A stretch of 64,000 nucleotides of DNA from Candidatus Eremiobacteria bacterium (GCA_963758295.1 CAVWUU010000004.1:1248001-1312000); one strand, 5' to 3'; shown: positions 1-64,000, numbered from the stretch's first letter. Numbers and translations are program-made. The notes: generated by a model from the letters alone, not told the origin.

Positions 1-2
1 GC

Positions 3-1070
3 ATGACCGTGACCCTCGACACCTATACGACGCCGCAACTGCGCGGCATGTCGCGCGCGGCCGAGTGCTCGAGCGTCATCGCCGTCTTAAAAGGCGACGA
101 TCCCGACGGCCGCACGTACGTCATGTCCAGTCACTTCGATTCGCGCAACACCGATAACAACGACGGCGTCAATGCCGCGCCGGGCGCCGACGACAACGGT
201 TCGGGCACCTCCGCCGTGATCGAAGCCGCACGCGTGCTCGCGCCGCATCGCTTTCACGCCACGATCGTCTTCGCAACGTTCGACGGCGAAGAGCAAGGCT
301 TGCTCGGCTCCGACCACTACGCCAAATTGCTGCGCGCGCAAAGCGCTTACGTAGCCGGTGATTTGAACAACGACATCATCGGGAGCTCCCATGCCCCCGA
401 CGGCAGCGCGCACCCCGGCGAGGCGCGCTTGTTCAGCGAGGCGCTGCCGCTAGGCGCCGACCGGACGACGGTCAACGGCAACGGATCGGAAAACGACTCG
501 CCGTCGCGGGAGCTTGCGCGGTTCGTCCGGAGCGCGGACGCCGCTTACGTTCCTGCGATGCAAGCCGAAATGATCTATCGCGTCGATCGTTTTCATCGCG
601 GCGGCGATGAAGAATCGTTCACGGCAGTGGGCTTTCCGGCGACGCGTTTCGTTGAAGCAAGCGAGAATTACGATCATCAGCATCAGAACGTTCGCACTGA
701 AGGCGGCAAGCAATACGGGGACCTTTTGCAGTACGTCGACTTCGACTACCTTGCGAACATGACCAAGATGAACGTTGCGGCTCTCGCGGCATTGGCGCTT
801 GGGCCAGGCGCTCCGGAACACGCCGAAATCATCAACGCGAAACCTGTTTACGACTCGACGCTTCGTTGGTCTGCGGTGCCGCGTGCCGCGAGCTACGAAA
901 TCGTCTGGCGTTCCACCACGGCTCCGGATTGGGAACACGCTCAGAACGTCGGAGACGTCAAAGAAGCAACCGTGCCGGTGAACAAGGACGACTTCATTCT
1001 CGGCGTCCGCGCCGTTGATGCGCAGGGCCATCGAAGCGTCGTTAGTTACCCGCTTCCCGTACGCTCTTAG
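3..1070 (+). CDS. M28 family metallopeptidase with C-terminal FN3-like domain; probably 5'-truncated by the window edge
   Basis: SSHFDS, PGADDNGSG, DGEEQGLLGS, NNDIIG and HQH zinc-site motifs typical of M28; C-terminal LRWSAVPRAASYEIVWR segment. Confidence 0.85.
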   Translation: MTVTLDTYTTPQLRGMSRAAECSSVIAVLKGDDPDGRTYVMSSHFDSRNTDNNDGVNAAPGADDNGSGTSAVIEAARVLAPHRFHATIVFATFDGEEQGLLGSDHYAKLLRAQSAYVAGDLNNDIIGSSHAPDGSAHPGEARLFSEALPLGADRTTVNGNGSENDSPSRELARFVRSADAAYVPAMQAEMIYRVDRFHRGGDEESFTAVGFPATRFVEASENYDHQHQNVRTEGGKQYGDLLQYVDFDYLANMTKMNVAALAALALGPGAPEHAEIINAKPVYDSTLRWSAVPRAASYEIVWRSTTAPDWEHAQNVGDVKEATVPVNKDDFILGVRAVDAQGHRSVVSYPLPVRS

Positions 1071-1094
1071 GCATCTCATGGGTATGGACCATGC

Positions 1095-1817
1095 ATGTCC
1101 GGTGCATGGCCCGAAGAGTTCTTCCTAGTCCGCCACGGCGAAAGTGAAGGCAATGTCGCGCGAACGTGCGCGATGGCCGCAAACGCCGAAATCATCGACG
1201 TCGATGAAAACGATAAAGCCGTTCCGTTGAGCGCGCGCGGCGCGGAACAGGCCGCCGCGCTGGGAAAGTGGCTTACCGGCGATCCGCCGTCGATCGTCTG
1301 GACTTCGCCGTTCCGGCGCGCGCGCGAAACCGCACGGATCGCTGCCTCGGCATGGCCCGTACCGGCACAAATAGTCCTCGATGACCGCCTGCGCGAACGC
1401 TCCCTCGGTGTGCTCAATCGATTGACGGGCGCGGGGATTCGCGCGCGCTACCCGCAAGAGGCGCTCGCACGCATGCGCGTGGGGAAATTCGATTACCGGC
1501 CGCCGCTCGGCGAAAGCTGGGCCGATGTTGCGCATCGCCTGCGCGGCGTCGTGGATGCGTTGCATGCCTGTTCGTACAAGCGCGTGATGGTGGTCACGCA
1601 TCAAGTGGTCGTGATGTGCATGCGGTATTTGCTCGAGCACCTCACCGTCGCACAGCTAATGGCGATCGATGCGAAAACGTCCATCGCCAATTGCGCGGTG
1701 ACGCATTACCGGTCCACGCCCTCCGGAATCGAGCTTGTAAGCTTCAACGACGTTACGGCGCTCGCCGCGTTGAGCGCGCCCGTGACCAAGACGGACGATG
1801 CTGCAGACGCCCGCTAA
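1095..1817 (+). CDS. Histidine phosphatase (phosphoglycerate mutase-like) family protein
   Basis: LVRHGES, SPFRRARETA, RLRE..G, GES and VTH motifs. Confidence 0.9.
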   Translation: MSGAWPEEFFLVRHGESEGNVARTCAMAANAEIIDVDENDKAVPLSARGAEQAAALGKWLTGDPPSIVWTSPFRRARETARIAASAWPVPAQIVLDDRLRERSLGVLNRLTGAGIRARYPQEALARMRVGKFDYRPPLGESWADVAHRLRGVVDALHACSYKRVMVVTHQVVVMCMRYLLEHLTVAQLMAIDAKTSIANCAVTHYRSTPSGIELVSFNDVTALAALSAPVTKTDDAADAR

Positions 1818-2679
1818 GCGAATCGACAGCGCGCTGTTGCGCGACTGGCCTCTTCCCTTGCGGGAAGGCGATAAAGAAGCGCGCGGCCGAGTTCTGGTCG
1901 TCGCGGGCATGCGAACCGTTCCCGGCGCGGCGATTCTCGCCGCAACGGCCGCGCTTCGCGCCGGCGCCGGGAAACTGCAAGTGGCCGCGCCGGCAAGTGT
2001 TGCGACTGCGATCGGCGTCGAAATTCCGGAAGCGTTGGTGATGCCCTTCGAAGAAACGCCCGCCGGTGCGCCCTCGATGCAAAGCGTCCGCGTCGTGAGA
2101 GCCTACGCCGAGGATGCCGGAGCGGTCGTCCTGGGTCCCGGCATGGCGCCAAACGAGGAATGTACTTCGTTCGTCTGCGCGCTCGTGAAAGCGATTGAAG
2201 CGCCGGTCGTGCTCGATGCATCGGCGCTCTTTGCGTGTAAACGGGACGGGCACGTGCTCGAACACCTGGGAGCCGCCGCGGTGATGACGCCGCATGCAGC
2301 CGAACTCGCCGGCGTCTTGGACGAGCCGCGCGAATCGATCGAAGCAGAACCGCGGCGTTACGCGCTTGAAACGGCGCTTCGCTTTAAAGCAGTCGTCGCG
2401 CTCAAAGGCGTTACCACGTACATTGCGGGACCGGCCGGCGAGCTCTTCGTAAACGAAGCCGGCCACCCGGGACTGGGAACGTCCGGTTCCGGCGATGTGC
2501 TTGCCGGCATTATCGGAGGCTTACTCGCGCGCGGTGCCGCGCCGCTGCAGGCGGCCGTCTGGGGGGTTTCGCTTCACGCGCACGCAGGTCAAGCGCTCGG
2601 CCAGAACATGGGCATCGGATTTCTCGCGCGCGAGCTTCTGCCGCAAATTCCACTGCAATTGCGCGAATTGAGTTCCTAA
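1798..2679 (+). CDS. nnrD: ADP-dependent NAD(P)H-hydrate dehydratase (YjeF C-terminal domain only)
   Basis: K..RGRVLVVAG, GAGKL, LGPGM, VLDA, TPHAAEL, LKG, GSGDVLAG motifs; overlaps the upstream gene by 20 bp. Confidence 0.88.
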   Translation: MLQTPAKRIDSALLRDWPLPLREGDKEARGRVLVVAGMRTVPGAAILAATAALRAGAGKLQVAAPASVATAIGVEIPEALVMPFEETPAGAPSMQSVRVVRAYAEDAGAVVLGPGMAPNEECTSFVCALVKAIEAPVVLDASALFACKRDGHVLEHLGAAAVMTPHAAELAGVLDEPRESIEAEPRRYALETALRFKAVVALKGVTTYIAGPAGELFVNEAGHPGLGTSGSGDVLAGIIGGLLARGAAPLQAAVWGVSLHAHAGQALGQNMGIGFLARELLPQIPLQLRELSS

Positions 2680-2686
2680 GGAATGC

Positions 2687-2721
2687 AATGGGCGCGAGCT
2701 TTCGCTCGCGCCCATTTTCTT
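2687..2721. terminator. Intrinsic terminator hairpin between convergent nnrD and receptor 1
   Basis: Perfect 13-bp stem AATGGGCGCGAGC-TTTC-GCTCGCGCCCATT followed by TTCTT. Confidence 0.75.
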
Positions 2722-2738
2722 GGAAATCGCCGGAAGAT

Positions 2739-5700
2739 CTAGATCTTGACGGTGAGTTGGAAGTACGCCTGGAACGGATATCCGGCGAGTACGGGCACAT
2801 ACGGGTAGTTGAACACGTTGGGATACCCTGCCGTGCCGTTCGCCGCATCTGCCGGTGACTGACCGTAGAAATAGCCTGCTCCGGCGGTATTGAACGCTTC
2901 GCCCGGCGTCCATCCTAAATATGTGCTGTTGCCGGTAAACGCGTTGTAGTTTTGCGAGTACGAGCAAACCGCTTGATTCGGCTTGTAGGCAGCGCTCCAC
3001 GAGGTGGACGTACCGCCGAAGCAACGATTCAGAATGTTGGCCAGCGACACCGTGGCTGAAACCCGGGGCGAGAAGTCGTACGTTAACTGCGCGCCGAGAT
3101 TGAAGATCCACGGGTTCGTGAATTGGGCGACGCCGTCGAACCGGCCCGTTGCCGGATCCGGAATCGGGACTTGCCCCGCGCAGGTCTGGTAATCGGCCAG
3201 CTGTCCGCCGCCCGCAACGCCCGCTGCCGTTTGATTCTGCAAACAGCTCGTTGGGTCGATGCCGGGGATGAGAGCCGGTGAGCCATAGCGCGTTCCTTGC
3301 TGCAACACCGCGTTGAACGAACCTTGGAACTTGTTGTGCTTGTAAGCCAAGAAGCCCGCGAACACGTTTTGCGGAATTGCGGTTCCGAGATCGTTTCCTA
3401 CGCCGCCCAGATCCTGTGGGAAGTAGTTCGCGTAGGTCGGATACCATCCGTCGATCGGGAATTGCGCAAGGAATGTATTCAACGACGTATTCGGCAGCAT
3501 GTTGTAGTAGGGATTGACGACTGCCGCCGGATCCGCCGCGCAATTGGTAACGGGCGCACCTGCGTCGTAACAGGGTGCCGCACCGGTTGGATTCGTTGTC
3601 GCGTTGTACGCGTTGTTCGACGTCAGATTCCAGAACGTCGAGAGATTGCCGCGAAGCCCGGTTATAGCGTTTTGCCCGTTGATCAGGCTGTATTTTAGAC
3701 GCGCGTCCGTAAACGTGTACGAAAGCTGTCCGCTAACGCCGTTACGCGTCGGGTCGCCTTTTTGGACCTGGAATTCTACGCCTTCCGACCGCTGTGTGCC
3801 GGCGTTGAATCCGCCGGCCAAACCGCCCGGCAGAGAAACCGAGATCACCTGACTGGTCGTCCACCGGTAGAAAGGCGTGAGCTTCAGGCTCATGTCCGTT
3901 CCCTTGAAGTGGTGTTCCAGCGAGAGATCCCAGTTGTTCGAGTACTGAATCGGATTGTCGTGTATCGTCGACGTCAATCCGTTGTTGTAGTACTTCGAGT
4001 TGAAGACGTTCACCGCTTGACGGTAACCATCGACGTACGTCAATACTTGTTCCGCATACGTCGGGGTCGGTTGCGTGTACCGGCCGTACGTGAAACGAAC
4101 TACCGTGTCTGGATTGGCGGTGTACGTAAACCCGACACGCGGCGAAAACGTAGACTTGGTCAACGTCGAGCCGCCCGCTACGAGGCTAATTTCCGGAATG
4201 CCGTTCTGGCCCGGATGGTAGGTTTGCTCGCCGCGAACCGGATCGAACGGACACGTTCCGCCCGGGGCCGTCGTGGTGAAGCTCGGATATCCGAAACCCG
4301 CTGCGAATGGGTCGACGGATTGTCCTGGTGCTTGATTCTTGTTCGGCACTTGGAGCAAACCGGTCGGCGCGACGCAGGCCGTCGAGTTCACTTGATTTTG
4401 CCAGAAGATGCCTTCGGCATCGGTTGCGTTCGGAATGACGTATTGATACGACTCATACCGAACGCCGGCGTTGAGATCTATCCGGTCGTTGGGCCGGAAC
4501 TCGTCTTGCAGGGCAATGGTCGTGAATCGCGGCTGCACGCGGTTGATGTTGCTGAACGCACCGACGTTCTGAGCAATCGTCCAATCCGCGCCGGCTACCG
4601 GTGATGCGGGCAGTGCACCTGCACCAACGTTTAGCAGCGACGCCGCGGCGGTGCCGGTTGCCGAACTGTAGGCGCCTGCAAGCGCCGACAAGCAGGAAAC
4701 CGGTGTTCCCGCCGGGGCACCCGGCGCGTACGAAGCATCTATCGGCTTACCGCTCGAGCCAAGGTTTGCGGCGCCGGAGAAACATGCGCCCGAACCGTTC
4801 ATGAGGATGGCTGAAGGCGTGTTTGATGCGACCGTCGCCGCTTGACTGTTGTTCGCGCGTTGCCCGACCGACGCCGTGTAATTACCGGTGAACGTTATCA
4901 GGTTCTTCGCGTTGATTTGGTCGGCGGCTTGCAATTGCACGCCGCGCGTATGATAGGCAACCTCATAGTCCGGAGATGCGGGATTGAAGCCGTATCCGAA
5001 GACTGGGAAGTTCGAGTTGTCGTTGGGATTGTTTTGCAGCCAATCCGAATAGAACGTGTACCCGAAAAGCCGCACGTACGCGTTCGATCCGATATTTTTC
5101 GTGTACTGAATCTTCTCGATCGAGCCATTGTTGAACGCCGACGACTGCGTGTTGTTGCTTTGGCCGAAGCCGACGGGCCTGTTCAACGGCGAACTCGGGA
5201 AGTAGTACGGCAGCACGTGGCCGGCGGCGGTTGAAGCCGGAGCTCCGAAGCCGACACCGCTCAAGAACGCCGAATCGCCGTACGGTTCGGGACCTGGTGA
5301 GTTGGCGTAGATCGTGCAGCCGTTGCCGCTTCCGAACACAGACGCGAAGAAGTTCTCATACGCGCACAAGTTCGGCGTCGATCCGTTCCACTGGCCAAAC
5401 GCGGGAGCCGCCGGATTGGTCACCGGTGCCGGAAGCGGTGCGCCGGTGAGCAACGTCGACCAGAAGTTCCCGTACCCGGTTGGGCCGGCCCATCCGGATA
5501 ACGCACTTTCAACGTTGGTAGCACCCGTGCCGCCCGTGTTGAAGTTATCCCAACCGATCGAATGGTACGAGAAGTTGTCGAACAGGAGTTGAATGTCATC
5601 GCGACCCGCGTCTTTCTTGTGCGGAATTCCGACGTGGAAGTTGATGACATTTTCGCGATCCTGCGTTTGATAACCGTACGCACCAAAGCCGCCCGCGCCT

Positions 5701-6851
5701 ACGAGCGACGGGATGGGACTATAGGAAATACAGTTCGGCAGCGTCGTGCCGGTAAGGCCAAGGCCCGAAAGGCTTAAGCCCGGTGCACCGGCAGGTGCCG
5801 TTCCGTTCGCGAGACAGGTTGCCCACGGACCCGTGCTCGGAACGCCGGTCAGGAAGTTGTTCACCAAGACGTTCGAGTCTTGGGCATAGCCTTGGAAACC
5901 GAACTCATTGCTACCGTCCGGGTTCAGACTGGCGCCGTTGTTCGACGTGATGAACGCCGGAACGTTATTGGCGCCGCGAAGGCCGACGTACCAGGAGAAC
6001 AGACGGTCCGGAGTCGCACCGCCCGCTTCGAAGTCCAGCTTGTGGTAGAATGCCGGTGCTCCAACTGCGCCGGTTACGTCACCGTACCCCGGGAACGTAC
6101 CGGTCTTAATAACCTGGTTAATATATCCGCCAAGGGTTGCCGAAGCGCCGCCGGCGGGCGAGCCGCCCGTGTAGACTTCGGTTTGCGCGGATCCTAAGTT
6201 CGAGAGCGAATTCGCGCTGTAGTTATCGAACGCGCGATTCACCGGAACGCCGTCGAACTCGTATCCTACCTGGCCGTACGACGAGCCGCGAATGTAGAAT
6301 ACTTGTCCGAAATTGTATGATCCGACGCCTTCGTAGACGCCGGGTTGATTTGCGATCGCGGAGTACGCACTATCGAGATTGTATCCGCCCGCTGAGGTGG
6401 CCGTTTGTTTCGACGTCGCTTCGTTTACCGAATAGACGTCGGACGTCGTGCCGGGCTTCACTAGATTTCCCGCCGCACGAGCTGAGACTTTCGCGATCGT
6501 TTTCAGAGCTTTCGTGAGCTTGAACGCGAGCGTCAGGGTTTGGTCTGCGAAGACCGTCACGCCGGAGTAGGAGATCGGATTGTATCCGTCTTTCTCTACC
6601 GCGAGCGTATACGTGTCCGGAGCAAGGTTTAGAAACGAAAAGGAACCGCGAGCATCCGTTGTTGCCTGAGAGGTCTCGGAGGCCGAGACCGCTTTGACTG
6701 CAACGCCGGATACCGGGGCTCCGCTTTCATCCGTAACCGTACCGCTGATATTTCCCGTCGTGCCTGCCAGTGCCCATGTTACCTGGCTTAGCGCAAACGT
6801 GAAAATCAACGATGCGGTCGCGAACGAACGCAAGGGTCGATATTTCCACAT
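2739..6851 (-). CDS. TonB-dependent receptor-like outer-membrane protein with N-terminal carboxypeptidase-regulatory-like domain (receptor 1, 1370 aa)
   Basis: Signal peptide ending QVTWALA-GTTG; G.VTDESGAPV.G..V prealbumin-like domain; plug motif YIRG..DGVPVN..EVYTGG..LGGYINQVIKTG; barrel motifs LQDEFR, LNAGVRYE, FSPRVGFTY; C-terminus FQAYFQLTVKI. Confidence 0.85.
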   Translation of the reverse strand: MWKYRPLRSFATASLIFTFALSQVTWALAGTTGNISGTVTDESGAPVSGVAVKAVSASETSQATTDARGSFSFLNLAPDTYTLAVEKDGYNPISYSGVTVFADQTLTLAFKLTKALKTIAKVSARAAGNLVKPGTTSDVYSVNEATSKQTATSAGGYNLDSAYSAIANQPGVYEGVGSYNFGQVFYIRGSSYGQVGYEFDGVPVNRAFDNYSANSLSNLGSAQTEVYTGGSPAGGASATLGGYINQVIKTGTFPGYGDVTGAVGAPAFYHKLDFEAGGATPDRLFSWYVGLRGANNVPAFITSNNGASLNPDGSNEFGFQGYAQDSNVLVNNFLTGVPSTGPWATCLANGTAPAGAPGLSLSGLGLTGTTLPNCISYSPIPSLVGAGGFGAYGYQTQDRENVINFHVGIPHKKDAGRDDIQLLFDNFSYHSIGWDNFNTGGTGATNVESALSGWAGPTGYGNFWSTLLTGAPLPAPVTNPAAPAFGQWNGSTPNLCAYENFFASVFGSGNGCTIYANSPGPEPYGDSAFLSGVGFGAPASTAAGHVLPYYFPSSPLNRPVGFGQSNNTQSSAFNNGSIEKIQYTKNIGSNAYVRLFGYTFYSDWLQNNPNDNSNFPVFGYGFNPASPDYEVAYHTRGVQLQAADQINAKNLITFTGNYTASVGQRANNSQAATVASNTPSAILMNGSGACFSGAANLGSSGKPIDASYAPGAPAGTPVSCLSALAGAYSSATGTAAASLLNVGAGALPASPVAGADWTIAQNVGAFSNINRVQPRFTTIALQDEFRPNDRIDLNAGVRYESYQYVIPNATDAEGIFWQNQVNSTACVAPTGLLQVPNKNQAPGQSVDPFAAGFGYPSFTTTAPGGTCPFDPVRGEQTYHPGQNGIPEISLVAGGSTLTKSTFSPRVGFTYTANPDTVVRFTYGRYTQPTPTYAEQVLTYVDGYRQAVNVFNSKYYNNGLTSTIHDNPIQYSNNWDLSLEHHFKGTDMSLKLTPFYRWTTSQVISVSLPGGLAGGFNAGTQRSEGVEFQVQKGDPTRNGVSGQLSYTFTDARLKYSLINGQNAITGLRGNLSTFWNLTSNNAYNATTNPTGAAPCYDAGAPVTNCAADPAAVVNPYYNMLPNTSLNTFLAQFPIDGWYPTYANYFPQDLGGVGNDLGTAIPQNVFAGFLAYKHNKFQGSFNAVLQQGTRYGSPALIPGIDPTSCLQNQTAAGVAGGGQLADYQTCAGQVPIPDPATGRFDGVAQFTNPWIFNLGAQLTYDFSPRVSATVSLANILNRCFGGTSTSWSAAYKPNQAVCSYSQNYNAFTGNSTYLGWTPGEAFNTAGAGYFYGQSPADAANGTAGYPNVFNYPYVPVLAGYPFQAYFQLTVKI

Positions 6852-6950
6852 TGCATTAACTTTCTTCTTGCGAAGTACCGTGCAATTAGCGTGGCGCGCG
6901 AGGCGTCACAACATGAACATGCCACCCCGGTCGCTTACTCACCCGGCTAA

Positions 6951-6977
6951 TGGCAGCACTTTGACACAGCGGTGCCT
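6951..6977. promoter_or_regulatory. Candidate operator: three half-sites with 11-bp period, TGGCA-N6-TGACA-N6-TGCCT
   Basis: Read directly upstream of receptor 1; same spacing as the boxes at 7004, 8704, 50968 and 55794. Confidence 0.5.
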
Positions 6978-7003
6978 CAAGGAGTACTCAGAACGTGCGG
7001 AAG

Positions 7004-7019
7004 TGACAAGGAAGTGCCA
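7004..7019. promoter_or_regulatory. Candidate operator TGACA-N6-TGCCA
   Basis: On the minus strand it reads TGGCACTTCC-T-TGTCACTTCC, a near-perfect direct repeat with 11-bp period upstream of receptor 1. Confidence 0.55.
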
Positions 7020-7049
7020 TGTACATCTGCGTCGCGTCACACTCGCGTA

Positions 7050-7119
7050 CTATTGAGTTGCTCGTTGATTAGCCCTCAATAGAGTGTGGGGCGCTATAGC
7101 TTTTGCTACTATAACGCCC
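7050..7119 (-). terminator. Two adjacent hairpins just downstream of regulator 1 (possible terminator or mRNA-stability element)
   Basis: CTATTGAG...CTCAATAG (7050-7082) and GGGCGCTATAG...CTATAACGCCC (7089-7119); no clear U-tract on the minus strand. Confidence 0.35.
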
Positions 7120-7140
7120 TACCGTTTTATCTTTTTCGGC

Positions 7141-8682
7141 TTATTGCCCGATCCAACCGCGTCGTTCAGCGATTGGGACGAGTACCGCGGCAGCTTGGCG
7201 CGACGCGAGTTCGTCGAACGACGCGCGTTCGAGTCCGACATCCGCAAATTCGAACACGCCTATTTCGCGCCAGCGCGCGTTAGGCGGGGTGAAAAGATCA
7301 AGGGCAATTGAGAAATCCTTTGCTTTGACGTACCACCGCCACGCGCGCAAGTATCGCTCGCGTTCTTCTTCTGAATGGCCTTCCAGGCCATGCACGGCCG
7401 CCGCGGTGCAGTGGTTATAGGCGCTTACGGCGGCGTAGCCGCGCTCTTGGGCGACCGCCAGAGACTGCGCCACAAGATTCTTTGCTTCCATCAGCCGGTG
7501 TTGCGCCAAGAACTGTCTTGCCAGCACCGAGTCCATCATCGTCCGGTGCCATGAAGTTTCGGGCAGATCTCCGTAGGCGTCGCCCGCCGGCGCCGAAATG
7601 CCGGACACGAGCGCGATGCGGCGTTCCAAAATCGAAGCTTCCGCGCAAAGCCACACGTGATGCAGCGCGGCGATCCGAGCGGCGGCGGCGAGTTGCCGGG
7701 CTCGCCGTAAATCGCCTTCGTAACAGGCCGCAATTGCTGCCAACAGGCATAAATGCGCCGCGGCAACGGGATCGTGCCGCCGCTGCGCGCCCGCCATGTG
7801 TCTTTTGATTGCGCTTTCGAGATTCGCAAGACGGCCCGAATAACAGAGCACTTCGAGGGTGTGCACCGTCTCTTCGAGGTCTACGTCGGCGTTCGAACCG
7901 CTAACGTACGCGACGACGCGTTGAAGCGAATGTGCCGTACCGCTGCTGCGCGCGGCAAGGAAACGCGCTTGAGTAAGTTCGCGTTGAATCGCGCGGCGCA
8001 TGGCGGGATCGCTCACGAAACGCGAAGCCGCGTCCGACTTTCGCAGATCTTCCTCCGCGCCGGAGATATCACCAAAAAGGCATCGCTGCTGCGACCGTAA
8101 GGCAAAGGCAACGGATACGGACTGTCGCTCCGCCGTCTCGAAGACCGACGCGGGAATTTGCCGCGCCGTTTCGACGTATGCCTTGAGAGCCCGAATCGAT
8201 TCGAAGTCGGCCGACAGGTGCGGCGCGCTCGAAAACACTTCCAGCGCGCCTTCAGGATTCCAATCGACGAGTGTATCGAAAAGCGTTCCTAACGTATCGG
8301 TGGGCTCGGCCTGATAATTCAAGATTGCGCGAAGCTGCCCGGCGAGCATCTTGACGGCCCGTGCCCGATACCGGAAAAACTGCCGCAGCGAAAGGCCCAT
8401 CCGTGAAGCGACCTCGTTGAACGAAAGCGCGCCGTCCAGATCGGACTTCACGACCAGTTCGCTCAAGCGCGCACCCATATGCCCGAGATCTTTAAAAGTG
8501 AGATCGACGAGTTTTTTGAGTGCTTCACCAAGATTCGCACTGCCCGTGAGACGCTGCAGCTCATCAGCTATGGGATCGTCTTCGACACGGTCTGCACGTC
8601 GCGCGGCACCCAGCAGGCGCCGAACGTGGTGCTCGTCGATTGCTGCGGCCGGTCCGGCCGCCGGAGCATTTGCGTTTGCCAT
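7141..8682 (-). CDS. Putative transcriptional regulator with N-terminal HTH and TPR-like helical C-terminus (regulator 1)
   Basis: LSFNEVASRMGLSLRQFFRYRARAV HTH-like motif; Ala/Leu-rich helical repeats; visibly homologous to 49328-50869 and 55883-57229. Confidence 0.65.
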   Translation of the reverse strand: MANANAPAAGPAAAIDEHHVRRLLGAARRADRVEDDPIADELQRLTGSANLGEALKKLVDLTFKDLGHMGARLSELVVKSDLDGALSFNEVASRMGLSLRQFFRYRARAVKMLAGQLRAILNYQAEPTDTLGTLFDTLVDWNPEGALEVFSSAPHLSADFESIRALKAYVETARQIPASVFETAERQSVSVAFALRSQQRCLFGDISGAEEDLRKSDAASRFVSDPAMRRAIQRELTQARFLAARSSGTAHSLQRVVAYVSGSNADVDLEETVHTLEVLCYSGRLANLESAIKRHMAGAQRRHDPVAAAHLCLLAAIAACYEGDLRRARQLAAAARIAALHHVWLCAEASILERRIALVSGISAPAGDAYGDLPETSWHRTMMDSVLARQFLAQHRLMEAKNLVAQSLAVAQERGYAAVSAYNHCTAAAVHGLEGHSEEERERYLRAWRWYVKAKDFSIALDLFTPPNARWREIGVFEFADVGLERASFDELASRQAAAVLVPIAERRGWIGQ

Positions 8683-8703
8683 CCAACTATGACCTTAGTT
8701 GAA

Positions 8704-8719
8704 TGACATTCAAATGTCA
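8704..8719. promoter_or_regulatory. Candidate autoregulatory operator TGACATT-CA-AATGTCA (palindromic TGACA-N6-TGTCA)
   Basis: 21 bp upstream of the regulator 1 start codon, in an AT-rich intergenic gap. Confidence 0.55.
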
Positions 8720-8770
8720 GTAAATGTGACCGGGATAAACGTTTATTTAATTCATGAATGCTCGCCGGAC

Positions 8771-10048
8771 TTAGACTTCGGGCAAGCTTTCTGCGATAAT
8801 CACGAGTGTTTCGTCGATGTCGGCCGCGCAATGAGCCGTGGAGACGAACATCACTTCGTTTTGTGACGGTGGCAGTAAAATGCCACGTTCGAGCATGGCT
8901 GCATAGTAGGCGGAGTACTTCTTTTTGTCCGCCAGCAGCGCGTCGTCGTAATTCCGATTGGGTGGCCCCGGCCGGAACTTGAAATCGACGATGGATTCGT
9001 GTTGCACGACGGCGTACGGCAATCCGCGTTTTTCGAAAATCGCACGAATGCCGCCGGCCAAACGCTCCGCGAGCGCGCTCATTGTTTCGTAATACTCCGG
9101 ATGTGCCTCAAGCAAGTCCAGCACGCGATGCGCCATCGCTACCGAGAACGGGTTCCCACCGTGCGTGCCGCCCGTAAAGGTTGCACCCTGTGGCGCGAGC
9201 ACCGCCATGACGTCTTCGCGGCCGCCGAATGCGGCGATTGGTGCGCCGCCGCCCATAATTTTCCCAATCGTGGTCATGTCCGGGACGATGTTCGTACGCG
9301 CTTGGGCGCCACGCAATCCGAAACGTAGCCACGTGATGACTTCATCGAAAATCAGCAGCGCGCCGTAGCTGCTCGCGCGCTCACGCAAGCCTTCCAGAAA
9401 TCCGTTTACAGGCGTCACGTATCCCATGTTGCCGACGATCGGTTCGACGACAATCGCCGCAACGTCGTCTCCACGGCAACGCAGCAATTCGTCCACGCTT
9501 TCGAGGTCGTTGTAGCGCGCCACGACGACGTCGTGCATCACGCCTTGCGGAATTCCGGAAAGCGCGGCGTTCGCCGTGTGCGCGGATGCGCCGGCATTGA
9601 GCAACGCAAGATCGAAGTGGCCGTGGTAGTTTCCCGCAAATTTCAAGATCAAGCTTCGGCGCGTAAATGCACGAGCCACGCGAATGGCGCTCATCACCGC
9701 TTCGGTGCCGGTGGAAACGAATCGCATGCGCTCCATCGAAGGAAGATAGGAACGAATGCGTTCTGCAAGACGCACTTCTTCCGGGTGCGTCGTTCCCCAC
9801 ACGAAGCCGTGTTTCGCGATTTCATCCAGGCCCGTGGTCAACGCGGGATGCGTGTGCCCGAAAAGCAACGGGCCGTACGCCATGATGTAATCGATGTAGC
9901 GGCGTCCATTTTCATCGAAGGCGTAGGCGCCTTCCGCCGAAGCCTGCACGAACATCGGCGCGTTAACGCCCCAGCCGGAGCGGACCGGTGAGTCGCAGCC
10001 GCCTGCGAGAACCGCTTTCGCGCGATCGATCGAAGGTGCGATTTCCAT
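8771..10048 (-). CDS. hemL: Glutamate-1-semialdehyde 2,1-aminomutase
   Basis: GGCDSPVR, YIDY...GPL..GH, TGTEAVMSAIRVARAFT, FAGNYHGH, IFDEV, GKIMGGG (PLP lysine), PPSQNE. Confidence 0.88.
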   Translation of the reverse strand: MEIAPSIDRAKAVLAGGCDSPVRSGWGVNAPMFVQASAEGAYAFDENGRRYIDYIMAYGPLLFGHTHPALTTGLDEIAKHGFVWGTTHPEEVRLAERIRSYLPSMERMRFVSTGTEAVMSAIRVARAFTRRSLILKFAGNYHGHFDLALLNAGASAHTANAALSGIPQGVMHDVVVARYNDLESVDELLRCRGDDVAAIVVEPIVGNMGYVTPVNGFLEGLRERASSYGALLIFDEVITWLRFGLRGAQARTNIVPDMTTIGKIMGGGAPIAAFGGREDVMAVLAPQGATFTGGTHGGNPFSVAMAHRVLDLLEAHPEYYETMSALAERLAGGIRAIFEKRGLPYAVVQHESIVDFKFRPGPPNRNYDDALLADKKKYSAYYAAMLERGILLPPSQNEVMFVSTAHCAADIDETLVIIAESLPEV

Positions 10049-10179
10049 AAGAATGCCCGCACGTTCACGCCGCGAAATGAACCGCCCTGCGCCGGCAAGC
10101 GGTCCGTCAAAGGTCGCACGGGCTAGTGCGACGTGGGCTGCATAAGGTGGCGGCGGATTGCTGGTAAAGTATTAGCGTC

Positions 10180-11274
10180 ATGCCCCATATCGAGATCGAG
10201 ATCAATCCGCTAACCAACATCAGCGAACTGGTGAAGCAGCTTCCGATTGCCGCGGAAGTTCTTACGCAGTTCGGACTTGGGTGCTCCGGATGCGGCGTCA
10301 GCAAATACGAAACGATCGACCAGGGCGCAAAAGCGCACGGTCTGCGAACCGAGCCGATTATCGCCGCCTTGTCGCAGGCCCGGCTTTCCGGGTTCGTGCC
10401 GTTGATCTCGAATGAAGACCGTCGTCCCACGCGTCGCGCGCCCGGAACGTTCTCCGGACGCGCGCGCATCAAATACGTCGTTCCCGTCATGTCCGGCAAA
10501 GGCGGCGTAGGCAAGTCGCTTGTTACGGCGTTGTTTGCGCTCGGACTTCGCCGCAAACATCTTTCGGTCGGTATTCTGGACGGCGACATTACCGGTCCGT
10601 CGATTCCAAAGCTCTTCGGCCTAACGACGCCGCTCGCGATTGAAGCCGATCCTAACGCGCCGAAAACGCCGCAAGGCAATCCGCAACCCCTGATGGTGCC
10701 GGCCGTTTCGCGCAGCGCCATCGAAGTCGTTAGCGCGAACTTGCTCACCGACAAAGAAGACACGGCGATGATCTGGCGCGGTCCGATTCTTTCGGGCGTC
10801 ATCCGCCAGTTCTACGAACAAGTGTTGTGGAGCGACCTCGACGTGTTGCTCATCGATCTTCCGCCGGGCACGTCGGACGCGCCGCTAACGGTATTGCAAT
10901 CGCTAAGCGTTGACGGTGTCGTGCTCGTAACGATGCCGCAGGCGCTCGCGACGATGATCGTTCGCAAGGCCGCGAATCTCGTGCATCAACTCAAGAAGCC
11001 TATTCTCGGCGTCGTCGAAAACATGTCGTACTTCGTTGCGCCCGACACCGGCACGCGCTACGAAATCTTCGGCCCCTCCTACGCCGACCGCGTCGCCGAA
11101 CTCGCGCAGGCGCCGGTGCTCGCCCGCATTCCGATCGATCCGAAAAAAGCCGCCCTCGCCGACGAAGGGCGCGTCGAAGAGATCGACGACCCCGTCTGCG
11201 ACCAACTCGCTTCCGCCCTCTTAGCCCAACTCGAAGCCCGCCCCAAACCCAAGGAAATCATCTCTATCATCTAA
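10180..11274 (+). CDS. apbC: Mrp/NBP35 (ApbC) Fe-S cluster carrier ATPase with N-terminal DUF1858-like CxxC domain
   Basis: SGKGGVGKS, DGDITGPSIP, WRGP, DLPPGTSD, GVVENMS; N-terminal FGLGCSGC..ETI..GA..HG. Confidence 0.85.
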   Translation: MPHIEIEINPLTNISELVKQLPIAAEVLTQFGLGCSGCGVSKYETIDQGAKAHGLRTEPIIAALSQARLSGFVPLISNEDRRPTRRAPGTFSGRARIKYVVPVMSGKGGVGKSLVTALFALGLRRKHLSVGILDGDITGPSIPKLFGLTTPLAIEADPNAPKTPQGNPQPLMVPAVSRSAIEVVSANLLTDKEDTAMIWRGPILSGVIRQFYEQVLWSDLDVLLIDLPPGTSDAPLTVLQSLSVDGVVLVTMPQALATMIVRKAANLVHQLKKPILGVVENMSYFVAPDTGTRYEIFGPSYADRVAELAQAPVLARIPIDPKKAALADEGRVEEIDDPVCDQLASALLAQLEARPKPKEIISII

Positions 11275-11277
11275 CGC

Positions 11278-11416
11278 CCCGTCATGCTAAGCAGCGGCGT
11301 ATGCCGCGTAGTCGAAGCACGGGCGCATCGCATTTGTGCGGATATAGCAGCTAAAAGGCTTTTAAAAAAAGCAAAGCTGATATGCGCTTGTCGTTCGACA
11401 AGCTCAGGATGACGGG
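11278..11416. repeat. CGTC-tagged REP-like palindromic element between convergent genes
   Basis: Left arm CCCGTCATGCTAAGC...GTCGAAGCAC and right arm TTCGACAAGCTCAGGATGACGGG are imperfect inverted repeats around an AT-rich hairpin core. Confidence 0.6.
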
Positions 11417-11430
11417 TTCGATCGCCCTCC

Positions 11431-12873
11431 TTAGTCCGGCGACGGAACGGCTTGGAGACTCGCGGCCTTCGCGCGGCGGCTTCCGGCCGCGAAAACGGCA
11501 CAGCCGCTACCGACCATTATCGCGGTTAACAGTAACACCTTGCCCACCGCAAGCGGTTTGTTCGGTTCGTCGGCGGCGGGAACGAGTGCAAGCGCGATTG
11601 CGCCGCTCGTCGTCACGAGCCCAATGAGACCCGCAATCGTCACAGTGATTTTTCCGCCGGGAATGTGAATCGCGTCGAGTCCCGCCGCGGCGCGCAATTT
11701 TATCGCAGATGCGAACAGCAGCAAGAATGGCGCCAGCGTAATGACAACCGTCGAACTAACTAAAACTTCGTAAGCTCCGCGAACCGTAGTTCCGCCCTGG
11801 CCCAAGAAAATGAAGATCACCGAAATCCCGGCCTGCGTTAAAAGCGCGGTGACCGGCGACTTCCAACGCGGATGCATGTGCCCGAACGACGGCGGAAGAT
11901 AGCGATCGATGCCCGCAACGAATGGAATGCGCGCTTCAGCGCCAAGCCAGGCGCCGACGCTGCCCAAACAACTGATCGTCACGAGAATTGCCGCAAACGG
12001 CACGAGGAACGGCAATCCGATGCGGCTCGCAACGTGCCCGATGCCCTGCATGACGCCGGACGACGGATCCACCGCATTCGGCGTTAGCACCGAGAGAAGC
12101 GCGAGCGTTCCAAGAATGTAAATTGCCCCAATCGCCGGCGCCGCAAGCGCAAGACCAAACGGAATCGTTCGCCGCGGGTTTTTCACCTCGCCGGCCATGA
12201 ACGACATGCCTTCAGGGCCGGTCCATGCGAAAGCGATAACGGACCAGAAGATGAGGTCTTTGAGCGCGAAGCCCGGCTTAAGCGTTGCGGCATTAATCGT
12301 CGTTGCGGGCCCGAATTTCCACCATGCCGCGGCCCCAAGCGCAAGCAACAGCAGCGTAACCGTCCAGCGGCTTAGCGCGCCGGCGTTATTCAACCATTTG
12401 GCGGCGTCTAACCCATAAATATTGAGAGCCGTGGCAAGCGCGAGTCCGGCAATAGCGACGGCGATGAAGTACGGTGCGGATCCCGCAAGGCTGCCGCCGG
12501 CGTTCCCTGAGATCCATAGCGCGTTTCCAGCCGTGAAGTACAAAAGCGCCGGAAAGTAAGGCAAATTGGCGGTCCAGTACGTCCAGCCGGTAATAAATCC
12601 GGCGAACGGCCCAAAAGCCGTCTTGCTCCAGACATACATTCCGCCCTCGTCGGGAAAGCGCGAGGCTAGATGGATCACCGCAATCGAGAGCGGCACGAAC
12701 ATCGCGAGACACCCGATAACCCAAACGACGATGGAACTCGGGCCGGCTGCGGCAGCGGTCGCCACCCATTGCAAATTGGAGCCCGCAATTACGAAGAACA
12801 GCACGACGTCGATGAGGCGCATGCTGCGCTTCAATTCTTGTCCGCTCGCCGTCTCCTGGACGTCGGCCGCCAT
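11431..12873 (-). CDS. APC family amino acid permease
   Basis: About 12 hydrophobic segments; FPDEGGMYVWSKTAFGP, AGEVKNPRRTIP motifs. Confidence 0.88.
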   Translation of the reverse strand: MAADVQETASGQELKRSMRLIDVVLFFVIAGSNLQWVATAAAAGPSSIVVWVIGCLAMFVPLSIAVIHLASRFPDEGGMYVWSKTAFGPFAGFITGWTYWTANLPYFPALLYFTAGNALWISGNAGGSLAGSAPYFIAVAIAGLALATALNIYGLDAAKWLNNAGALSRWTVTLLLLALGAAAWWKFGPATTINAATLKPGFALKDLIFWSVIAFAWTGPEGMSFMAGEVKNPRRTIPFGLALAAPAIGAIYILGTLALLSVLTPNAVDPSSGVMQGIGHVASRIGLPFLVPFAAILVTISCLGSVGAWLGAEARIPFVAGIDRYLPPSFGHMHPRWKSPVTALLTQAGISVIFIFLGQGGTTVRGAYEVLVSSTVVITLAPFLLLFASAIKLRAAAGLDAIHIPGGKITVTIAGLIGLVTTSGAIALALVPAADEPNKPLAVGKVLLLTAIMVGSGCAVFAAGSRRAKAASLQAVPSPD

Positions 12874-12924
12874 TGGCTAGGACGTATTAGGCGCGCGGCC
12901 GTAAGATCATTGCGGGAGGTGCCA

Positions 12925-14046
12925 ATGTCGTCGAACAACCCCGGCCCGCTCCAACGTACCCTTCCCCGTGCCGCGTATTGGGACGCCTCGTTCTTTGCGC
13001 GCGAGCAACGCGCGATTTTTTGGGACCAATGGTTTTGCGCGGGACGCATAGGCTCACTCGACACAACGGGCGCGTATCGCGTCGTCGACGTTGCAGGTGA
13101 GAGCGTCATCGTCATTCGCGATGACGACGGCATCCTTCGCGCGCATGCGAACGTTTGCCGCCATCGCGGGAGCCGTTTACTGTGCGGCGAGGGCGTCTTA
13201 CGCGGCGCAATCCGTTGTCCGTACCATGGGTGGGCGTATGCTGCGGACGGCCGCTTGATGGCGACCCCGTTCATCGAATCCGAATGCGTTCCGGCGGAGG
13301 CGAGACGCCTGTACGAGGTGCACGCGGATACTTGGGGCGGATTTCTGTTCCTTCGCGTTCATCCGCCGGCAACTCCGCGGGACGGCCTGGCCGAGCAATT
13401 GAACGGCGTACCGGAACGTCTCGCACGTTATCCATTGGAACAGCTTCGCACCGCAAAGTCGATTCACTATGAAGTAGCGGCGAATTGGAAAGTGATCCTG
13501 GAAAACTACAACGAGTGCTACCATTGCGCGGGCATTCATCCGGAGCTTTGCAAGATCGTTCCGGCGTTCAAGCGCCGCGGCGGCGCCGAGCTCAATTGGG
13601 ACGACGGCATCCCGCATCGCGAAGGCGCGTTTACGTTCACGGCTTCGGGGACGACCGTGCGCGAGCCGTTTCCCGGATTGGACGAACACGAACGCACGCG
13701 CCACAAAGGCGAGCTGATTTATCCAAACGTGATGCTCAGTTTGGCGGCCGACCACGTCGCCGCATTTACCCTCTGGCCACAAGCGCCGGATCGAACGGAG
13801 ATCGTTTGCGATTTTCTATTCTATCCAAGGGAAATCGAACGCGATTGCTTCGATCCGTCGGACGCCGTCGATTTCTGGGATCTCGTGAATCGACAGGACT
13901 GGGCGATTTGCGAAAGCGTGCAAGGCGGCATGCGTTCGGAGTTCTTCCGATACGGCTACTATGCGCCGATGGAAGATTACAGTCTGGATATCCGGCGTTA
14001 TGTCGGCGAGCGCGTCGGCATCCAAGCCTTCGAGACGGAGGCGTAA
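12925..14046 (+). CDS. Rieske non-heme iron oxygenase alpha subunit (choline/betaine monooxygenase-like)
   Basis: CRHRG...CPYHGW Rieske motif; NWK..ENYNECYHC..IH and QDW.ICE.VQ.G iron site; start moved to ATG 12925 behind GGGAGG. Confidence 0.88.
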   Translation: MSSNNPGPLQRTLPRAAYWDASFFAREQRAIFWDQWFCAGRIGSLDTTGAYRVVDVAGESVIVIRDDDGILRAHANVCRHRGSRLLCGEGVLRGAIRCPYHGWAYAADGRLMATPFIESECVPAEARRLYEVHADTWGGFLFLRVHPPATPRDGLAEQLNGVPERLARYPLEQLRTAKSIHYEVAANWKVILENYNECYHCAGIHPELCKIVPAFKRRGGAELNWDDGIPHREGAFTFTASGTTVREPFPGLDEHERTRHKGELIYPNVMLSLAADHVAAFTLWPQAPDRTEIVCDFLFYPREIERDCFDPSDAVDFWDLVNRQDWAICESVQGGMRSEFFRYGYYAPMEDYSLDIRRYVGERVGIQAFETEA

Positions 14047-15213
14047 ATGCAGCAAGAATACGATGCAATCATCCTAGGGCTGGGCGGAATCGGAAGCGGC
14101 GCAGCTTATTGGCTTGCCAAACGCGGTTCGAGCGTCCTTGGCATCGAACGGTTTGAACTCGGCCATGCTCGCGGCGAATCGCACGACCATTCGAGAATCA
14201 TCCGGCTCTCTTATCATACGCCGGCGTACGTTAAGCTTGCGAAAGAAGCCTACGAGGCTTGGGCGTCGGTCGAGAATGACGCGTCGGAGCGCATCGTGCA
14301 TAGGACGGGAGGCCTGGACCTCGGCCCGCGCAACGGCGCAATCCCGTTGCAAGGGTATGCCGACGCGATGCGCGCCTGCGACGTCCCCTTTGAAACGCTC
14401 GACGCGGCCGAAATACGGCGGCGTTATCCCCCGTTCGAGATCGGTGAAGACGTTACGGGACTTTTTCAAAGTGAAAGCGGCATCGTCGCGGCCGAGCGCG
14501 GTACTGCGGCCCATCAGCGGCTCGCGCGCGAATTCGGTGCCGAGTTGGTCGCGGGAGCGGCGGTCGAGAACGTCGAGATCTCGTCCGGTGAGGCGATCGT
14601 GCAAACGGCGGCGGCGACCTATCGAGCGAAGGAGCTTATCGTCACCGCGGGACCGTGGACCAACGCCGCTCTAGCGCCATTGCGAATGCAGCTTCCGCTT
14701 GAAGTCACCAAGGAACAAGCGATGTACTTCATTCCGCAAGACATTACGCCGTTCGAATTCGGGCGCTTTCCGGTTTGGATCTGGATGGACGATCCTTCGT
14801 TCTACGGATTTCCCGTTTTCGGCGAAAGGGGAGCGGTGAAGGTAACGCAAGACGCCGGCGGTAAGCCGGTCGATGCAAACACCCGCGGCTTCGAGCCCGA
14901 CGAGGAGATCACGTCTCGCGTAAGGACGTTCCTCGATCGGCACATTCCGCTCCTCAACGGCCGCGAGCATCTCGTGAAGACCTGTTTGTATACCTTGACG
15001 CCCGATCGTGATTTCGTCATCGATACGTTGCCTGGCTTTCCGAACGTACACGTAGCGATCGGCGCGGGACACGCGTTTAAGTTCGCGTCGGTTATCGGCC
15101 GGATCTTGAGCGATTTGGCACTTTATGCCTCAACGGATTCAGATATCTCGGCGTTCACCTTCCAGCGGCCGATTCTGCACATGACGGAGCCGCCGAAGAC
15201 TTACATGGTTTGA
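14047..15213 (+). CDS. solA: N-methyl-L-tryptophan oxidase / monomeric sarcosine oxidase family flavoprotein
   Basis: GLGGIGS FAD-binding motif, SHDHSRIIR, KTCLYTLTPDRDFVID (covalent-FAD Cys), GHAFKFA; abuts the Rieske stop codon. Confidence 0.85.
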   Translation: MQQEYDAIILGLGGIGSGAAYWLAKRGSSVLGIERFELGHARGESHDHSRIIRLSYHTPAYVKLAKEAYEAWASVENDASERIVHRTGGLDLGPRNGAIPLQGYADAMRACDVPFETLDAAEIRRRYPPFEIGEDVTGLFQSESGIVAAERGTAAHQRLAREFGAELVAGAAVENVEISSGEAIVQTAAATYRAKELIVTAGPWTNAALAPLRMQLPLEVTKEQAMYFIPQDITPFEFGRFPVWIWMDDPSFYGFPVFGERGAVKVTQDAGGKPVDANTRGFEPDEEITSRVRTFLDRHIPLLNGREHLVKTCLYTLTPDRDFVIDTLPGFPNVHVAIGAGHAFKFASVIGRILSDLALYASTDSDISAFTFQRPILHMTEPPKTYMV

Positions 15214-16715
15214 TGGTTCGCCGCGTCGTAGACGACCGATCCGTCTATCCACGTCTGCAACACGTTGATGTCGCTTAGGGCGTCACCATCGAACGGATCC
15301 CGATCGAGAATCGTCAAATCGGCCGCTAGGCCAGGCGTGCAATTTCCTGTTAGCGTTTCGCCGTAGCCGAAGCGCGCGGCATTGACGGTGTACATCGCTA
15401 ATGCCTCGTGCACGTCCAAGCGTTCCAGCGGCTCGTGATGGTCGATGCACGCCTGCATGCCGGCAAGTGGATTGAGATCGCACACGGGGCTGTCGGCGCC
15501 GCCGCAAAGCACGGCGCCGGAACGCGCAATCTTCGCGAGGGCGTTCATTTTTCGAGCGCGCCCTTCGCCTAAGCGCGCGTCGTACATGCCTCCTCGCATT
15601 CCCCAGGCGGCGTCAAATTGCGGCTGCATCGAAAGATAGATATTCATTCCGGCACACGCCGCGATGTGATCTTCGCTCGCCATCTCGAAATGTTCGATAA
15701 AATGGCGCGTTCCGCGCGGCGAAGGTCTTCCGCCAAGCACCCTGCGCCACATTCGCACGCACTGATCGATTGCGGCGTCTCCTATCGCGTGTACGCCGGC
15801 AGCTATGCCGAGCGCTTCGGCACCGGCGAAATACTCGTACAATTCGTCGTCGCTGAAGCGCAACGAGCCCGTCGAATCGCTTTCCTCGTACGGATGCGAA
15901 AGCGCCGCGGTACAGCTGCCGATCGATCCATCCAAAAAAACGTCGCCGCCGATGGCTTTGAGCCCGAAGTCATGCGCGAGCGCTGCATCCGGTTCGCAAA
16001 TCTTCGGATGGATCTTTGCCGGAAGCGTACGCAAGAATTCCACATCCTCCGCGTAGCCGGCGCGAGTGCGCCCTATCAGTTGCGCGTGCAGATGCGCCAC
16101 ACCGCGGCTGTGCGCGAGCCGGACGGCGCGAAGTTCCGCGTCGCGCACGATCGCATTCGAAAATCCCTCGAGAAACTTGGATTGCGCGAACCAATTGGCG
16201 TCGAGGAAGAGGCGGCCGGTCGGCTCGCCGTCTCGAGTTTCCATGCCTCTCATGCCGCCGGGCACTGCAAGCCAGGCAAGCGTCGCGCGATTCACGATGC
16301 ATGAATGCGCGTCTACGCGAACGATCATCGCGCGAGTGTCGCCGTGCAAGCGCTCGAGCGGAGCGGCATCGGCGCGCTTTCCGTCAAGCCACAACGCGTC
16401 GTCGTAGCGTGACGCGTAGACGGTGCCGTCTTGACGCGGCACGGCGGCCACCGCGCGATCGAACTCTTCGTAAGAACGCACGCCTGAGAGGTCTCGTTCC
16501 CCGGCAGCGTACCCCGTGCCCGCGAGGTGCACATGGCAGTCGGCAAAAGCGGGAAGAACCGTAGCACCGTTGAGATCGCGGCGTTCCGCCGTTGCCGGTG
16601 CTTCACGGTCGAGCGCAACGATACGATTTTCGTCGACGATCATGCTGCGATGACGCCGAAAGCGTCCGCTCTCGAAGTCGTACCGGTAAACTCGTGCATT
16701 AAAGAAGTAGATCAC
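15201..16715 (-). CDS. YtcJ-like amidohydrolase (amidohydrolase 3 family)
   Basis: LPAFADCHVH, FLDGSIGSCTA, HAIGDAA, IEHFE, SMQP, GGADSP motifs; start estimated at GTG 16715. Confidence 0.85.
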   Translation of the reverse strand: MIYFFNARVYRYDFESGRFRRHRSMIVDENRIVALDREAPATAERRDLNGATVLPAFADCHVHLAGTGYAAGERDLSGVRSYEEFDRAVAAVPRQDGTVYASRYDDALWLDGKRADAAPLERLHGDTRAMIVRVDAHSCIVNRATLAWLAVPGGMRGMETRDGEPTGRLFLDANWFAQSKFLEGFSNAIVRDAELRAVRLAHSRGVAHLHAQLIGRTRAGYAEDVEFLRTLPAKIHPKICEPDAALAHDFGLKAIGGDVFLDGSIGSCTAALSHPYEESDSTGSLRFSDDELYEYFAGAEALGIAAGVHAIGDAAIDQCVRMWRRVLGGRPSPRGTRHFIEHFEMASEDHIAACAGMNIYLSMQPQFDAAWGMRGGMYDARLGEGRARKMNALAKIARSGAVLCGGADSPVCDLNPLAGMQACIDHHEPLERLDVHEALAMYTVNAARFGYGETLTGNCTPGLAADLTILDRDPFDGDALSDINVLQTWIDGSVVYDAANHQTM

Positions 16716-16730
16716 GAACGTGGAGTACCA

Positions 16731-17897
16731 ATGAAAGCTCGCCAACTCTTGCTGGGTGCCGCGGCCGGCATAGAAGCCGGATACACCATCGTGCGCGCCG
16801 TACAAGCCTATCGCGCGCTGCGCACGCCCGCGGTGCAGTCTTCACCTGATTCAGCAAGCTATGGCCGCATTCGGCGCGCTTTAGCGGCAAGCGGCGCCGC
16901 CAGATCGCTCGTGGGAACGCTCGCATTTGCCTACGGTCCTCTTGCGGCGCAATTCCAGCGCGCGATAAAGCTTCCGCCGTTCGTACGTCCGGCCGCATTC
17001 TTCGGTGCCGTCGCGCTGGCCGGAACAATTCTGGACCTGCCCGTCGCTTTCGTCGAAGAGCACGCGCTCGAACGTGCTTATGGACTGAGCGAACAAGATC
17101 TGCGCGGGTGGCTTTCGGATTCATTGAAGAGCGCGGCCATCGGTGCAACCCTTGCCGCGCTGCTCGGAACGCTGGGCGTGCTCGCAATTCGCCGGTTCCC
17201 ACGATCGTGGCCCGTTGCGGCATCGGCCGGGCTTCTGCCGTTGCTGGTCCTTGCCAATATCGTCGTACCGCTTTACATTCTTCCGCTTTATAATACATTC
17301 GAGCCGCTCGAAGGACCGCTCGAGCGAAGACTTCGCGCCCTGGCTGCCAGGTTCAGCGTGGGCGATGCGGAGATTCTTCGGATGAATATGAGCCGTCAAA
17401 CGAAAAAGGCGAACGCGTTTGTAACCGGGATCGGGCAAACGCATCGCATCGTGCTTGGCGACACGCTGGTCGATCGTTTTGAAGCCGAAGAGATCGAGTT
17501 CGTCGTCGCACACGAATTGGGCCACTACGTGAGCAAGGACACGTGGCGCATGATCGCGATCGCCGAATTATCTACGGCGGCGCTGCTCTTTGCCGCATCG
17601 CGAATCGCTAAAGACGACGAGGACCGGCCGGTCTTAGCCTTCCTTCGCGTCTATGCGCTGGTCGCGACGGGAATGCACGTGCTTCGGCCGGCACTGAACG
17701 CATTTTCGCGATCGCGCGAATGGGCGGCGGACCGGTTTGCGCTGGGCGCAACCGGCGACGCTAAAGGCGGTGCTGCGGCATTCCGGCGGCTGCGCGATCA
17801 GAATCTTGCCGAAGACGACGTACCGGTTTGGTACGAAACGATCTTCGGCTCGCACCCGAGTCTTGGAAAACGGATAAAAGAACTTGAACGTACGTGA
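16731..17897 (+). CDS. M48 family (Ste24-like) membrane metalloprotease
   Basis: ANAFVTG, AHELGH (HExxH), SRSREWAADRFA, SHPSLGKRI; ATG 16731 behind GGAG. Confidence 0.88.
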   Translation: MKARQLLLGAAAGIEAGYTIVRAVQAYRALRTPAVQSSPDSASYGRIRRALAASGAARSLVGTLAFAYGPLAAQFQRAIKLPPFVRPAAFFGAVALAGTILDLPVAFVEEHALERAYGLSEQDLRGWLSDSLKSAAIGATLAALLGTLGVLAIRRFPRSWPVAASAGLLPLLVLANIVVPLYILPLYNTFEPLEGPLERRLRALAARFSVGDAEILRMNMSRQTKKANAFVTGIGQTHRIVLGDTLVDRFEAEEIEFVVAHELGHYVSKDTWRMIAIAELSTAALLFAASRIAKDDEDRPVLAFLRVYALVATGMHVLRPALNAFSRSREWAADRFALGATGDAKGGAAAFRRLRDQNLAEDDVPVWYETIFGSHPSLGKRIKELERT

Positions 17898-18432
17898 ACG
17901 CCTGCAAGGCGGAGATCGCCACCAGCTGGGAAACGCCGATGCCGTCGCGAGCGATATCTTACGCTATCCGGATCGATTCGCGGATCTATTCGATACGATC
18001 CTGGACGAAGATCCGGTCGTGCGTATGCGAGCTGCGGACGCAGCCGAAAAAGTGACGCGCGGACGTCCGGATCTTCTCGTTCCATTTCGTAAACGCCTCA
18101 TCGATGAAGCGGGCGCCGTAGCTCAGCCCGAAGTGCGCCGGTCCGTCGCCAAAATGCTGCCGCGAATAAAATACGAGCCGAAAGAACGGCACAAGGCGGT
18201 GAAACTGCTCGAAAGCTTTTTGGAAGATCCGAACGACGGAGTCGTGGTTTCTGCCTTGCATGCGCTGACCGATTTCGCCAATGACGATGCGATTTTACGC
18301 GAGCGGATGCTGCCCCGCCTGGAGCGCATGGTTCGGCGCGGAAATCCGGCGGTGCAAAGTCAGGGTCGCAAGCTGCTTGCGAGACTGAGCTCGCAACACG
18401 CCAAGCGCCGCCCTCATTCCCCGTCGAAGTAA
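17884..18432 (+). CDS. HEAT-repeat-like hypothetical protein
   Basis: DEDPVVRMRAADAAEK, PEVRRSVA, DPNDGVVVSAL helical repeats. Confidence 0.65.
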   Translation: MNVRERLQGGDRHQLGNADAVASDILRYPDRFADLFDTILDEDPVVRMRAADAAEKVTRGRPDLLVPFRKRLIDEAGAVAQPEVRRSVAKMLPRIKYEPKERHKAVKLLESFLEDPNDGVVVSALHALTDFANDDAILRERMLPRLERMVRRGNPAVQSQGRKLLARLSSQHAKRRPHSPSK

Positions 18433-19472
18433 TCCAATGCCGGCTCCGACCGGACGATCAGGCCGCGGCTGCTCAGCGCCACTTTTTTGGAATCCGGATA
18501 AAACGCGACGTCGTTTTCTTCGTCGTTTCCGACGAGGAGCAGCGTGACCGGCTCGTCGCTTTCGTTCAGGAGCTGATGTGAGCCGCGCTCCCCGGTCGGA
18601 AACGCAATGAAGTCGCCCCGTTCGAGCCGTAGCGTCTCGTTCGGCGTGCGAATCGACGGCGTACCGTCGAGCACGTAGAAAAACTCTTCTTCCAAGTCGT
18701 GCGAGTGCATTGGACAGTATTTGCCGCCGGGTTGCAGGCGCGCAAGGCGATATCCCAAACGACGCGCACCGATCATGAATCCAATCTCGGCATCCTCGCC
18801 CGTGAATCTTCCGTCGGGGCCGCTATCTTCGATCCACTTCAAGTCGCGAACGTTAACACGATTGACCGCGATGCCGCCATACCGGAATAAAAGTTCGTCG
18901 AGCGCCCAATGCGCGCCCGCGAAAAGCGGAGCGCCGTCACACAGCAACAAGCATTCAGGCCGCGCTGCCGCCACCACGCGCAACGATAGCGCTAACTGCG
19001 AAACGTCGCCGAGCTTGGCCGCCGGAAGAAAGTCCAGCGCACCAGCCGGCGTTCCAAGAATCGCATCACCGATGACGGCGAATCCACCGCTCCCCGAGAC
19101 AAGCGCAATCTCGCCCGGCGTTTTGGCGCCGCCGAGCGCAACGATCTGAAAGCCGCCGTGAACGTCGCCATCCTCTAGCAGCACATCGGCTTGGAAGGGA
19201 AGCAACGGCGCTTCCGTTGCGCTGCAGGCCACCCGCGCGCCGCTCCACGCCTGCAAGTTCTCCGCGTCGCGAACGTGATCGCGGTTGGTAATGACGATCG
19301 TGTCGACGCCACCGAACCGCTCGACTTCATCACGATCTTCCGAAGTCAGCGGTAGCGGATCGACCGCAATGTTGCCGTCGGGCAACACGAAGAAGTAACT
19401 GTTGAAGGACATTGCGCGATCCGGCTGCCACACCGACCATGTATACGCCCCCGCAATCTTGAGCGGCTGCAT
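18414..19472 (-). CDS. Metallo-beta-lactamase-fold domain fused to a C-terminal cupin domain
   Basis: N-terminal AVDP, TNRDHVRD, KTPGE, IGDA; C-terminal HSHDLEEEFFYVLDG..GDFIAFP..HQLLN..YPDS cupin; start estimated at ATG 19472. Confidence 0.75.
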   Translation of the reverse strand: MQPLKIAGAYTWSVWQPDRAMSFNSYFFVLPDGNIAVDPLPLTSEDRDEVERFGGVDTIVITNRDHVRDAENLQAWSGARVACSATEAPLLPFQADVLLEDGDVHGGFQIVALGGAKTPGEIALVSGSGGFAVIGDAILGTPAGALDFLPAAKLGDVSQLALSLRVVAAARPECLLLCDGAPLFAGAHWALDELLFRYGGIAVNRVNVRDLKWIEDSGPDGRFTGEDAEIGFMIGARRLGYRLARLQPGGKYCPMHSHDLEEEFFYVLDGTPSIRTPNETLRLERGDFIAFPTGERGSHQLLNESDEPVTLLLVGNDEENDVAFYPDSKKVALSSRGLIVRSEPALDYFDGE

Positions 19473-19476
19473 CGTC

Positions 19477-20901
19477 TTACAGAAGGACCGGCGAGGGCCG
19501 CGTGCCGAGCCAACCGGCAAGGTCGGTCTTGGCCGTAACGTAGCGTCGGGAGGACAGCTCCTCACGGAATTCTCCGAAGAGACCGAACGCCTCCGCAAAA
19601 GCGTCGTGCTTGTGAATCGACTCGTAATTTACTTGGCTCGCGAAGATGAACGTGTCGTCGTCAAGATCGGAATACATGTCCAAAGCGCGCGCGAGAATCC
19701 CGCGTACCACGTCTTCAACGAACTTCGGATTGTGGTGCGCCTTGTTTACGATGAAGAACTCGTCGGGCCGTTTCAACAAGTCATACGTTTCGCTCGACAT
19801 CGAGCTTTCCACGATCTCGACCAAGTCTTCCGCGCGAATTGCATCTGCGCGTTCCTCGGGAACGCCCAACATGATCGAGCCGCGGCCACGCTGATTGTGC
19901 GTCGCTCCGGGCAACGCATCCAGCGCGCGACGGGCGTCGTTTTCGGAAAATCCCGCTTCCATCAGCTCGCGCATCGAATGTTCGCGAACCATCAGCTGCG
20001 CGCACGGGCATGCGGTCATGCCTTCCGCCTCCACGCCCACCACGCGGCGCGTTCCCGCTTCGTCGGCATGCGCGATCCCTACCAGCGTGTACGTTTCTTC
20101 ACCACGTTTGCCGCTGACCGGCGTCCAGCGTTCGAGGCCAAAGTCGGCCCGAAGACGGACGTCGGCGCGAATAGCCCGCTGGCTTTGCACGATCTCACGC
20201 GCAATCGATTCCACGAGACGCTCGATCGGCGCCGGCTTCGTATCGCGCGCCAACACGTCGAGAGTCGCCTCTTCCAAAATCTCGGAGAAGCGCGACATGT
20301 GGACGCCGGCTTTATCAGGCGCGAGATCGGCGACCATGGTAAACTCGCCGTTGAAGACGCGCGGCTGCCCGTCGATTTCAAGTTGCACGATGCGCCGCAC
20401 GCTGGAGACGCCGACGCGATTGAGCGAAAGCCGGACATCGGGCTCTTCTTCTTGCCGGTTCGCGTCGAAATGCAAGCTGCGTTCGCGGCGACGCAATCCG
20501 CTTTGGCCGTTCTGCAACGCGAACGACGAAAACTGCGGTGCGATCTCAGCGAGCGGCACGGCATTGTACTGCCGCTGCGAAAGCTCCGGATGAAGGGCGC
20601 CGTCAAATGCAAGGATGTCAATGTCGATCGGGCGCGCCGCGAGACGGGCGACTTTCGTGCGCCCAACGGAAGCCTCGACTTCACGGATGAGCTTTTCGAA
20701 GTCGTCGCGCGAAACCGTGGACCATACTTCCGCCGCCACGTTCAGAAACGCAGGGCCGGCGGCGCCGCCGGCAGGCGCACTCTCGTAAAAAGCCGAGACG
20801 CGTTCGATCGCCGCGCGCGCTCTGAGGCGTTGGAGTGCGGCCAAAATATTCGCCTGGCGATCTCCGAGGTTAGAACCGATCCCGATGTAAACTCGATGCA
20901 T
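19477..20901 (-). CDS. folK-mptA: Bifunctional FolK (HPPK) and GTP cyclohydrolase MptA/FolE2 fusion
   Basis: YIGIGSNLGDR, FLN, RPIDIDIL, PLAEIAP (HPPK), then GVHMSRF, GMTACPC, THNQRG, NPKFVEDVVR, ESIHKHDA (FolE2/MptA); start ATG 20901. Confidence 0.85.
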   Translation of the reverse strand: MHRVYIGIGSNLGDRQANILAALQRLRARAAIERVSAFYESAPAGGAAGPAFLNVAAEVWSTVSRDDFEKLIREVEASVGRTKVARLAARPIDIDILAFDGALHPELSQRQYNAVPLAEIAPQFSSFALQNGQSGLRRRERSLHFDANRQEEEPDVRLSLNRVGVSSVRRIVQLEIDGQPRVFNGEFTMVADLAPDKAGVHMSRFSEILEEATLDVLARDTKPAPIERLVESIAREIVQSQRAIRADVRLRADFGLERWTPVSGKRGEETYTLVGIAHADEAGTRRVVGVEAEGMTACPCAQLMVREHSMRELMEAGFSENDARRALDALPGATHNQRGRGSIMLGVPEERADAIRAEDLVEIVESSMSSETYDLLKRPDEFFIVNKAHHNPKFVEDVVRGILARALDMYSDLDDDTFIFASQVNYESIHKHDAFAEAFGLFGEFREELSSRRYVTAKTDLAGWLGTRPSPVLL

Positions 20902-20903
20902 TC

Positions 20904-21401
20904 CTATCGTTCCAAAAATAGGGCCTCCACGGTCGACCGGACGAGACGGTCTTGCGAATCGCCAACGATCGTTTTTCGCAACCGGCCGTGACGGTCGAAA
21001 ATGAGCTGCGTCGGCCACGCTTCCACGCCATACGCCTTCCACAGCGAGAACTGGTTATCCACGGCTACCGGCCACACTATGCCCTGAGCACGAAGGTTCT
21101 CCGCTACATAGGCGGGTTGCTTCTCCTCCGGTGTCTCCGGAGAGTGTATTCCGATGATGGCCAGCCCGCGAGACCGCTCGCTGCTATAGAGTTCCCGCAA
21201 TTCGGGGACGACGTTGCGACAATTGATGCAGTCGGCCGTGAAGACGTCCACAATGACGACTTTTCCGTTCAAGCTCGACTGCGGCGGGCGGCCGTTGAAC
21301 CATTGCGTCGCCGCGAGGACCGGCTGTAAACCGGGCATGCTCGCACCGGTAACCGTAAAAAGCAAGATGGCGCCGATTAGCACCGTACTCCAACGCTTCA
21401 T
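20904..21401 (-). CDS. Exported redoxin (thioredoxin-like, DipZ C-terminal type)
   Basis: Signal peptide; CINC active site; GIHSPE, WPVAVDN, AWPT. Confidence 0.8.
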   Translation of the reverse strand: MKRWSTVLIGAILLFTVTGASMPGLQPVLAATQWFNGRPPQSSLNGKVVIVDVFTADCINCRNVVPELRELYSSERSRGLAIIGIHSPETPEEKQPAYVAENLRAQGIVWPVAVDNQFSLWKAYGVEAWPTQLIFDRHGRLRKTIVGDSQDRLVRSTVEALFLER

Positions 21402-21434
21402 GATACTGCAAGTACGCCGGGACGCCGCGTGCGG

Positions 21435-23111
21435 ATGAGCCTTCGCGTTCTCTGCGGGATCGAGGAGCCGCTGGAATTTGCTAACCCGCGCGTCGTCTAT
21501 CGCCCAAAAACCGTTGACGACGCAATCGCTTCACTTCACGAATTAAACCGGGCACTCGCTGGCGGATCTTGGATCGCGGGCTATCTAACTTACGAATTTG
21601 GCGCAGCGCTGCATGGCGTCGATCGCGCCGGAAGTGGCCCGTTGCTATGCCTTGGAGTATTCGATGAACCGTCCAGGCCGGCGATGCGGACCGACGACGC
21701 CTTTTCGCTTTCGCCCCTGCTGAGCACCGCTACGTGGGCCGACTACGCAGCCGCCGTCGGCGACGTGCAGCGCGCGATTTACGACGGCGACGTTTATCAA
21801 GTGAATTACACGGTGCCGTTCTCGACGAACGGGCTTGGCGATTTCGAAAGCTTCTGGCGTTCCGTTGCATCTCGCACCGGCGCAAACTACCAAGCTTACG
21901 TCGAAGACGGCGAGCGACGAATTCTTTCCTGGTCGCCGGAGCTTTTTTTGCAATTCGACGGTACGAGCGTTCGTACTTGTCCGATGAAGGGCACCGCTCC
22001 GCTGGACGCTCCAAAAGACCTTGCGAACGAAAAGAACCGCGCCGAGCACGTGATGATCGTCGACCTCCTGCGCAATGATCTCCAGCGAATCGCACGCGAT
22101 GTGACGGTGCAGCAGCTCTGTTCCGTGGAGCGATATCCGACGTTCCTCACGATGACAAGCACGATTACCGGAATCTTGCAAACGACGTCGCTCGAAGCCA
22201 TCTTTCGCGCGACATTTCCGTGCGGCAGTATCACGGGTGCACCCAAGCGCTCCGCGATCGAACATATCGATCGCTTCGAGCAGCATCCGCGCGAGGTGTA
22301 CTGCGGGACTATCGGTTATCTTTCACCGCAATGGAGAGGCGTATGGAACGTAGCGATTCGGACCGCGCAATTCCACGGCAACGCCGGCCGGTACGACGCA
22401 GGCGGTGGCATAGTGGCCGATTCGAACGCCGCCGGCGAATGGAACGAAGTCTTTCTGAAGACGGCCTTCCTGCGCGAAGACTCTGAGCCAATCGTTCTCC
22501 TTGAAACATTCGCGGCAGCGGCACGCAGCGCAACCATAGACGAGCATCTTTCCAGAATCGCGCGCTCCGCGCAGGCGTTTGGAATATCGTTTCACGAGAA
22601 CGTTATTCGAGAAGCCGTTGAGCGCACTCGGCAGCGATACGGATCGGGAGTCCTGCGTTTGCGCTTGCATGCGAACGGGGAGATCGAAGTCCGGCACGAT
22701 ACCGTCTCGACGCCGCCGGAACCGGTTGCCGTTTGCATCTCACGCGAACGCGTGCAAAGTACCGACCCGTTTCTCCGGCACAAGACGGCGTGGCGTCCCG
22801 CTCAGGGTGCGGCCGGCGTATTTGCGACCGAATGCGGAACATTCGAGGCGCTGTTGCGCAACGAGCGGGGCGAATTGACGGAAGGCTCGCGCACGAATCT
22901 GTTTGCACTCATCGATGGAACCCTTTGGACGCCGCCCGTTTCTTGCGGTCTGCTGCCGGGGATTCTCCGGTCGAACCTCGTAAGCGAAGGTCGGGCCAGG
23001 GAACGATCTTTGCATGTGACGGATTTGCTAAAAGCGGAGCAGCTCTTCGTCGGAAATTCAGCCCGCGGACTGCTACGCGCACGATTGGTAATAACAAACG
23101 AAGATGAGTGA
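21435..23111 (+). CDS. pabB: Aminodeoxychorismate synthase component I fused to ADC lyase (class IV aminotransferase)
   Basis: GDVYQVN, SPELF, PMKGT, KNRAEHVMIVDLLRND, FPCGSITGAPK, NVAIRT; C-terminal HL.R, HKT, TEGSRTN, GLLPGILR. Confidence 0.88.
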   Translation: MSLRVLCGIEEPLEFANPRVVYRPKTVDDAIASLHELNRALAGGSWIAGYLTYEFGAALHGVDRAGSGPLLCLGVFDEPSRPAMRTDDAFSLSPLLSTATWADYAAAVGDVQRAIYDGDVYQVNYTVPFSTNGLGDFESFWRSVASRTGANYQAYVEDGERRILSWSPELFLQFDGTSVRTCPMKGTAPLDAPKDLANEKNRAEHVMIVDLLRNDLQRIARDVTVQQLCSVERYPTFLTMTSTITGILQTTSLEAIFRATFPCGSITGAPKRSAIEHIDRFEQHPREVYCGTIGYLSPQWRGVWNVAIRTAQFHGNAGRYDAGGGIVADSNAAGEWNEVFLKTAFLREDSEPIVLLETFAAAARSATIDEHLSRIARSAQAFGISFHENVIREAVERTRQRYGSGVLRLRLHANGEIEVRHDTVSTPPEPVAVCISRERVQSTDPFLRHKTAWRPAQGAAGVFATECGTFEALLRNERGELTEGSRTNLFALIDGTLWTPPVSCGLLPGILRSNLVSEGRARERSLHVTDLLKAEQLFVGNSARGLLRARLVITNEDE

Positions 23112-24163
23112 CACTCTTTATCCTTACGTGATCGAGCCGAAAGAAACGGAAGCCATTTGGGGCGGCGATGCTCTCTGTAACCAAATTCGCGAAGAAAGGC
23201 GATCCCCAGCAAAAGATCGGCGAATCGTGGGAATGCTGGGACACTAACGCCGTTTTGAACGGTTCCCTAGCCGGCAAGACGATTGCGGGATTGCGTCAAG
23301 AATTAGGCTCCGCATTTCTGGGCGACATCGATCCGTCGCGGCCCTTTCCGGTCCTAACGAAGATTATCGATGCTCGCGATTGGCTTTCAGTGCAAGTCCA
23401 TCCCGACGACAGCTACGCGCAACGCGTGGAGCATGAGCCCAACGGGAAGACGGAGTGCTGGTACGTTTTCTCCGCGCAAGAGGGCGCGGAACTGGTCCTT
23501 GGCTGGACCCGCGATACGTCGCGTGAAGAATACGAACGACGCGTCGCCGACGGCACGCTAGGCGACATCTTGCGGCGCGTTCCGGTAAACGCCGGCGATG
23601 CGTTTTACTTACCGGCGGGAACGCTGCACGCGATCGGGTCCGGAATCATCCTGTTCGAAACCCAACAGGCGAGCGACCTTACCTATCGCATTTTCGATTG
23701 GAATCGCACCGGCGCCGACGGAAAGCCCCGCGAGCTTCACGTGCGCAAGGCGGCGGACGTTCTCGATTACGGACGAGGAACCGCGGGAGCCGTCGAAACG
23801 CTCTCCTATTCTTTCGAGGGGCTGGAGCGAACGGCCATCATCGCCGATTCGCGCTTCATCGTCGAGCGGATCTTTGCCGGAACCGAACCCGCTTCATTCC
23901 CTACGCACAACCGTCCGCAAATCATCATGGCGCTCGAGCATCCGCTAAGCGTTTCCGCGGGCGACGTCGAAGTGAAACTGAACGCGTATCAAACGGCGCT
24001 CGTTCCGGCCGCGGTTGAGTGGACTACCGTTTCAGCGCCCGGCGGCAAAGCCGGGTTCATGTTCGTAACGCCGCCGGAGAACCGGCAGGCTTTCGCGGTT
24101 CAACTGCTAGCCGCCGGGCTCGAGCAAGAACGTATCGACCGGTTCATGGAACAATTTCAATGA
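23104..24163 (+). pseudogene. manA: Class I mannose-6-phosphate isomerase with a +1 frameshift near 23176 (pseudogene or sequence error)
   Basis: ATG 23104 gives MSDTLYPYVIEPKETEAIWGGDAL; one extra base later the frame continues VTKF..IGESWE..LSVQVHP..KTECWY..GTLHAIG..ETQQASD.TYR. Confidence 0.75.
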
Positions 24164-24185
24164 CGTCCACGCGCAGACGAAGCGA

Positions 24186-24731
24186 CTAGCCTAAATACCG
24201 CCGGACGATCTCCCGCAGCTCGTCTCCGGTCGTTAAAGCGTCGCGGGAATCCAGCGGACGCCCATCAGGTGAGAGCCGCGCGATATCCCAGCGTTCGCCG
24301 TGACGTTCCCCGAAGTAGCCGTCTTCTGCGGCGGCCTCTGCATGGGTGAGCACGCTCGATCGGTCGAGCGGAATTCGATAAAAGCGCACGAGTTCGGCCG
24401 CCACGCGGCATAAGCCCTCGTAAAGAGGCCGAGTGATGGGATAAAGCCCAAAATCCGAGGGCGTCGCATCGTGCATTCCCATCAGCGCGATGCCCGCAGC
24501 GTAGGAGTTGCGTCCTTGGGTGTGCGCCGCGTACTCGCCCCCGGCCCGAACGTCTCGCATGTTCGCGCGCAGATCGTTGGTCTGCGAGACCAAAACTTGC
24601 CCCCGGCTCTGGGAGACGCAGAAATGGTAGGCGGGGAACACCGTCTCGTAGTCGCCGCCGGACCAGTGAAAGTACACGCGGTCGATGCGCCCATCGGGGA
24701 ACTTCGGTTGCCACTCGGAGATGCTTATCAC
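24186..24731 (-). CDS. N-acetylmuramoyl-L-alanine amidase type 2-like protein
   Basis: YFHWS, YHFCV, AHTQGRNS..GI, VLTHAE motifs; start estimated at GTG 24731. Confidence 0.65.
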   Translation of the reverse strand: MISISEWQPKFPDGRIDRVYFHWSGGDYETVFPAYHFCVSQSRGQVLVSQTNDLRANMRDVRAGGEYAAHTQGRNSYAAGIALMGMHDATPSDFGLYPITRPLYEGLCRVAAELVRFYRIPLDRSSVLTHAEAAAEDGYFGERHGERWDIARLSPDGRPLDSRDALTTGDELREIVRRYLG

Positions 24732-24774
24732 GGCGACGCTAGTTTTATGCCGCCGATGGCGAATCTTCCCGGCA

Positions 24775-26145
24775 ATGCTGCTTCTGGCTGCTACACTCGG
24801 CATGAGCGCCGCATTGGCGGCCCCCACGCTCAACGGCGCGCACGTTTCGGCTTTGGTCGTAAACGCCCGCACCGGCGCCGTTGCTTTCGAGCGAAACTCC
24901 AACGATGCGTTTCAGCCTGCTTCGACGCTGAAGCTGCTCGTGGGTTCCGTGGCGCTGCAGCTCCTCGGTCCCGACTCAACGCTGCAGACCGAAGCCTTGA
25001 CCGACGGAAGCATCCAACACGGAACGCTGTACGGGAATCTCTACGTTCGAGGCGGAGGCGATCCGGCGATCGATGCGGCCGCGTTTGAAGACGCAGCGCG
25101 AACGCTCGCCGCGCAGCATCTGAATCGCCTTTCCGGTTCGATCGTGATAGATAACAGCGCCTTCACGGCATCTCCCTATCCCGACGGCTGGACGGTGGAC
25201 GATTTACCGAACGATTACGCCGCCCCAATTACGGCGCTGGCCTTCAACGAAAATGCCGTGGCGTTGCGTCTTACGCCATCGGCTTCGAATGCGCCGGCTC
25301 TTATCGCAATGTCGCCCCAAGACGGAACGCTTACGATCGACAATCGCACAATAACCGGTTCCCGCACCGCCGAAGATTCTACGCAGCTCGAATGGCCTTC
25401 CAACGCGCCCGGCGTCATTCGCGTCACGGGAACGGTTCCGGCGAATGTGAACGATCCTCTCGAGCTAGATGCTGCGGTTCCGGATCCCGTAGCCTTCGCG
25501 GGATCTCAGTTCGAACGCGCGCTCGCAACGGAGAAAATCGCGATAGACAGGGTAGCTGTTCGCGAAGGCACGACCCCGCCATCGGCGCGCGTCTTGTGGC
25601 AGCATCGCTCGCCCGCGATGCGCGATTTAATCGCTAAAATGTGGCTTCCGAGCGATGACTTCTTTGCCGAATCGCTCCTGGAAGATTTAGCCCAAGCGCC
25701 GGCAACGGCGGACACACGCGCCGCCGGGATCGCTCGGGAAATGCAATGGCTCCAAACCCTCGGCGTCGCACCGGCTGCTGCGGCGATTGCCGACGGTTCC
25801 GGCGTTTCGCAATACGATCGCCTGTCGGCAGCCACGCTGGTTAGCGTGCTGCGCGCAGATTGGAGGTCATCGAATCGCGAGGCGATAGTTGCGGCGCTGC
25901 CGGTCGCAGGCCAAAGCGGAACGCTCGAGCGCTCCTTCAAAAATTCGGCGCTCGACGGAATCGTTCACGCGAAGACGGGCTCGATGATGCACGTTCGTAC
26001 GCTAGCCGGATACGTATTGCGGCCTAACGCCGATCCGTTAATCTTTGCCTTGCTGGTAAACGATTGGATGGACTCGTCGGCGGGCGCTTCTTCGGCGATC
26101 CGGCTGGTTCAAGAACGATTCCTCGAAGCGGCGCTTCAGCCGTGA
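24775..26145 (+). CDS. dacB: D-alanyl-D-alanine carboxypeptidase/endopeptidase (PBP4, peptidase S13)
   Basis: PASTLK (SxxK), GGGDP, SDD at the SxN position, DGSG.S, AKTGS; start uncertain (24721 or 24775). Confidence 0.88.
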   Translation: MLLLAATLGMSAALAAPTLNGAHVSALVVNARTGAVAFERNSNDAFQPASTLKLLVGSVALQLLGPDSTLQTEALTDGSIQHGTLYGNLYVRGGGDPAIDAAAFEDAARTLAAQHLNRLSGSIVIDNSAFTASPYPDGWTVDDLPNDYAAPITALAFNENAVALRLTPSASNAPALIAMSPQDGTLTIDNRTITGSRTAEDSTQLEWPSNAPGVIRVTGTVPANVNDPLELDAAVPDPVAFAGSQFERALATEKIAIDRVAVREGTTPPSARVLWQHRSPAMRDLIAKMWLPSDDFFAESLLEDLAQAPATADTRAAGIAREMQWLQTLGVAPAAAAIADGSGVSQYDRLSAATLVSVLRADWRSSNREAIVAALPVAGQSGTLERSFKNSALDGIVHAKTGSMMHVRTLAGYVLRPNADPLIFALLVNDWMDSSAGASSAIRLVQERFLEAALQP

Positions 26146-26186
26146 ACCACAAATCCAAAACAGTGCGGCCGGCGTTCTCTCTACGT

Positions 26187-26657
26187 ATGAATCGAGCAAG
26201 ATTTTTCGCCGCATCGGCCGCGGTGACTGCCGGCGCTATGTTGCCCGCTATCGCCTCTGCATCCGAATTTGCCGTTCAGCACTCCGAGGCGCAATGGCGT
26301 AAGATCCTGGGCGACGATCGTTTTGAAATACTCCGGCGCGACGGCACGGAACCGGCATTTTCCAGCCCATTGCTCGGCGAAAAGCGTAGCGGGACCTACC
26401 ATTGCGCCGGCTGCAATCAAGCCCTCTTCTCTTCGTCCACGAAATACGACAGTGGTGACGGATGGCCGTCGTTTTGGACCGTTCTTCCGCACGTTACGGA
26501 AACTCGGTCGGACTACGCGCTTCTGGGTGAGCCTCGAACGGAAGTGCATTGTTCGCGATGTGGGAGTCATCTGGGCCACATTTTCGATGACGGCCCGGCG
26601 CCCACACACCTTCGTTACTGCATAGACGGGCTGGCGCTTCGCTTCGTCCCCCGATAG
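26187..26657 (+). CDS. msrB: Peptide-methionine (R)-S-oxide reductase with Tat-like leader
   Basis: GTE, CAGC, KYDSG.GWPSF, RTEVHCSRCGSHLGHIFDDGP, RYC; leader MNRARFFAAS. Confidence 0.92.
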   Translation: MNRARFFAASAAVTAGAMLPAIASASEFAVQHSEAQWRKILGDDRFEILRRDGTEPAFSSPLLGEKRSGTYHCAGCNQALFSSSTKYDSGDGWPSFWTVLPHVTETRSDYALLGEPRTEVHCSRCGSHLGHIFDDGPAPTHLRYCIDGLALRFVPR

Positions 26658-26675
26658 GCGGGGTATCTGCCGTGT

Positions 26676-27677
26676 ATGGCGGCGCTCCCTGATTTCATCC
26701 AAATCGAACCCGTTGGGCAATGTAACCTGCGCTGTCAAATGTGCCCGATTCAATTTCGTCGCGACGGGCCGCCATTCGGCCCGCCCGCATTCATGAAGTT
26801 CGAGCTCTTCGCCCGCCTCATCGACCAGTTTCCAAATCTCCGCGAGCTCCAATTGCAAGGGCTCGGGGAGCCGTTGATGCACCCGCAATTTTTCGACATG
26901 GTTCACTATGCGTCGTCGCGAGGCATCACGGTCTCCGTGAACACAAACCTTACGTTGCTTACGCCCAAGACCGCAGCGCGGTGCGTTACCAGCGGCCTCA
27001 AACGCCTTCATGCTTCTTTGGACGGTGCGACGGCGGCGACGTACGAACGCATTCGCGTGCAGGCGAATTATGACAAAGCCGTGCGCAACTTAGAGCGGGT
27101 TGTCGTTGCAAGAAAGGCTCTTGGCGCCACAACGCCGTCCATCGAACTCGTCGCCGTCGCCATGCGCCAAAATTTAGACGAGCTTCCTACGCTCGTGGAG
27201 CTCGCGAGCGACCTAGGCGTCGATGCGATGAGCGTGCAGCATCTGTGTCACTCGTTTGGTGAATCGACGTTGCCCGAGCAGTACCGTCCAATGCGCGATT
27301 TCGTGGAAGAACAGACGCTGCTCCATGTCGACCGCGAGCGAATCGCGGAGGTTTTCACACGCGCCGCCGCCATCGCACGGAACCGTGCGCTTCCGCTGCG
27401 CCTGCCGCGCGTCGAGGCGCGCGCGCATAAAGCCGCAACGCCCGGACGGCTGCGTTGCGACTGGCCGTGGACGGGTGCGTATTTCAGCTACGACGGCTGG
27501 AGCATGCCGTGTTGCATGGTTTCCACGCCGGACCGGATCAATTTCGGCAGCACCGCCGAACGCAGCGTTCACGAGATCTGGAACGGGGCACCGTACGAAG
27601 CCTTCCGCAAACGCCTAGCGTCGCCGGAGCCGCCGGAAGTCTGCCGCTCTTGCTCCCTTTATGCGGGAACGTTTTGA
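26676..27677 (+). CDS. Radical SAM protein with C-terminal SPASM/Twitch-type domain
   Basis: CNLRCQMC, GLGEPL, SLDG; C-terminal CDWPW...PCC...CRSC. Confidence 0.88.
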   Translation: MAALPDFIQIEPVGQCNLRCQMCPIQFRRDGPPFGPPAFMKFELFARLIDQFPNLRELQLQGLGEPLMHPQFFDMVHYASSRGITVSVNTNLTLLTPKTAARCVTSGLKRLHASLDGATAATYERIRVQANYDKAVRNLERVVVARKALGATTPSIELVAVAMRQNLDELPTLVELASDLGVDAMSVQHLCHSFGESTLPEQYRPMRDFVEEQTLLHVDRERIAEVFTRAAAIARNRALPLRLPRVEARAHKAATPGRLRCDWPWTGAYFSYDGWSMPCCMVSTPDRINFGSTAERSVHEIWNGAPYEAFRKRLASPEPPEVCRSCSLYAGTF

Positions 27678-28912
27678 GCCGTTAACGCTTCCAACACCAC
27701 GTCGACTTCCGAGCCCGTGTTATAGTGCGCGAGCCCGATTCGCACGACGCCGGCGCTTTCTTCCAGACCCAAGGCGCGGACGATTTCGAGCGCGTAATTA
27801 TTGCCGGACCATACGAAAATATTGCGCCCGGCAAGGTCGCGAGCAATTTCATCGGTAGTTCTCGTCGCATGCGTGAATGAGACGGTCGGAACGCGCGATC
27901 CATAGCGCGATTGGTCGGTGATGCCGTAAATCGTCACTTCCGGAATCTGCTGCAGTCCCGCGATCAGCCGCGCGACGAGCTGCCGTTCGTAAACCGACGC
28001 AGCGGAGAATGCTGCGCAGATGCGCTCTCGTTCGCTCCCCGTTGCGCCGCACAGCGTTCCAAGCCAGGCGAGGTACTCAACCGTCGCTCCGAGCGCCGCT
28101 TGCAGTTCGATTTGCGGCGTGCCGGTTTCATACCGCCACGGCAGCTCATCGGTTGCCGGGCGAACTTTGTAGGCGATCAGCTCGTCAAGCAGCCCCTCCC
28201 GTCCGTACACGATGCCAAGATGCGGCCCGAAGAACTTGTACGACGAGCATGCTAGGAAGTCGCATCCCAGCGCCTGGACGTCGATGAAGTCGTGCGGCGC
28301 AAGTTGCACGGCGTCGACATAGCAAAGGGCGCCGGCGGCGTGAACCTTCGAAACGAGCGCGCGCACGTCGTTGATGGATCCCGTCAGGTTGCTCGCGTAA
28401 TTCAGGGCGACGAGCTTCGTTCGCTCGCTCAGCACGGCGTCTAATGCTGCAGGCTCGATCGTCCACGAATCGCCATCGAAGTCGAGCCACCGAATCGTCG
28501 CGCCGCGTTCTTCGGCCATCATCAGCCACGGGGCGATATTCCCGTCGTGATCCATCCGTGTGACGACGATTTCGTCGCCCGGTCCGATCCTGCGCCCAAT
28601 GCTCCGCGAGAGATGAAACGTCAGGTTCGTCATGCTTTGCGCGACGACGATTTCCCGTTCCGAAGCGGCGCCGAGCATCGTTGCCATCGCTTTATGCGCG
28701 CGCAGCACGCGTTCTTCGGCGAGCTCGCTGGTGCGAAAGTATCCGCCCAGATTCGCGTTGGTTTCCAGCAAGCAGCGGGCGGCTGCGTCGGCCACCCGCT
28801 GCGGCACCTGGGTGCCAGCCGGGTTATCTAGATACACGCGAGCTTGTCCGGCGTCGCGAAGCGCGAGCGCGGGAAACTGCGCGCGCACCGCGTCGATAGG
28901 GAATGCCGTCAT
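27659..28912 (-). CDS. Cysteine desulfurase-like class V PLP enzyme (VC1184-type)
   Basis: AVRAQFPAL, YLDNPAGTQVP, DHDGNIAPW, DAVQ, CSSYKFFGPH, ETGT; SGNNYA where SufS has the catalytic Cys. Confidence 0.85.
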   Translation of the reverse strand: MTAFPIDAVRAQFPALALRDAGQARVYLDNPAGTQVPQRVADAAARCLLETNANLGGYFRTSELAEERVLRAHKAMATMLGAASEREIVVAQSMTNLTFHLSRSIGRRIGPGDEIVVTRMDHDGNIAPWLMMAEERGATIRWLDFDGDSWTIEPAALDAVLSERTKLVALNYASNLTGSINDVRALVSKVHAAGALCYVDAVQLAPHDFIDVQALGCDFLACSSYKFFGPHLGIVYGREGLLDELIAYKVRPATDELPWRYETGTPQIELQAALGATVEYLAWLGTLCGATGSERERICAAFSAASVYERQLVARLIAGLQQIPEVTIYGITDQSRYGSRVPTVSFTHATRTTDEIARDLAGRNIFVWSGNNYALEIVRALGLEESAGVVRIGLAHYNTGSEVDVVLEALTAQNVPA

Positions 28913-28997
28913 GGGCCGTGGGTTAAGCCAAGGCACAAGCCGTTCCTATTTCTGAATCGAGCAACCGTTCGCACGTTGAACTGCGAGGCGACAATCG

Positions 28998-29006
28998 TGC
29001 TATAAC
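28998..29006 (+). promoter_or_regulatory. Possible extended -10 promoter element for gdhA
   Basis: TGcTATAAC about 40 bp upstream of the GGAGG-ATG start. Confidence 0.35.
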
Positions 29007-29046
29007 AAAGTGACTCGCGTTTTCTTGAACAATGCGGAGGTGCCGC

Positions 29047-30318
29047 ATGGCGGCGGACACTGCGATAGCTCAAAGCACGGTCAACGTCTGGGAAATGGCG
29101 CAACAACAACTCGACGACGTTGCGCGTCTAATCGGGCTCAACGAATCGATCCATGGGTACCTTCGGGAACCCAAGCGCGTCTTGGAAGTCTCGGTCCCGG
29201 TTCGCATGGATAAGGGGCAATTTCAAATGTTCCGGGGCTATCGCGTGCAACACAACATGGCGCGCGGCCCCTCAAAAGGCGGCATCCGCTTCCATCCCGA
29301 CGTCTCGCTGGATGAGGTGAAGGCGCTCGCAATGTGGATGACCTGGAAATGCGCGCTCGTGAACATTCCGTTCGGCGGCGCCAAAGGCGGGGTCATCTGC
29401 GATCCCAAGAACATGTCGATGCAGGAACTGGAAAATCTCACGCGCCGGTTCACAAGCGAAATCTCCATCATCATCGGCCCCGATAAAGACATACCGGCTC
29501 CCGACGTCTATACCACGCCGCAGATCATGGCCTGGATCATGGACACCTACTCGATGCAGTGCGGATACTCGGTTCCGGGCGTCGTTACCGGGAAACCGGT
29601 CGCTATCGGCGGTTCGCTGGGCCGGGATAAGGCGACGGCGCGCGGCTGCGCGTACGTCGTCGATGAAGCGATGAAGGCGCTTGATATTCCGATCCAGGAT
29701 GCGCGAGTGGCCATCCAAGGCTTCGGAAATGCCGGGATGCACGCCGCCGAGTTGATGCAACAGCGCGGGTATCGCGTCGTAGCGGCATCCGACTCGCAGG
29801 GCGGCGTCGCGAATCCCGATGGCCTGGACGTAAACGCGCTTATAGCGCATAAGAGCGAAACGGGATCGGTCGCGGGGTTCTCCGGCGGCGATCGCATCAG
29901 CAATGCGGAACTGCTCGAGTACGATTGCGACGTTCTCGTGCCGGCGGCGCTCGAAAAAGTCATCACGCCCGAGAACGCGCCGAAGATTCGCGCGATGGTC
30001 ATAGCCGAAGCGGCGAACGGTCCAACGTTGCCGGCCGCCGACCGGATTCTGTTCGAACGCGGGATCATGGTGCTCCCCGACATCCTCGCCAACGCGGGCG
30101 GCGTGACCGTGTCGTATTTCGAGTGGGTGCAAGACCTTCAAGAGAATTTCTGGGAAGAAGACGAGATCAACGACCGGCTCAAACGAAAAATGACCCGCGC
30201 GTTCACCGAGACCTACGAACAATCGCAGCGGCTCGGGATAGACATGCGGCGCGGTGCCTATGTTGTGGCCGTCAGCCGTGTAGCGGAAGCGACGAAGCTG
30301 CGCGGCTTGTATCCGTAG
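29047..30318 (+). CDS. gdhA: Glu/Leu/Phe/Val (glutamate) dehydrogenase
   Basis: RVQH..ARGPSKGGIRFHP, MTWKC, GGAKGG, DIPAPD, VTGKP..GGSLGR, QGFGNAG, EAANGP, NAGGVTVSYFEW. Confidence 0.93.
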   Translation: MAADTAIAQSTVNVWEMAQQQLDDVARLIGLNESIHGYLREPKRVLEVSVPVRMDKGQFQMFRGYRVQHNMARGPSKGGIRFHPDVSLDEVKALAMWMTWKCALVNIPFGGAKGGVICDPKNMSMQELENLTRRFTSEISIIIGPDKDIPAPDVYTTPQIMAWIMDTYSMQCGYSVPGVVTGKPVAIGGSLGRDKATARGCAYVVDEAMKALDIPIQDARVAIQGFGNAGMHAAELMQQRGYRVVAASDSQGGVANPDGLDVNALIAHKSETGSVAGFSGGDRISNAELLEYDCDVLVPAALEKVITPENAPKIRAMVIAEAANGPTLPAADRILFERGIMVLPDILANAGGVTVSYFEWVQDLQENFWEEDEINDRLKRKMTRAFTETYEQSQRLGIDMRRGAYVVAVSRVAEATKLRGLYP

Positions 30319-30445
30319 CTTCGTCGACGGAATCGTGAATGGCGCCGACACGACTCCTTGTCGCTTACAAGAGGTGGATTAAAGACGCTTCATTTGACCC
30401 AACTTTGATTGCGCGCCGGTTTGCGCATGCAGCATAGTCGAACGC

Positions 30446-31405
30446 ATGCGAATTTTTTCCCGATGGGCCTTGCTTCGAGGATCGCTTGCAATTCTCTGCG
30501 CTACCATCCTGCAGGCGCAAACCGCATCCGCCTTACCGGTTCCGGGCGTCTTTGCGGCGGGCGTAATCTCAGGGCCGGCAAACGACGGCGCGCCGGTCTT
30601 CACGCCCGACGGCAAAACGCTCTTCTTCACACGAAGCGGTACGGGGGCCGGCACCATTCTCCAATCGCATTTGGAGAATGGAACCTGGAGCCGTCCGGAA
30701 ATTGCGCCGTTCTCCGGGCGCTGGAACGATCAGCACGCCGCGATCGCCCCCGACGGTTCGTTTCTGGTCTTTACGTCGACGCGGCCCGTAGCCGGAACCG
30801 CGACGCGCGTTGCGCATCTGTGGCGCGCCGATCGCAGCGCGAGCGGTTGGGGCACGCCATACCATCTTCCGTCTGCGGTCAACATCGGGCCACGCATCTT
30901 CAAGGCCAGCATCGCGCGCAACGGCACGATTTATTTCTTGAGCATCGGCGATCGTCGCATGTTTCGCCTGTATCGCTCGAAGTTCGTGAACGGCGCTTAC
31001 CAGAAAGCCGAACCACTCTCGTTTAGCACCGATTCAACGGCCGACGTGGACCCCGAAATTGCGCCCGATGAATCGTTTCTCGTTTTCGCCAGTTCCGGCC
31101 GATCTACTAAGGACGACTCGAAAGAACACCTCTACATCGCATTCCGGCGCTCCAACGGCTGGAGTGCTCCACAGCGTCTGCGGTACCAGGGCGACGACGA
31201 TAACGGCTCGAGCAACGACAACGAGCCGGATCTCGCGCCCGACGGCGTCACCCTTTACTTCAGCAGCGATCGCACGCTGGCGCTACACTTTCCGCGGACG
31301 AAAAAGACGGCAGCCGAAGACCTGCAGCGGATCGAGTCCTGGGATAACGGTAACGCGAACGTATGGAAACTCTCGTTGGAGGGGCAGCTTGAAAGCCGCC
31401 CCTGA
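30446..31405 (+). CDS. Exported PD40/TolB-like beta-propeller protein
   Basis: Signal peptide; repeated P.F.PDG..L.F.S.R blades. Confidence 0.75.
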   Translation: MRIFSRWALLRGSLAILCATILQAQTASALPVPGVFAAGVISGPANDGAPVFTPDGKTLFFTRSGTGAGTILQSHLENGTWSRPEIAPFSGRWNDQHAAIAPDGSFLVFTSTRPVAGTATRVAHLWRADRSASGWGTPYHLPSAVNIGPRIFKASIARNGTIYFLSIGDRRMFRLYRSKFVNGAYQKAEPLSFSTDSTADVDPEIAPDESFLVFASSGRSTKDDSKEHLYIAFRRSNGWSAPQRLRYQGDDDNGSSNDNEPDLAPDGVTLYFSSDRTLALHFPRTKKTAAEDLQRIESWDNGNANVWKLSLEGQLESRP

Positions 31406-31431
31406 ACCCGCGTACGAGCGCGACGGACCGT

Positions 31432-33678
31432 TTAGTGGTTGCGCGAGAGGATGTCGTTCAAAACTTTCTCCGGAACGGCATCGGGCTTCGAGAAGTTTAG
31501 CGTTGCGCTTACCTTCGCGCCGTACGATGAAGGGGTGTTTCGTTTGCGGACGTCGATCTGCGGCGCCATGACGGCGTATGAACGAAAATCCGGAGCGCCG
31601 AAGGCCGCGAACATCGGCACCGCCATGGAATCATACGTTGAGAGCGGGCGCATTCCGAGCAGCACTTCCATCGTGCGAAGAAGACTGACCGTGGCATAGT
31701 GCTCGTGTCTCACGCCGCCGCGCGCATAGGGCGACACGACAAACATAGTCGTCCGCTGGTCGCTCACGTGATCCGGGCCGTCCTGCGCGTCGTCTTCGAT
31801 GACAAACATTGCGGACGAACGCCAGATCTTCGAATGCGAAAGCGTATCGATCATTTGTCCGAGCGCGTAGTCGTTAAGTGCTACATAGGACGACGGCGTA
31901 AGCTTTCCGGGCTTACTTCCATAGGTGTGATCGTTCGGCAGCCAAATGAACTCCAGCTGAGGCACGGCGTTGCGGCTCGCGAGCTGCGCGAAATCGTGCT
32001 TCCATTCTTTCACGCGATCCAGGTCGCTGTAGTCGAGATCCCATCCGGCATACAGCGGATCGATCTTGCCGTTCAAACTCGGCACGTCGGCCGTCCAGCG
32101 ATTCGAGTTCTTTACGGGATCGACGAGCTCACCATAATCTCGAAATGATACGTGCGCGCGCCTTGCCGCATCCCACAGATAGCCGGCCGAAGGCACGCGA
32201 GCTCCGTCGCCGCCGTCCAGATCGTCCGTCTCGCGGCGGCCACCGTACATCGGCGGCCAGAAGCGCTCGACGTAGTCGTTCGCAAATGCCGTCTCCGCCC
32301 ACATATGTCCGGCCGAGCTTACTTCACCGCTCGTATAAGCGTTGTCGAAAAGCCCGAAGCGTTTCGCGACGGCGTGCTCGTTCGGTGTAACTTTTGTACC
32401 GAACCACGCAAGCGACGCATCTCCGTTGCCTTGCGGTACATCTCCAAGCACCTGGTCGTACGAGCGGTTTTCTTTTAAGACGAAAAACACGTGCCGGATT
32501 GGGCCGTTCGGACGAACGACCGAGGTGCTTGCGGACTTACTCCAGCCGTCGGAGCCTTGCGGGTTGCCTTCACCCGGGGGATCGCTTTTCAGATCGTAAG
32601 TGCGCAAAGAGCCGACCTCGAGCGAGCCGATGTAGTCGCTATCGTCCTTGCTGTGGCTTCGGTAGCCCGGATTAGGTGTCGCGCCTTCCCCTTTACCGTT
32701 CAAGACGAACAGCCGGTCTTGCGAAACGAATGCGTCGGTCGGATACCAACCCGCTTCGAGTCTTCCAACGACCCGATCGCCGCGCAATACGGCAACGGAA
32801 TTCGCGGCGCCAAGCGTCACGTAAACGGTATCGCCTGCAACAGCGACGGCGTTGGGCGAGACGCCCACGGCATCGAACGGCGCCGAACCATCGCCGAGCC
32901 GCACGTCGGTGATAACATGCAAATCTCGACGGTCCATTACCGCAACACTGTCGGCATCGCTCTCGGCTACGTAGAGTTTGTCTCCGTCCACGGCAATTGC
33001 CGACGGATGCAATCCGACTTGCTTCTTATCGACGGCCCGAGACGCTACGTCGACGATGAAGAGATTTCGGTCCGCGCGATCGGTGACGTAGAGCTTTGTA
33101 CCGTCGGGACCGAAAGCGATGCCGCCGGGATGAGCGCGCAGTTTAACGGGCGGTTCGTTAGCGACGGAAGCTGATGGGCCGATATGCACCGTGCCGTCGC
33201 CGTCGCATGCAACCGCGAAGGTCTTTCCATCGGGAGAGACCGCAACAAATGCCGGATACGACCCCTTCGGAAACGCCCACGTTGCGACGGCCTTGCTCGC
33301 GGTGTTCACGTCGAAGAGCGCATCGGCATTCGCACCGGCAACCAAAACGTGCTCGCCGTCACGCCAGTATGGACGTCCGAAAGCACCCTTTAACGGAATC
33401 GATGCAACGCGCGTTAGATCCGCTGCGCGATAAAGCCCAAGCGATGCGGGGCGGTATCCCGATTCCACTACGGCAATCGTCGCGCCGTCCGGTGATAACG
33501 CCATACCCTGCGGCATGGTGCCGGTCGAGGCTTCCAACCCGCGAGGCGGCTCGATGACCCACCCGTTCGGCAACGTAACCGGCGCATTGCCTGCAAACGA
33601 CGCGCCGGCCCGAATCGCTGCGGCGATCCCGAGCAACGCTAAAACCGCAATGGTGACTTTTCGCAACTGAACCCCCAT
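31432..33678 (-). CDS. YncE-like beta-propeller fused to a phosphoesterase (alkaline phosphatase superfamily) domain
   Basis: Signal peptide; SPDG repeats; HVFFVLKENRSYD, FDNAY, LPNDHT, EDDAQDGPDHV. Confidence 0.85.
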   Translation of the reverse strand: MGVQLRKVTIAVLALLGIAAAIRAGASFAGNAPVTLPNGWVIEPPRGLEASTGTMPQGMALSPDGATIAVVESGYRPASLGLYRAADLTRVASIPLKGAFGRPYWRDGEHVLVAGANADALFDVNTASKAVATWAFPKGSYPAFVAVSPDGKTFAVACDGDGTVHIGPSASVANEPPVKLRAHPGGIAFGPDGTKLYVTDRADRNLFIVDVASRAVDKKQVGLHPSAIAVDGDKLYVAESDADSVAVMDRRDLHVITDVRLGDGSAPFDAVGVSPNAVAVAGDTVYVTLGAANSVAVLRGDRVVGRLEAGWYPTDAFVSQDRLFVLNGKGEGATPNPGYRSHSKDDSDYIGSLEVGSLRTYDLKSDPPGEGNPQGSDGWSKSASTSVVRPNGPIRHVFFVLKENRSYDQVLGDVPQGNGDASLAWFGTKVTPNEHAVAKRFGLFDNAYTSGEVSSAGHMWAETAFANDYVERFWPPMYGGRRETDDLDGGDGARVPSAGYLWDAARRAHVSFRDYGELVDPVKNSNRWTADVPSLNGKIDPLYAGWDLDYSDLDRVKEWKHDFAQLASRNAVPQLEFIWLPNDHTYGSKPGKLTPSSYVALNDYALGQMIDTLSHSKIWRSSAMFVIEDDAQDGPDHVSDQRTTMFVVSPYARGGVRHEHYATVSLLRTMEVLLGMRPLSTYDSMAVPMFAAFGAPDFRSYAVMAPQIDVRKRNTPSSYGAKVSATLNFSKPDAVPEKVLNDILSRNH

Positions 33679-33731
33679 AGCATCACAAGCTCCGTTTTAC
33701 TTTGGACTTTCGGGCAGAACCCTCCGGCCGG

Positions 33732-36002
33732 CTACGGCACGAGTAACAGACGCGATCGAGCCGACCGTTCAACGGCACGATCCGAAAACGGGAGCCTCTC
33801 GAGGTCGCCGCGGATCCACCTCTCGCGAAGATCGTCGTAATGTACCGATCCGATTCGCCCCGACTCGCCGGCGGGAATGCTTAGGCCGCCTTCGTCCCAG
33901 TCGGGGATTTGCCATATGGCGCGGAAACTTTGTGAAAGTTCGTCATCTTGCACGTGAATCGTGTACTCGTCGCCGCTACCCGGGAGCGTTCCGCCATTCA
34001 AGAACGGAAACCCGATGGGACCGAACGGATGCAGGATTTGCACGGCTCCCGCTTCGCCCCACGGAAGCTCGCCCTGCGAGCTCCGTCCGGCGATTTGCCG
34101 CCAGTCGTCGAGCACTTCCGCCGCAACGCGATCCGCGCGCATCGCTTCGAAAATCCAATACGGTGACGGCGCCGATCCGTCGGCGTCCGCTCGTAGCGCA
34201 TGTACCAGCGTGGCCGTCTCCGATGGCGCAGCGAATTCTCCGTTCCAGCGGGCAAGCCGTGCGAGCGTCACGTTCGAGAATAAACCGGTGTGGCGGCGGC
34301 CATACGCCGCAAGCCGGTGCGCGAATTCGACGTCAGCAGGCGATCCCACGTCCAATTGCATGCGCGCAAACTCTTCAACAGTATACGAGCGTTTCTCGCG
34401 CAAGAGCTGCGCAACGCGAAAAGCGCGATACGGCGGCGCGAACATCGGACTCAAGCGAAAGCGGTAATCGCTCCCGTACATTTTATTATTCGCGCTTACG
34501 ATTATCTGCTCTCTCGAAGAGCGCGTCGATGGCAGTTGCGCGAACGGAACCGGCGCGAAGCGTTTACGCATGTCGCCGGCCGGATGAACGTACCGCTCCC
34601 AGGCGGGATCGTTCGGAATTGGTCCGGCGAGGTGATACGCGACTTTTCCGCTATCGTCGGCAAAGACGAAGTTTTGCGCCGGGCCTGCATAATGCGCGAG
34701 CGCCGCGGTTGCCTGCGCGATGTCCCGCGCTCGATCGAGCGCGAATACGGTATCGATCGCCGAAGCGTTGGAAACGTATGGCGTCCACCGCACCAGCACC
34801 ATGCCGCGCCCCGCTTGTGACGCGACGGCGAATTCCGACGGGGTGCGATAATACGCCTTCATCACGTTGCGGCCGAATCGCACTCGGAATCGCTCCGGAT
34901 ACAAATGCCCGTGCCGCAGGCGATCCGCTTGGAACACGCTGAAACACGCGGCCATGGCGTTAGTCGTTCCCCAGGCGAAGTGCTCGTTGTGTCCGAGCAT
35001 TACGCCCGGTACGCCCGGCACCGTGACGCCGGCAACGTGAAATCCCGGCGCTCGCATTTCGACGACGTACCAGACGCCGGGGACGCTCAGCGTCAAGTGC
35101 GGATCGTTCGCCAATAGCGCGCGCCGCGTTTTAGTATAAGCTGCGCCTGCTGCCCAAGCATTGCTTCCAAAACGCTCTACGCCTGAGAGTCGCGTCGCAT
35201 TCAACGCGAGCGCCGGCGGCAAGATCCGTGCGCGATGCATTGGATCGCGCACACCGTTAGTCGAAACGTCGTACGACGGATCGGAGAGCGGTAAGAGCGC
35301 CGCGTACTGCTCTGGCGTGTGTTCTCGCCAAAGAGCATCGCGCTGCAGCACGTTCTCGATCGTATCGCCAAGCGACACCGAAACTGCCAGCGTTACGGCC
35401 AGCGAATCTTTCGGTCTCCACGGTCTAGGCGAATAGAGCAGCAACCGGAACTCGAGCGGAAGCGGCAACGTCGCACGCGCGGCATTTACGCCGTCGCTGA
35501 ATGCCTGCAAGTCTTCGCGATCGCGCGACGGCAGATGAACCCATTCCCGCTCAACGATATCGCGCGCGTCGAAAGCGCGCATCGCTTCGTCTCGTGTAAG
35601 TTGGATTGGTCCGAGCATCTCGCTCAGCTCGCCGTAAATATAGCGACGATACAAGTCCATTTGGAAGAGCCGGTCCGCACCTTGAACGTAACCCTCGGCG
35701 AAGAAAGCATCCCGTTCGCGGCGCGCTCGAATGTGCGGGATGCCGCGTTCGTCGCGAACGATGGCGACCGGGGCGGAGATTTTGAAGCCCCCAATCGTGC
35801 CGTAGGACGAAGCGGTTCGTAAGCCGGCTGATACGTAGACCGCATAGGCTAGCAATGCCAGCGCCAAGGCGACGGCGAGGCTCTTGAATTGATCCAGAAT
35901 GCGGCCGCCCGCGGAACGGGTCAGCGATCGCATGGAGCGCTCTCGCTCCATTGCGGCGAGCTGCCGCAGCGCGGTGCCGGCCTCCGCCTCAGGAACGTTC
36001 AT
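33732..36002 (-). CDS. Penicillin acylase family (Ntn-hydrolase, peptidase S45)
   Basis: RDERGIPHIRA, DRLFQMD, GSNAWA (catalytic Ser), LLANDPHL, GHN..AWG.T, SANN; start estimated at ATG 36002. Confidence 0.88.
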   Translation of the reverse strand: MNVPEAEAGTALRQLAAMERERSMRSLTRSAGGRILDQFKSLAVALALALLAYAVYVSAGLRTASSYGTIGGFKISAPVAIVRDERGIPHIRARRERDAFFAEGYVQGADRLFQMDLYRRYIYGELSEMLGPIQLTRDEAMRAFDARDIVEREWVHLPSRDREDLQAFSDGVNAARATLPLPLEFRLLLYSPRPWRPKDSLAVTLAVSVSLGDTIENVLQRDALWREHTPEQYAALLPLSDPSYDVSTNGVRDPMHRARILPPALALNATRLSGVERFGSNAWAAGAAYTKTRRALLANDPHLTLSVPGVWYVVEMRAPGFHVAGVTVPGVPGVMLGHNEHFAWGTTNAMAACFSVFQADRLRHGHLYPERFRVRFGRNVMKAYYRTPSEFAVASQAGRGMVLVRWTPYVSNASAIDTVFALDRARDIAQATAALAHYAGPAQNFVFADDSGKVAYHLAGPIPNDPAWERYVHPAGDMRKRFAPVPFAQLPSTRSSREQIIVSANNKMYGSDYRFRLSPMFAPPYRAFRVAQLLREKRSYTVEEFARMQLDVGSPADVEFAHRLAAYGRRHTGLFSNVTLARLARWNGEFAAPSETATLVHALRADADGSAPSPYWIFEAMRADRVAAEVLDDWRQIAGRSSQGELPWGEAGAVQILHPFGPIGFPFLNGGTLPGSGDEYTIHVQDDELSQSFRAIWQIPDWDEGGLSIPAGESGRIGSVHYDDLRERWIRGDLERLPFSDRAVERSARSRLLLVP

Positions 36003-36175
36003 GCTGCGTTTTCCCGCCTGAGCAACGCCCCACGTGGTCTTTGGGTGACGCATCCGATAACTCCAAGGACAGCGTAGCACCCCGGGGACCCGAAAAGCAT
36101 GGAGATTCCGCGGTGGAGAGCCGGATTTCGATACGGCCCGAAAAAGCCGGAATTTCTCGTGTACCGAAAGGCAGC

Positions 36176-36205
36176 TTAAGAAAACGCGATAATTCGTAGT
36201 ATACT
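36176..36205 (+). promoter_or_regulatory. Possible sigma70-type promoter for aqpZ
   Basis: TTAAGA-N18-TATACT upstream of GGAGGAG and ATG 36235. Confidence 0.35.
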
Positions 36206-36234
36206 TGGAATGCCTCTCGCGGAGGAGACTCGTT

Positions 36235-36972
36235 ATGGCGCTTTCACGACGTCTTTCTGCTGAATTTTTCGGGACGTTTTGGCTCGTTTTTGGAGGTTGC
36301 GGCAGCGCAGTTATCGCTGCTGCGTTTCCAAAACTCGGCATCGGCTTCGCCGGCGTCGCCTTGGCTTTCGGGCTCACCTTATTGACGATGGCTTACACCA
36401 TCGGGCCGATTTCCGGTTGTCACATCAATCCGGCCGTGACCGTGGGCCTGTGGGTTGCGAAGCGATTTCCAACGCGCGACGTGATCCCGTACATCATCGC
36501 ACAAGTGCTCGGTGCAATCGTCGCAGCAGGTGTGCTATTTGTTGTTGCAAGCGGGAAACCCGGATTCACCGCCGGTCAGTTCGCAAGCAACGGCTATGGC
36601 GCGCTTTCACCCGGCGGATACGCAATGGGATCGGCTCTCCTGATTGAAGTTGTGCTGACCTTCGGTTTCCTGATGGTGATTCTCGGCGCAACCGATCGCC
36701 GCGCACCCGTAGGCTTTGCCGGTCTTGCAATCGGTCTCGCGCTTACACTGATCCATCTAATCGGCATTCCGGTCGACAACACGTCGGTCAATCCGGCGCG
36801 CAGCACGGGGCCCGCAATCTTTGCCGGAAGCGCAGAACTCGCGCAACTCTGGCTCTTCTGGCTTGCGCCACTCGTCGGCGGCGCCATTGCCGGGCTGCTT
36901 TATCCGCTCCTATTCGGTGAAGAAGTGAGCAAAGAGCCCGTCGTCGGAAAAGCGGTACCCGCGCAATCGTAG
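36235..36972 (+). CDS. aqpZ: Aquaporin Z
   Basis: [42 protein letters not shown]. Confidence 0.95.
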
Positions 36973-36979
36973 ACCGGCA

Positions 36980-37675
36980 TTATGCCGTTGTGTTGCGGCT
37001 CACGCGGCACATCGGCAATTCGCGAGACACAACGAATCCCAATGCTTCGTATAGCGTTCGCGCACGGTCGTTCGTAAGATCCTGGTGAAGTATCGGCGTG
37101 TCGCGTTCGGCGAGAACGCCGGCGGCTAAATGGTGAACGAGCGCGCCGGCGTAACCGCGTCCTGCGAAACGCGGATCGGTACAGACGCCGCTTATTTCGC
37201 GATAGCCGGCGGGTGCGAGACGCAGCCCCGCCATGGCCACGAGTTCGCAGTCTTGGAAAATCACGGCGTATCGCCCCATTTCAATCGTGCGGCGGCGAAA
37301 ATAGGCGGGATAGACGCGCGCAATAAGGTCGAGCATCGCGTCGACGTCCGGTTCGCCGAGCGTCCGGATATCGACGTCAGTTACGACCGGCGACGGACGT
37401 AAGGCGTAGCAAACCATTTGCAGAATGTTGTCGCGCGGCGTAACGCTATACCGGTTCGGTTCTATCTGCGGAAGGGTCCCGACAAAGTAAGCGAACTCGC
37501 GCGAGCCGAGTGTTTCGTCGAGAACGCTCTCACTGAGAGGTCTGCGAGCCGGCACGGCTGCGAAGGGCGCCATGTCGGGCGGATACAGTTTTAGCGCGGG
37601 TCCGCCTTCGCTGAAAACCGCATGCCGTCCGATCAAGCTTGACCATACCGGATTTTCTAGCGCATCCTGCGCCAT
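36980..37675 (-). CDS. GNAT family acetyltransferase (FR47-like)
   Basis: LENPVWSSL, VAMAG.R, EISGVCTDP..GRGYA, N..A..LYEALGF. Confidence 0.85.
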   Translation of the reverse strand: MAQDALENPVWSSLIGRHAVFSEGGPALKLYPPDMAPFAAVPARRPLSESVLDETLGSREFAYFVGTLPQIEPNRYSVTPRDNILQMVCYALRPSPVVTDVDIRTLGEPDVDAMLDLIARVYPAYFRRRTIEMGRYAVIFQDCELVAMAGLRLAPAGYREISGVCTDPRFAGRGYAGALVHHLAAGVLAERDTPILHQDLTNDRARTLYEALGFVVSRELPMCRVSRNTTA

Positions 37676-37691
37676 TTGCTTACTCCGTCCC

Positions 37692-38492
37692 TTACAATGC
37701 CGCCGTTCCCAGTACTCGAATACGCAACGATGGCGTGAAGAGTCCGTATGGTTGCGTCACCGCATTAAAAATCCCCACCAGCCGGCCGTCGTTAGACCAC
37801 ACGCCTGCGCCGCTATCTCCTTCGTTACAGAGCCGGCATTCGAGCATTGACGTATACGCCCAGTCGTCGATGAGCGATGCTTGCGTTCCGTCGACGCTGT
37901 CGGCGTCTTTCCAACCCCAATTTAAATTCGCGAAATTTCCCAACACGTGCAACTGTTCGCCGGGATTGATGGAAAATTCGGGATGCGCGACGCTGCGGTG
38001 CGGGCGGCGAGCTTGGACGTGAATGGACACGATGTCATACGATTGGACGACGTCCTGAATGACGCCGTCGAATCGTCCGGTGTCGCCGTCACGAAACCGT
38101 ACCTGAATGGTGCTTTGATCCGGGATTACATACATTGCCGCGCCGTCAAAAGTGCGGCGGCTCGGTTCGATGCAATGACGCGCGGTTAGCACTTCTATCC
38201 CCCGGCCCTGCGCGTCGCGAATGCCTTCGGCGACTCCGGCACAACGATACCAGGACCGATTGACGGAGGCATCTCGTTGCTTCGCACACGCGGCGGCATC
38301 CGGCTCCGGGGAATTGCTCTCGCCCCAACAGCCCGATACCGTATCGACGTATCCGCTAATTAGCACGGTAGCATTCTCAGCGTCCCTCATGGCCTTTGAG
38401 GAGAGCTGCTGCACTGGCTGGGCGCCGGCGGAAATGGTTGCGTAAAAAAACAGTGCCGCTAAGGCGAACGACATCTTTGGGGCGGAGACCAT
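37692..38492 (-). CDS. Exported trypsin-like serine protease
   Basis: Signal peptide; LTARHC (His), YDI (Asp), GDSGAGV (Ser), LVGI. Confidence 0.7.
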   Translation of the reverse strand: MVSAPKMSFALAALFFYATISAGAQPVQQLSSKAMRDAENATVLISGYVDTVSGCWGESNSPEPDAAACAKQRDASVNRSWYRCAGVAEGIRDAQGRGIEVLTARHCIEPSRRTFDGAAMYVIPDQSTIQVRFRDGDTGRFDGVIQDVVQSYDIVSIHVQARRPHRSVAHPEFSINPGEQLHVLGNFANLNWGWKDADSVDGTQASLIDDWAYTSMLECRLCNEGDSGAGVWSNDGRLVGIFNAVTQPYGLFTPSLRIRVLGTAAL

Positions 38493-38554
38493 TTCGCCTA
38501 CTATACCCTTGCGCTTGCGGCTGCTATGCACGCGGCCCCAATTATTGTGAATAG

Positions 38555-39193
38555 CTAGGGCATCTTAAACGCAACGATCTCGTTGTTGTCCCGGTGACTG
38601 GTCCAGAACCTCGTTCCGTCATACGTCAAGCCTCGCGCATCGAACGGAATGTCGGCGAGGGTCGTAATCTTCGGCGTCTTATCGCGCGCGTCAACTTTTG
38701 TCAACTGCATGTTTTCGAACTCAGCGTCGCTTGTGGCCAGATAGAAGCATCCCTCGACGACCGTCATGCCGAGCGGAACGCGTTCGAGCGGGATTTCATG
38801 CAAAATGGCGCCCTGATTGTCGAGCGCTACGATCCGCCCATTGCCCGCTTGCGACAGGAATAGCGTATCTCCGTCGAACGCGAGATGTGAACCGGTAAAA
38901 TCCGGGCACTCGAGGCGTTCACTTTTAAAACCGCGTCCCGGAAGAAAGCGGTAAATGTAGCGATCGTCTTCTTCCCCCTGGCCGATAACGACGCGTAACT
39001 CATCGCCCACAATCGTCATGCCGAAGGGTCCGCCCGGAGCTTCCGTTTCTTCGCGAACCGTCCAGGTCGCCGTGTCTATTGCATAGAGGCGATGAGTCTC
39101 GCGACTCGCCATCCAAAGGACGCCGCCGTCGAAAGCAAGACCTAGCGGTTTCGGCGCAGGCGAAAGCAAGCGCAGATCTTCCGTAATCTCCAT
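38555..39193 (-). CDS. Small beta-propeller protein of unknown function
   Basis: Five repeats of the type GLAFDG..LW / GMT.VG / LAFDG / GMT / GLTYDG..FW. Confidence 0.6.
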   Translation of the reverse strand: MEITEDLRLLSPAPKPLGLAFDGGVLWMASRETHRLYAIDTATWTVREETEAPGGPFGMTIVGDELRVVIGQGEEDDRYIYRFLPGRGFKSERLECPDFTGSHLAFDGDTLFLSQAGNGRIVALDNQGAILHEIPLERVPLGMTVVEGCFYLATSDAEFENMQLTKVDARDKTPKITTLADIPFDARGLTYDGTRFWTSHRDNNEIVAFKMP

Positions 39194-39238
39194 AATGAGG
39201 CCGTCCGTTCGTCGCAACGTGAAGGTTTTACTTGGCGC

Positions 39239-39562
39239 TTAAGCCCGGGTGTTTTCGAAGACCATGATGTCGACGCCGGCTTGCGCGAAATTCTCCAAGT
39301 CCGCGACGACGGCTTGTCCTTGCGGTGATGCAAGCGCATTGTCCACCGCATCGGCCGATGGAAAGCGAAGGGTCGCAACCAGGTAATACGGGTCTTTGTC
39401 CGTCAGACCGCGGCTGAGCGAGTACGACTGCAGGCCGGGCAATTGTTTTGCCAGCGGTACGTGCGTATCAGCATAGTACGCGTCGAAGCGCGCCGGATCG
39501 GCAGGACGCTTGTAGAGCGCGAGGACCGTCGCGCCGGATGAATCGATCGTCATAGTTTTCAT
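39239..39562 (-). CDS. EthD family reductase
   Basis: LY..P.DP..FD.YY...HVPLA..LPGL, A.L.F.S, ASPQGQA..AD..NF. Confidence 0.8.
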   Translation of the reverse strand: MKTMTIDSSGATVLALYKRPADPARFDAYYADTHVPLAKQLPGLQSYSLSRGLTDKDPYYLVATLRFPSADAVDNALASPQGQAVVADLENFAQAGVDIMVFENTRA

Positions 39563-39749
39563 GCAAACGGTTCGCGCGCGTGCGAGCAACAGTCAAGGTC
39601 TAGCTTGGTGACGGAATCAAATGGCGGCCCGTTTTCGTTTACCCGCTACAGAGCGGCGTTTGGAATGCTTGACCGCAAGGAAGGTATCCACTCAAGCGAC
39701 GTTCCGACCGGCGGCAAGCGGCCGCCAAGCATACGGAGTGCGAAAATTC

Positions 39750-41882
39750 ATGTCTTTATTTCAAAAATTCGCAGCCCTCGCGGCGACAAGCGCAACGACA
39801 GCCCTGCTACTCCACGCGTCTCCCGCAAACGCGCAAGCTTATAACGGCGGCGTCGCAGAGGTAAGCGTTGCCAATGGTAACGTTTCAATCGTTCGCGGCG
39901 ACAGCGGCGCGCAGGCAGCCGCAACCGTCAATGCGCCGCTGGTGCCCGGCGATTACCTCTCGACAGGTCCGGGATCGACCGCAGAAGTCCAGTTCGACGG
40001 CGCATCGATGCTTCGCGTCGGCTCTAACTCGCAGGTGCGGTTGATCGATCTAAGCCCGGGGTCGCGGGAAGCGCAAATTGGCGTCGGCACCGTGGACCTA
40101 GCCGAATTGCAAGGCGGGGGCGGCGCACAAATCGACACGCCGTCCGTGGCAGTTCGTCCGAATCAAAACGGCGACGTTCGTGTTTCGGTGAATGGCAACG
40201 GGCAAACGGCGGTTACCGTTCGCAGCGGCTCGGCGACGGTATCAAGCGGATCCGGTTCGCAAACTTTGACTCCCGGAAGCACCCTCGTCGCGTCCGGACC
40301 GTATTCGAATCCGTCGATTAATATGCAGGGCGCAATCGGGTTCGATTCATTCGATCAATACAATATGTCACGCGATCAGGCGATCGCATCGGCGTATAAC
40401 TCCAATCCGTATTTGTCCCCGCAACTCGCGGGATACTCGAATCTCTCGAACTATGGCACGTGGCAAAACGTGCCCGGCTACGGCGAGGCATGGGCGCCAA
40501 GCAATCAAAGCCAAAACAACTTCGCGCCCTATCAGAACGGCCAATGGGTTTGGGAACCGGGTTCCGGTTACACCTGGGTCGACAACGCACCGTACGGCTA
40601 CGCCGTAACGCACTACGGGTCGTGGTTCAACAATCAAAACTACGGCGGATGGTTGTGGCAACCGCCCGCCTATCAGGATCAGAGCACGTCGAATGCTCTT
40701 GCGTCGGCATGGCTTCCGGCTGTCGTGTCGTTCTTCTTGAACGGCGGTTCGGGCGTCGATCTAGGCTCGCTTCTGAGTGGCGGATTCTCCGCGCTCAACG
40801 GCGGCAACTATGGCAACAACACCGACATCGGTTGGATTCCGCTCGCGCCGGGCGAACAGTATCAGCCCTGGTATGGAACGAATTACTCGTATCCCGCGAC
40901 CCAACTGACGAGCGTCCCGACGGTAACCAACATTAACAACTACTACACCAATGCGCGCTACTATCGCGGCGTCACAATGGTTCCGGTGAACTCATGGCGC
41001 ACCGGCGACTTCCGTCACTACACCTCTACTCGCGCGCAAGAGCTGAGGCACGTCTATCTAATCCGCGGATCGGTCCCGGTGGTGCCGACCACGGCGAACC
41101 TGCATTACACTGCAACGCGCGTTAGCCGCCCCGTGACGCTCTCGCACGTCTTCACGGCACCGCGTTTCGCCGCTAAAGCACCCGCGGCGCACGTGTCGTT
41201 CGCGACGCAACAAGCGCACATCAGAGCGATCTCGGTCGCAAAACCAAAAGTCGTTCCGATTTCGGAACTGCACCGCGTTACCGCGCATCCGGTGTACCAC
41301 CCCGTGAAACGGGCGGAAGTGCACGTTACCGCGATGAAGCCCGTTGCGCCGAAGACCACAGCGCCTAAAGCGCCCGCGCCCAAGCATGAAACGGCGCCGA
41401 AGGCTCCGGCACACTCTTCGACCACGACGACATCCGTAACGCATCCCGCGCCGGCGCCCAAACCTTTCGAACACACCAAGCCGGCACCTAAACCAGAAGC
41501 GAAGCCCGCAGCTAAGCCTGAGGCGAAACCGGTCCAACATCCGAAACCGGTCACGAACGAAAACCCGGTTACGCATACCGCACCGGCGGCAAAGCCGGTG
41601 ATGCATCATGAAACCGCTCCGCTAGCGCGCCCCGAACCTGCGGCCAAACCCATAACACACACCGCTCCCGCCGCGAAACCGGTCGTTCACCAGGCGCCGC
41701 CTGCGCCCGCCGTACACCCGGCGGCGGAAGCCAAGCCCGTGCCGCATGAAGCTCCGGTTGCTAGACCGGTAACGCATCCGGCACCCGCGGTAAAGCCCGC
41801 GTCGCATCCGGAGCCGGCAAAAACAGCTCCGAAAACGACTGAGGAAAAACCCGCAGTTCATCCGACGGCGCGACCGGTTTAG
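39750..41882 (+). CDS. Exported FecR-like plus DUF6600-like protein with Pro/Ala/Lys/His-rich tail
   Basis: Signal peptide MSLFQKF..ANA-Q; NAPLVPGD.L.TG..AEVQF; YGTW..PGYG.AW.P, PY.NG.W.W..GYTWV..PYG..HYGSW, GWIPLAPGE; start estimated at ATG 39750. Confidence 0.75.
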   Translation: MSLFQKFAALAATSATTALLLHASPANAQAYNGGVAEVSVANGNVSIVRGDSGAQAAATVNAPLVPGDYLSTGPGSTAEVQFDGASMLRVGSNSQVRLIDLSPGSREAQIGVGTVDLAELQGGGGAQIDTPSVAVRPNQNGDVRVSVNGNGQTAVTVRSGSATVSSGSGSQTLTPGSTLVASGPYSNPSINMQGAIGFDSFDQYNMSRDQAIASAYNSNPYLSPQLAGYSNLSNYGTWQNVPGYGEAWAPSNQSQNNFAPYQNGQWVWEPGSGYTWVDNAPYGYAVTHYGSWFNNQNYGGWLWQPPAYQDQSTSNALASAWLPAVVSFFLNGGSGVDLGSLLSGGFSALNGGNYGNNTDIGWIPLAPGEQYQPWYGTNYSYPATQLTSVPTVTNINNYYTNARYYRGVTMVPVNSWRTGDFRHYTSTRAQELRHVYLIRGSVPVVPTTANLHYTATRVSRPVTLSHVFTAPRFAAKAPAAHVSFATQQAHIRAISVAKPKVVPISELHRVTAHPVYHPVKRAEVHVTAMKPVAPKTTAPKAPAPKHETAPKAPAHSSTTTTSVTHPAPAPKPFEHTKPAPKPEAKPAAKPEAKPVQHPKPVTNENPVTHTAPAAKPVMHHETAPLARPEPAAKPITHTAPAAKPVVHQAPPAPAVHPAAEAKPVPHEAPVARPVTHPAPAVKPASHPEPAKTAPKTTEEKPAVHPTARPV
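41290..41879 (+). repeat. Intragenic imperfect peptide repeats (PVTH.APAAKPV, KPEAKP)
   Basis: PVTHTAPAAKPV, PITHTAPAAKPV, PVTHPAPAVKP, KPEAKPAAKPEAKP in the translation. Confidence 0.7.
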
Positions 41883-41905
41883 CAGCCGCGCTCGCCTCAA
41901 AGAAA

Positions 41906-41938
41906 AGAGCCCCCGCAACCGCGGAGGCTCTATTTTTT
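41906..41938. terminator. Intrinsic terminator, probably bidirectional
   Basis: AGAGCCCCCGC-AACC-GCGGAGGCTCT followed by ATTTTTT and preceded by an A-run. Confidence 0.75.
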
Positions 41939-41950
41939 GCCTCGAGGCTT

Positions 41951-42343
41951 TTATCTCAATGGTTCGTGCATTCCGGAACGAGCTTTGAAGATCGGCGCAA
42001 ACAAACCGCGATAAGGCAGTGCAATGATCAACCAAAGCACGGTCGCGAAGAACCAGAACGGCAGCAGCATCGGCGACGTGATCAGATGGTACGCGAAGCT
42101 ATTGTACAAAAAGGCGGCGAGCATGATGAGCGCAACCGGAACGAACCGGTTCGTCAAAAATGACAATCCTATCAGGAGTTGCACGAAGGCGATAAACCAT
42201 ATCCAATGACTGCTGAACAACGCGTTGTTAACTACTCCGGCGATCCCCGGTTGAGGCGGAGGTGAGCCGAGAAATCCCGTGATGCCCGCGAACGCGAAAA
42301 GAATACCGAGAACGATGCGGGCGACGATCGATACGATGCGCAT
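41951..42343 (-). CDS. DoxX-like membrane protein
   Basis: ARIVLGILF..G, four hydrophobic helices, NRFVPVAL. Confidence 0.7.
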   Translation of the reverse strand: MRIVSIVARIVLGILFAFAGITGFLGSPPPQPGIAGVVNNALFSSHWIWFIAFVQLLIGLSFLTNRFVPVALIMLAAFLYNSFAYHLITSPMLLPFWFFATVLWLIIALPYRGLFAPIFKARSGMHEPLR

Positions 42344-42446
42344 AACCTAAACCTTTGTCGACGCGGTGGTCGGTTCCTCATTTTGGCTCCGCCATCTGTT
42401 TCGACGCGTGAATGGGAGTTTTGACCTCGCTTAGTTTACCGCCGTC

Positions 42447-42653
42447 GCGGCGATGGGCTTGCGATGCGCGGCTTCCGGGTAAACCGATGAAACGCGAAGG
42501 CAACTCAGTGCGCACGCGAGAGCCGGGATATCGATCTTCGGATCGTGCGAAAGCATCACGGGCGCCGCCGCCCGTTGCAATCAGCGTCGCTAGAGCGCAC
42601 GCATCACCGCGCTCCAACAATCTCGCCGCCGTTCCGAAGACGTTACGGGCCAA
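42447..42653 (-). pseudogene. xdhC: Internally deleted, frameshifted XdhC/CoxI family remnant
   Basis: N-terminal RGDACALATLIAT joined to C-terminal-domain motifs VMLSHDPKIDIPALACAL (another frame) and FIGLPGSRASQAHRR. Confidence 0.6.
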
Positions 42654-42754
42654 TTTCCCCTCCGCAACACTCGTCGCTGCCAACTTGAGCCGGCATAGCG
42701 CTTCTGCAGCACAAGCCGCCGGCAAACAGTAACGCAAGCCGTCTGAAACCTTCG

Positions 42755-43765
42755 TCATTTCTCCGGCGGAACGGGCGCATCGGCTTCAATCAAGCCTGCC
42801 GTGCGAAGATCCGACCAGAACGCTTGTGGAATTTTGGTCTTAAGCGAGGTATAGTCGGCGAGAACTTGCTGTTCGTTGGCGCAGCCGACGACGAGCGACA
42901 CGGCGACATCCGGTTGGCTTGAAAACTGCAATGCCGCCGTCCGGAGATCTACACCGTGGCGTGCCGCAACTTCGCGAAGCTTCTGGCGCTTTTCGATCAC
43001 GTCTGAAGGAATCTTGTAGTTCTCTTTGCCGTAATTGAAGCGCGCGCTGCCGCTGATAAAGCCGGCGTTAAGTGACGACCCGACTACGAACTTCATTCCA
43101 TTCTGGCGCGCCTTCGGAAAGACGTGATGCAAGGCGTTTCCGTGATCGATCAACGAATATTGACGCGCCAGGAGACACACGTCGGCGTCGGCTACGTCCA
43201 TGAGTTTGAGGATCGGTTCCGGAGAGTTAACGCCAAGCCCCCACGCGTGGATAATGCCTTCGTCCCGCATCCTGCTCAGCGCCGGAAACGCGCCCTTGCG
43301 TGCAATTTCGAATTGTTCTTCCCACGGCCCGGGCAGCCACACGTTATCCGGTGAAAGATCGTGAACGAACACTACGTCGAGCGCATCCACTCCTAAGCGC
43401 TGAAGGCTGTCTTCAATCGATCGCTTCACGCCCTCAGCGGTGTAATCATAGCGCAGATTGTTGGGCGAGGGTGTGAACGGATAGTATTCCTTCGCGTTGT
43501 TATGCCGCGACGCCGTTAGCAATTTCCCGACCTTCGAAGAGAGGACATATTCGCCCCGCGTTTGTTTATGCAGAAAGCTGCCGAGACGCCGTTCAGCGAG
43601 ACCCAATCCGTACCACGGGGAGGTGTCGAAGTAACGAACCCCCGCATTCCACGCTGCTTCGATCGTCGCGTACGCGTCTTCGTCCGTCACATAGGCGAAC
43701 TCGTTTCCAAATGGGACACCTCCAAGACCAAACGGCTTTCCCGAAAAAATTTCAGCTGCGTTCAT
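42755..43765 (-). CDS. Aldo/keto reductase (D-threo-aldose 1-dehydrogenase-like)
   Basis: GVRYFDTSPWYGLG.AE, SSKVG, YDY...SIEDSLQRLG, VHD, AALQF; start ATG 43765. Confidence 0.88.
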   Translation of the reverse strand: MNAAEIFSGKPFGLGGVPFGNEFAYVTDEDAYATIEAAWNAGVRYFDTSPWYGLGLAERRLGSFLHKQTRGEYVLSSKVGKLLTASRHNNAKEYYPFTPSPNNLRYDYTAEGVKRSIEDSLQRLGVDALDVVFVHDLSPDNVWLPGPWEEQFEIARKGAFPALSRMRDEGIIHAWGLGVNSPEPILKLMDVADADVCLLARQYSLIDHGNALHHVFPKARQNGMKFVVGSSLNAGFISGSARFNYGKENYKIPSDVIEKRQKLREVAARHGVDLRTAALQFSSQPDVAVSLVVGCANEQQVLADYTSLKTKIPQAFWSDLRTAGLIEADAPVPPEK

Positions 43766-44038
43766 GCCGCCCGTTGTTCCCACTAGGCCACAACATGAAA
43801 ATCGCCCGGGCATGACCAAATCGGCGGCCGCGGAGACGTGCATACCGAGCGGTAGTCTGCCGGCAGATGCATTATAGACGGTCTTGAGCTAGGGAACCGC
43901 GCGTCCCAGGCACGCCAAAACTCGAAAGCGCCATCGCGCGGAGGAATACGGTTGCGAGCGGGTTCAGGTATCGTGGTCTCACGTTAGCGCACCAAATTGG
44001 AGCTTTAGCGCCGAGAGCTTGCGCAATACCATTTGAAG

Positions 44039-44656
44039 ATGAAGTATCGTGCCAATTACCGCAGCACTACTTGGCTCTCTCTGTTGCTCCTTTGCGGTGC
44101 TGCCGCAGCAGTTGCCGCTCCAGCGAACGCCTCTGCGTGTCTTGACAAAGTGCTACACAAGGCGGATCGAACAACCTCCACGGCAAGAGCCTTCGATTTC
44201 TATGAGGGCACCTGGACGGTTCAAATGAAGCAACGTAACGTCGATGCGGCACTCCGGCCGGCTTCGGCTTGGACTTCATTCAGCGCAAGCGTCTCCGTCC
44301 GCCGGATCTTTCAAGGTGCCGGCTTTGTTGAAGAATACCGGCTAAATAAGCCGCGCGGAACAAAGTACGCGCTCGGCACGCGATTGTACGATCCAAAAAC
44401 GAATCAGTGGGCGATCTACTGGGCGAATAAGGACGCCGGCGAGTGGGAACCACCGGCTCGTGGCGGCTCCTTGACAAAAGATGGCATAGAAATCATCTAC
44501 GATGACACGTGGGGCGGGCGCGCGATTCTTACTCGATACAAATGGACGACAGTGAACCGCGACCAGCCGGTTTGGGAGCAGTCGCTCTCGGGCGATTGCG
44601 GCGTAACATGGATCCCGAACTGGACCATGAGCTTTGCTCGCATAACGACACACTAG
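44039..44656 (+). CDS. Exported DUF1579-like beta-barrel protein
   Basis: Signal peptide; FDF..G.W, RLYDP...W.IYW, WEQS.S.D.G.TW..NW.M; homologous to 57330-57833. Confidence 0.65.
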   Translation: MKYRANYRSTTWLSLLLLCGAAAAVAAPANASACLDKVLHKADRTTSTARAFDFYEGTWTVQMKQRNVDAALRPASAWTSFSASVSVRRIFQGAGFVEEYRLNKPRGTKYALGTRLYDPKTNQWAIYWANKDAGEWEPPARGGSLTKDGIEIIYDDTWGGRAILTRYKWTTVNRDQPVWEQSLSGDCGVTWIPNWTMSFARITTH

Positions 44657-44683
44657 CCCCGACTCACACGGACTAACATCGAC

Positions 44684-44719
44684 AACCATGGTGCATTGCG
44701 CCATGGTTCTCGTCTTTTT
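44684..44719 (+). terminator. Possible terminator hairpin
   Basis: AACCATGGTGC-ATT-GCGCCATGGTT then CTCGTCTTTTT. Confidence 0.4.
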
Positions 44720-44873
44720 AATAACACGACATCACATGCGACGAAATCTGCCGTCTTCGTGACGCTAGCAGCCGTAAGTCAAGGTGTTTTAATGGCTATT
44801 TAAACAACTTCTTTAGATGCAGCAGTTCATGCTGCATTCATTTCACTAACAACGACCATAAGGACATCAACGC

Positions 44874-47800
44874 ATGAAACGACATTCGTTCAGGCGTCTG
44901 ATCACCGGACTCGTAATGAGCGCGCTGTGCGCAGGCCAGGTAACATGGGCACTGGCCGGTACGACGGGCTCTATTTCGGGCACGGTTACAGACGATTCTG
45001 GCGCAGCCGTTGTGGATGCATCCATAACAGCCCTTTCATCGTCCCAAAACGCATCGGCAAAAACCGACTCGCATGGAAGCTTCACCTTTCTCAACCTCGC
45101 ACCGGACACGTATACGGTCTCGATTGAGAAGAGCGGATACAATTCTATCTCCTATGCCGGCGTTACGATCTTTGCAGATCAGAACCAGACGCTCGCGTTT
45201 AAGCTGTCGAAAGCGCTAAAAGAGATTGCAAAGGTCTCGGCGCGCGCTGCCGGCAACCTGGTAAAGTCCGGAACCACGTCTGACGTTTACTCCGTTAATC
45301 AGGCTACGGCAAAGCAAGTTGCGACGTCTGCCGGCGGATACAACCTGGACAATGCCTACTCGGCAATCGCCAATCAACCCGGCGTTTACGAGCAAGTCGG
45401 AAATTACAATTTCGGCCAGGTCTTCTATATCCGCGGGTCCAGTTATTCGCAAACCGGCTACGAGTTCGACGGCGTTCCCGTTAACCGGGCGTTTGACAAT
45501 TACCAGTCAAACTCGCTCTCGAACCTCGGCGCTGCGCAAACGGAAGTCTACACGGGCGGATCGCCGGCCGGTGCTTCTTCCGCAACGCTCGGCGGATACA
45601 TCAATCAAGTTATCAAGACCGGAACCTACCCCGGATACGGTGACGTAACAGGAGCCGTCGGCATTCCGGCCTTCTATCATAAGCTGGATCTCGAAGCCGG
45701 CGGCGCGACGCCGGACCGGTTGTTTTCCTGGTACGTCGGCTTGCGCGGCGCAAACAATACGCCCAACTTCATCGACAACCAGAACGGAAACGAGCTCAAC
45801 CCCGATGGCAGCAATAAGTACGGGTTTCAGGGCTTCTCGAATAACAACGTTTACAATACTTACGAGAACTTCGTAGGTAGCGCGAGCTCAGCGGGGCCAT
45901 GGCCGACATGCCAAAACGGCGTCGCACCCGCGGGCTCGCCGAAGCTAGTCTATGACGGCGGCTTGGGTTTGGCCGGCGATCCGATCTGCGCGTCGTATGC
46001 GCCGCTTGGCTCCCTCGTCTCGGGTGCCGGTTTCGGCGCTTACGGTTACCAAACAGAAGACCGTGAAAACGTCGTAAACTTCCACTTCGGCATCCCGCAT
46101 CACAAAGATGCCGGCCGCGACGACGTTCAGGTCCTATTCGACAACTACTATTACCACTCGATTGGCTGGGATAACGCAAATACCAACGGCGGCTATTCTC
46201 TGATGGAACAGGGATTGACCGGTTGGGCAGCTCCCGGCGGTTATCTCGATCAAATCTTCGGTGGGGGCACATCGGCAACGGTTCCTCAATATCCCGCGGC
46301 AAACACACCGAACATCTGCGCCTTTGAATATGCCTACATGCTCGTTGGCGTAGGAACGGGTTGCGCCCAAAGCGGAGAATCGCCATTTGCTTGGGGCGAC
46401 GGCTTGTTGCTCCAAGGCGTTGGGTTCGGGACGGCGGCGACGTCGGCAAAAGGTGCCGCCAAACCGTACTTCTTCCCGAGTTCGCCTCAGAATCGCGCCG
46501 TTGCGGCGGGCTTGAGCCCGAACCAGGTATCGGGAACGAATAACAACGGCTCGATTTTCAAGCTGCAGTACACGAAGAATATCGGTTCCAACGCGTACGT
46601 GAAGCTCTTCGGGTACTCGTTCTATTCGGATTGGCTGCAAAACAACCCGAACGACGGCGGCTTCTGGCCGATCTACGGCTATGGCTTTAACGCTTCATCG
46701 CCGGATTACGAAGTCGCCTACCATACACGAGGCGTCCAAATGCAAGCCGCGGACCAAATCAGTTCGCAGCACCTGATTACGTTCACGGGCAACTACACCG
46801 CATCGACCGGTGCCCGCAGTAATAACAGTCAGGCCGGCGTTGTAGCCTCACAATCGCCCACCGCCATTCTGATGAATTCGGCGGGGCAATGCTACAGCGG
46901 CGTTACGAACGGCACCGCTACGCGACCGCTCGACGGATCGTACGCCGCCGCGGCGGCAGCCGGTACACCCGTCTCCTGCTTATCACCGCTCGCCGGCATC
47001 GGCGGACCGACGGGTGCTTATTCGTCGGCGACTGCCGTGACCGGAACGCTCGATAACGTTAACAACGGCACTCTAGCCGCGGCTCCGGCGAATGCTCTCG
47101 CCGCGGGTGCCGACTGGACCGTTGCGCAAGACATTCTGCCGAAGACGAACCGAAACTCGGTAGCGCCGCACTTTAGCTCGCTTGCGTTGCAAGACGAATG
47201 GCGCCCGAGCGACAAGATCGACGTGAACCTAGGCGTGCGGTTCGAACAATACCAGTATCAGATTCCGATCTCGAGCGATCCGGAGTCCGTATTCTGGCTC
47301 AACACGATCAATGAAACCGCCTGCGTCGCGCCGACCGGGCTCATACAAGCAGGGAGCCGCGATAATTCTCCGAGTGGAAGCGTTCAATCCATTGCGGGAC
47401 TTTCCGGCTATCCAAATTATCTGACCACCCTACCCGGACAGGCATGTCCGTTTGATAACACCCTGCGCCAGCAGACGTATCACCCGGGACAAAACGGCAT
47501 TCCGTTGCTCAGCCTTGGTGCTACGCCGACGCTGACTCACTCGACGTTCTCGCCGCGTATTGGCGCAACGTACACGCTGAATCCGGATACGGTGCTGCGC
47601 TTCACCTACGGGCGCTACACGCAGCCGACTCCTACGTATGCCGAGCAAGTGCTCACGTACGAAGATGGATATCAGCAAGCACGGAACCTTTACGGCTCGA
47701 AATACTACAACAACGGTCTCGCGTCGACGATTCATGACAACCCGATCCAGTTCTCAAACAACTGGGACTTGTCGCTTGAAAAACACTTCAAAGGTACGGA

Positions 47801-48944
47801 CATCAGTTTCAAGGTGTCGCCGTTCTATCGGTGGACGACGGACCAAGTTATTAGTGTCTCCCTGCCGGGCGGCCTTAACGGCGGCTTCAATGCGGGAACG
47901 CAGAAGTCGCAAGGCGTCGAGCTCCAAATCCAAAAGGGCGACCCGACGCGAAACGGCCTTTCGGGACAGATCTCGTACACGTACACCGACGCGAAGCTCA
48001 AGTACGCGATGATCAACGGCAACAACTCCGTTACCGGATTGCTTGCCAACCTCGATCAATTCTGGGCGTTGACTTCGAATAACAAGTACAATGCGACGAC
48101 GAATCCGACGGGCTCGGCTCCGTGTTACGACGCCGGCGCTCCGGTAATGAACTGTGCGAGCGACCCTCATGCAGTCGTTAACCCGTATTACAACCTGCTA
48201 CCGAACACCACAAAGACTCAGATGAACTCGCAGTATCCGGTGGACGGTTGGTACGAAACGTACGCGAACTTCTTCCCGTCCGACGTCGGCGGCGGCTTCG
48301 GCCTCGACGACTATGCGACGGCGATTCCGCGAAACGTGTTCTCGGGCTTCCTCGCGTACAAGCACAACAAACTGCAAGCATCACTGAACGCGACGCTGCA
48401 ACAAGGTACTCGATACGGCGCTCCGACGCAAATTGTCGGGTTGGACCCAACGACGTGCGCCGAGAACCAAGGCGATGCCGGCGTCGTTACGGGATCCCAG
48501 CTTGCGGACTACCAGAGCTGCGGTAACTCCGTCGTCATCCCAAATCCCACAACCGGTAAATTCGACGGAATTGCACAGTATACGAATCCGTGGATCTTCA
48601 ACCTCGGCGGCCAACTGTCGTATGACATCTCGCCTCGAGTGTCGGCCACGCTTTCGATGGCAAACCTACTGAACCGATGCTTCGGCGGTTCAAAGACCGC
48701 GTGGAGCACGGCGTTTGCACCGAACGGCGGCATCTGTGGATACGCTTACAATTCGAGCGCGTATCTTGGATGGTCGCCGGGCGAAGCATATAACACCGCC
48801 GGCGCTGGATTCTTCTACGGACAAAGTCCGCACGATCCGGCAAACGGCACGGCGGGCTACCCGAACCTGTTCAACCAGGCTTACACACCGCTTCTGGGCG
48901 GCTATCCGTTCCAAGCATACTTCCAACTAACGGTGAAGATCTAG
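44874..48944 (+). CDS. TonB-dependent receptor-like outer-membrane protein (receptor 2, 1356 aa), close paralog of receptor 1
   Basis: Same architecture and long identical stretches with 2739-6851, for example LGGYINQVIKTG, YTKNIGSNAYV, PDYEVAYHTRGVQ, GYPFQAYFQLTVKI. Confidence 0.85.
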   Translation: MKRHSFRRLITGLVMSALCAGQVTWALAGTTGSISGTVTDDSGAAVVDASITALSSSQNASAKTDSHGSFTFLNLAPDTYTVSIEKSGYNSISYAGVTIFADQNQTLAFKLSKALKEIAKVSARAAGNLVKSGTTSDVYSVNQATAKQVATSAGGYNLDNAYSAIANQPGVYEQVGNYNFGQVFYIRGSSYSQTGYEFDGVPVNRAFDNYQSNSLSNLGAAQTEVYTGGSPAGASSATLGGYINQVIKTGTYPGYGDVTGAVGIPAFYHKLDLEAGGATPDRLFSWYVGLRGANNTPNFIDNQNGNELNPDGSNKYGFQGFSNNNVYNTYENFVGSASSAGPWPTCQNGVAPAGSPKLVYDGGLGLAGDPICASYAPLGSLVSGAGFGAYGYQTEDRENVVNFHFGIPHHKDAGRDDVQVLFDNYYYHSIGWDNANTNGGYSLMEQGLTGWAAPGGYLDQIFGGGTSATVPQYPAANTPNICAFEYAYMLVGVGTGCAQSGESPFAWGDGLLLQGVGFGTAATSAKGAAKPYFFPSSPQNRAVAAGLSPNQVSGTNNNGSIFKLQYTKNIGSNAYVKLFGYSFYSDWLQNNPNDGGFWPIYGYGFNASSPDYEVAYHTRGVQMQAADQISSQHLITFTGNYTASTGARSNNSQAGVVASQSPTAILMNSAGQCYSGVTNGTATRPLDGSYAAAAAAGTPVSCLSPLAGIGGPTGAYSSATAVTGTLDNVNNGTLAAAPANALAAGADWTVAQDILPKTNRNSVAPHFSSLALQDEWRPSDKIDVNLGVRFEQYQYQIPISSDPESVFWLNTINETACVAPTGLIQAGSRDNSPSGSVQSIAGLSGYPNYLTTLPGQACPFDNTLRQQTYHPGQNGIPLLSLGATPTLTHSTFSPRIGATYTLNPDTVLRFTYGRYTQPTPTYAEQVLTYEDGYQQARNLYGSKYYNNGLASTIHDNPIQFSNNWDLSLEKHFKGTDISFKVSPFYRWTTDQVISVSLPGGLNGGFNAGTQKSQGVELQIQKGDPTRNGLSGQISYTYTDAKLKYAMINGNNSVTGLLANLDQFWALTSNNKYNATTNPTGSAPCYDAGAPVMNCASDPHAVVNPYYNLLPNTTKTQMNSQYPVDGWYETYANFFPSDVGGGFGLDDYATAIPRNVFSGFLAYKHNKLQASLNATLQQGTRYGAPTQIVGLDPTTCAENQGDAGVVTGSQLADYQSCGNSVVIPNPTTGKFDGIAQYTNPWIFNLGGQLSYDISPRVSATLSMANLLNRCFGGSKTAWSTAFAPNGGICGYAYNSSAYLGWSPGEAYNTAGAGFFYGQSPHDPANGTAGYPNLFNQAYTPLLGGYPFQAYFQLTVKI

Positions 48945-48969
48945 CTAGAGCTCTCACCCGTAACGAACG

Positions 48970-49002
48970 AGGGATCTCCGCTCTGCGGAGATCCCTTTTT
49001 TT
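48970..49002 (+). terminator. Intrinsic terminator of receptor 2
   Basis: AGGGATCTCCGC-TCT-GCGGAGATCCCT followed by a T-run. Confidence 0.85.
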
Positions 49003-49047
49003 CTCATCGCTTGACGCCTTGGAAGGCGACGCTGATGCCGCTAGCGC

Positions 49048-49326
49048 CTAGCGGCGAAGGTTTGCATCGACGTCTCGCATTACGGCTTGTACGAAAGGCA
49101 CAGCGGAGCTCGGTACGATGAGCACTTCCAGATCGGACGCGGCTGCCACGCGAAGCAACGTTGAGGTTTTCAAGTCGGCGCCAAGTTCGATGTGCGAGAT
49201 TGAAGTAGGCGACATCCCTACTGAGGCGGCGACCTCTTCTTGCGAGCGACCAACTTTTTCGCGGGCCTTTCGAAGCGCCTCCCCGATTCCGGCGTCCGCC
49301 AAAATGCGAGCTTTTGAATACGGCAC
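49048..49326 (-). CDS. XRE family HTH transcriptional regulator (HipB-like)
   Basis: IGEALRKAREKVGRSQEEVAASVGMS..ISHIE.G...STL; starts 1 bp after the regulator 2 stop codon. Confidence 0.8.
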   Translation of the reverse strand: MPYSKARILADAGIGEALRKAREKVGRSQEEVAASVGMSPTSISHIELGADLKTSTLLRVAAASDLEVLIVPSSAVPFVQAVMRDVDANLRR

Positions 49327-49327
49327 C

Positions 49328-50869
49328 CTAAGATACGATTGTCAACGCGCGCAAGCGCTGGTATCCGGCCGATCGAATTATCGCCCGTACCGTTATCCCC
49401 GCCGCCGAGGCGAAACGCCGGACGAATGATGCCTGCTCTTCTAACGGGATAAGTACGCTCAGGAATCGGCCGAATTCGCTTAGATGCGAAATTTCGCGAG
49501 CGAGGACCCCGGTTACGGTGCGGTGCTCGAGCGAGACGGCGTTGATCTTGTCCATAATATCTTCAGATACGGAAGCGGCAGCAGCATCGCGGCCGTGGAC
49601 GCGCAACAATACCGCATTGAGCAGCGCCGGGAGAACGTCAATCAGCTCGCTTGAGGCACCACACTCGCTATCCGGTACCAGCGTTAGATAGATCGAGCCT
49701 AGCTCCGGGTAAGTTCGCTCGCAAAACCATTGCGTAGTCGCGGTCAGCAGGGAACCGAACTGAAATAGGTCTCGAGAGATATATGCGTTCGCTCCACATG
49801 CAGCGAGTACGCTAAGAGCCCGAAGTGCCCAAACGTCTCGTTCTGCGCCGTTAGACCCGCTGTAAGAAGCTGCGACGATCGCTGCAGCGTGCGTGGCAAC
49901 CGGCAAAGATTTTTCCTGGATGCTGGCGGCATATAATTCAAGCGCGCCGGCGCGGGCGGACTGCATTTGTGCGACCCGAATATCCTGGCGAGCTTCAACC
50001 AGGTGAAGCCACTCGGCCGGTGCGGCATTGACCACGGAAGCCGGGCACGGTATGCCTCGCACGCTGCAGATACGAGCACGTATGACAGCCGCAGCCGCAT
50101 TCATTTCATCCGGCTTCGGAACCGCATTTTCGATGATATCGCAGATGCGGTCCGCGTCGTTCCATTGCCCAACGGAAAATGCGAGGCAGGCCTTTACCAA
50201 TAGAGCCTTTCGCCAAAGTTCAGCATAGGGCAGGGGCAGCGTTTCAAAGACTGCTTCTAGCGCTTTAGATGCCTCTTGAGACCTGCCGGCATAGACGTCG
50301 GCCTCCGCAAGCATGATACGAAGCTCGACGCGGGCTTGGTATGGCAGAAAATGTTGAAAGCCCGCAATTCGGGACAGATCGTTTTCCATTGCCGGCCCAT
50401 CCCCAAGCCGGCGGTTCAACTGAAATGATTCTTTTACGGAGTTGAAGAGTTCGTTATACCAAGACCCTCTCGAGTGCGCCGGTGCTAGATCCGCCGGCTC
50501 ACGGCGGTCGATCTTGTAACGAGGCTGCACGCCGTCGAGTAGCGAGTTCAAATACGAGGCAATCACCATGATTGCGCGTTGGCGCTTACGGAAGTAACTT
50601 CGCACGCTAAGACCAAGCGCTTCAGCAGCATTTCCGTGCGAGTCGGGGCGCTCGACACTGCCCGCGAATACGACGCTCCGCAACTCATCTACGGCGGCAG
50701 ACGGCTGCAGCGCGCGAAACGCGCCGTCTGCCGCCAAAATGACGGCATCCCGCCGAGTTTTCGTCGAAAAAAACTTCTGCAGGTGTCCGGCCAGCTCGCT
50801 TCTCGCGAGTATGCGGTCGTCTTCCAAGTAGCGCAATGCGAACCGGACGTTTTCTTCGCTTACGACCAT
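49328..50869 (-). CDS. Putative transcriptional regulator with N-terminal HTH and TPR-like helical C-terminus (regulator 2)
   Basis: VRFAL..L, AAEALGLSVRSYFRKRQRAI; TPR-like LAEADVYAGRSQEASKALE. Confidence 0.6.
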   Translation of the reverse strand: MVVSEENVRFALRYLEDDRILARSELAGHLQKFFSTKTRRDAVILAADGAFRALQPSAAVDELRSVVFAGSVERPDSHGNAAEALGLSVRSYFRKRQRAIMVIASYLNSLLDGVQPRYKIDRREPADLAPAHSRGSWYNELFNSVKESFQLNRRLGDGPAMENDLSRIAGFQHFLPYQARVELRIMLAEADVYAGRSQEASKALEAVFETLPLPYAELWRKALLVKACLAFSVGQWNDADRICDIIENAVPKPDEMNAAAAVIRARICSVRGIPCPASVVNAAPAEWLHLVEARQDIRVAQMQSARAGALELYAASIQEKSLPVATHAAAIVAASYSGSNGAERDVWALRALSVLAACGANAYISRDLFQFGSLLTATTQWFCERTYPELGSIYLTLVPDSECGASSELIDVLPALLNAVLLRVHGRDAAAASVSEDIMDKINAVSLEHRTVTGVLAREISHLSEFGRFLSVLIPLEEQASFVRRFASAAGITVRAIIRSAGYQRLRALTIVS

Positions 50870-50967
50870 GTATCACCCCAATGAAGCGCCGTCGCGCGTT
50901 AGTTGCCGGTATGGCTTTACGCAACAACGATTTCATGAGCGCCATGCGCCAAAACATCCTCCCGTTA

Positions 50968-50983
50968 TGACACTAACGTGGCA
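50968..50983. promoter_or_regulatory. Candidate operator TGACA-N6-TGGCA between divergent regulator 2 and the AraC gene
   Basis: Read directly; same spacing as the four other boxes. Confidence 0.5.
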
Positions 50984-51137
50984 ATTTCGTTAAGCGCCAT
51001 TGCAAGAAATGAACTGCAACGTCGCTCGAACATGCTCCTAGTTGACGCATTAACACGTCATAACATACCGCTGCTGCGTGCGTTGTATCTTCGCCGCTCC
51101 GAATAACAAAGCGCCTCGCTCAAGCGATATAAAGACT

Positions 51138-52010
51138 ATGCCCCTTAACGATACGGAACACTGCGTCGATGAGGTCTCGCAGACTACCGTCATTCAGTCG
51201 AGCGCCGCACGCAACTGGCGCGGATTTCACGCGACCCTGTACGAAGCCACAGGCGGGTTGAGCGACACAAAGAGCGCTCAGCATAGGGTAATCATGCACC
51301 TTAGCGCGCCAACGTACAAAATGATTCAATGCGGCGATCGCGTGGTTCGCGGGGTTCACCGCCGTGGAGACCTTACGATCGTTCCCGCCGACGTTACCGT
51401 CACTTGCCGAGCTGCCGCCCCGTCGTGCGCGCTCTCCGTATCCATAACGCCCGGCCTGCTTTGGGAAATCGCCGAAGGCGTCGGCCTGAATCCCCGGCGG
51501 CTCGTTTTCACACCGCAAATTCAGATCTCCGATAAGCTATTGGAACACGTTTGTTGGGCTCTAGCCGAGGAGCTGCAAAGTCTTCGGCGATACAGCCCGC
51601 TTTACGGCGAAAGCCTCGGCATGGCACTCGCATCGCAACTGGTCCGCGGTTATGCAATAGGCGAAGCTTCGCAGGCGCACAGTTTGCCTTCCCAGCGGCT
51701 GCAAGCAGTTTTCGACTACGTGCAGGAACATTTGGGCCACGATCTATCGCTAAGTGAATTGAGCGCGGTCGCGGGTCTGAGCGGCTCCTATCTGCAAATC
51801 TTGTTCAAAGAATTCACAGGCGTATCCGTTCACCGGTACGTGATGCGCGCGCGCCTTCAGCGGGCTTTCGGGCTGGTAACACGCACCACGTTACCGCTTT
51901 GTGACGTCGCTTCGCAGTGCGGCTTTACGGATCAAAGCCATTTTACAAGAACCTTCCGGCGGTTTTACGAGATAACCCCCGCCCAATTGCGTCAAAACGG
52001 CTCGAACTAA
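51138..52010 (+). CDS. AraC family transcriptional regulator
   Basis: DLSLSELSAVAGLS..L..LFK..TG, L.DVASQCGFTDQSHFTRTFRR..TP; start estimated at ATG 51138. Confidence 0.9.
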   Translation: MPLNDTEHCVDEVSQTTVIQSSAARNWRGFHATLYEATGGLSDTKSAQHRVIMHLSAPTYKMIQCGDRVVRGVHRRGDLTIVPADVTVTCRAAAPSCALSVSITPGLLWEIAEGVGLNPRRLVFTPQIQISDKLLEHVCWALAEELQSLRRYSPLYGESLGMALASQLVRGYAIGEASQAHSLPSQRLQAVFDYVQEHLGHDLSLSELSAVAGLSGSYLQILFKEFTGVSVHRYVMRARLQRAFGLVTRTTLPLCDVASQCGFTDQSHFTRTFRRFYEITPAQLRQNGSN

Positions 52011-52027
52011 GAGAGTCGCTCCTAAGT

Positions 52028-52067
52028 GCAAGAGGCTCTCGCGTATTGCGAGAGCCTCTTGCGTTTT
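52028..52067. terminator. Terminator hairpin between the convergent AraC gene and receptor 3
   Basis: Perfect 15-bp stem GCAAGAGGCTCTCGC-GTATT-GCGAGAGCCTCTTGC then GTTTT. Confidence 0.8.
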
Positions 52068-52080
52068 ACGCTAGCGAACC

Positions 52081-55000
52081 TTAGAGCTTTATCCTCGCTT
52101 CAAGGAAGAAGTTGAAAGGAAGCGTTGTCTGGTTGAAGTTTCCAGCGGCAGTATTCGTGTTGGCAGCGCCAAAGTACGCGCCGTACGGATACTGAATTAC
52201 CCGTTGGAAGTCGGCTACCGTTGCCGGTGGATTGTACAGGTTTCCGACCGGAAGCGCCTGTCCGCCGGTATTCAGGATGTTATACGAGCAGACCCGATGG
52301 TCATCAACAGTCCAGGCAGCTTTCGTCCCTCCCCAGCAGGTGTCTAAAATATTCGCGAAAGTTCCCACGATGGTCACTTTGGGCGAAACTTGGTAACTCA
52401 GTTGGAGATTCGCAGCAAGCTGATTGGGCTGAACGAATGCGCCGATGCCATCGAACACGCGCGAGTACGGATTGGGAATCGGAATGGTTCCGCACTTGGT
52501 AGCGTCATATGCGCTGCCCCCGGCTGCGCCGTACGGATACCGTGGATCGTTTGTCGGAGCGGTGCCTAAAGCAGCACAGGTTGATGGATTGACGCCGAGC
52601 GTCGTCTCCGGTTCGCCATAGCGTGCGCCGCCCTGGAACTGAAGCGACGGCGTTATTGCGAAACGATCGGCCTTATAGTTAAGGACGATTGTCGCGACGT
52701 AGGGAGCGCCGTAGGCAATAGCCGACGATTGCGGAGGTCCGGGGAAGATCGTAAGGGTCGGAAAGTCCTGATTCGGATCGACTAATGCTTGCAATGGCGC
52801 GTTATAGTACGGGTTCGCAACGGCTCCCGCCGCCGAACAAGCCGAAGCCGCTCCGTTCAGGTAGCACGGTGACCCACCGCCGGCTTTCGTGAATGCATTG
52901 TAGTTTTGGATGTCGCTATTGACGCCAGTAACGACCGTCGATCCGTTACTTAGCGTATCGTACTTGATTCTGGAATACGTATACGCAAAGGACAGCAACC
53001 CCGAAAAGCCGTTTCGGCTAAAGTCGCCCTTGTTGAGCTGGAACTCAAAGCCTTTGCTTGTTTGTCTGCCGACATTGATGCCGGAAACGAACGCCGTCTT
53101 CTGATCGAGGAAGAACTGTTGAACTTGGTCTTTGGTTTGGCGAAGGAACGGCGTGAGCTTAAATGAGGTGTCCGAACCGTGAAACCGGTGCTCGAGAGAA
53201 ATATCGAAGTTCTGAGATGTCGGCGGACGGATCGCGTGCTGTGCGGGCGACGTGAACCCGAACGAGTAGAACACTGCCGATCCGCCTAGCGTGAACGGCG
53301 TATCTTCTTGCGCAGTGTTGTATTGTTCGAAGGCTGCGTTCGGCGGCTCTGCATACCGGCCGGCTGAGGCCCGCAATACCGTGTCCGGGGTAAGCGTGTA
53401 TGTTGCGCCGAATCGCGGCTGCAAAATCTGGTAGGTGCTAACGCCAAAGACGTTCTGCATATTGGCGTTCGTGTAGCCGCTGGGACATGGGTTGCTTGGC
53501 AGCAAGCCAAGAGCCGCTTTATCCACCGGTGCGCCAACAGCGTTAACGCAATTGTCGAGGTTCCATGCGCGATACCAGAAAGACCGCGCGGGATCGTTCG
53601 TGCCCGTGTCTTGTCCTAGGAATTGGAACTCGTCGAAGCGCAGACCAAGGTTAAAGAGCAGCTTATCGCTGAGGTGCATTTCATCCGTCAGCGAGCCGGC
53701 CGTAAATCTCGGCGTAACCGCGTTGTAGGTTGCCCAGTGAGAATTCTCTGCGATGAGCCATGTACATGGGCCCGATGCACCGCCGGGAATATTGCAAGAA
53801 GGCGCGAGCGCGGGAACGGTTCCCCCTGAGATGCCTCCCCACGTAGCAAAGTTTGCTCTATTGCCGTTCGCGTCACCGCTTGGGTTACACGACACTTCCG
53901 CGCCGGCAGCCGTGAAGCAATAGCCGCTTAAGGGGTCATTGGCGTTCACCATCACGACGCCCCGCGACCGGGCCCCTCCGGCATTCAACATTTGCGTGTT
54001 GTTATCGCGAGTTGAGTTAGATGTCGTGTACGAGCCCTGCAACGATAGCAGGTTGTGCTCGTTTAACTGCTTGCTAAACTGCGCGCTAACGCCGCGCGTG
54101 TGCGACACAACGTCGTAGTCGGCGGGGCAGCACGCTATATAGCCTTGATCGAGACTGTTTGCGCCATTCTGGTCCCAATCACTGAAGTAGGAATATCCGT
54201 AGATTCGCAGATATGCGTCGCTTCCAAAGTTCTTCTGATACTGAAGCTTTACGATCTCTTGCTGATTTTGCAAACGATCTTCGAGACTTCCGGGGATCTG
54301 GCCGCCGAATTGATGGGCCGGCACCCCGGGGAAGAAGTATGGACTAACGCATGAGGAGCTCAGGGCCGTCGTCGTCGTTCCAACGCCGCCGCATGTCCAC
54401 TGATAGCCGTCGGCAAATGTCGGCAGGTTTGCCGCACCGCCGTACGCCGCAGCGCCGCCGGCGTCATCAGGTGACGTATACGTAGGATTATTTAGGTATC
54501 CACTATCCCAGAGCAATTGAATATCGTCGCGGCCGCCGTCGTGGTGATGAGGAATGCCGAAGTGGACATTCATGACCACGTCGCGATCCATGATGCGGTT
54601 TTCAAATCCGTACTGGTACGGCAGCATCGAGAAGCACCCCGTAGGTGCTAGCGTAGCGGGGCAATTTCCGGTTCCCGCCGGGATAGCGGCAAGCGGACCG
54701 GCGAATTCGGATACGTCGGCGCCATTACTTCCATTGATATAGCGCATACCCTGATCGTAGCCGCCGATGCCGACGTAGTACGAAAAGAGGCGATCCGGCG
54801 CAGCGCCGCCGGCCTCTATGGAGGCCTTGTGATAATAAACGGGTGTGCCGATTCCGAGAGCACCGGTTGCAAAACCGGGACTCGTTCCGGTCTTGATGAC
54901 TTGATTGATGAATCCCGCGAGCCCCTGGCCTTCGGAATTCGCCGGAGACGCGCCGGTGTAGACTTGCAGTTCTTGCTGTCCAAGCGACGATGCGGCGCCG

Positions 55001-55638
55001 GAGGGATAATTGTCGAAGGACCGGTTTACGGGAACACCGTCGACTTCATAGCCGACTTGGTCGTAGTCGCCGCCGCGAATGTGCACCGTTTGAAAATAGC
55101 CGGTTTGATTCAGCGGGACGAACGCGCCCGGTACCGTGGCAATTGCCGAATACGCGCTGTTTAACCCACCACCGCCGCCGACCGCCGAGACTTTGTCTTG
55201 AACGGTAGAGTTGATGGAATAGACATCAGCCGTTGTTCCGCTTTTCACCAAACTTCCCGCGGCCGTCGAAGTGACCTTCGCGATAGTTTTCAACGCGCTG
55301 GTCATTCGTAAAGCGATCGTCTGGGTGGCGTCGGCAAATACTGCTACGCCCGGCTCACTAATCGGCTGTAAGCCTTCTTTTTCAACGGAAACGGTATACG
55401 TGTCCGGAGAGAGTGAGATGAACGTGAAATGTCCCGCCGCGTCCGTCGCCGTTGTGGCGGATTGCGCGGGGCTTGTCGCGGTAACCTTTGCGTTTGCAAT
55501 AGGAGTTCCGGATTCAGATTGAACGACCGTACCGCTCATGCGACCGGTAGTGCCAGCCAGTGCCCATGTTACCTGACTTAGCAAACTTCCCGATAGCAGA
55601 AGCGCCGCGATCGCAATCTTTATGCGATATCGTGGCAT
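52081..55638 (-). CDS. TonB-dependent receptor-like outer-membrane protein (receptor 3, 1185 aa)
   Basis: SQVTWALAGTTG; HIRGG..DGVPVNRSFDNY..LAGFINQVIKTG plug; NLGLRFD, QPRFGATY; C-terminus FNFFLEARIKL; AAGGAGG ribosome-binding site. Confidence 0.85.
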   Translation of the reverse strand: MPRYRIKIAIAALLLSGSLLSQVTWALAGTTGRMSGTVVQSESGTPIANAKVTATSPAQSATTATDAAGHFTFISLSPDTYTVSVEKEGLQPISEPGVAVFADATQTIALRMTSALKTIAKVTSTAAGSLVKSGTTADVYSINSTVQDKVSAVGGGGGLNSAYSAIATVPGAFVPLNQTGYFQTVHIRGGDYDQVGYEVDGVPVNRSFDNYPSGAASSLGQQELQVYTGASPANSEGQGLAGFINQVIKTGTSPGFATGALGIGTPVYYHKASIEAGGAAPDRLFSYYVGIGGYDQGMRYINGSNGADVSEFAGPLAAIPAGTGNCPATLAPTGCFSMLPYQYGFENRIMDRDVVMNVHFGIPHHHDGGRDDIQLLWDSGYLNNPTYTSPDDAGGAAAYGGAANLPTFADGYQWTCGGVGTTTTALSSSCVSPYFFPGVPAHQFGGQIPGSLEDRLQNQQEIVKLQYQKNFGSDAYLRIYGYSYFSDWDQNGANSLDQGYIACCPADYDVVSHTRGVSAQFSKQLNEHNLLSLQGSYTTSNSTRDNNTQMLNAGGARSRGVVMVNANDPLSGYCFTAAGAEVSCNPSGDANGNRANFATWGGISGGTVPALAPSCNIPGGASGPCTWLIAENSHWATYNAVTPRFTAGSLTDEMHLSDKLLFNLGLRFDEFQFLGQDTGTNDPARSFWYRAWNLDNCVNAVGAPVDKAALGLLPSNPCPSGYTNANMQNVFGVSTYQILQPRFGATYTLTPDTVLRASAGRYAEPPNAAFEQYNTAQEDTPFTLGGSAVFYSFGFTSPAQHAIRPPTSQNFDISLEHRFHGSDTSFKLTPFLRQTKDQVQQFFLDQKTAFVSGINVGRQTSKGFEFQLNKGDFSRNGFSGLLSFAYTYSRIKYDTLSNGSTVVTGVNSDIQNYNAFTKAGGGSPCYLNGAASACSAAGAVANPYYNAPLQALVDPNQDFPTLTIFPGPPQSSAIAYGAPYVATIVLNYKADRFAITPSLQFQGGARYGEPETTLGVNPSTCAALGTAPTNDPRYPYGAAGGSAYDATKCGTIPIPNPYSRVFDGIGAFVQPNQLAANLQLSYQVSPKVTIVGTFANILDTCWGGTKAAWTVDDHRVCSYNILNTGGQALPVGNLYNPPATVADFQRVIQYPYGAYFGAANTNTAAGNFNQTTLPFNFFLEARIKL

Positions 55639-55647
55639 CTATCTGTG

Positions 55648-55695
55648 CCTCCTTGTAATGTAAGCGCATAATGCGCCACTTAAAACATTACAAGG
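55648..55695 (-). promoter_or_regulatory. 5' leader hairpin partly covering the Shine-Dalgarno of receptor 3
   Basis: CCTTGTAATGT (55651-55661) and ACATTACAAGG (55685-55695) form a perfect 11-bp inverted repeat overlapping AAGGAGG (55648-55654). Confidence 0.55.
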
Positions 55696-55793
55696 CTAGC
55701 GAGCTGCTGTCGTGAACAATCAACCACTCTTCTTAGTACGAAACGCTAATATAACTTGGTAAACCGGGGCGATGATTCAATTGCATTTAAAAC

Positions 55794-55809
55794 TGCCATT
55801 CATCTGCCA
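55794..55809. promoter_or_regulatory. Candidate operator TGCCA-N6-TGCCA (CTGCCAT direct repeat, 11-bp period)
   Basis: CTGCCATTCATCTGCCAT upstream of receptor 3. Confidence 0.55.
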
Positions 55810-55882
55810 TCGACGGCGCGTCACTTTTACGCCGCAGCCGGCGTGCAATCGACATTAAACCGGTTCTCAAAATCGCGGAGGG

Positions 55883-57229
55883 CTAAGCGACGCGACTCTT
55901 TCGAAGAGCGAGTACAGCAAGGCCATGAACTACCGCGCCGTTTACCGCAGTAGACGGTTCATCGATCGCATCAAAGCATAAGGCATCATCACAGAGCGAA
56001 AGAATAGCCCGGGCACGGCTTAGCTCGCCAAGGAGAGCGAGGCACCACATTTGAGGTATCCGATAGCCGCGTTCTTCGGCGGTCGGCAGGATGCGTCGCG
56101 CTTCCGCGCGCGCGCGCTCTATATCGCCCCGCGTAAAGAGGTTCCGTGCCCACGTGACTGCGAGCATTGTCTCGCCATAGGACCGCAGCGGCCCCTCGTA
56201 CGAAACGACGCCAAGATTTGCACCGCGAAAGGCTAGCCGGTTCTTGAGAGCAATAACGTCCGCGTTGATCCGCGGAACGAAGGCCGTACAAAGTTCCAGG
56301 CTCTTTACGAGTTGCGCCGCTTCGTTGGCGTTACCGGCGCAGAAGAGCGCTTCCGCCAACGCCAGCATCGCGCTGCATTGCAAGCTGATATCGCTTAGCC
56401 GGCATGCCAGCGTTGCAGCGGCTCGCAATTTCCCAAGGCCGTCCGTTGCATGAAAGAACCGAAAAGACGCTTCGGCTTCGCACAAAGCGGAGAGCGCCTC
56501 CGCCCTCCGGCTAGCCGTTGCATTGTTCCGAAGCTGCTTTAGCGCTTCGCCGCACGCGTCGGAATCCGAACGATAGCGGGCTATCAAATAATCGTGGTAA
56601 GCCAGCTCTGCGAGGACATCCGAGCGATGTTCGTTATCGTGAAAGTGCACCCGGCGCCGGATGGACTCAGCCAACTCGGTTGCGTCCGCGCTCTTCCCAG
56701 CATTTTCCAGTACGCCGGTTAGTCGCGCGCGAAGCCGTTCCACCTCGCCGCTTTTTGCGGCATTTGGCCGAAGATTAAGCGCGTGCAATTCGAGCGCTAT
56801 TCCCGGATCGATCGATTCCATGGATCGAGCCAGCACCTGGGTCAGCGGTTCGTCCTTTGATTGAGCGAGCAGATCGCGCACTCCGCGCACGATGATGTGC
56901 ACGGCGTTCGATCGGTATCGGTAAAACTGTCGCGTCGAGAGGTTCATTGAAGCCGCAATTGCAGCGTGCGTCTCCATCCCTTCCATGTCGGTCCGGCGCA
57001 AAAGATCGAAGAGGCGCCGCCCTTCCCGGCCATACTCGCTAAAGATGCGTCGCAAAAACAACATCACCGCGTCATGGCAATTTGCTGCGCCAAAGTGATC
57101 CTTTATCAGCAAGGCAAGCGCCTGACTTTCCAAGGACTTCGGCCTGCTGAGCGATCGGAGCAGCCGGCGAACTTCCCGATCGGGAACGGCGAGCGGCTGT
57201 GCGTCTTGCGTTTGAGTGTGCGCGTCCAT
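55883..57229 (-). CDS. Putative transcriptional regulator with N-terminal HTH and TPR-like helical C-terminus (regulator 3)
   Basis: VRRLL, THAAIAASMNLSTRQFYRYRSNAV; LAEALFCAGNANEAAQL; AEERGY matches AQERGY of regulator 1. Confidence 0.65.
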   Translation of the reverse strand: MDAHTQTQDAQPLAVPDREVRRLLRSLSRPKSLESQALALLIKDHFGAANCHDAVMLFLRRIFSEYGREGRRLFDLLRRTDMEGMETHAAIAASMNLSTRQFYRYRSNAVHIIVRGVRDLLAQSKDEPLTQVLARSMESIDPGIALELHALNLRPNAAKSGEVERLRARLTGVLENAGKSADATELAESIRRRVHFHDNEHRSDVLAELAYHDYLIARYRSDSDACGEALKQLRNNATASRRAEALSALCEAEASFRFFHATDGLGKLRAAATLACRLSDISLQCSAMLALAEALFCAGNANEAAQLVKSLELCTAFVPRINADVIALKNRLAFRGANLGVVSYEGPLRSYGETMLAVTWARNLFTRGDIERARAEARRILPTAEERGYRIPQMWCLALLGELSRARAILSLCDDALCFDAIDEPSTAVNGAVVHGLAVLALRKSRVA

Positions 57230-57329
57230 GGGAGTAACCTACGTAGTCAACAAACGTTTGGCACGAATACTGGAAGTCGAACGCTTAGGCGGGCTGCAAC
57301 GTGACGCCGCGCTCATCTGTGAGCTGGTG

Positions 57330-57833
57330 TTAGGCATCATGCCGTGAAAGCTCCATGATCCAATTGACTTCCCATGAAACACCATCGTCGTTGGAAAATG
57401 CTTGTTCCCAACGGCGCGAGGAATCGCCGGTCTTCGTCCACGTGAACCGAACGACAATCGGTTGCCCATTGTAGAATTCGCGATCGTAGAACGTGCCTAT
57501 GCCGTCCTTGAAACGCCCTACTGTTGGAATCGCAAATTCGCCGGAGCCGCGAGTGCTCCAATAGATGCTCCACTCGCCGGTTTTCTCGTTGAATAACCGC
57601 ATAGCAACGGCATGGATCGGGCCGCTTGCCGTTACCGGCGCATCAAATTGCTCGAGGTTTCCCAGGCCGCCGAGTATCGGCGTTTCGACCGAAGTTGCCT
57701 CAAATTCGTACCAGTCATCGGATCCGGTAAGCGGCCGCTGACGCCGCCGATTGCGAACGTGCCAACGCCCGAAGAGAAAATCGAAATCGCCGCTTCCATC
57801 GGCGCACAGGGGTTGCGAAAAAGTCTCCGGCAA
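57330..57833 (-). CDS. DUF1579-like protein without signal peptide
   Basis: DFDFLFGRWHVRNRR, LGGLGN, RLFN..TGEWSIYW, VRFTW, WEQAFS.D.G.SWE.NWIM; TTG 57833 behind GAGGGA. Confidence 0.7.
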   Translation of the reverse strand: MPETFSQPLCADGSGDFDFLFGRWHVRNRRRQRPLTGSDDWYEFEATSVETPILGGLGNLEQFDAPVTASGPIHAVAMRLFNEKTGEWSIYWSTRGSGEFAIPTVGRFKDGIGTFYDREFYNGQPIVVRFTWTKTGDSSRRWEQAFSNDDGVSWEVNWIMELSRHDA

Positions 57834-57891
57834 GATTGGTCCCTCACAGCCACGGAATGAGTGCAGCACCGATCCTATGGTAGAACAGTCC

Positions 57892-57936
57892 GTGGAACCA
57901 GGACAGCTCCACAAATATACTAAATGATGGGTCCAC
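57892..57936. promoter_or_regulatory. Predicted MocR-family operator: GTGGAAC-N7-GCTCCAC plus a third half-site GGTCCAC
   Basis: Inverted repeat plus a direct repeat 24 bp further, between the divergent DUF1579-like and MocR genes. Confidence 0.55.
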
Positions 57937-57937
57937 C

Positions 57938-59359
57938 ATGGAACGAGGAATTCTCATCGACCGCAGCTCGCCGATTCCGTTGCAAAAGCAGCTAGAAGAT
58001 GCGCTGCGCTCCGCAATCCTGAGCGGGCGCCTCGAGCCCGGTGAACGTCTTCTTGCAAGCCGGGAATTCCAAAAGCACCTGGGGCTTTCACGAAATACGG
58101 TTGTAAACGCGCTCGGACAACTCCACGCCGAAGGGTATCTCGTGACGCGCCGCGGGATCGGCACATTCGTCGCCGCGCACGTACAAGTCCGTAACAACGA
58201 TGTGCGTAGGGAATACGATCCCGTAGTACCGTCAAATCGGGCGCAGCGTTATTTAGATGTTGAGTCCTTGGCGGCGAATCTCGAGTACACGGCGCCCTTT
58301 CGCCCTGGAATGCCGGCGCTGGATATGTTCCCCGGCGACCAATTTCGCCGCGCGTTACGGACTGCGACGATCGACGATCGGGACCTTCTCGACTACGCGA
58401 GCCCTTACGGCCATTCATCGTTAAGAGAAGCGATAGCAAAGCGACTCGGACAGACCCGGGGCATCGTGTGCTCCTCCGATGATATTCTTATTACGAATGG
58501 AGCGCAGGCAGCATTCAGTTTGATTGCACGCGTTATGCTGAGCCCGAGAGATCTGGTGATTGTCGAAGATCCGGGTTATGCCAACGTCCGGGCCGTCATG
58601 ATCGGCGAGGGCGCCAAGGTTCTCGGCGTGCCGATAGACGGCGACGGCATTATCGTGCGCTCGTTCGAATCGCGGCGGGCACGCCTCGTCTGCGTCACCC
58701 CTTCTCATCAGTATCCGACCGGAGCGGTTCTTTCGTTAGACCGCCGGTTTCGACTGCTGGATTGGGCCTCAAAACAGGATGCTTGGATCGTTGAAGATGA
58801 CTACGACTCTGAATTCAATTTTACGAATCATCCGCAACCGGCCTTGCAAGGGTTGAGCGGCGGCGGCCGCGTCATCTATGTGGGCACGTTCAGCAAAGTT
58901 TTGTCGCCGAGCCTGCGCGTGGCGTACATGGTCGTGCCGCGATCTTTACGGGCATCTTTTCAAGCCGTACATGTAACCACCGGCGGCCCGCCAAGCAGTC
59001 ATATGCAGAAGGCTCTTGCAACCTTCATCGAAGCCGGCTGGCTCGGCCGCCATGTTTCGAAAATGCGCTCGATTTACGATGAGCGTCGTCGATTCGTGCA
59101 CGAACGGCTCAAGCAGCGCGCGAACGGACGACTGGAGATTCACGACTCGCGCGCCGGGTTGCACTTCATCGCCGCATTGCCGGAACACATTTCCGACGTC
59201 GCAGTGTCTCGCCGCGCGTCTAAACGAGGACTAACCGTCCCGGCTCTCTCAGAATACCACTATACTTCTCCGAAGCGTAACGGACTCGTAATCGGATATG
59301 CAGCAACTCCCGTCAGCGCCGCAGATGCGGCGATTCAAAATCTGGTAGACTGCCTGTAA
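57938..59359 (+). CDS. MocR/GabR family regulator (GntR HTH plus PLP-dependent aminotransferase-like domain)
   Basis: AILSGRL.PGERL..SR..LGLSRNTV; EDPGY, TPSHQYPTG, EDDYDSEF, GTFSKVLSP.LR. Confidence 0.93.
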   Translation: MERGILIDRSSPIPLQKQLEDALRSAILSGRLEPGERLLASREFQKHLGLSRNTVVNALGQLHAEGYLVTRRGIGTFVAAHVQVRNNDVRREYDPVVPSNRAQRYLDVESLAANLEYTAPFRPGMPALDMFPGDQFRRALRTATIDDRDLLDYASPYGHSSLREAIAKRLGQTRGIVCSSDDILITNGAQAAFSLIARVMLSPRDLVIVEDPGYANVRAVMIGEGAKVLGVPIDGDGIIVRSFESRRARLVCVTPSHQYPTGAVLSLDRRFRLLDWASKQDAWIVEDDYDSEFNFTNHPQPALQGLSGGGRVIYVGTFSKVLSPSLRVAYMVVPRSLRASFQAVHVTTGGPPSSHMQKALATFIEAGWLGRHVSKMRSIYDERRRFVHERLKQRANGRLEIHDSRAGLHFIAALPEHISDVAVSRRASKRGLTVPALSEYHYTSPKRNGLVIGYAATPVSAADAAIQNLVDCL

Positions 59360-59368
59360 TCGCTTTGG

Positions 59369-60121
59369 CTAACAACGCAGACGCGAACGCCGGGTCGGCT
59401 TCAGCCGCCACACTTCAGGCGGGGAATAATTTTTCAGCTCTGCAAAGCGCCGGCGAACCGCCGGCCAATCCGGATCGGCTGCCACGGACCGCTCGTAAGC
59501 GTTAAACGCTTCTTCATTGGGAAAGCATGCGAACCAGGCGAACGTTTCGACGTTCCGGATAGGCAATGCCGTGAAATTATTTTCACTTCTTTCCGTTACG
59601 TAAGAACCGATAATACGAGCCCCGGCGCGAGTTACAAGGGGACGAATTTGCTGTTCGAACAAACTGACGAAATCGTCGGTGACCGCTTTTTCCGGATGAT
59701 AAATCGTCGCGATCAGCAGCCCGTTTTCTACCGATTGCATTGCGTCGGGGCCCGGATCGGGCATTATCGGAAGCCCGGAATCTTTTGCTGCCGGACGAAC
59801 CATGAGGACGTTGTCCGAATCGACCATCGTTGCGTTTGCTTCAGCGCGGTGCGCTTTCCATAACGGCCCGTAATAGAAGGACGGTAGCGCTTTTCCTCGC
59901 TCCTCCATGCTGGAGAACCCGCGGATCCAGAAAAACCTGTTAGGGTCGTCTAGCGTTCGAAATGAGCCAATAACCGTCATCCCGCTCTCCGTTAACCCAT
60001 CGGTGAAATACCGGTCAAACAGATCGACTAGAACGTCGCGTTTCTCCGGGAATAGCGTATATTGGCGAATCTCTACGACAGCGCAGCATTGTTTCGCATC
60101 AGAACGCGAGGCAGCGAGCAA
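59369..60121 (-). CDS. NIPSNAP family protein (two domains)
   Basis: VVEIRQYTL.P..RD, GSFR.LDDP.RF.WIRGF, FYYGP.WKAHR..ANATMVDSDNVL; TTG 60121 behind GGAGGG (ATG 60166 is an alternative). Confidence 0.8.
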   Translation of the reverse strand: MLAASRSDAKQCCAVVEIRQYTLFPEKRDVLVDLFDRYFTDGLTESGMTVIGSFRTLDDPNRFFWIRGFSSMEERGKALPSFYYGPLWKAHRAEANATMVDSDNVLMVRPAAKDSGLPIMPDPGPDAMQSVENGLLIATIYHPEKAVTDDFVSLFEQQIRPLVTRAGARIIGSYVTERSENNFTALPIRNVETFAWFACFPNEEAFNAYERSVAADPDWPAVRRRFAELKNYSPPEVWRLKPTRRSRLRC

Positions 60122-60187
60122 AGTATCCCTCCGATGAACGCGATGAGGCTCCAGTCGCTGGAACATACACCATAGTTGCGGCGAATG

Positions 60188-60232
60188 GTGGGCCCGGTAA
60201 AGGCCCACGTTCGAACAATTGTTTGGAGCCAC
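60188..60232. promoter_or_regulatory. Predicted MocR-family operator: GTGGGCC-N7-GGCCCAC plus a third half-site GAGCCAC
   Basis: Perfect inverted repeat; third half-site again 24 bp after the second; upstream of the NIPSNAP gene. Confidence 0.55.
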
Positions 60233-60309
60233 CGGGTTTGGACTGGCCTACTCGGAGCGCGATGCGTGACTTGTCGTTTATGACAGTGGCCTTACAGCGA
60301 TACTCGGAA

Positions 60310-60330
60310 CTGGCTCTTTACTGGGGCCAC
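60310..60330. promoter_or_regulatory. Additional MocR-type inverted repeat CTGGCTC-N7-GGGCCAC
   Basis: Same N7 spacing, 22 bp upstream of the winged-helix-TPR gene. Confidence 0.4.
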
Positions 60331-60352
60331 CATACGGGTTCAGGATCATAAC

Positions 60353-61693
60353 ATGGACTCACATGGCAGCCTTTCCGGCGTGGTCGAGGCGTCGTTCGGG
60401 CGATTTACGTTCGACATGAAGCAGCGCAGGCTCTTATATGCCGGCCGGCATGTTGCGTTGCGGCCGAAAGAATCGGAATTGCTTGCCGTTCTGTGTGAAC
60501 GCCGGCCGGGAGTCGTCTCACGCGAGCACATGCTGCGAGCCCTTTGGGGAACCGTTGGCAACGAAGCAGCGCTGAATCAAACCATTTACCGGCTTCGCCT
60601 GGCCTTAGCGAAGCATGATGACGTCGACTTCCTTGAAACGGTACCAAAACGCGGATTGCGCCTTACTGGTCCGCCACCGGTTCAACGCAAGGCATCCCCT
60701 GATGCGCTTCACCCCTCGTTTTTGCTATTTCAGAAGGCCGTCGCGCTGTACAGGCAGCGGCACGAGCACGCGGTGTTGGGCGCAATCGACATTCTCGAGC
60801 GCGTTTGTGCGCAAGATCCGGACTACGTGCCGGCGCTCGAAACGCTCGCGAGCGCTTACTGCATCGCCGGAACGCGCCTCTTCTTCTCGCCGGACCAAGC
60901 GTATCAGCGCGCACGCACCTTAGTGGAGCGCGCCATAACGCTCAACCCGTCGTCATCGCGAGCGCATGCAACGCTCGCGACGCTCTTACTGTTCTACAAT
61001 GTCGATCGCGCATTCGTACGTGACGCAACCGAAACGGCGCTTCTCCTTGGTTCGACGTGCTCCGCGGCTCGCTCCGCGGCCGTCTGGGAAGCTATCTCAC
61101 GGCACGATTTTCCGGCAGCACTCGGTCATGCCGATATTGCGGTCATGCACGAACCCGCATCGCCGTTCTCCACCACGATGTTGGGAATCGCTTTATATTT
61201 TGCGGAGCGACAGACGGAGGCGCACCAAGCCTTCGACATGGCGTGCTCGCTCGATCCGGGAAATGCTATAGCGCTTTTCTATAACGCCTGCAGTTACGCC
61301 GTTGAAGCGGAATACGGCAAAGCGCAAGAGACGCTATCGTGTATTGAGGGACGTGACATGGCGAACCGGGTTGTCGCCATGAATGGCTATCTCTCTGCCA
61401 AGCTCGGAGATTCAACGGGCGTCAGACGCGCGATGGCAGCGCTCCGATGCGCCGCCATCCCATCACACGTATCCCAATGCGCCGTTGAAATCGCCATGGG
61501 CTATTACGCGCGGGCAGCCGCAACGCTGGGAGTCGCTTTGAGAACGGGAGAACCGGGACTCTTCCTTGCCGCAGCGGATCCTCTCTACCAGCCTCTTAAG
61601 AGCCGTTTCCCTGATTTAATGTTCTCGATCGAGCGAGGACAACCGGGACAATCGGATGGATATAGCGCGGAAGTTGCTGAGCGACGCTTGTGA
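60353..61693 (+). CDS. OmpR/CadC-type winged-helix DNA-binding domain fused to TPR repeats
   Basis: FGRFTFD...L..G..V.LRPKE.ELL..L..RPG.VSRE..LW..L.Q.IYRLR.AL..ETVPKRG; TPR-like RAITLNPS, ACSLDPGN. Confidence 0.85.
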   Translation: MDSHGSLSGVVEASFGRFTFDMKQRRLLYAGRHVALRPKESELLAVLCERRPGVVSREHMLRALWGTVGNEAALNQTIYRLRLALAKHDDVDFLETVPKRGLRLTGPPPVQRKASPDALHPSFLLFQKAVALYRQRHEHAVLGAIDILERVCAQDPDYVPALETLASAYCIAGTRLFFSPDQAYQRARTLVERAITLNPSSSRAHATLATLLLFYNVDRAFVRDATETALLLGSTCSAARSAAVWEAISRHDFPAALGHADIAVMHEPASPFSTTMLGIALYFAERQTEAHQAFDMACSLDPGNAIALFYNACSYAVEAEYGKAQETLSCIEGRDMANRVVAMNGYLSAKLGDSTGVRRAMAALRCAAIPSHVSQCAVEIAMGYYARAAATLGVALRTGEPGLFLAAADPLYQPLKSRFPDLMFSIERGQPGQSDGYSAEVAERRL

Positions 61694-61784
61694 GTTATAA
61701 CGCGAGGTAACACGGCGCCCACGCAGCAGCGGTGGATTTTCGTGCTTTCGTCACGCGCGCGCAATCGAATCGTTTGCAAGTATT

Positions 61785-62132
61785 GTGGACGGACGTATTT
61801 CGTTGATTGTGTATCCCACGAAAGACCTGCAAAAGGCGAAGATGTTGTACACTCGCGTACTCGGCGTTGAACCATATGCCGACCAACCTTATTACGTGGG
61901 TTATAGGCTTGGCGACATGGAGATTGGGTTAGACCCTAATGCCCAGACTAAGGGTGTCTGGGGACCGGTCAGCTACGTGAGCGTTAAAGATATCAGCGCG
62001 GCAGCCACGGCTGCCGTGGACGCCGGAGCAAGCATCGTGCAGGGCATCACCGATCTTGGTTACGGAAAGCAGATTGCCATCTTACAAGATGACGACGGCA
62101 ATCTGATCGGATTGCTTGAGGCTACGCAATAA
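61785..62132 (+). CDS. VOC/glyoxalase family protein
   Basis: YPTKDL.KAK..Y..VLG.EP..DQPYYVG, IGLDPN, V.DI, D.DGNLIGL. Confidence 0.8.
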   Translation: MDGRISLIVYPTKDLQKAKMLYTRVLGVEPYADQPYYVGYRLGDMEIGLDPNAQTKGVWGPVSYVSVKDISAAATAAVDAGASIVQGITDLGYGKQIAILQDDDGNLIGLLEATQ

Positions 62133-62153
62133 GGCTTCGGCAGCCCAGGGCCC

Positions 62154-62525
62154 TTAAATCCATTCAGGAGCCGCCGTTCTTTCGCCGCCTGATGCGCCGG
62201 TATTAACGGTGGACTTTGGTTCCAGCAGCAAAATCTTCGTGTCCGCCAACGCGACCGGCTTATGTTCCACGCCGTGCGGGACAATAAGAAACTCATTTGG
62301 GCCAAAGCGCTCAATGCAGTCCACGCCGCCATGCCGATAATGCATCGTGATTTCGCCTTCGATCACGAGAAATAATTCGTCTTCCGATTCATGGCGGTGC
62401 CACACAAATTCGCCGTCCAGCTTGACAAGCTTCACGTGGAAGTCGTTTAGTTCGCCGACAATCTTTGGGCTCCACGTATCAGCAAAGGCGCCGAATTTCT
62501 CATGTAAATTGACCTTCGAGAGCAT
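62154..62525 (-). CDS. Cupin domain protein
   Basis: WSPKIVGELN..VKL.GEFVWH.H..EDELF.V..G, VP.GVEHKP, LLEP.ST.NTG. Confidence 0.85.
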   Translation of the reverse strand: MLSKVNLHEKFGAFADTWSPKIVGELNDFHVKLVKLDGEFVWHRHESEDELFLVIEGEITMHYRHGGVDCIERFGPNEFLIVPHGVEHKPVALADTKILLLEPKSTVNTGASGGERTAAPEWI

Positions 62526-62616
62526 CCTCTATCTCCAATGTTCGGGCTACTTCAAAGATGGCCCAACGGCCACCTGAGGGTAACGCAGAAACGATTCACG
62601 TGCACGTGAAGTATTT

Positions 62617-63351
62617 ATGCCCGATAATACCACTATGGAATATGCATGGATCGTTTTTAATGACAGCGAGGTAGAGGAAGTCCTCCAGCACCCGGACCTC
62701 CATGTACGCCCGCCTGACGAACGCATTCCGTTAGCGATGCAAGGGACGGTGCTGGCAGACATCTTCGAGCGCCTCGTGCGTATGAACGAAGGCGAGCGGC
62801 ATAGCGCCTTGCGCCGAAGCGTCGACGGAATCATCGGAAACTGGAATGTCGAGAGTCTAATCGCTGTCGCCCACAATGCGATGAACGAAGTCGATGCCCG
62901 AGATGTGGCAGCTTACGTCGTTGCGGTGATGATTGGTTTGGACAAGCCGGCGGCGGCAATGCCGTTGATTCGAGATTTCGCCGGCGCAATTGCCGGCGGG
63001 GCTTCCGACGACGCGATTGCGCGAGGCGTAGCCGCCGCGCCTGAGCTCCTTGAACGGCTTCCGCCTCACGGTAACGCGGACGAGCGGGCAAATTTGCTGG
63101 GCTTCTTATTCCAGACCTACGCCGCGACCGGAACCATGATCGAGAATCGTTTGCAGGCGCGAGAAGCCCCGCCCGTCACTATGACAAGGCGCTGGGCAGA
63201 CCGAGACCTCGAACTATTCGGTGCGAACATCCGGCGTGGCGACCAGCTCACAATCCTCTTATCGTCGCCCAAATTCTATTTCGGAGCGGGTCGCCATGGG
63301 TGTCCGGGCCGGCACATCGCCGATATAATCGTGAATGCCGTCACCACTTAG
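62617..63351 (+). CDS. Unusually short cytochrome P450-like protein (244 aa)
   Basis: C-terminal FGAGRHGCPG heme-thiolate motif; EG.RH..LR; I-helix-like ANLLGFLFQTYAATG; PPV..TRR. Confidence 0.65.
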   Translation: MPDNTTMEYAWIVFNDSEVEEVLQHPDLHVRPPDERIPLAMQGTVLADIFERLVRMNEGERHSALRRSVDGIIGNWNVESLIAVAHNAMNEVDARDVAAYVVAVMIGLDKPAAAMPLIRDFAGAIAGGASDDAIARGVAAAPELLERLPPHGNADERANLLGFLFQTYAATGTMIENRLQAREAPPVTMTRRWADRDLELFGANIRRGDQLTILLSSPKFYFGAGRHGCPGRHIADIIVNAVTT

Positions 63352-63354
63352 CCG

Positions 63355-63555
63355 TTATGCGTGTGCCAAGACGGCGCCGCGCATTTTCTTCCATTCAAAA
63401 TAGGAAACGGACATGCTCACCAGCATGATCAGCGGGAACGATGCCTGCGCTCCGTCGCCTGACGAATCATGCCAATACGTTGCCCCGAGAGGCACTACAA
63501 GCAGGAGCGAAAATATCCAATAGGTCGTTTTATTTCCGGCAACTCCGCGCGTCAC
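63355..63555 (-). CDS. Small membrane protein with two hydrophobic segments
   Basis: GAGGAG upstream of GTG; YWIFSLLLVVPLGATYW and FPLIMLVSMSVSYF. Confidence 0.45.
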   Translation of the reverse strand: MTRGVAGNKTTYWIFSLLLVVPLGATYWHDSSGDGAQASFPLIMLVSMSVSYFEWKKMRGAVLAHA

Positions 63556-63665
63556 GAGAACTCCTCATACAGCCTCTTTACGGAGAAAGTGTGACAGCAC
63601 GTCGAAATTCATTTACGTTAAGGACCATGGCGATGTCCGTGGCGTTCTAGGGGGTTGAATTGTAA

Positions 63666-63836
63666 ATGCAAGACGAGTCGGCCAAACCGGCAGTGCTCAC
63701 CTTAAATCCGGTATTTCAGACGGTGGACTGGTCAACCGTCGAAGAAGAGCGACACGGCGGCCTAGGCGGCGTGGCTTACTGGCGCATTCGCATGTTTAAT
63801 GGCGTGCGCATTCGGATGGTGCGATACACTGCCGGT
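63666..63836 (+). CDS. 5' part of a DHCW-motif cupin fold protein, interrupted by unrelated sequence
   Basis: FQTVDWS.V..ERH.G..GVAYWR...NGVRIRMV.YTAG; the expected Y.ADHWC continuation is absent; missing from the ORF track because the frame runs off the window. Confidence 0.6.
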
Positions 63837-63854
63837 ATCTTATCAGCCGCTTTC

Positions 63855-63940
63855 CCTCCTCCTCCCCCCATTGAAGCATCAGCCATTCGAGCGCGAAAAC
63901 CTCCTCCCCGCCCCCCCCACCCCCCCCCCCCCCCCCCCCA
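63855..63940. repeat. Low-complexity poly-C and (CCT)n tract
   Basis: CCTCCTCCTCCCCCC and a run of 20 C (63920-63939), unlike the rest of the window. Confidence 0.8.
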
Positions 63941-64000
63941 CCGGCCATTCCAAGCTGTTGACAGGTGGCCGCCCGAGTTTGAAAAATCTAGCATCGTCAG

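Follow-up and report, generated by a model that had tools for sequence, protein, structure and literature searches.

Three genes for large TonB-dependent receptors in a genome of Candidatus Eremiobacteria each lie beside a gene of an undescribed protein family, and this pairing is real, conserved and not due to chance. The partner proteins are predicted to join an N-terminal HTH of the sigma-70 region 4 type to a C-terminal TPR superhelix. We consider it reasonably probable that they are ligand-gated cytoplasmic one-component regulators of the adjacent receptor gene, and they are called regulators 1 to 3 in the following. The host is an uncultured soil bacterium represented by a MAG of 82% completeness. 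The window, that is the whole stretch of DNA analysed, comprises 64,000 nucleotides, and the coordinates and strands of the six open reading frames agreed with the initial annotation. The features are:

2739..6851, minus strand: receptor 1 (P0004, 1370 aa), with CarboxypepD_reg, Plug and TonB-dependent beta-barrel
6915..7025, minus strand: conserved non-coding block upstream of receptor 1, candidate operator/promoter region, from an alignment with three orthologous regions (A6)
7086..7122 (approximate), minus strand: GC-rich hairpin directly 3' of the regulator 1 stop codon, read from the alignment
7141..8682, minus strand: regulator 1 (P0001, 513 aa), predicted two-helix extension and sigma-70-region-4-like HTH, then TPR superhelix
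44874..48944, plus strand: receptor 2 (P0005, 1356 aa), CarboxypepD_reg, Plug and barrel, of the family of receptor 1
49048..49326, minus strand: small XRE-type HTH gene (92 aa; Pfam HTH_3, E 5e-11), beginning right after the regulator 2 stop codon
49328..50869, minus strand: regulator 2 (P0002, 513 aa), shared N-domain and a helical, unrelated-looking C-terminal part, convergent with receptor 2
52081..55638, minus strand: receptor 3 (P0006, 1185 aa), CarboxypepD_reg, Plug and barrel, of the family of receptor 1
55790..55830 (approximate), minus strand: direct repeat ATGGCAG-N4-ATGGCAG upstream of receptor 3, candidate operator
55883..57229, minus strand: regulator 3 (P0003, 448 aa), shared N-domain and helical C-terminal domain, on the same strand as receptor 3 and upstream of it

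By their domain matches, the three large genes are TonB-dependent receptors, with a Plug followed by a predicted 22-strand barrel. CarboxypepD_reg and the TonB_dep_Rec barrel scored above the Pfam cut-offs in all three proteins (1185-1370 aa); the barrel (PF00593) obtained 44.4, 69.2 and 60.4 bits at a cut-off of 27. The Plug (PF07715) reached 28.9 bits in receptor 2 and 24.4 bits in receptor 3 at a cut-off of 23.9. Receptor 1 stayed slightly below this value with 23.5 bits, and is 67% identical to receptor 2 over the full length. For receptor 3 the identity was 46% across the first 429 aa and 33% across the remainder. The term cysteine-rich, used for these receptors in the initial annotation, was overstated: 14, 15 and 18 cysteines are present in receptors 1, 2 and 3, mostly as nearby pairs, corresponding to 1.0-1.5% of the residues. 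Giant TonB-dependent receptors with CarboxypepD_reg abound in the lineage: this genome encodes 12 of them, and as many as 29 were counted in a relative. Upstream of further family receptors in this genome lie dedicated regulators of other kinds, namely a LAL type (AAA_16 and GerE) and a PucR type.

Homology among the three regulators is limited to the N-terminal 100-136 aa, a domain of about 125 aa (N-domain). Pairwise, regulators 1 and 3 share 30% identity in this domain (E 8e-15), regulators 1 and 2 share 29% (E 7e-6) and regulators 2 and 3 share 27% (E 1e-4). The short motifs reported before were found in the proteins (VRRLL or VRFAL, the HTH strings and AQERGY or AEERGY); the ERGY stretch common to regulators 1 and 3 is present, although its alignment is weak (E 0.014). 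In regulator 1 the predicted N-domain covers aa ~10-122 (window ~8317-8653) and the predicted TPR superhelix aa ~124-506. A word-indexed protein search returned seven close orthologues of regulator 1, and full-length orthologues are 51-81% identical. The database call of regulator 1 is shorter (445 aa, P0007) and misses the first 68 residues, among them family-conserved positions such as L24.

The gene order was as initially described: in modules 1 and 3 the regulator is located upstream of the receptor and co-oriented, with 236 and 245 bp between the reading frames (intergenic DNA of 289 bp, 6852-7140, and of 244 bp, 55639-55882), and in module 2 the two genes are convergent. The small XRE gene claimed for module 2 exists; it is encoded on the minus strand, co-oriented with and immediately downstream of regulator 2, and its DNA is conserved at the orthologous locus L034. 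A plus-strand open reading frame at 49118-49429 was rejected as a gene, being the shadow of the XRE gene. Neither Pfam nor the structure model of regulator 1 revealed a receiver, ATPase or anti-sigma domain in the three regulators, as had been stated, and AAA, NB-ARC and STAND models gave no match. No Pfam or NCBIfam model names these proteins, and a full-text literature search, judged by titles and abstract openings, yielded no description of the family.

The AlphaFold model of full-length regulator 1 is all-helical, without beta-sheet (pLDDT 87.7, pTM 0.74); the N-domain alone was modelled with a pLDDT of 85.8. In an all-against-all structure search, N-domain residues ~50-122 resembled sigma-70 region 4 with Z 6-7.3. 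Sigma factors or sigma region 4 made up 17 of the 20 best-ranked rows (Z 6.0-7.3), all of them below Z 8, a level that the search tool calls common for helical models. The matches to CnrH (Z 7.3, rmsd 2.5, 67 residues), region 4 of SigR (Z 7.2) and BldN (Z 6.7, rmsd 1.8, 59 residues) span model residues ~35-125, in full-length sigma factors the region 4 portion only. Foldseek matched the N-domain to SigE region 4 on DNA (TM 0.66-0.73, probability 0.97). LuxR-type domains were also among the structural rows, namely EsrB (Z 5.9), DesR (Z 5.4) and EL222 (Z 4.8).

Sequence profiles point in the same direction, with sub-threshold matches. All Pfam matches of the N-domain, in the window proteins and in 46 family members, are below the family cut-off; among the 46 N-domains they comprise Sigma70_r4_2 (14/46), Sigma70_r4 (6/46) and HTH_23 (22/46). 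A profile search of the PDB gave sub-threshold matches to FliA, an RNA polymerase sigma factor (3hug), SigF and SigL at E 0.03-0.9, and the ESM Atlas returned only unnamed clusters; in one, 13% of the members carried Sigma70_r4 (score 0.88), which may serve as a lead. At E <= 0.1, none of the three proteins matched GerE (PF00196), which was also missing from the 25 of 44 families listed for the 46 N-domains (E <= 1); HTH_3 and HTH_31 were likewise absent from the three proteins and from these 25 families. Sigma region 2 (Sigma70_r2) had no match in the three regulators at E <= 0.1, and the model shows no more than two short helices ahead of the region-4-like part. Weak matches to HTH_Tnp_1, HTH_23 and HTH_29 could suggest a transposase; this was rejected, as a catalytic domain is lacking and the remainder of the protein is TPR. 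Conservation in the family is highest in the HTH region, where R100, R104 and R106 occur in 90% or more of the 46 members. Model and structure searches agree, as a prediction, with the claim that the N-terminal motif folds as an HTH: the N-domain would consist of two helices and a four-helix HTH of the sigma-70 region 4/LuxR structural type.

The TPR superhelix of regulator 1 aligned with domain III of MalT (1hz4) over 337 of 366 residues (Z 24.2, rmsd 4.3), a structural likeness only, with 9% sequence identity and a Foldseek TM of 0.60 on the target. The same C-terminal domain matched the peptide receptors AimR (Z 20.3), Rap (Z 20.0) and NprR (Z 17.6). For the C-terminal 320-390 aa a TPR superhelix is predicted, and such superhelices bind the inducer in the case of MalT domain III and a signalling peptide in AimR, Rap and NprR. 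A predicted HTH and a TPR sensor in one protein, with no match to receiver or kinase models, would fit the generic class of one-component regulators.

The pairing of regulators and receptors extends beyond the window. Three of four clear family members in this genome adjoin receptors, and only three of the 12 family receptors are paired in this way. As background, 10 of 710 frames of 400-700 aa in this genome, including the three regulators, were within 1.5 kb of a family receptor (about 1.4%). Among 40 relatives, 18 of 37 full-length homologues were found within this distance, so the family is far nearer to receptors than expected by chance, with an enrichment of roughly 35-fold. In the regulator tree, a split with 100% SH-aLRT support has 20 of the 24 proteins linked to a receptor on one side and 1 of the 16 on the other. 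Fresh genomes contributed 20 full-length regulator rows out of 22 family frames found, nine and eleven across the split, of which 4/9 on the receptor side and 0/11 on the other were linked; the totals are 24/33 versus 1/28, with 99% support. The receptor link is a property of one clade in a much larger family.

Every module of the window has a counterpart in the relative G003 with both partners orthologous. Module 2 is an orthologous convergent pair there (L034), and the orthologue of regulator 3 (53% identical) is divergent from the orthologous receptor, thus flipped relative to module 3. The link persists through co-oriented, divergent and convergent arrangements and recurs in three families of the class, including non-orthologous pairs; one genome (G014) has four distinct pairs.

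Beyond this clade, an exhaustive profile search found the N-domain in 3059 clusters at 50% identity, with up to 11 copies per genome. The family is undescribed and expanded in the class Eremiobacteria. On the other side of the tree, several proteins adjoin giant S8 proteases, others beta-propeller proteins or other genes. The N-domain also stands alone or is fused with other small domains, and some relatives carry a STAND NTPase between HTH and TPR together with a TPR_MalT-like region (P0055, P0091 and L086). These NTPase-bearing relatives tie the family to the world of MalT and STAND proteins; it is thus not without relatives. The ligand-responsive one-component system proposed in the initial annotation was partly supported, with an HTH predicted, receptors nearer than by chance and no earlier description found, but its receptor link holds for one clade only and relatives with an NTPase exist.

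The regulators might instead control other targets, e.g., secreted hydrolases, or only themselves, the adjacency reflecting shared fast-evolving, paralogue-rich regions. The neighbours of the other half of the family would suit this explanation, and in the receptor-side clade, 9 of 33 proteins are without a family receptor at distances up to 1.7 kb. All three modules fall within 55 kb. At depth, the trees of regulators and receptors do not agree: receptors 1 and 2 are sisters, yet their regulators belong to different subclades, and in G014 four regulators form one clade while their receptors are split between two old clades. Against this stand the strength of the enrichment, the recurrence of the pairing in three families with non-orthologous pairs, the repetition of the linkage in out-of-sample genomes and the conserved non-coding blocks between regulator and receptor. 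Taken together, we consider control of other targets unlikely.

The non-coding block upstream of receptor 1 contains three TGGCA/TGCCA elements, invariant in 4/4 orthologous regions, at distances of about 169, 104 and 73 nt from the ATG. An inverted repeat GTGACGC...GCGCCAC is situated closer to the receptor start than these elements. The hairpin after regulator 1 is kept in three of four aligned orthologous regions, with compensatory changes in one (L033), and was not flagged by the terminator scan; it probably separates the transcripts of regulator and receptor, judging from the alignment. Upstream of receptor 3, the two units of the direct repeat lie about 172 and 161 nt from the ATG; ahead of them stands AAAAGTGACG, a stretch that the G003 orthologue retains. 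The 23 receptor upstream regions had no motif in common, and GTGACGC occurred in only 5/23. ATGGCA or TGCCAT was present in 10/23 of these regions, many of them orthologous, compared with 10% of random 300-bp windows. A sigma-54 promoter (TGGCAC-N5-TTGTCA upstream of receptor 1) was considered and rejected, since the -12 GC is not kept in the orthologues; Sigma54_DBD had no match in this genome (82% complete). No riboswitch or other Rfam family was detected within the window.

We infer ligand sensing, DNA binding and receptor control as follows. A small ligand, most likely the substrate of the adjoining TonB-dependent receptor or its breakdown product, would bind to the TPR domain and alter the oligomeric state or free the HTH. 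The HTH would then bind to repeated elements, the candidates of which contain ATGGCA, at ~70-190 nt upstream of the receptor gene next to it, and thereby switch this gene, most probably on. Since every paralogue combines a very divergent sensor domain of its own with a receptor of its own, three substrate-specific uptake switches are proposed. As a counterpoint, the recognition helix is nearly invariant across the paralogues, which is unexpected if every regulator has a private operator. In module 2, the additional XRE protein could be the real DNA binder.

Alternatively, the sigma-4-like domain may act via RNA polymerase instead of binding an operator of its own. By imitating sigma region 4 or taking its place, or by contacting the beta-flap or a partner resembling an anti-sigma factor, the protein would serve as a co-factor or anti-factor of transcription that is gated by a ligand, like PhyR or the sigma appropriators, and the adjoining receptor would be just one target. 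The near-invariance of the helix with R100, R104 and R106 is what a common partner would lead one to expect, the nearest structures are ECF region 4 domains, several with anti-sigma factors (4cxf, 3vep, 6dxo, 5wuq, 4nqw), and no paralogue-specific operator was found. However, sigma region 2 is absent, no conserved partner gene accompanies the regulators, and the tight one-to-one adjacency to receptors across orientations is typical for local regulators. In most known regulators, moreover, HTH domains of the LuxR and sigma-4 types bind DNA directly. Action via RNA polymerase appears quite unlikely. It is highly improbable that the proteins are no transcription factors but act in the cytoplasm as TPR scaffolds or chaperones, or are what remains of STAND proteins for defence or signalling, with helices that only look like an HTH: the STAND NTPase relatives, a weak PADLOC match to mad8 in the NTPase part of the two scanned (P0055 and L086) and HTH evidence that is all predicted or sub-threshold would fit, but the HTH region is the best-conserved one, the N-domain occurs alone and in small-domain fusions as DNA-binding modules do, a chaperone role leaves a conserved HTH-like domain unexplained, and PADLOC had zero matches for the three regulators, on which ground a defence system was rejected.

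As putative one-component regulators linked to receptors, the proteins share features with several known systems. With MalT and the LAL regulators of the STAND class they have in common a TPR-like sensor superhelix of the MalT domain III type, matched over its whole length in structure only, and a predicted HTH with the sigma-4/LuxR type of structure; this genome also has a true LAL regulator upstream of a further family receptor. In contrast to MalT and LAL proteins, the window proteins have no NTPase (no Pfam match, no beta-strands in the model), their HTH is N-terminal instead of C-terminal, and GerE is not matched in the members shown at the thresholds used. RRNPP systems (AimR, NprR, PlcR, Rap) have been described in Firmicutes and their phages. 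They likewise consist of an N-terminal HTH and a TPR sensor without a phosphotransfer domain, but here the predicted HTH is sigma-4-like and not of the XRE type, the host is a diderm and the partner gene codes for an outer-membrane importer. No convincing gene for a small secreted propeptide was found in the spacer DNA between the two genes of module 1 or of module 3, where open reading frames of at least 20 aa lacked a signal-peptide-like N-terminus by eye.

ECF42 proteins are ECF sigma factors with a C-terminal TPR extension. The order of a sigma-4-type domain and a TPR domain that would control it is the same, whereas the window proteins have two short helices in place of sigma region 2 and therefore cannot act as sigma factors. 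Genes of TonB-dependent receptors are known to be controlled by surface signalling with ECF sigma/anti-sigma pairs of the FecI/FecR type, by Fur, by hybrid two-component systems and SusR in Bacteroidota, by local regulators of the AraC and LacI types and by riboswitches. A dedicated regulator gene adjoining the receptor gene, presumably for substrate-specific induction, is shared with these controls. The modules differ from them in the lack of an anti-sigma partner, receiver or kinase domain and of an Rfam riboswitch in the window, and sensing would be cytoplasmic, via the TPR domain. The overall design is a variation on known one-protein sensor-regulators, while the family itself is undescribed.

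In a full-text literature search, the titles and abstract openings revealed no paper on the substrates or the control of giant CarboxypepD_reg receptors in Eremiobacterota. A regulator family with a ligand-binding domain offers a handle on both, as a regulator's ligand should indicate the substrate of the paired receptor, and pairs of regulator and promoter are testable in E. coli without culturing the host. The family fills an annotation gap, its N-domain having no name in Pfam or NCBIfam, and presents, as predicted, a sigma-4-type HTH placed N-terminally to a TPR sensor, with no NTPase in the protein. A more specific and rather doubtful reading is that it represents the diderm counterpart of the RRNPP peptide receptors, serving feeding and not quorum sensing, with an import-and-sense loop in each pair. 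The TPR domain would bind a peptide or fragment imported by the adjoining receptor and the sigma-4-like HTH would induce that receptor gene; in the sister clade, the fragment would be released by the adjoining giant secreted S8 protease and the protease gene induced. If this is true, the expansion of the family within single genomes would map the substrate range of Eremiobacteria.

Each of the three large receptor genes in the window adjoins a gene for a putative regulator, and the six open reading frames of the initial annotation were recovered as described by ORF calling and translation.

Genes and elements of the three modules
2739-6851, minus strand: receptor 1 (P0004)
7141-8682, minus strand: regulator 1 (P0001)
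44874-48944, plus strand: receptor 2 (P0005)
48945-49010: strong hairpin followed by a T-run, directly 3' of the receptor 2 stop
49048-49326, minus strand: small XRE gene, starting immediately past the regulator 2 stop
49328-50869, minus strand: regulator 2 (P0002)
51078-52010: AraC-family regulator gene, convergent with receptor 3 and 70 bp off its stop
52081-55638, minus strand: receptor 3 (P0006)
55883-57229, minus strand: regulator 3 (P0003)

All three large proteins carried CarboxypepD_reg, Plug and TonB-dependent barrel domains in the domain search; proteins of this architecture are termed family receptors here. Receptors 1 and 2 share 67 % identity, receptor 3 has 33-46 % identity to receptor 1. 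The description as cysteine-rich was generous: the receptors have 14-18 Cys each (1.0-1.5 %), mostly in nearby pairs. The small XRE gene reported for module 2 is real, with an HTH_3 match at E 5e-11. The hairpin behind receptor 2, with an equivalent at the same place in the related genome G003, is likely a terminator between the convergent genes, and the AraC-family gene could also bear on the control of receptor 3. For regulator 1 the database version (P0007, 445 aa) covers 87 % of the 513-aa ORF and appears to start at Met69, so that the first 68 residues are missing. As these residues are conserved in orthologues and paralogues, the 513-aa ORF is the better gene model. The window covers 1248001-1312000 of contig 4 in a six-contig genome of 3.03 Mb, 82 % complete, which has two further receptor paralogues split over several reading frames (contig 6, 125643-129418; contig 1, 516435-520062), either pseudogenes or errors of the MAG assembly.

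A profile built from the N-terminal domains (N-domains, about 125 aa) of the three regulators yielded 62 rows in 41 genomes, 58 of them in relatives. This tally includes the unpublished genome G004 and the receptor tally the unpublished genomes G004, G013, G024 and G036; the adjacency counts and sequence-level statements rest on none of these four. Since the receptor list comprised the best 150 of 388 rows, adjacency was measured on fetched flanks of up to 10 kb per side, covering 46 of the 58 rows, namely all with E <= 2.8e-5 but one in G004; this row and 11 weaker ones made up the 12 left out. Genes in the relatives are longest-frame calls made in the present analysis. The proposed pairing extended well beyond the window: a family receptor was located within 1.5 kb of 18 of the 37 full-length homologues (at least 400 aa), against a background of 10 of 710 frames of 400-700 aa lying within 1.5 kb of any of the 12 family receptors in the genome of the window, the three regulators being among these 10. 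With tandem regulators counted once, 15 of 34 loci were receptor-linked; of the short N-domain forms, one in nine had a family receptor within 1.5 kb. The regulator was mostly upstream and co-oriented, five pairs were divergent and three convergent, module 2 of the window included.

The linkage is confined largely to one branch of the family. A maximum-likelihood tree of 40 full-length proteins, calculated without five context-free metagenome orthologues (P0009-P0013), had a split with 100 % SH-aLRT support, and receptor-linked were 20 of 24 rows on one side and 1 of 16 on the other. One of the four unlinked rows of the receptor side was at a contig end. Because the linkage labels had been given after the maps were seen, an out-of-sample test was run on the best match in each of 20 further genomes, which gave 22 family frames, two of them dropped as shorter than 380 aa after trimming. 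Four of nine new rows on the receptor side were linked (three within 1.5 kb, one at 1.65 kb) and none of 11 on the other side. Pooled, 24 of 33 rows were linked versus 1 of 28, with a split support of 99 %, though the relatives are not independent. Clearly non-orthologous pairs contributed, among them four in G014 and three in the genome of the window. Thus adjacency to family receptors is conserved in one clade of the regulators. At shallow depth regulator and receptor co-evolve: every module of the window has a counterpart in G003 with both partners orthologous, and module 3 has a flipped orientation there with the pairing kept. At depth the trees disagree. Receptors 1 and 2 group as sisters, but their regulators belong to different subclades; in G014, four regulators of a single clade are paired with receptors from two old clades. 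Therefore, either the partners have been reshuffled or turnover is faster among the regulators.

Regulators 1-3 matched no Pfam or NCBIfam model above threshold, and their mutual homology is confined to the first 100-136 residues (E 8e-15, 7e-6 and 1e-4). An AlphaFold2 model of regulator 1, based on an alignment of 45 family members, was confident and all-helical (pLDDT 87.7, pTM 0.74); the N-terminal 140 residues modelled alone with 46 sequences reached a pLDDT of 85.8. The suspected HTH motif found support in an all-against-all structural search, where 17 of the 20 top rows were sigma factors or their region 4, at Z-scores below the level that the tool takes as distinctive for helical models. 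These matches, all spanning model residues of about 35-125, included CnrH (Z 7.3), SigR region 4 (Z 7.2) and BldN (Z 6.7, rmsd 1.8 over 59 residues). Foldseek retrieved SigE region 4 on DNA at a TM of 0.66-0.73, and sub-threshold sequence matches pointed in the same direction. Two extra helices precede the region-4-like part; sigma region 2 was absent from the domain search, the N-domain model and the structural alignments. Since region 2 is missing, the regulators are not sigma factors. The helices noted behind the N-domain form a TPR superhelix in the model of regulator 1 (residues about 124-506). In structural searches, among them Foldseek, its best match was an APC subunit, followed by MalT domain III (Z 24.2, 337 of 366 residues aligned), with AimR (Z 20.3), Rap (Z 20.0) and NprR (Z 17.6) also matching. 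The TPR parts of MalT, AimR, Rap and NprR are ligand-binding domains in known one-protein regulators. In agreement with the initial annotation, domain search and the regulator 1 model revealed no NTPase or receiver domain, and a kinase domain was likewise absent from them. Overall, the models predict with good confidence a two-domain architecture of N-domain and TPR superhelix. MalT shares the TPR sensor domain, but has an NTPase and a C-terminal LuxR HTH, which the regulators lack. RRNPP receptors likewise combine an HTH with a following TPR part and no phosphotransfer domain, however their HTH is of the XRE type, to which the regulators have no match, and an adjacent RRNPP-type propeptide gene was not found in the intergenic regions of modules 1 and 3. 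In their predicted mode of action the regulators most resemble MalT, through its sensor domain, and the RRNPP receptors; they are members of neither group.

When the DNA separating regulator 1 from receptor 1 was aligned with its orthologues, four regions in all, three showed a hairpin directly 3' of the regulator stop, one of them (L033) with compensatory changes; the shorter L035 region is without this stretch. Three invariant TGGCA/TGCCA elements are located 169, 104 and 73 nt upstream of the receptor 1 start in all four regions, and an inverted repeat GTGACGC...GCGYCAC is closer to the start. Upstream of receptor 3 lies a direct repeat ATGGCAG-N4-ATGGCAG, preceded by a conserved AAAAGTGACG. 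The 23 receptor upstream regions compared had no motif in common; 10 of them, including many orthologous ones, contained ATGGCA, versus 10 % of random 300-bp windows. The upstream elements are leads rather than operators. A sigma-54 promoter upstream of receptor 1 failed on conservation, and no rpoN was found in the 82 %-complete genome. The window contained no Rfam families.

The regulators are probably ligand-gated one-component regulators. The TPR domain would bind a ligand related to the substrate of the receptor, the HTH would attach to conserved elements upstream of the receptor gene, and the outcome would be an induction of this gene. In the genome of the window, two other family receptors are preceded by regulators of other types.

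Other regulators before family receptors
L072:3943-6681: LAL-type regulator, 912 aa, AAA_16 and GerE; preceded by an SBP_bac_5 protein of 861 aa; the receptor is followed by an S9 peptidase
L073:3602-5381: PucR-type regulator, apparently split over two frames, before another family receptor

These neighbours are in line with local, substrate-specific control as a recurrent arrangement; the SBP_bac_5 and S9 peptidase flanks are only a hint at peptides as receptor substrates. Against the one-component reading count the nine of 33 receptor-side clade members without a receptor neighbour and the convergent module 2 with its extra XRE gene. The recognition helix, almost invariant across paralogues, also counts against it, as do upstream elements that are candidate operators at most. 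That the regulators control targets other than the adjoining receptor is unlikely. Action via RNA polymerase or a sigma/anti-sigma partner is quite improbable, and a non-regulatory TPR scaffold is very improbable.

A word-indexed protein search had returned just 7 close orthologues of a family which is far larger. The exhaustive N-domain profile search retrieved 3059 clusters at E <= 0.001 (703 at E <= 1e-10), mostly 430-630 aa long and, where named, 'hypothetical protein' of Candidatus Eremiobacteraeota. Among 201 genomes sampled across the phylum, 80 matched at E <= 1e-8, all within three families of the window's class (66/113, 2/3 and 11/15), with up to 11 copies per genome; 69 genomes of 18 other families had no match at this threshold. 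In long relatives of 845-867 aa, the same N-domain leads into a STAND NTPase of the AAA_16/NB-ARC type and then a TPR region like that of MalT; of these relatives, one bears the label Verrucomicrobiae and one is from the window's bacterial family. Such forms may have given rise to the short regulators by loss of the NTPase; alternatively, the N-domain may move between proteins as a DNA-binding module. Nine stand-alone forms of 119-192 aa were present among the fetched loci. Those of L044-L047 (191-192 aa) are close in length to P0016, a 191-aa database cluster representative in which a DUF1272 domain comes after the N-domain. The short genes of L044 and L047 each have a BrkB-family gene on one side and a gene for a PAS histidine kinase on the other. 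A second HTH and TPR type occurs in the lineage, an OmpR-type Trans_reg_C followed by TPR repeats, several times few genes from family members.

Variant and additional HTH proteins
P0055/P0166, P0091 and L086:9800-12400 (genome G112): long NTPase-bearing relatives
L039:7953-8387, L041:9697-10173, L043:9818-10177, L044-L047, L066 and L068: stand-alone N-domain forms
Window 60353-61693, L041:10182-11750, L049, L077:6888-8195, L080:7408-8892 and L086:13242-14675: Trans_reg_C and TPR proteins

Outside the receptor-linked clade, the neighbour is often a subtilase (S8) protein of 1200-1500 aa, sometimes together with a secretin (gene neighbourhoods of L058, L059, L065, L067, L069 and L071). The fourth family member in the genome of the window (contig 4, 1362525-1364087; L078:8525-10087), about 50 kb past the window end, has an S8/fervidolysin-like protein of 1498 aa (L078:1611-6104) 2.4 kb downstream. 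Further members have beta-propeller (NHL, Vgb_lyase), BNR/sortilin or S10-peptidase genes as neighbours. The regulators would therefore make up a general family of local regulators in the window's class, within which the receptor link belongs to one clade.
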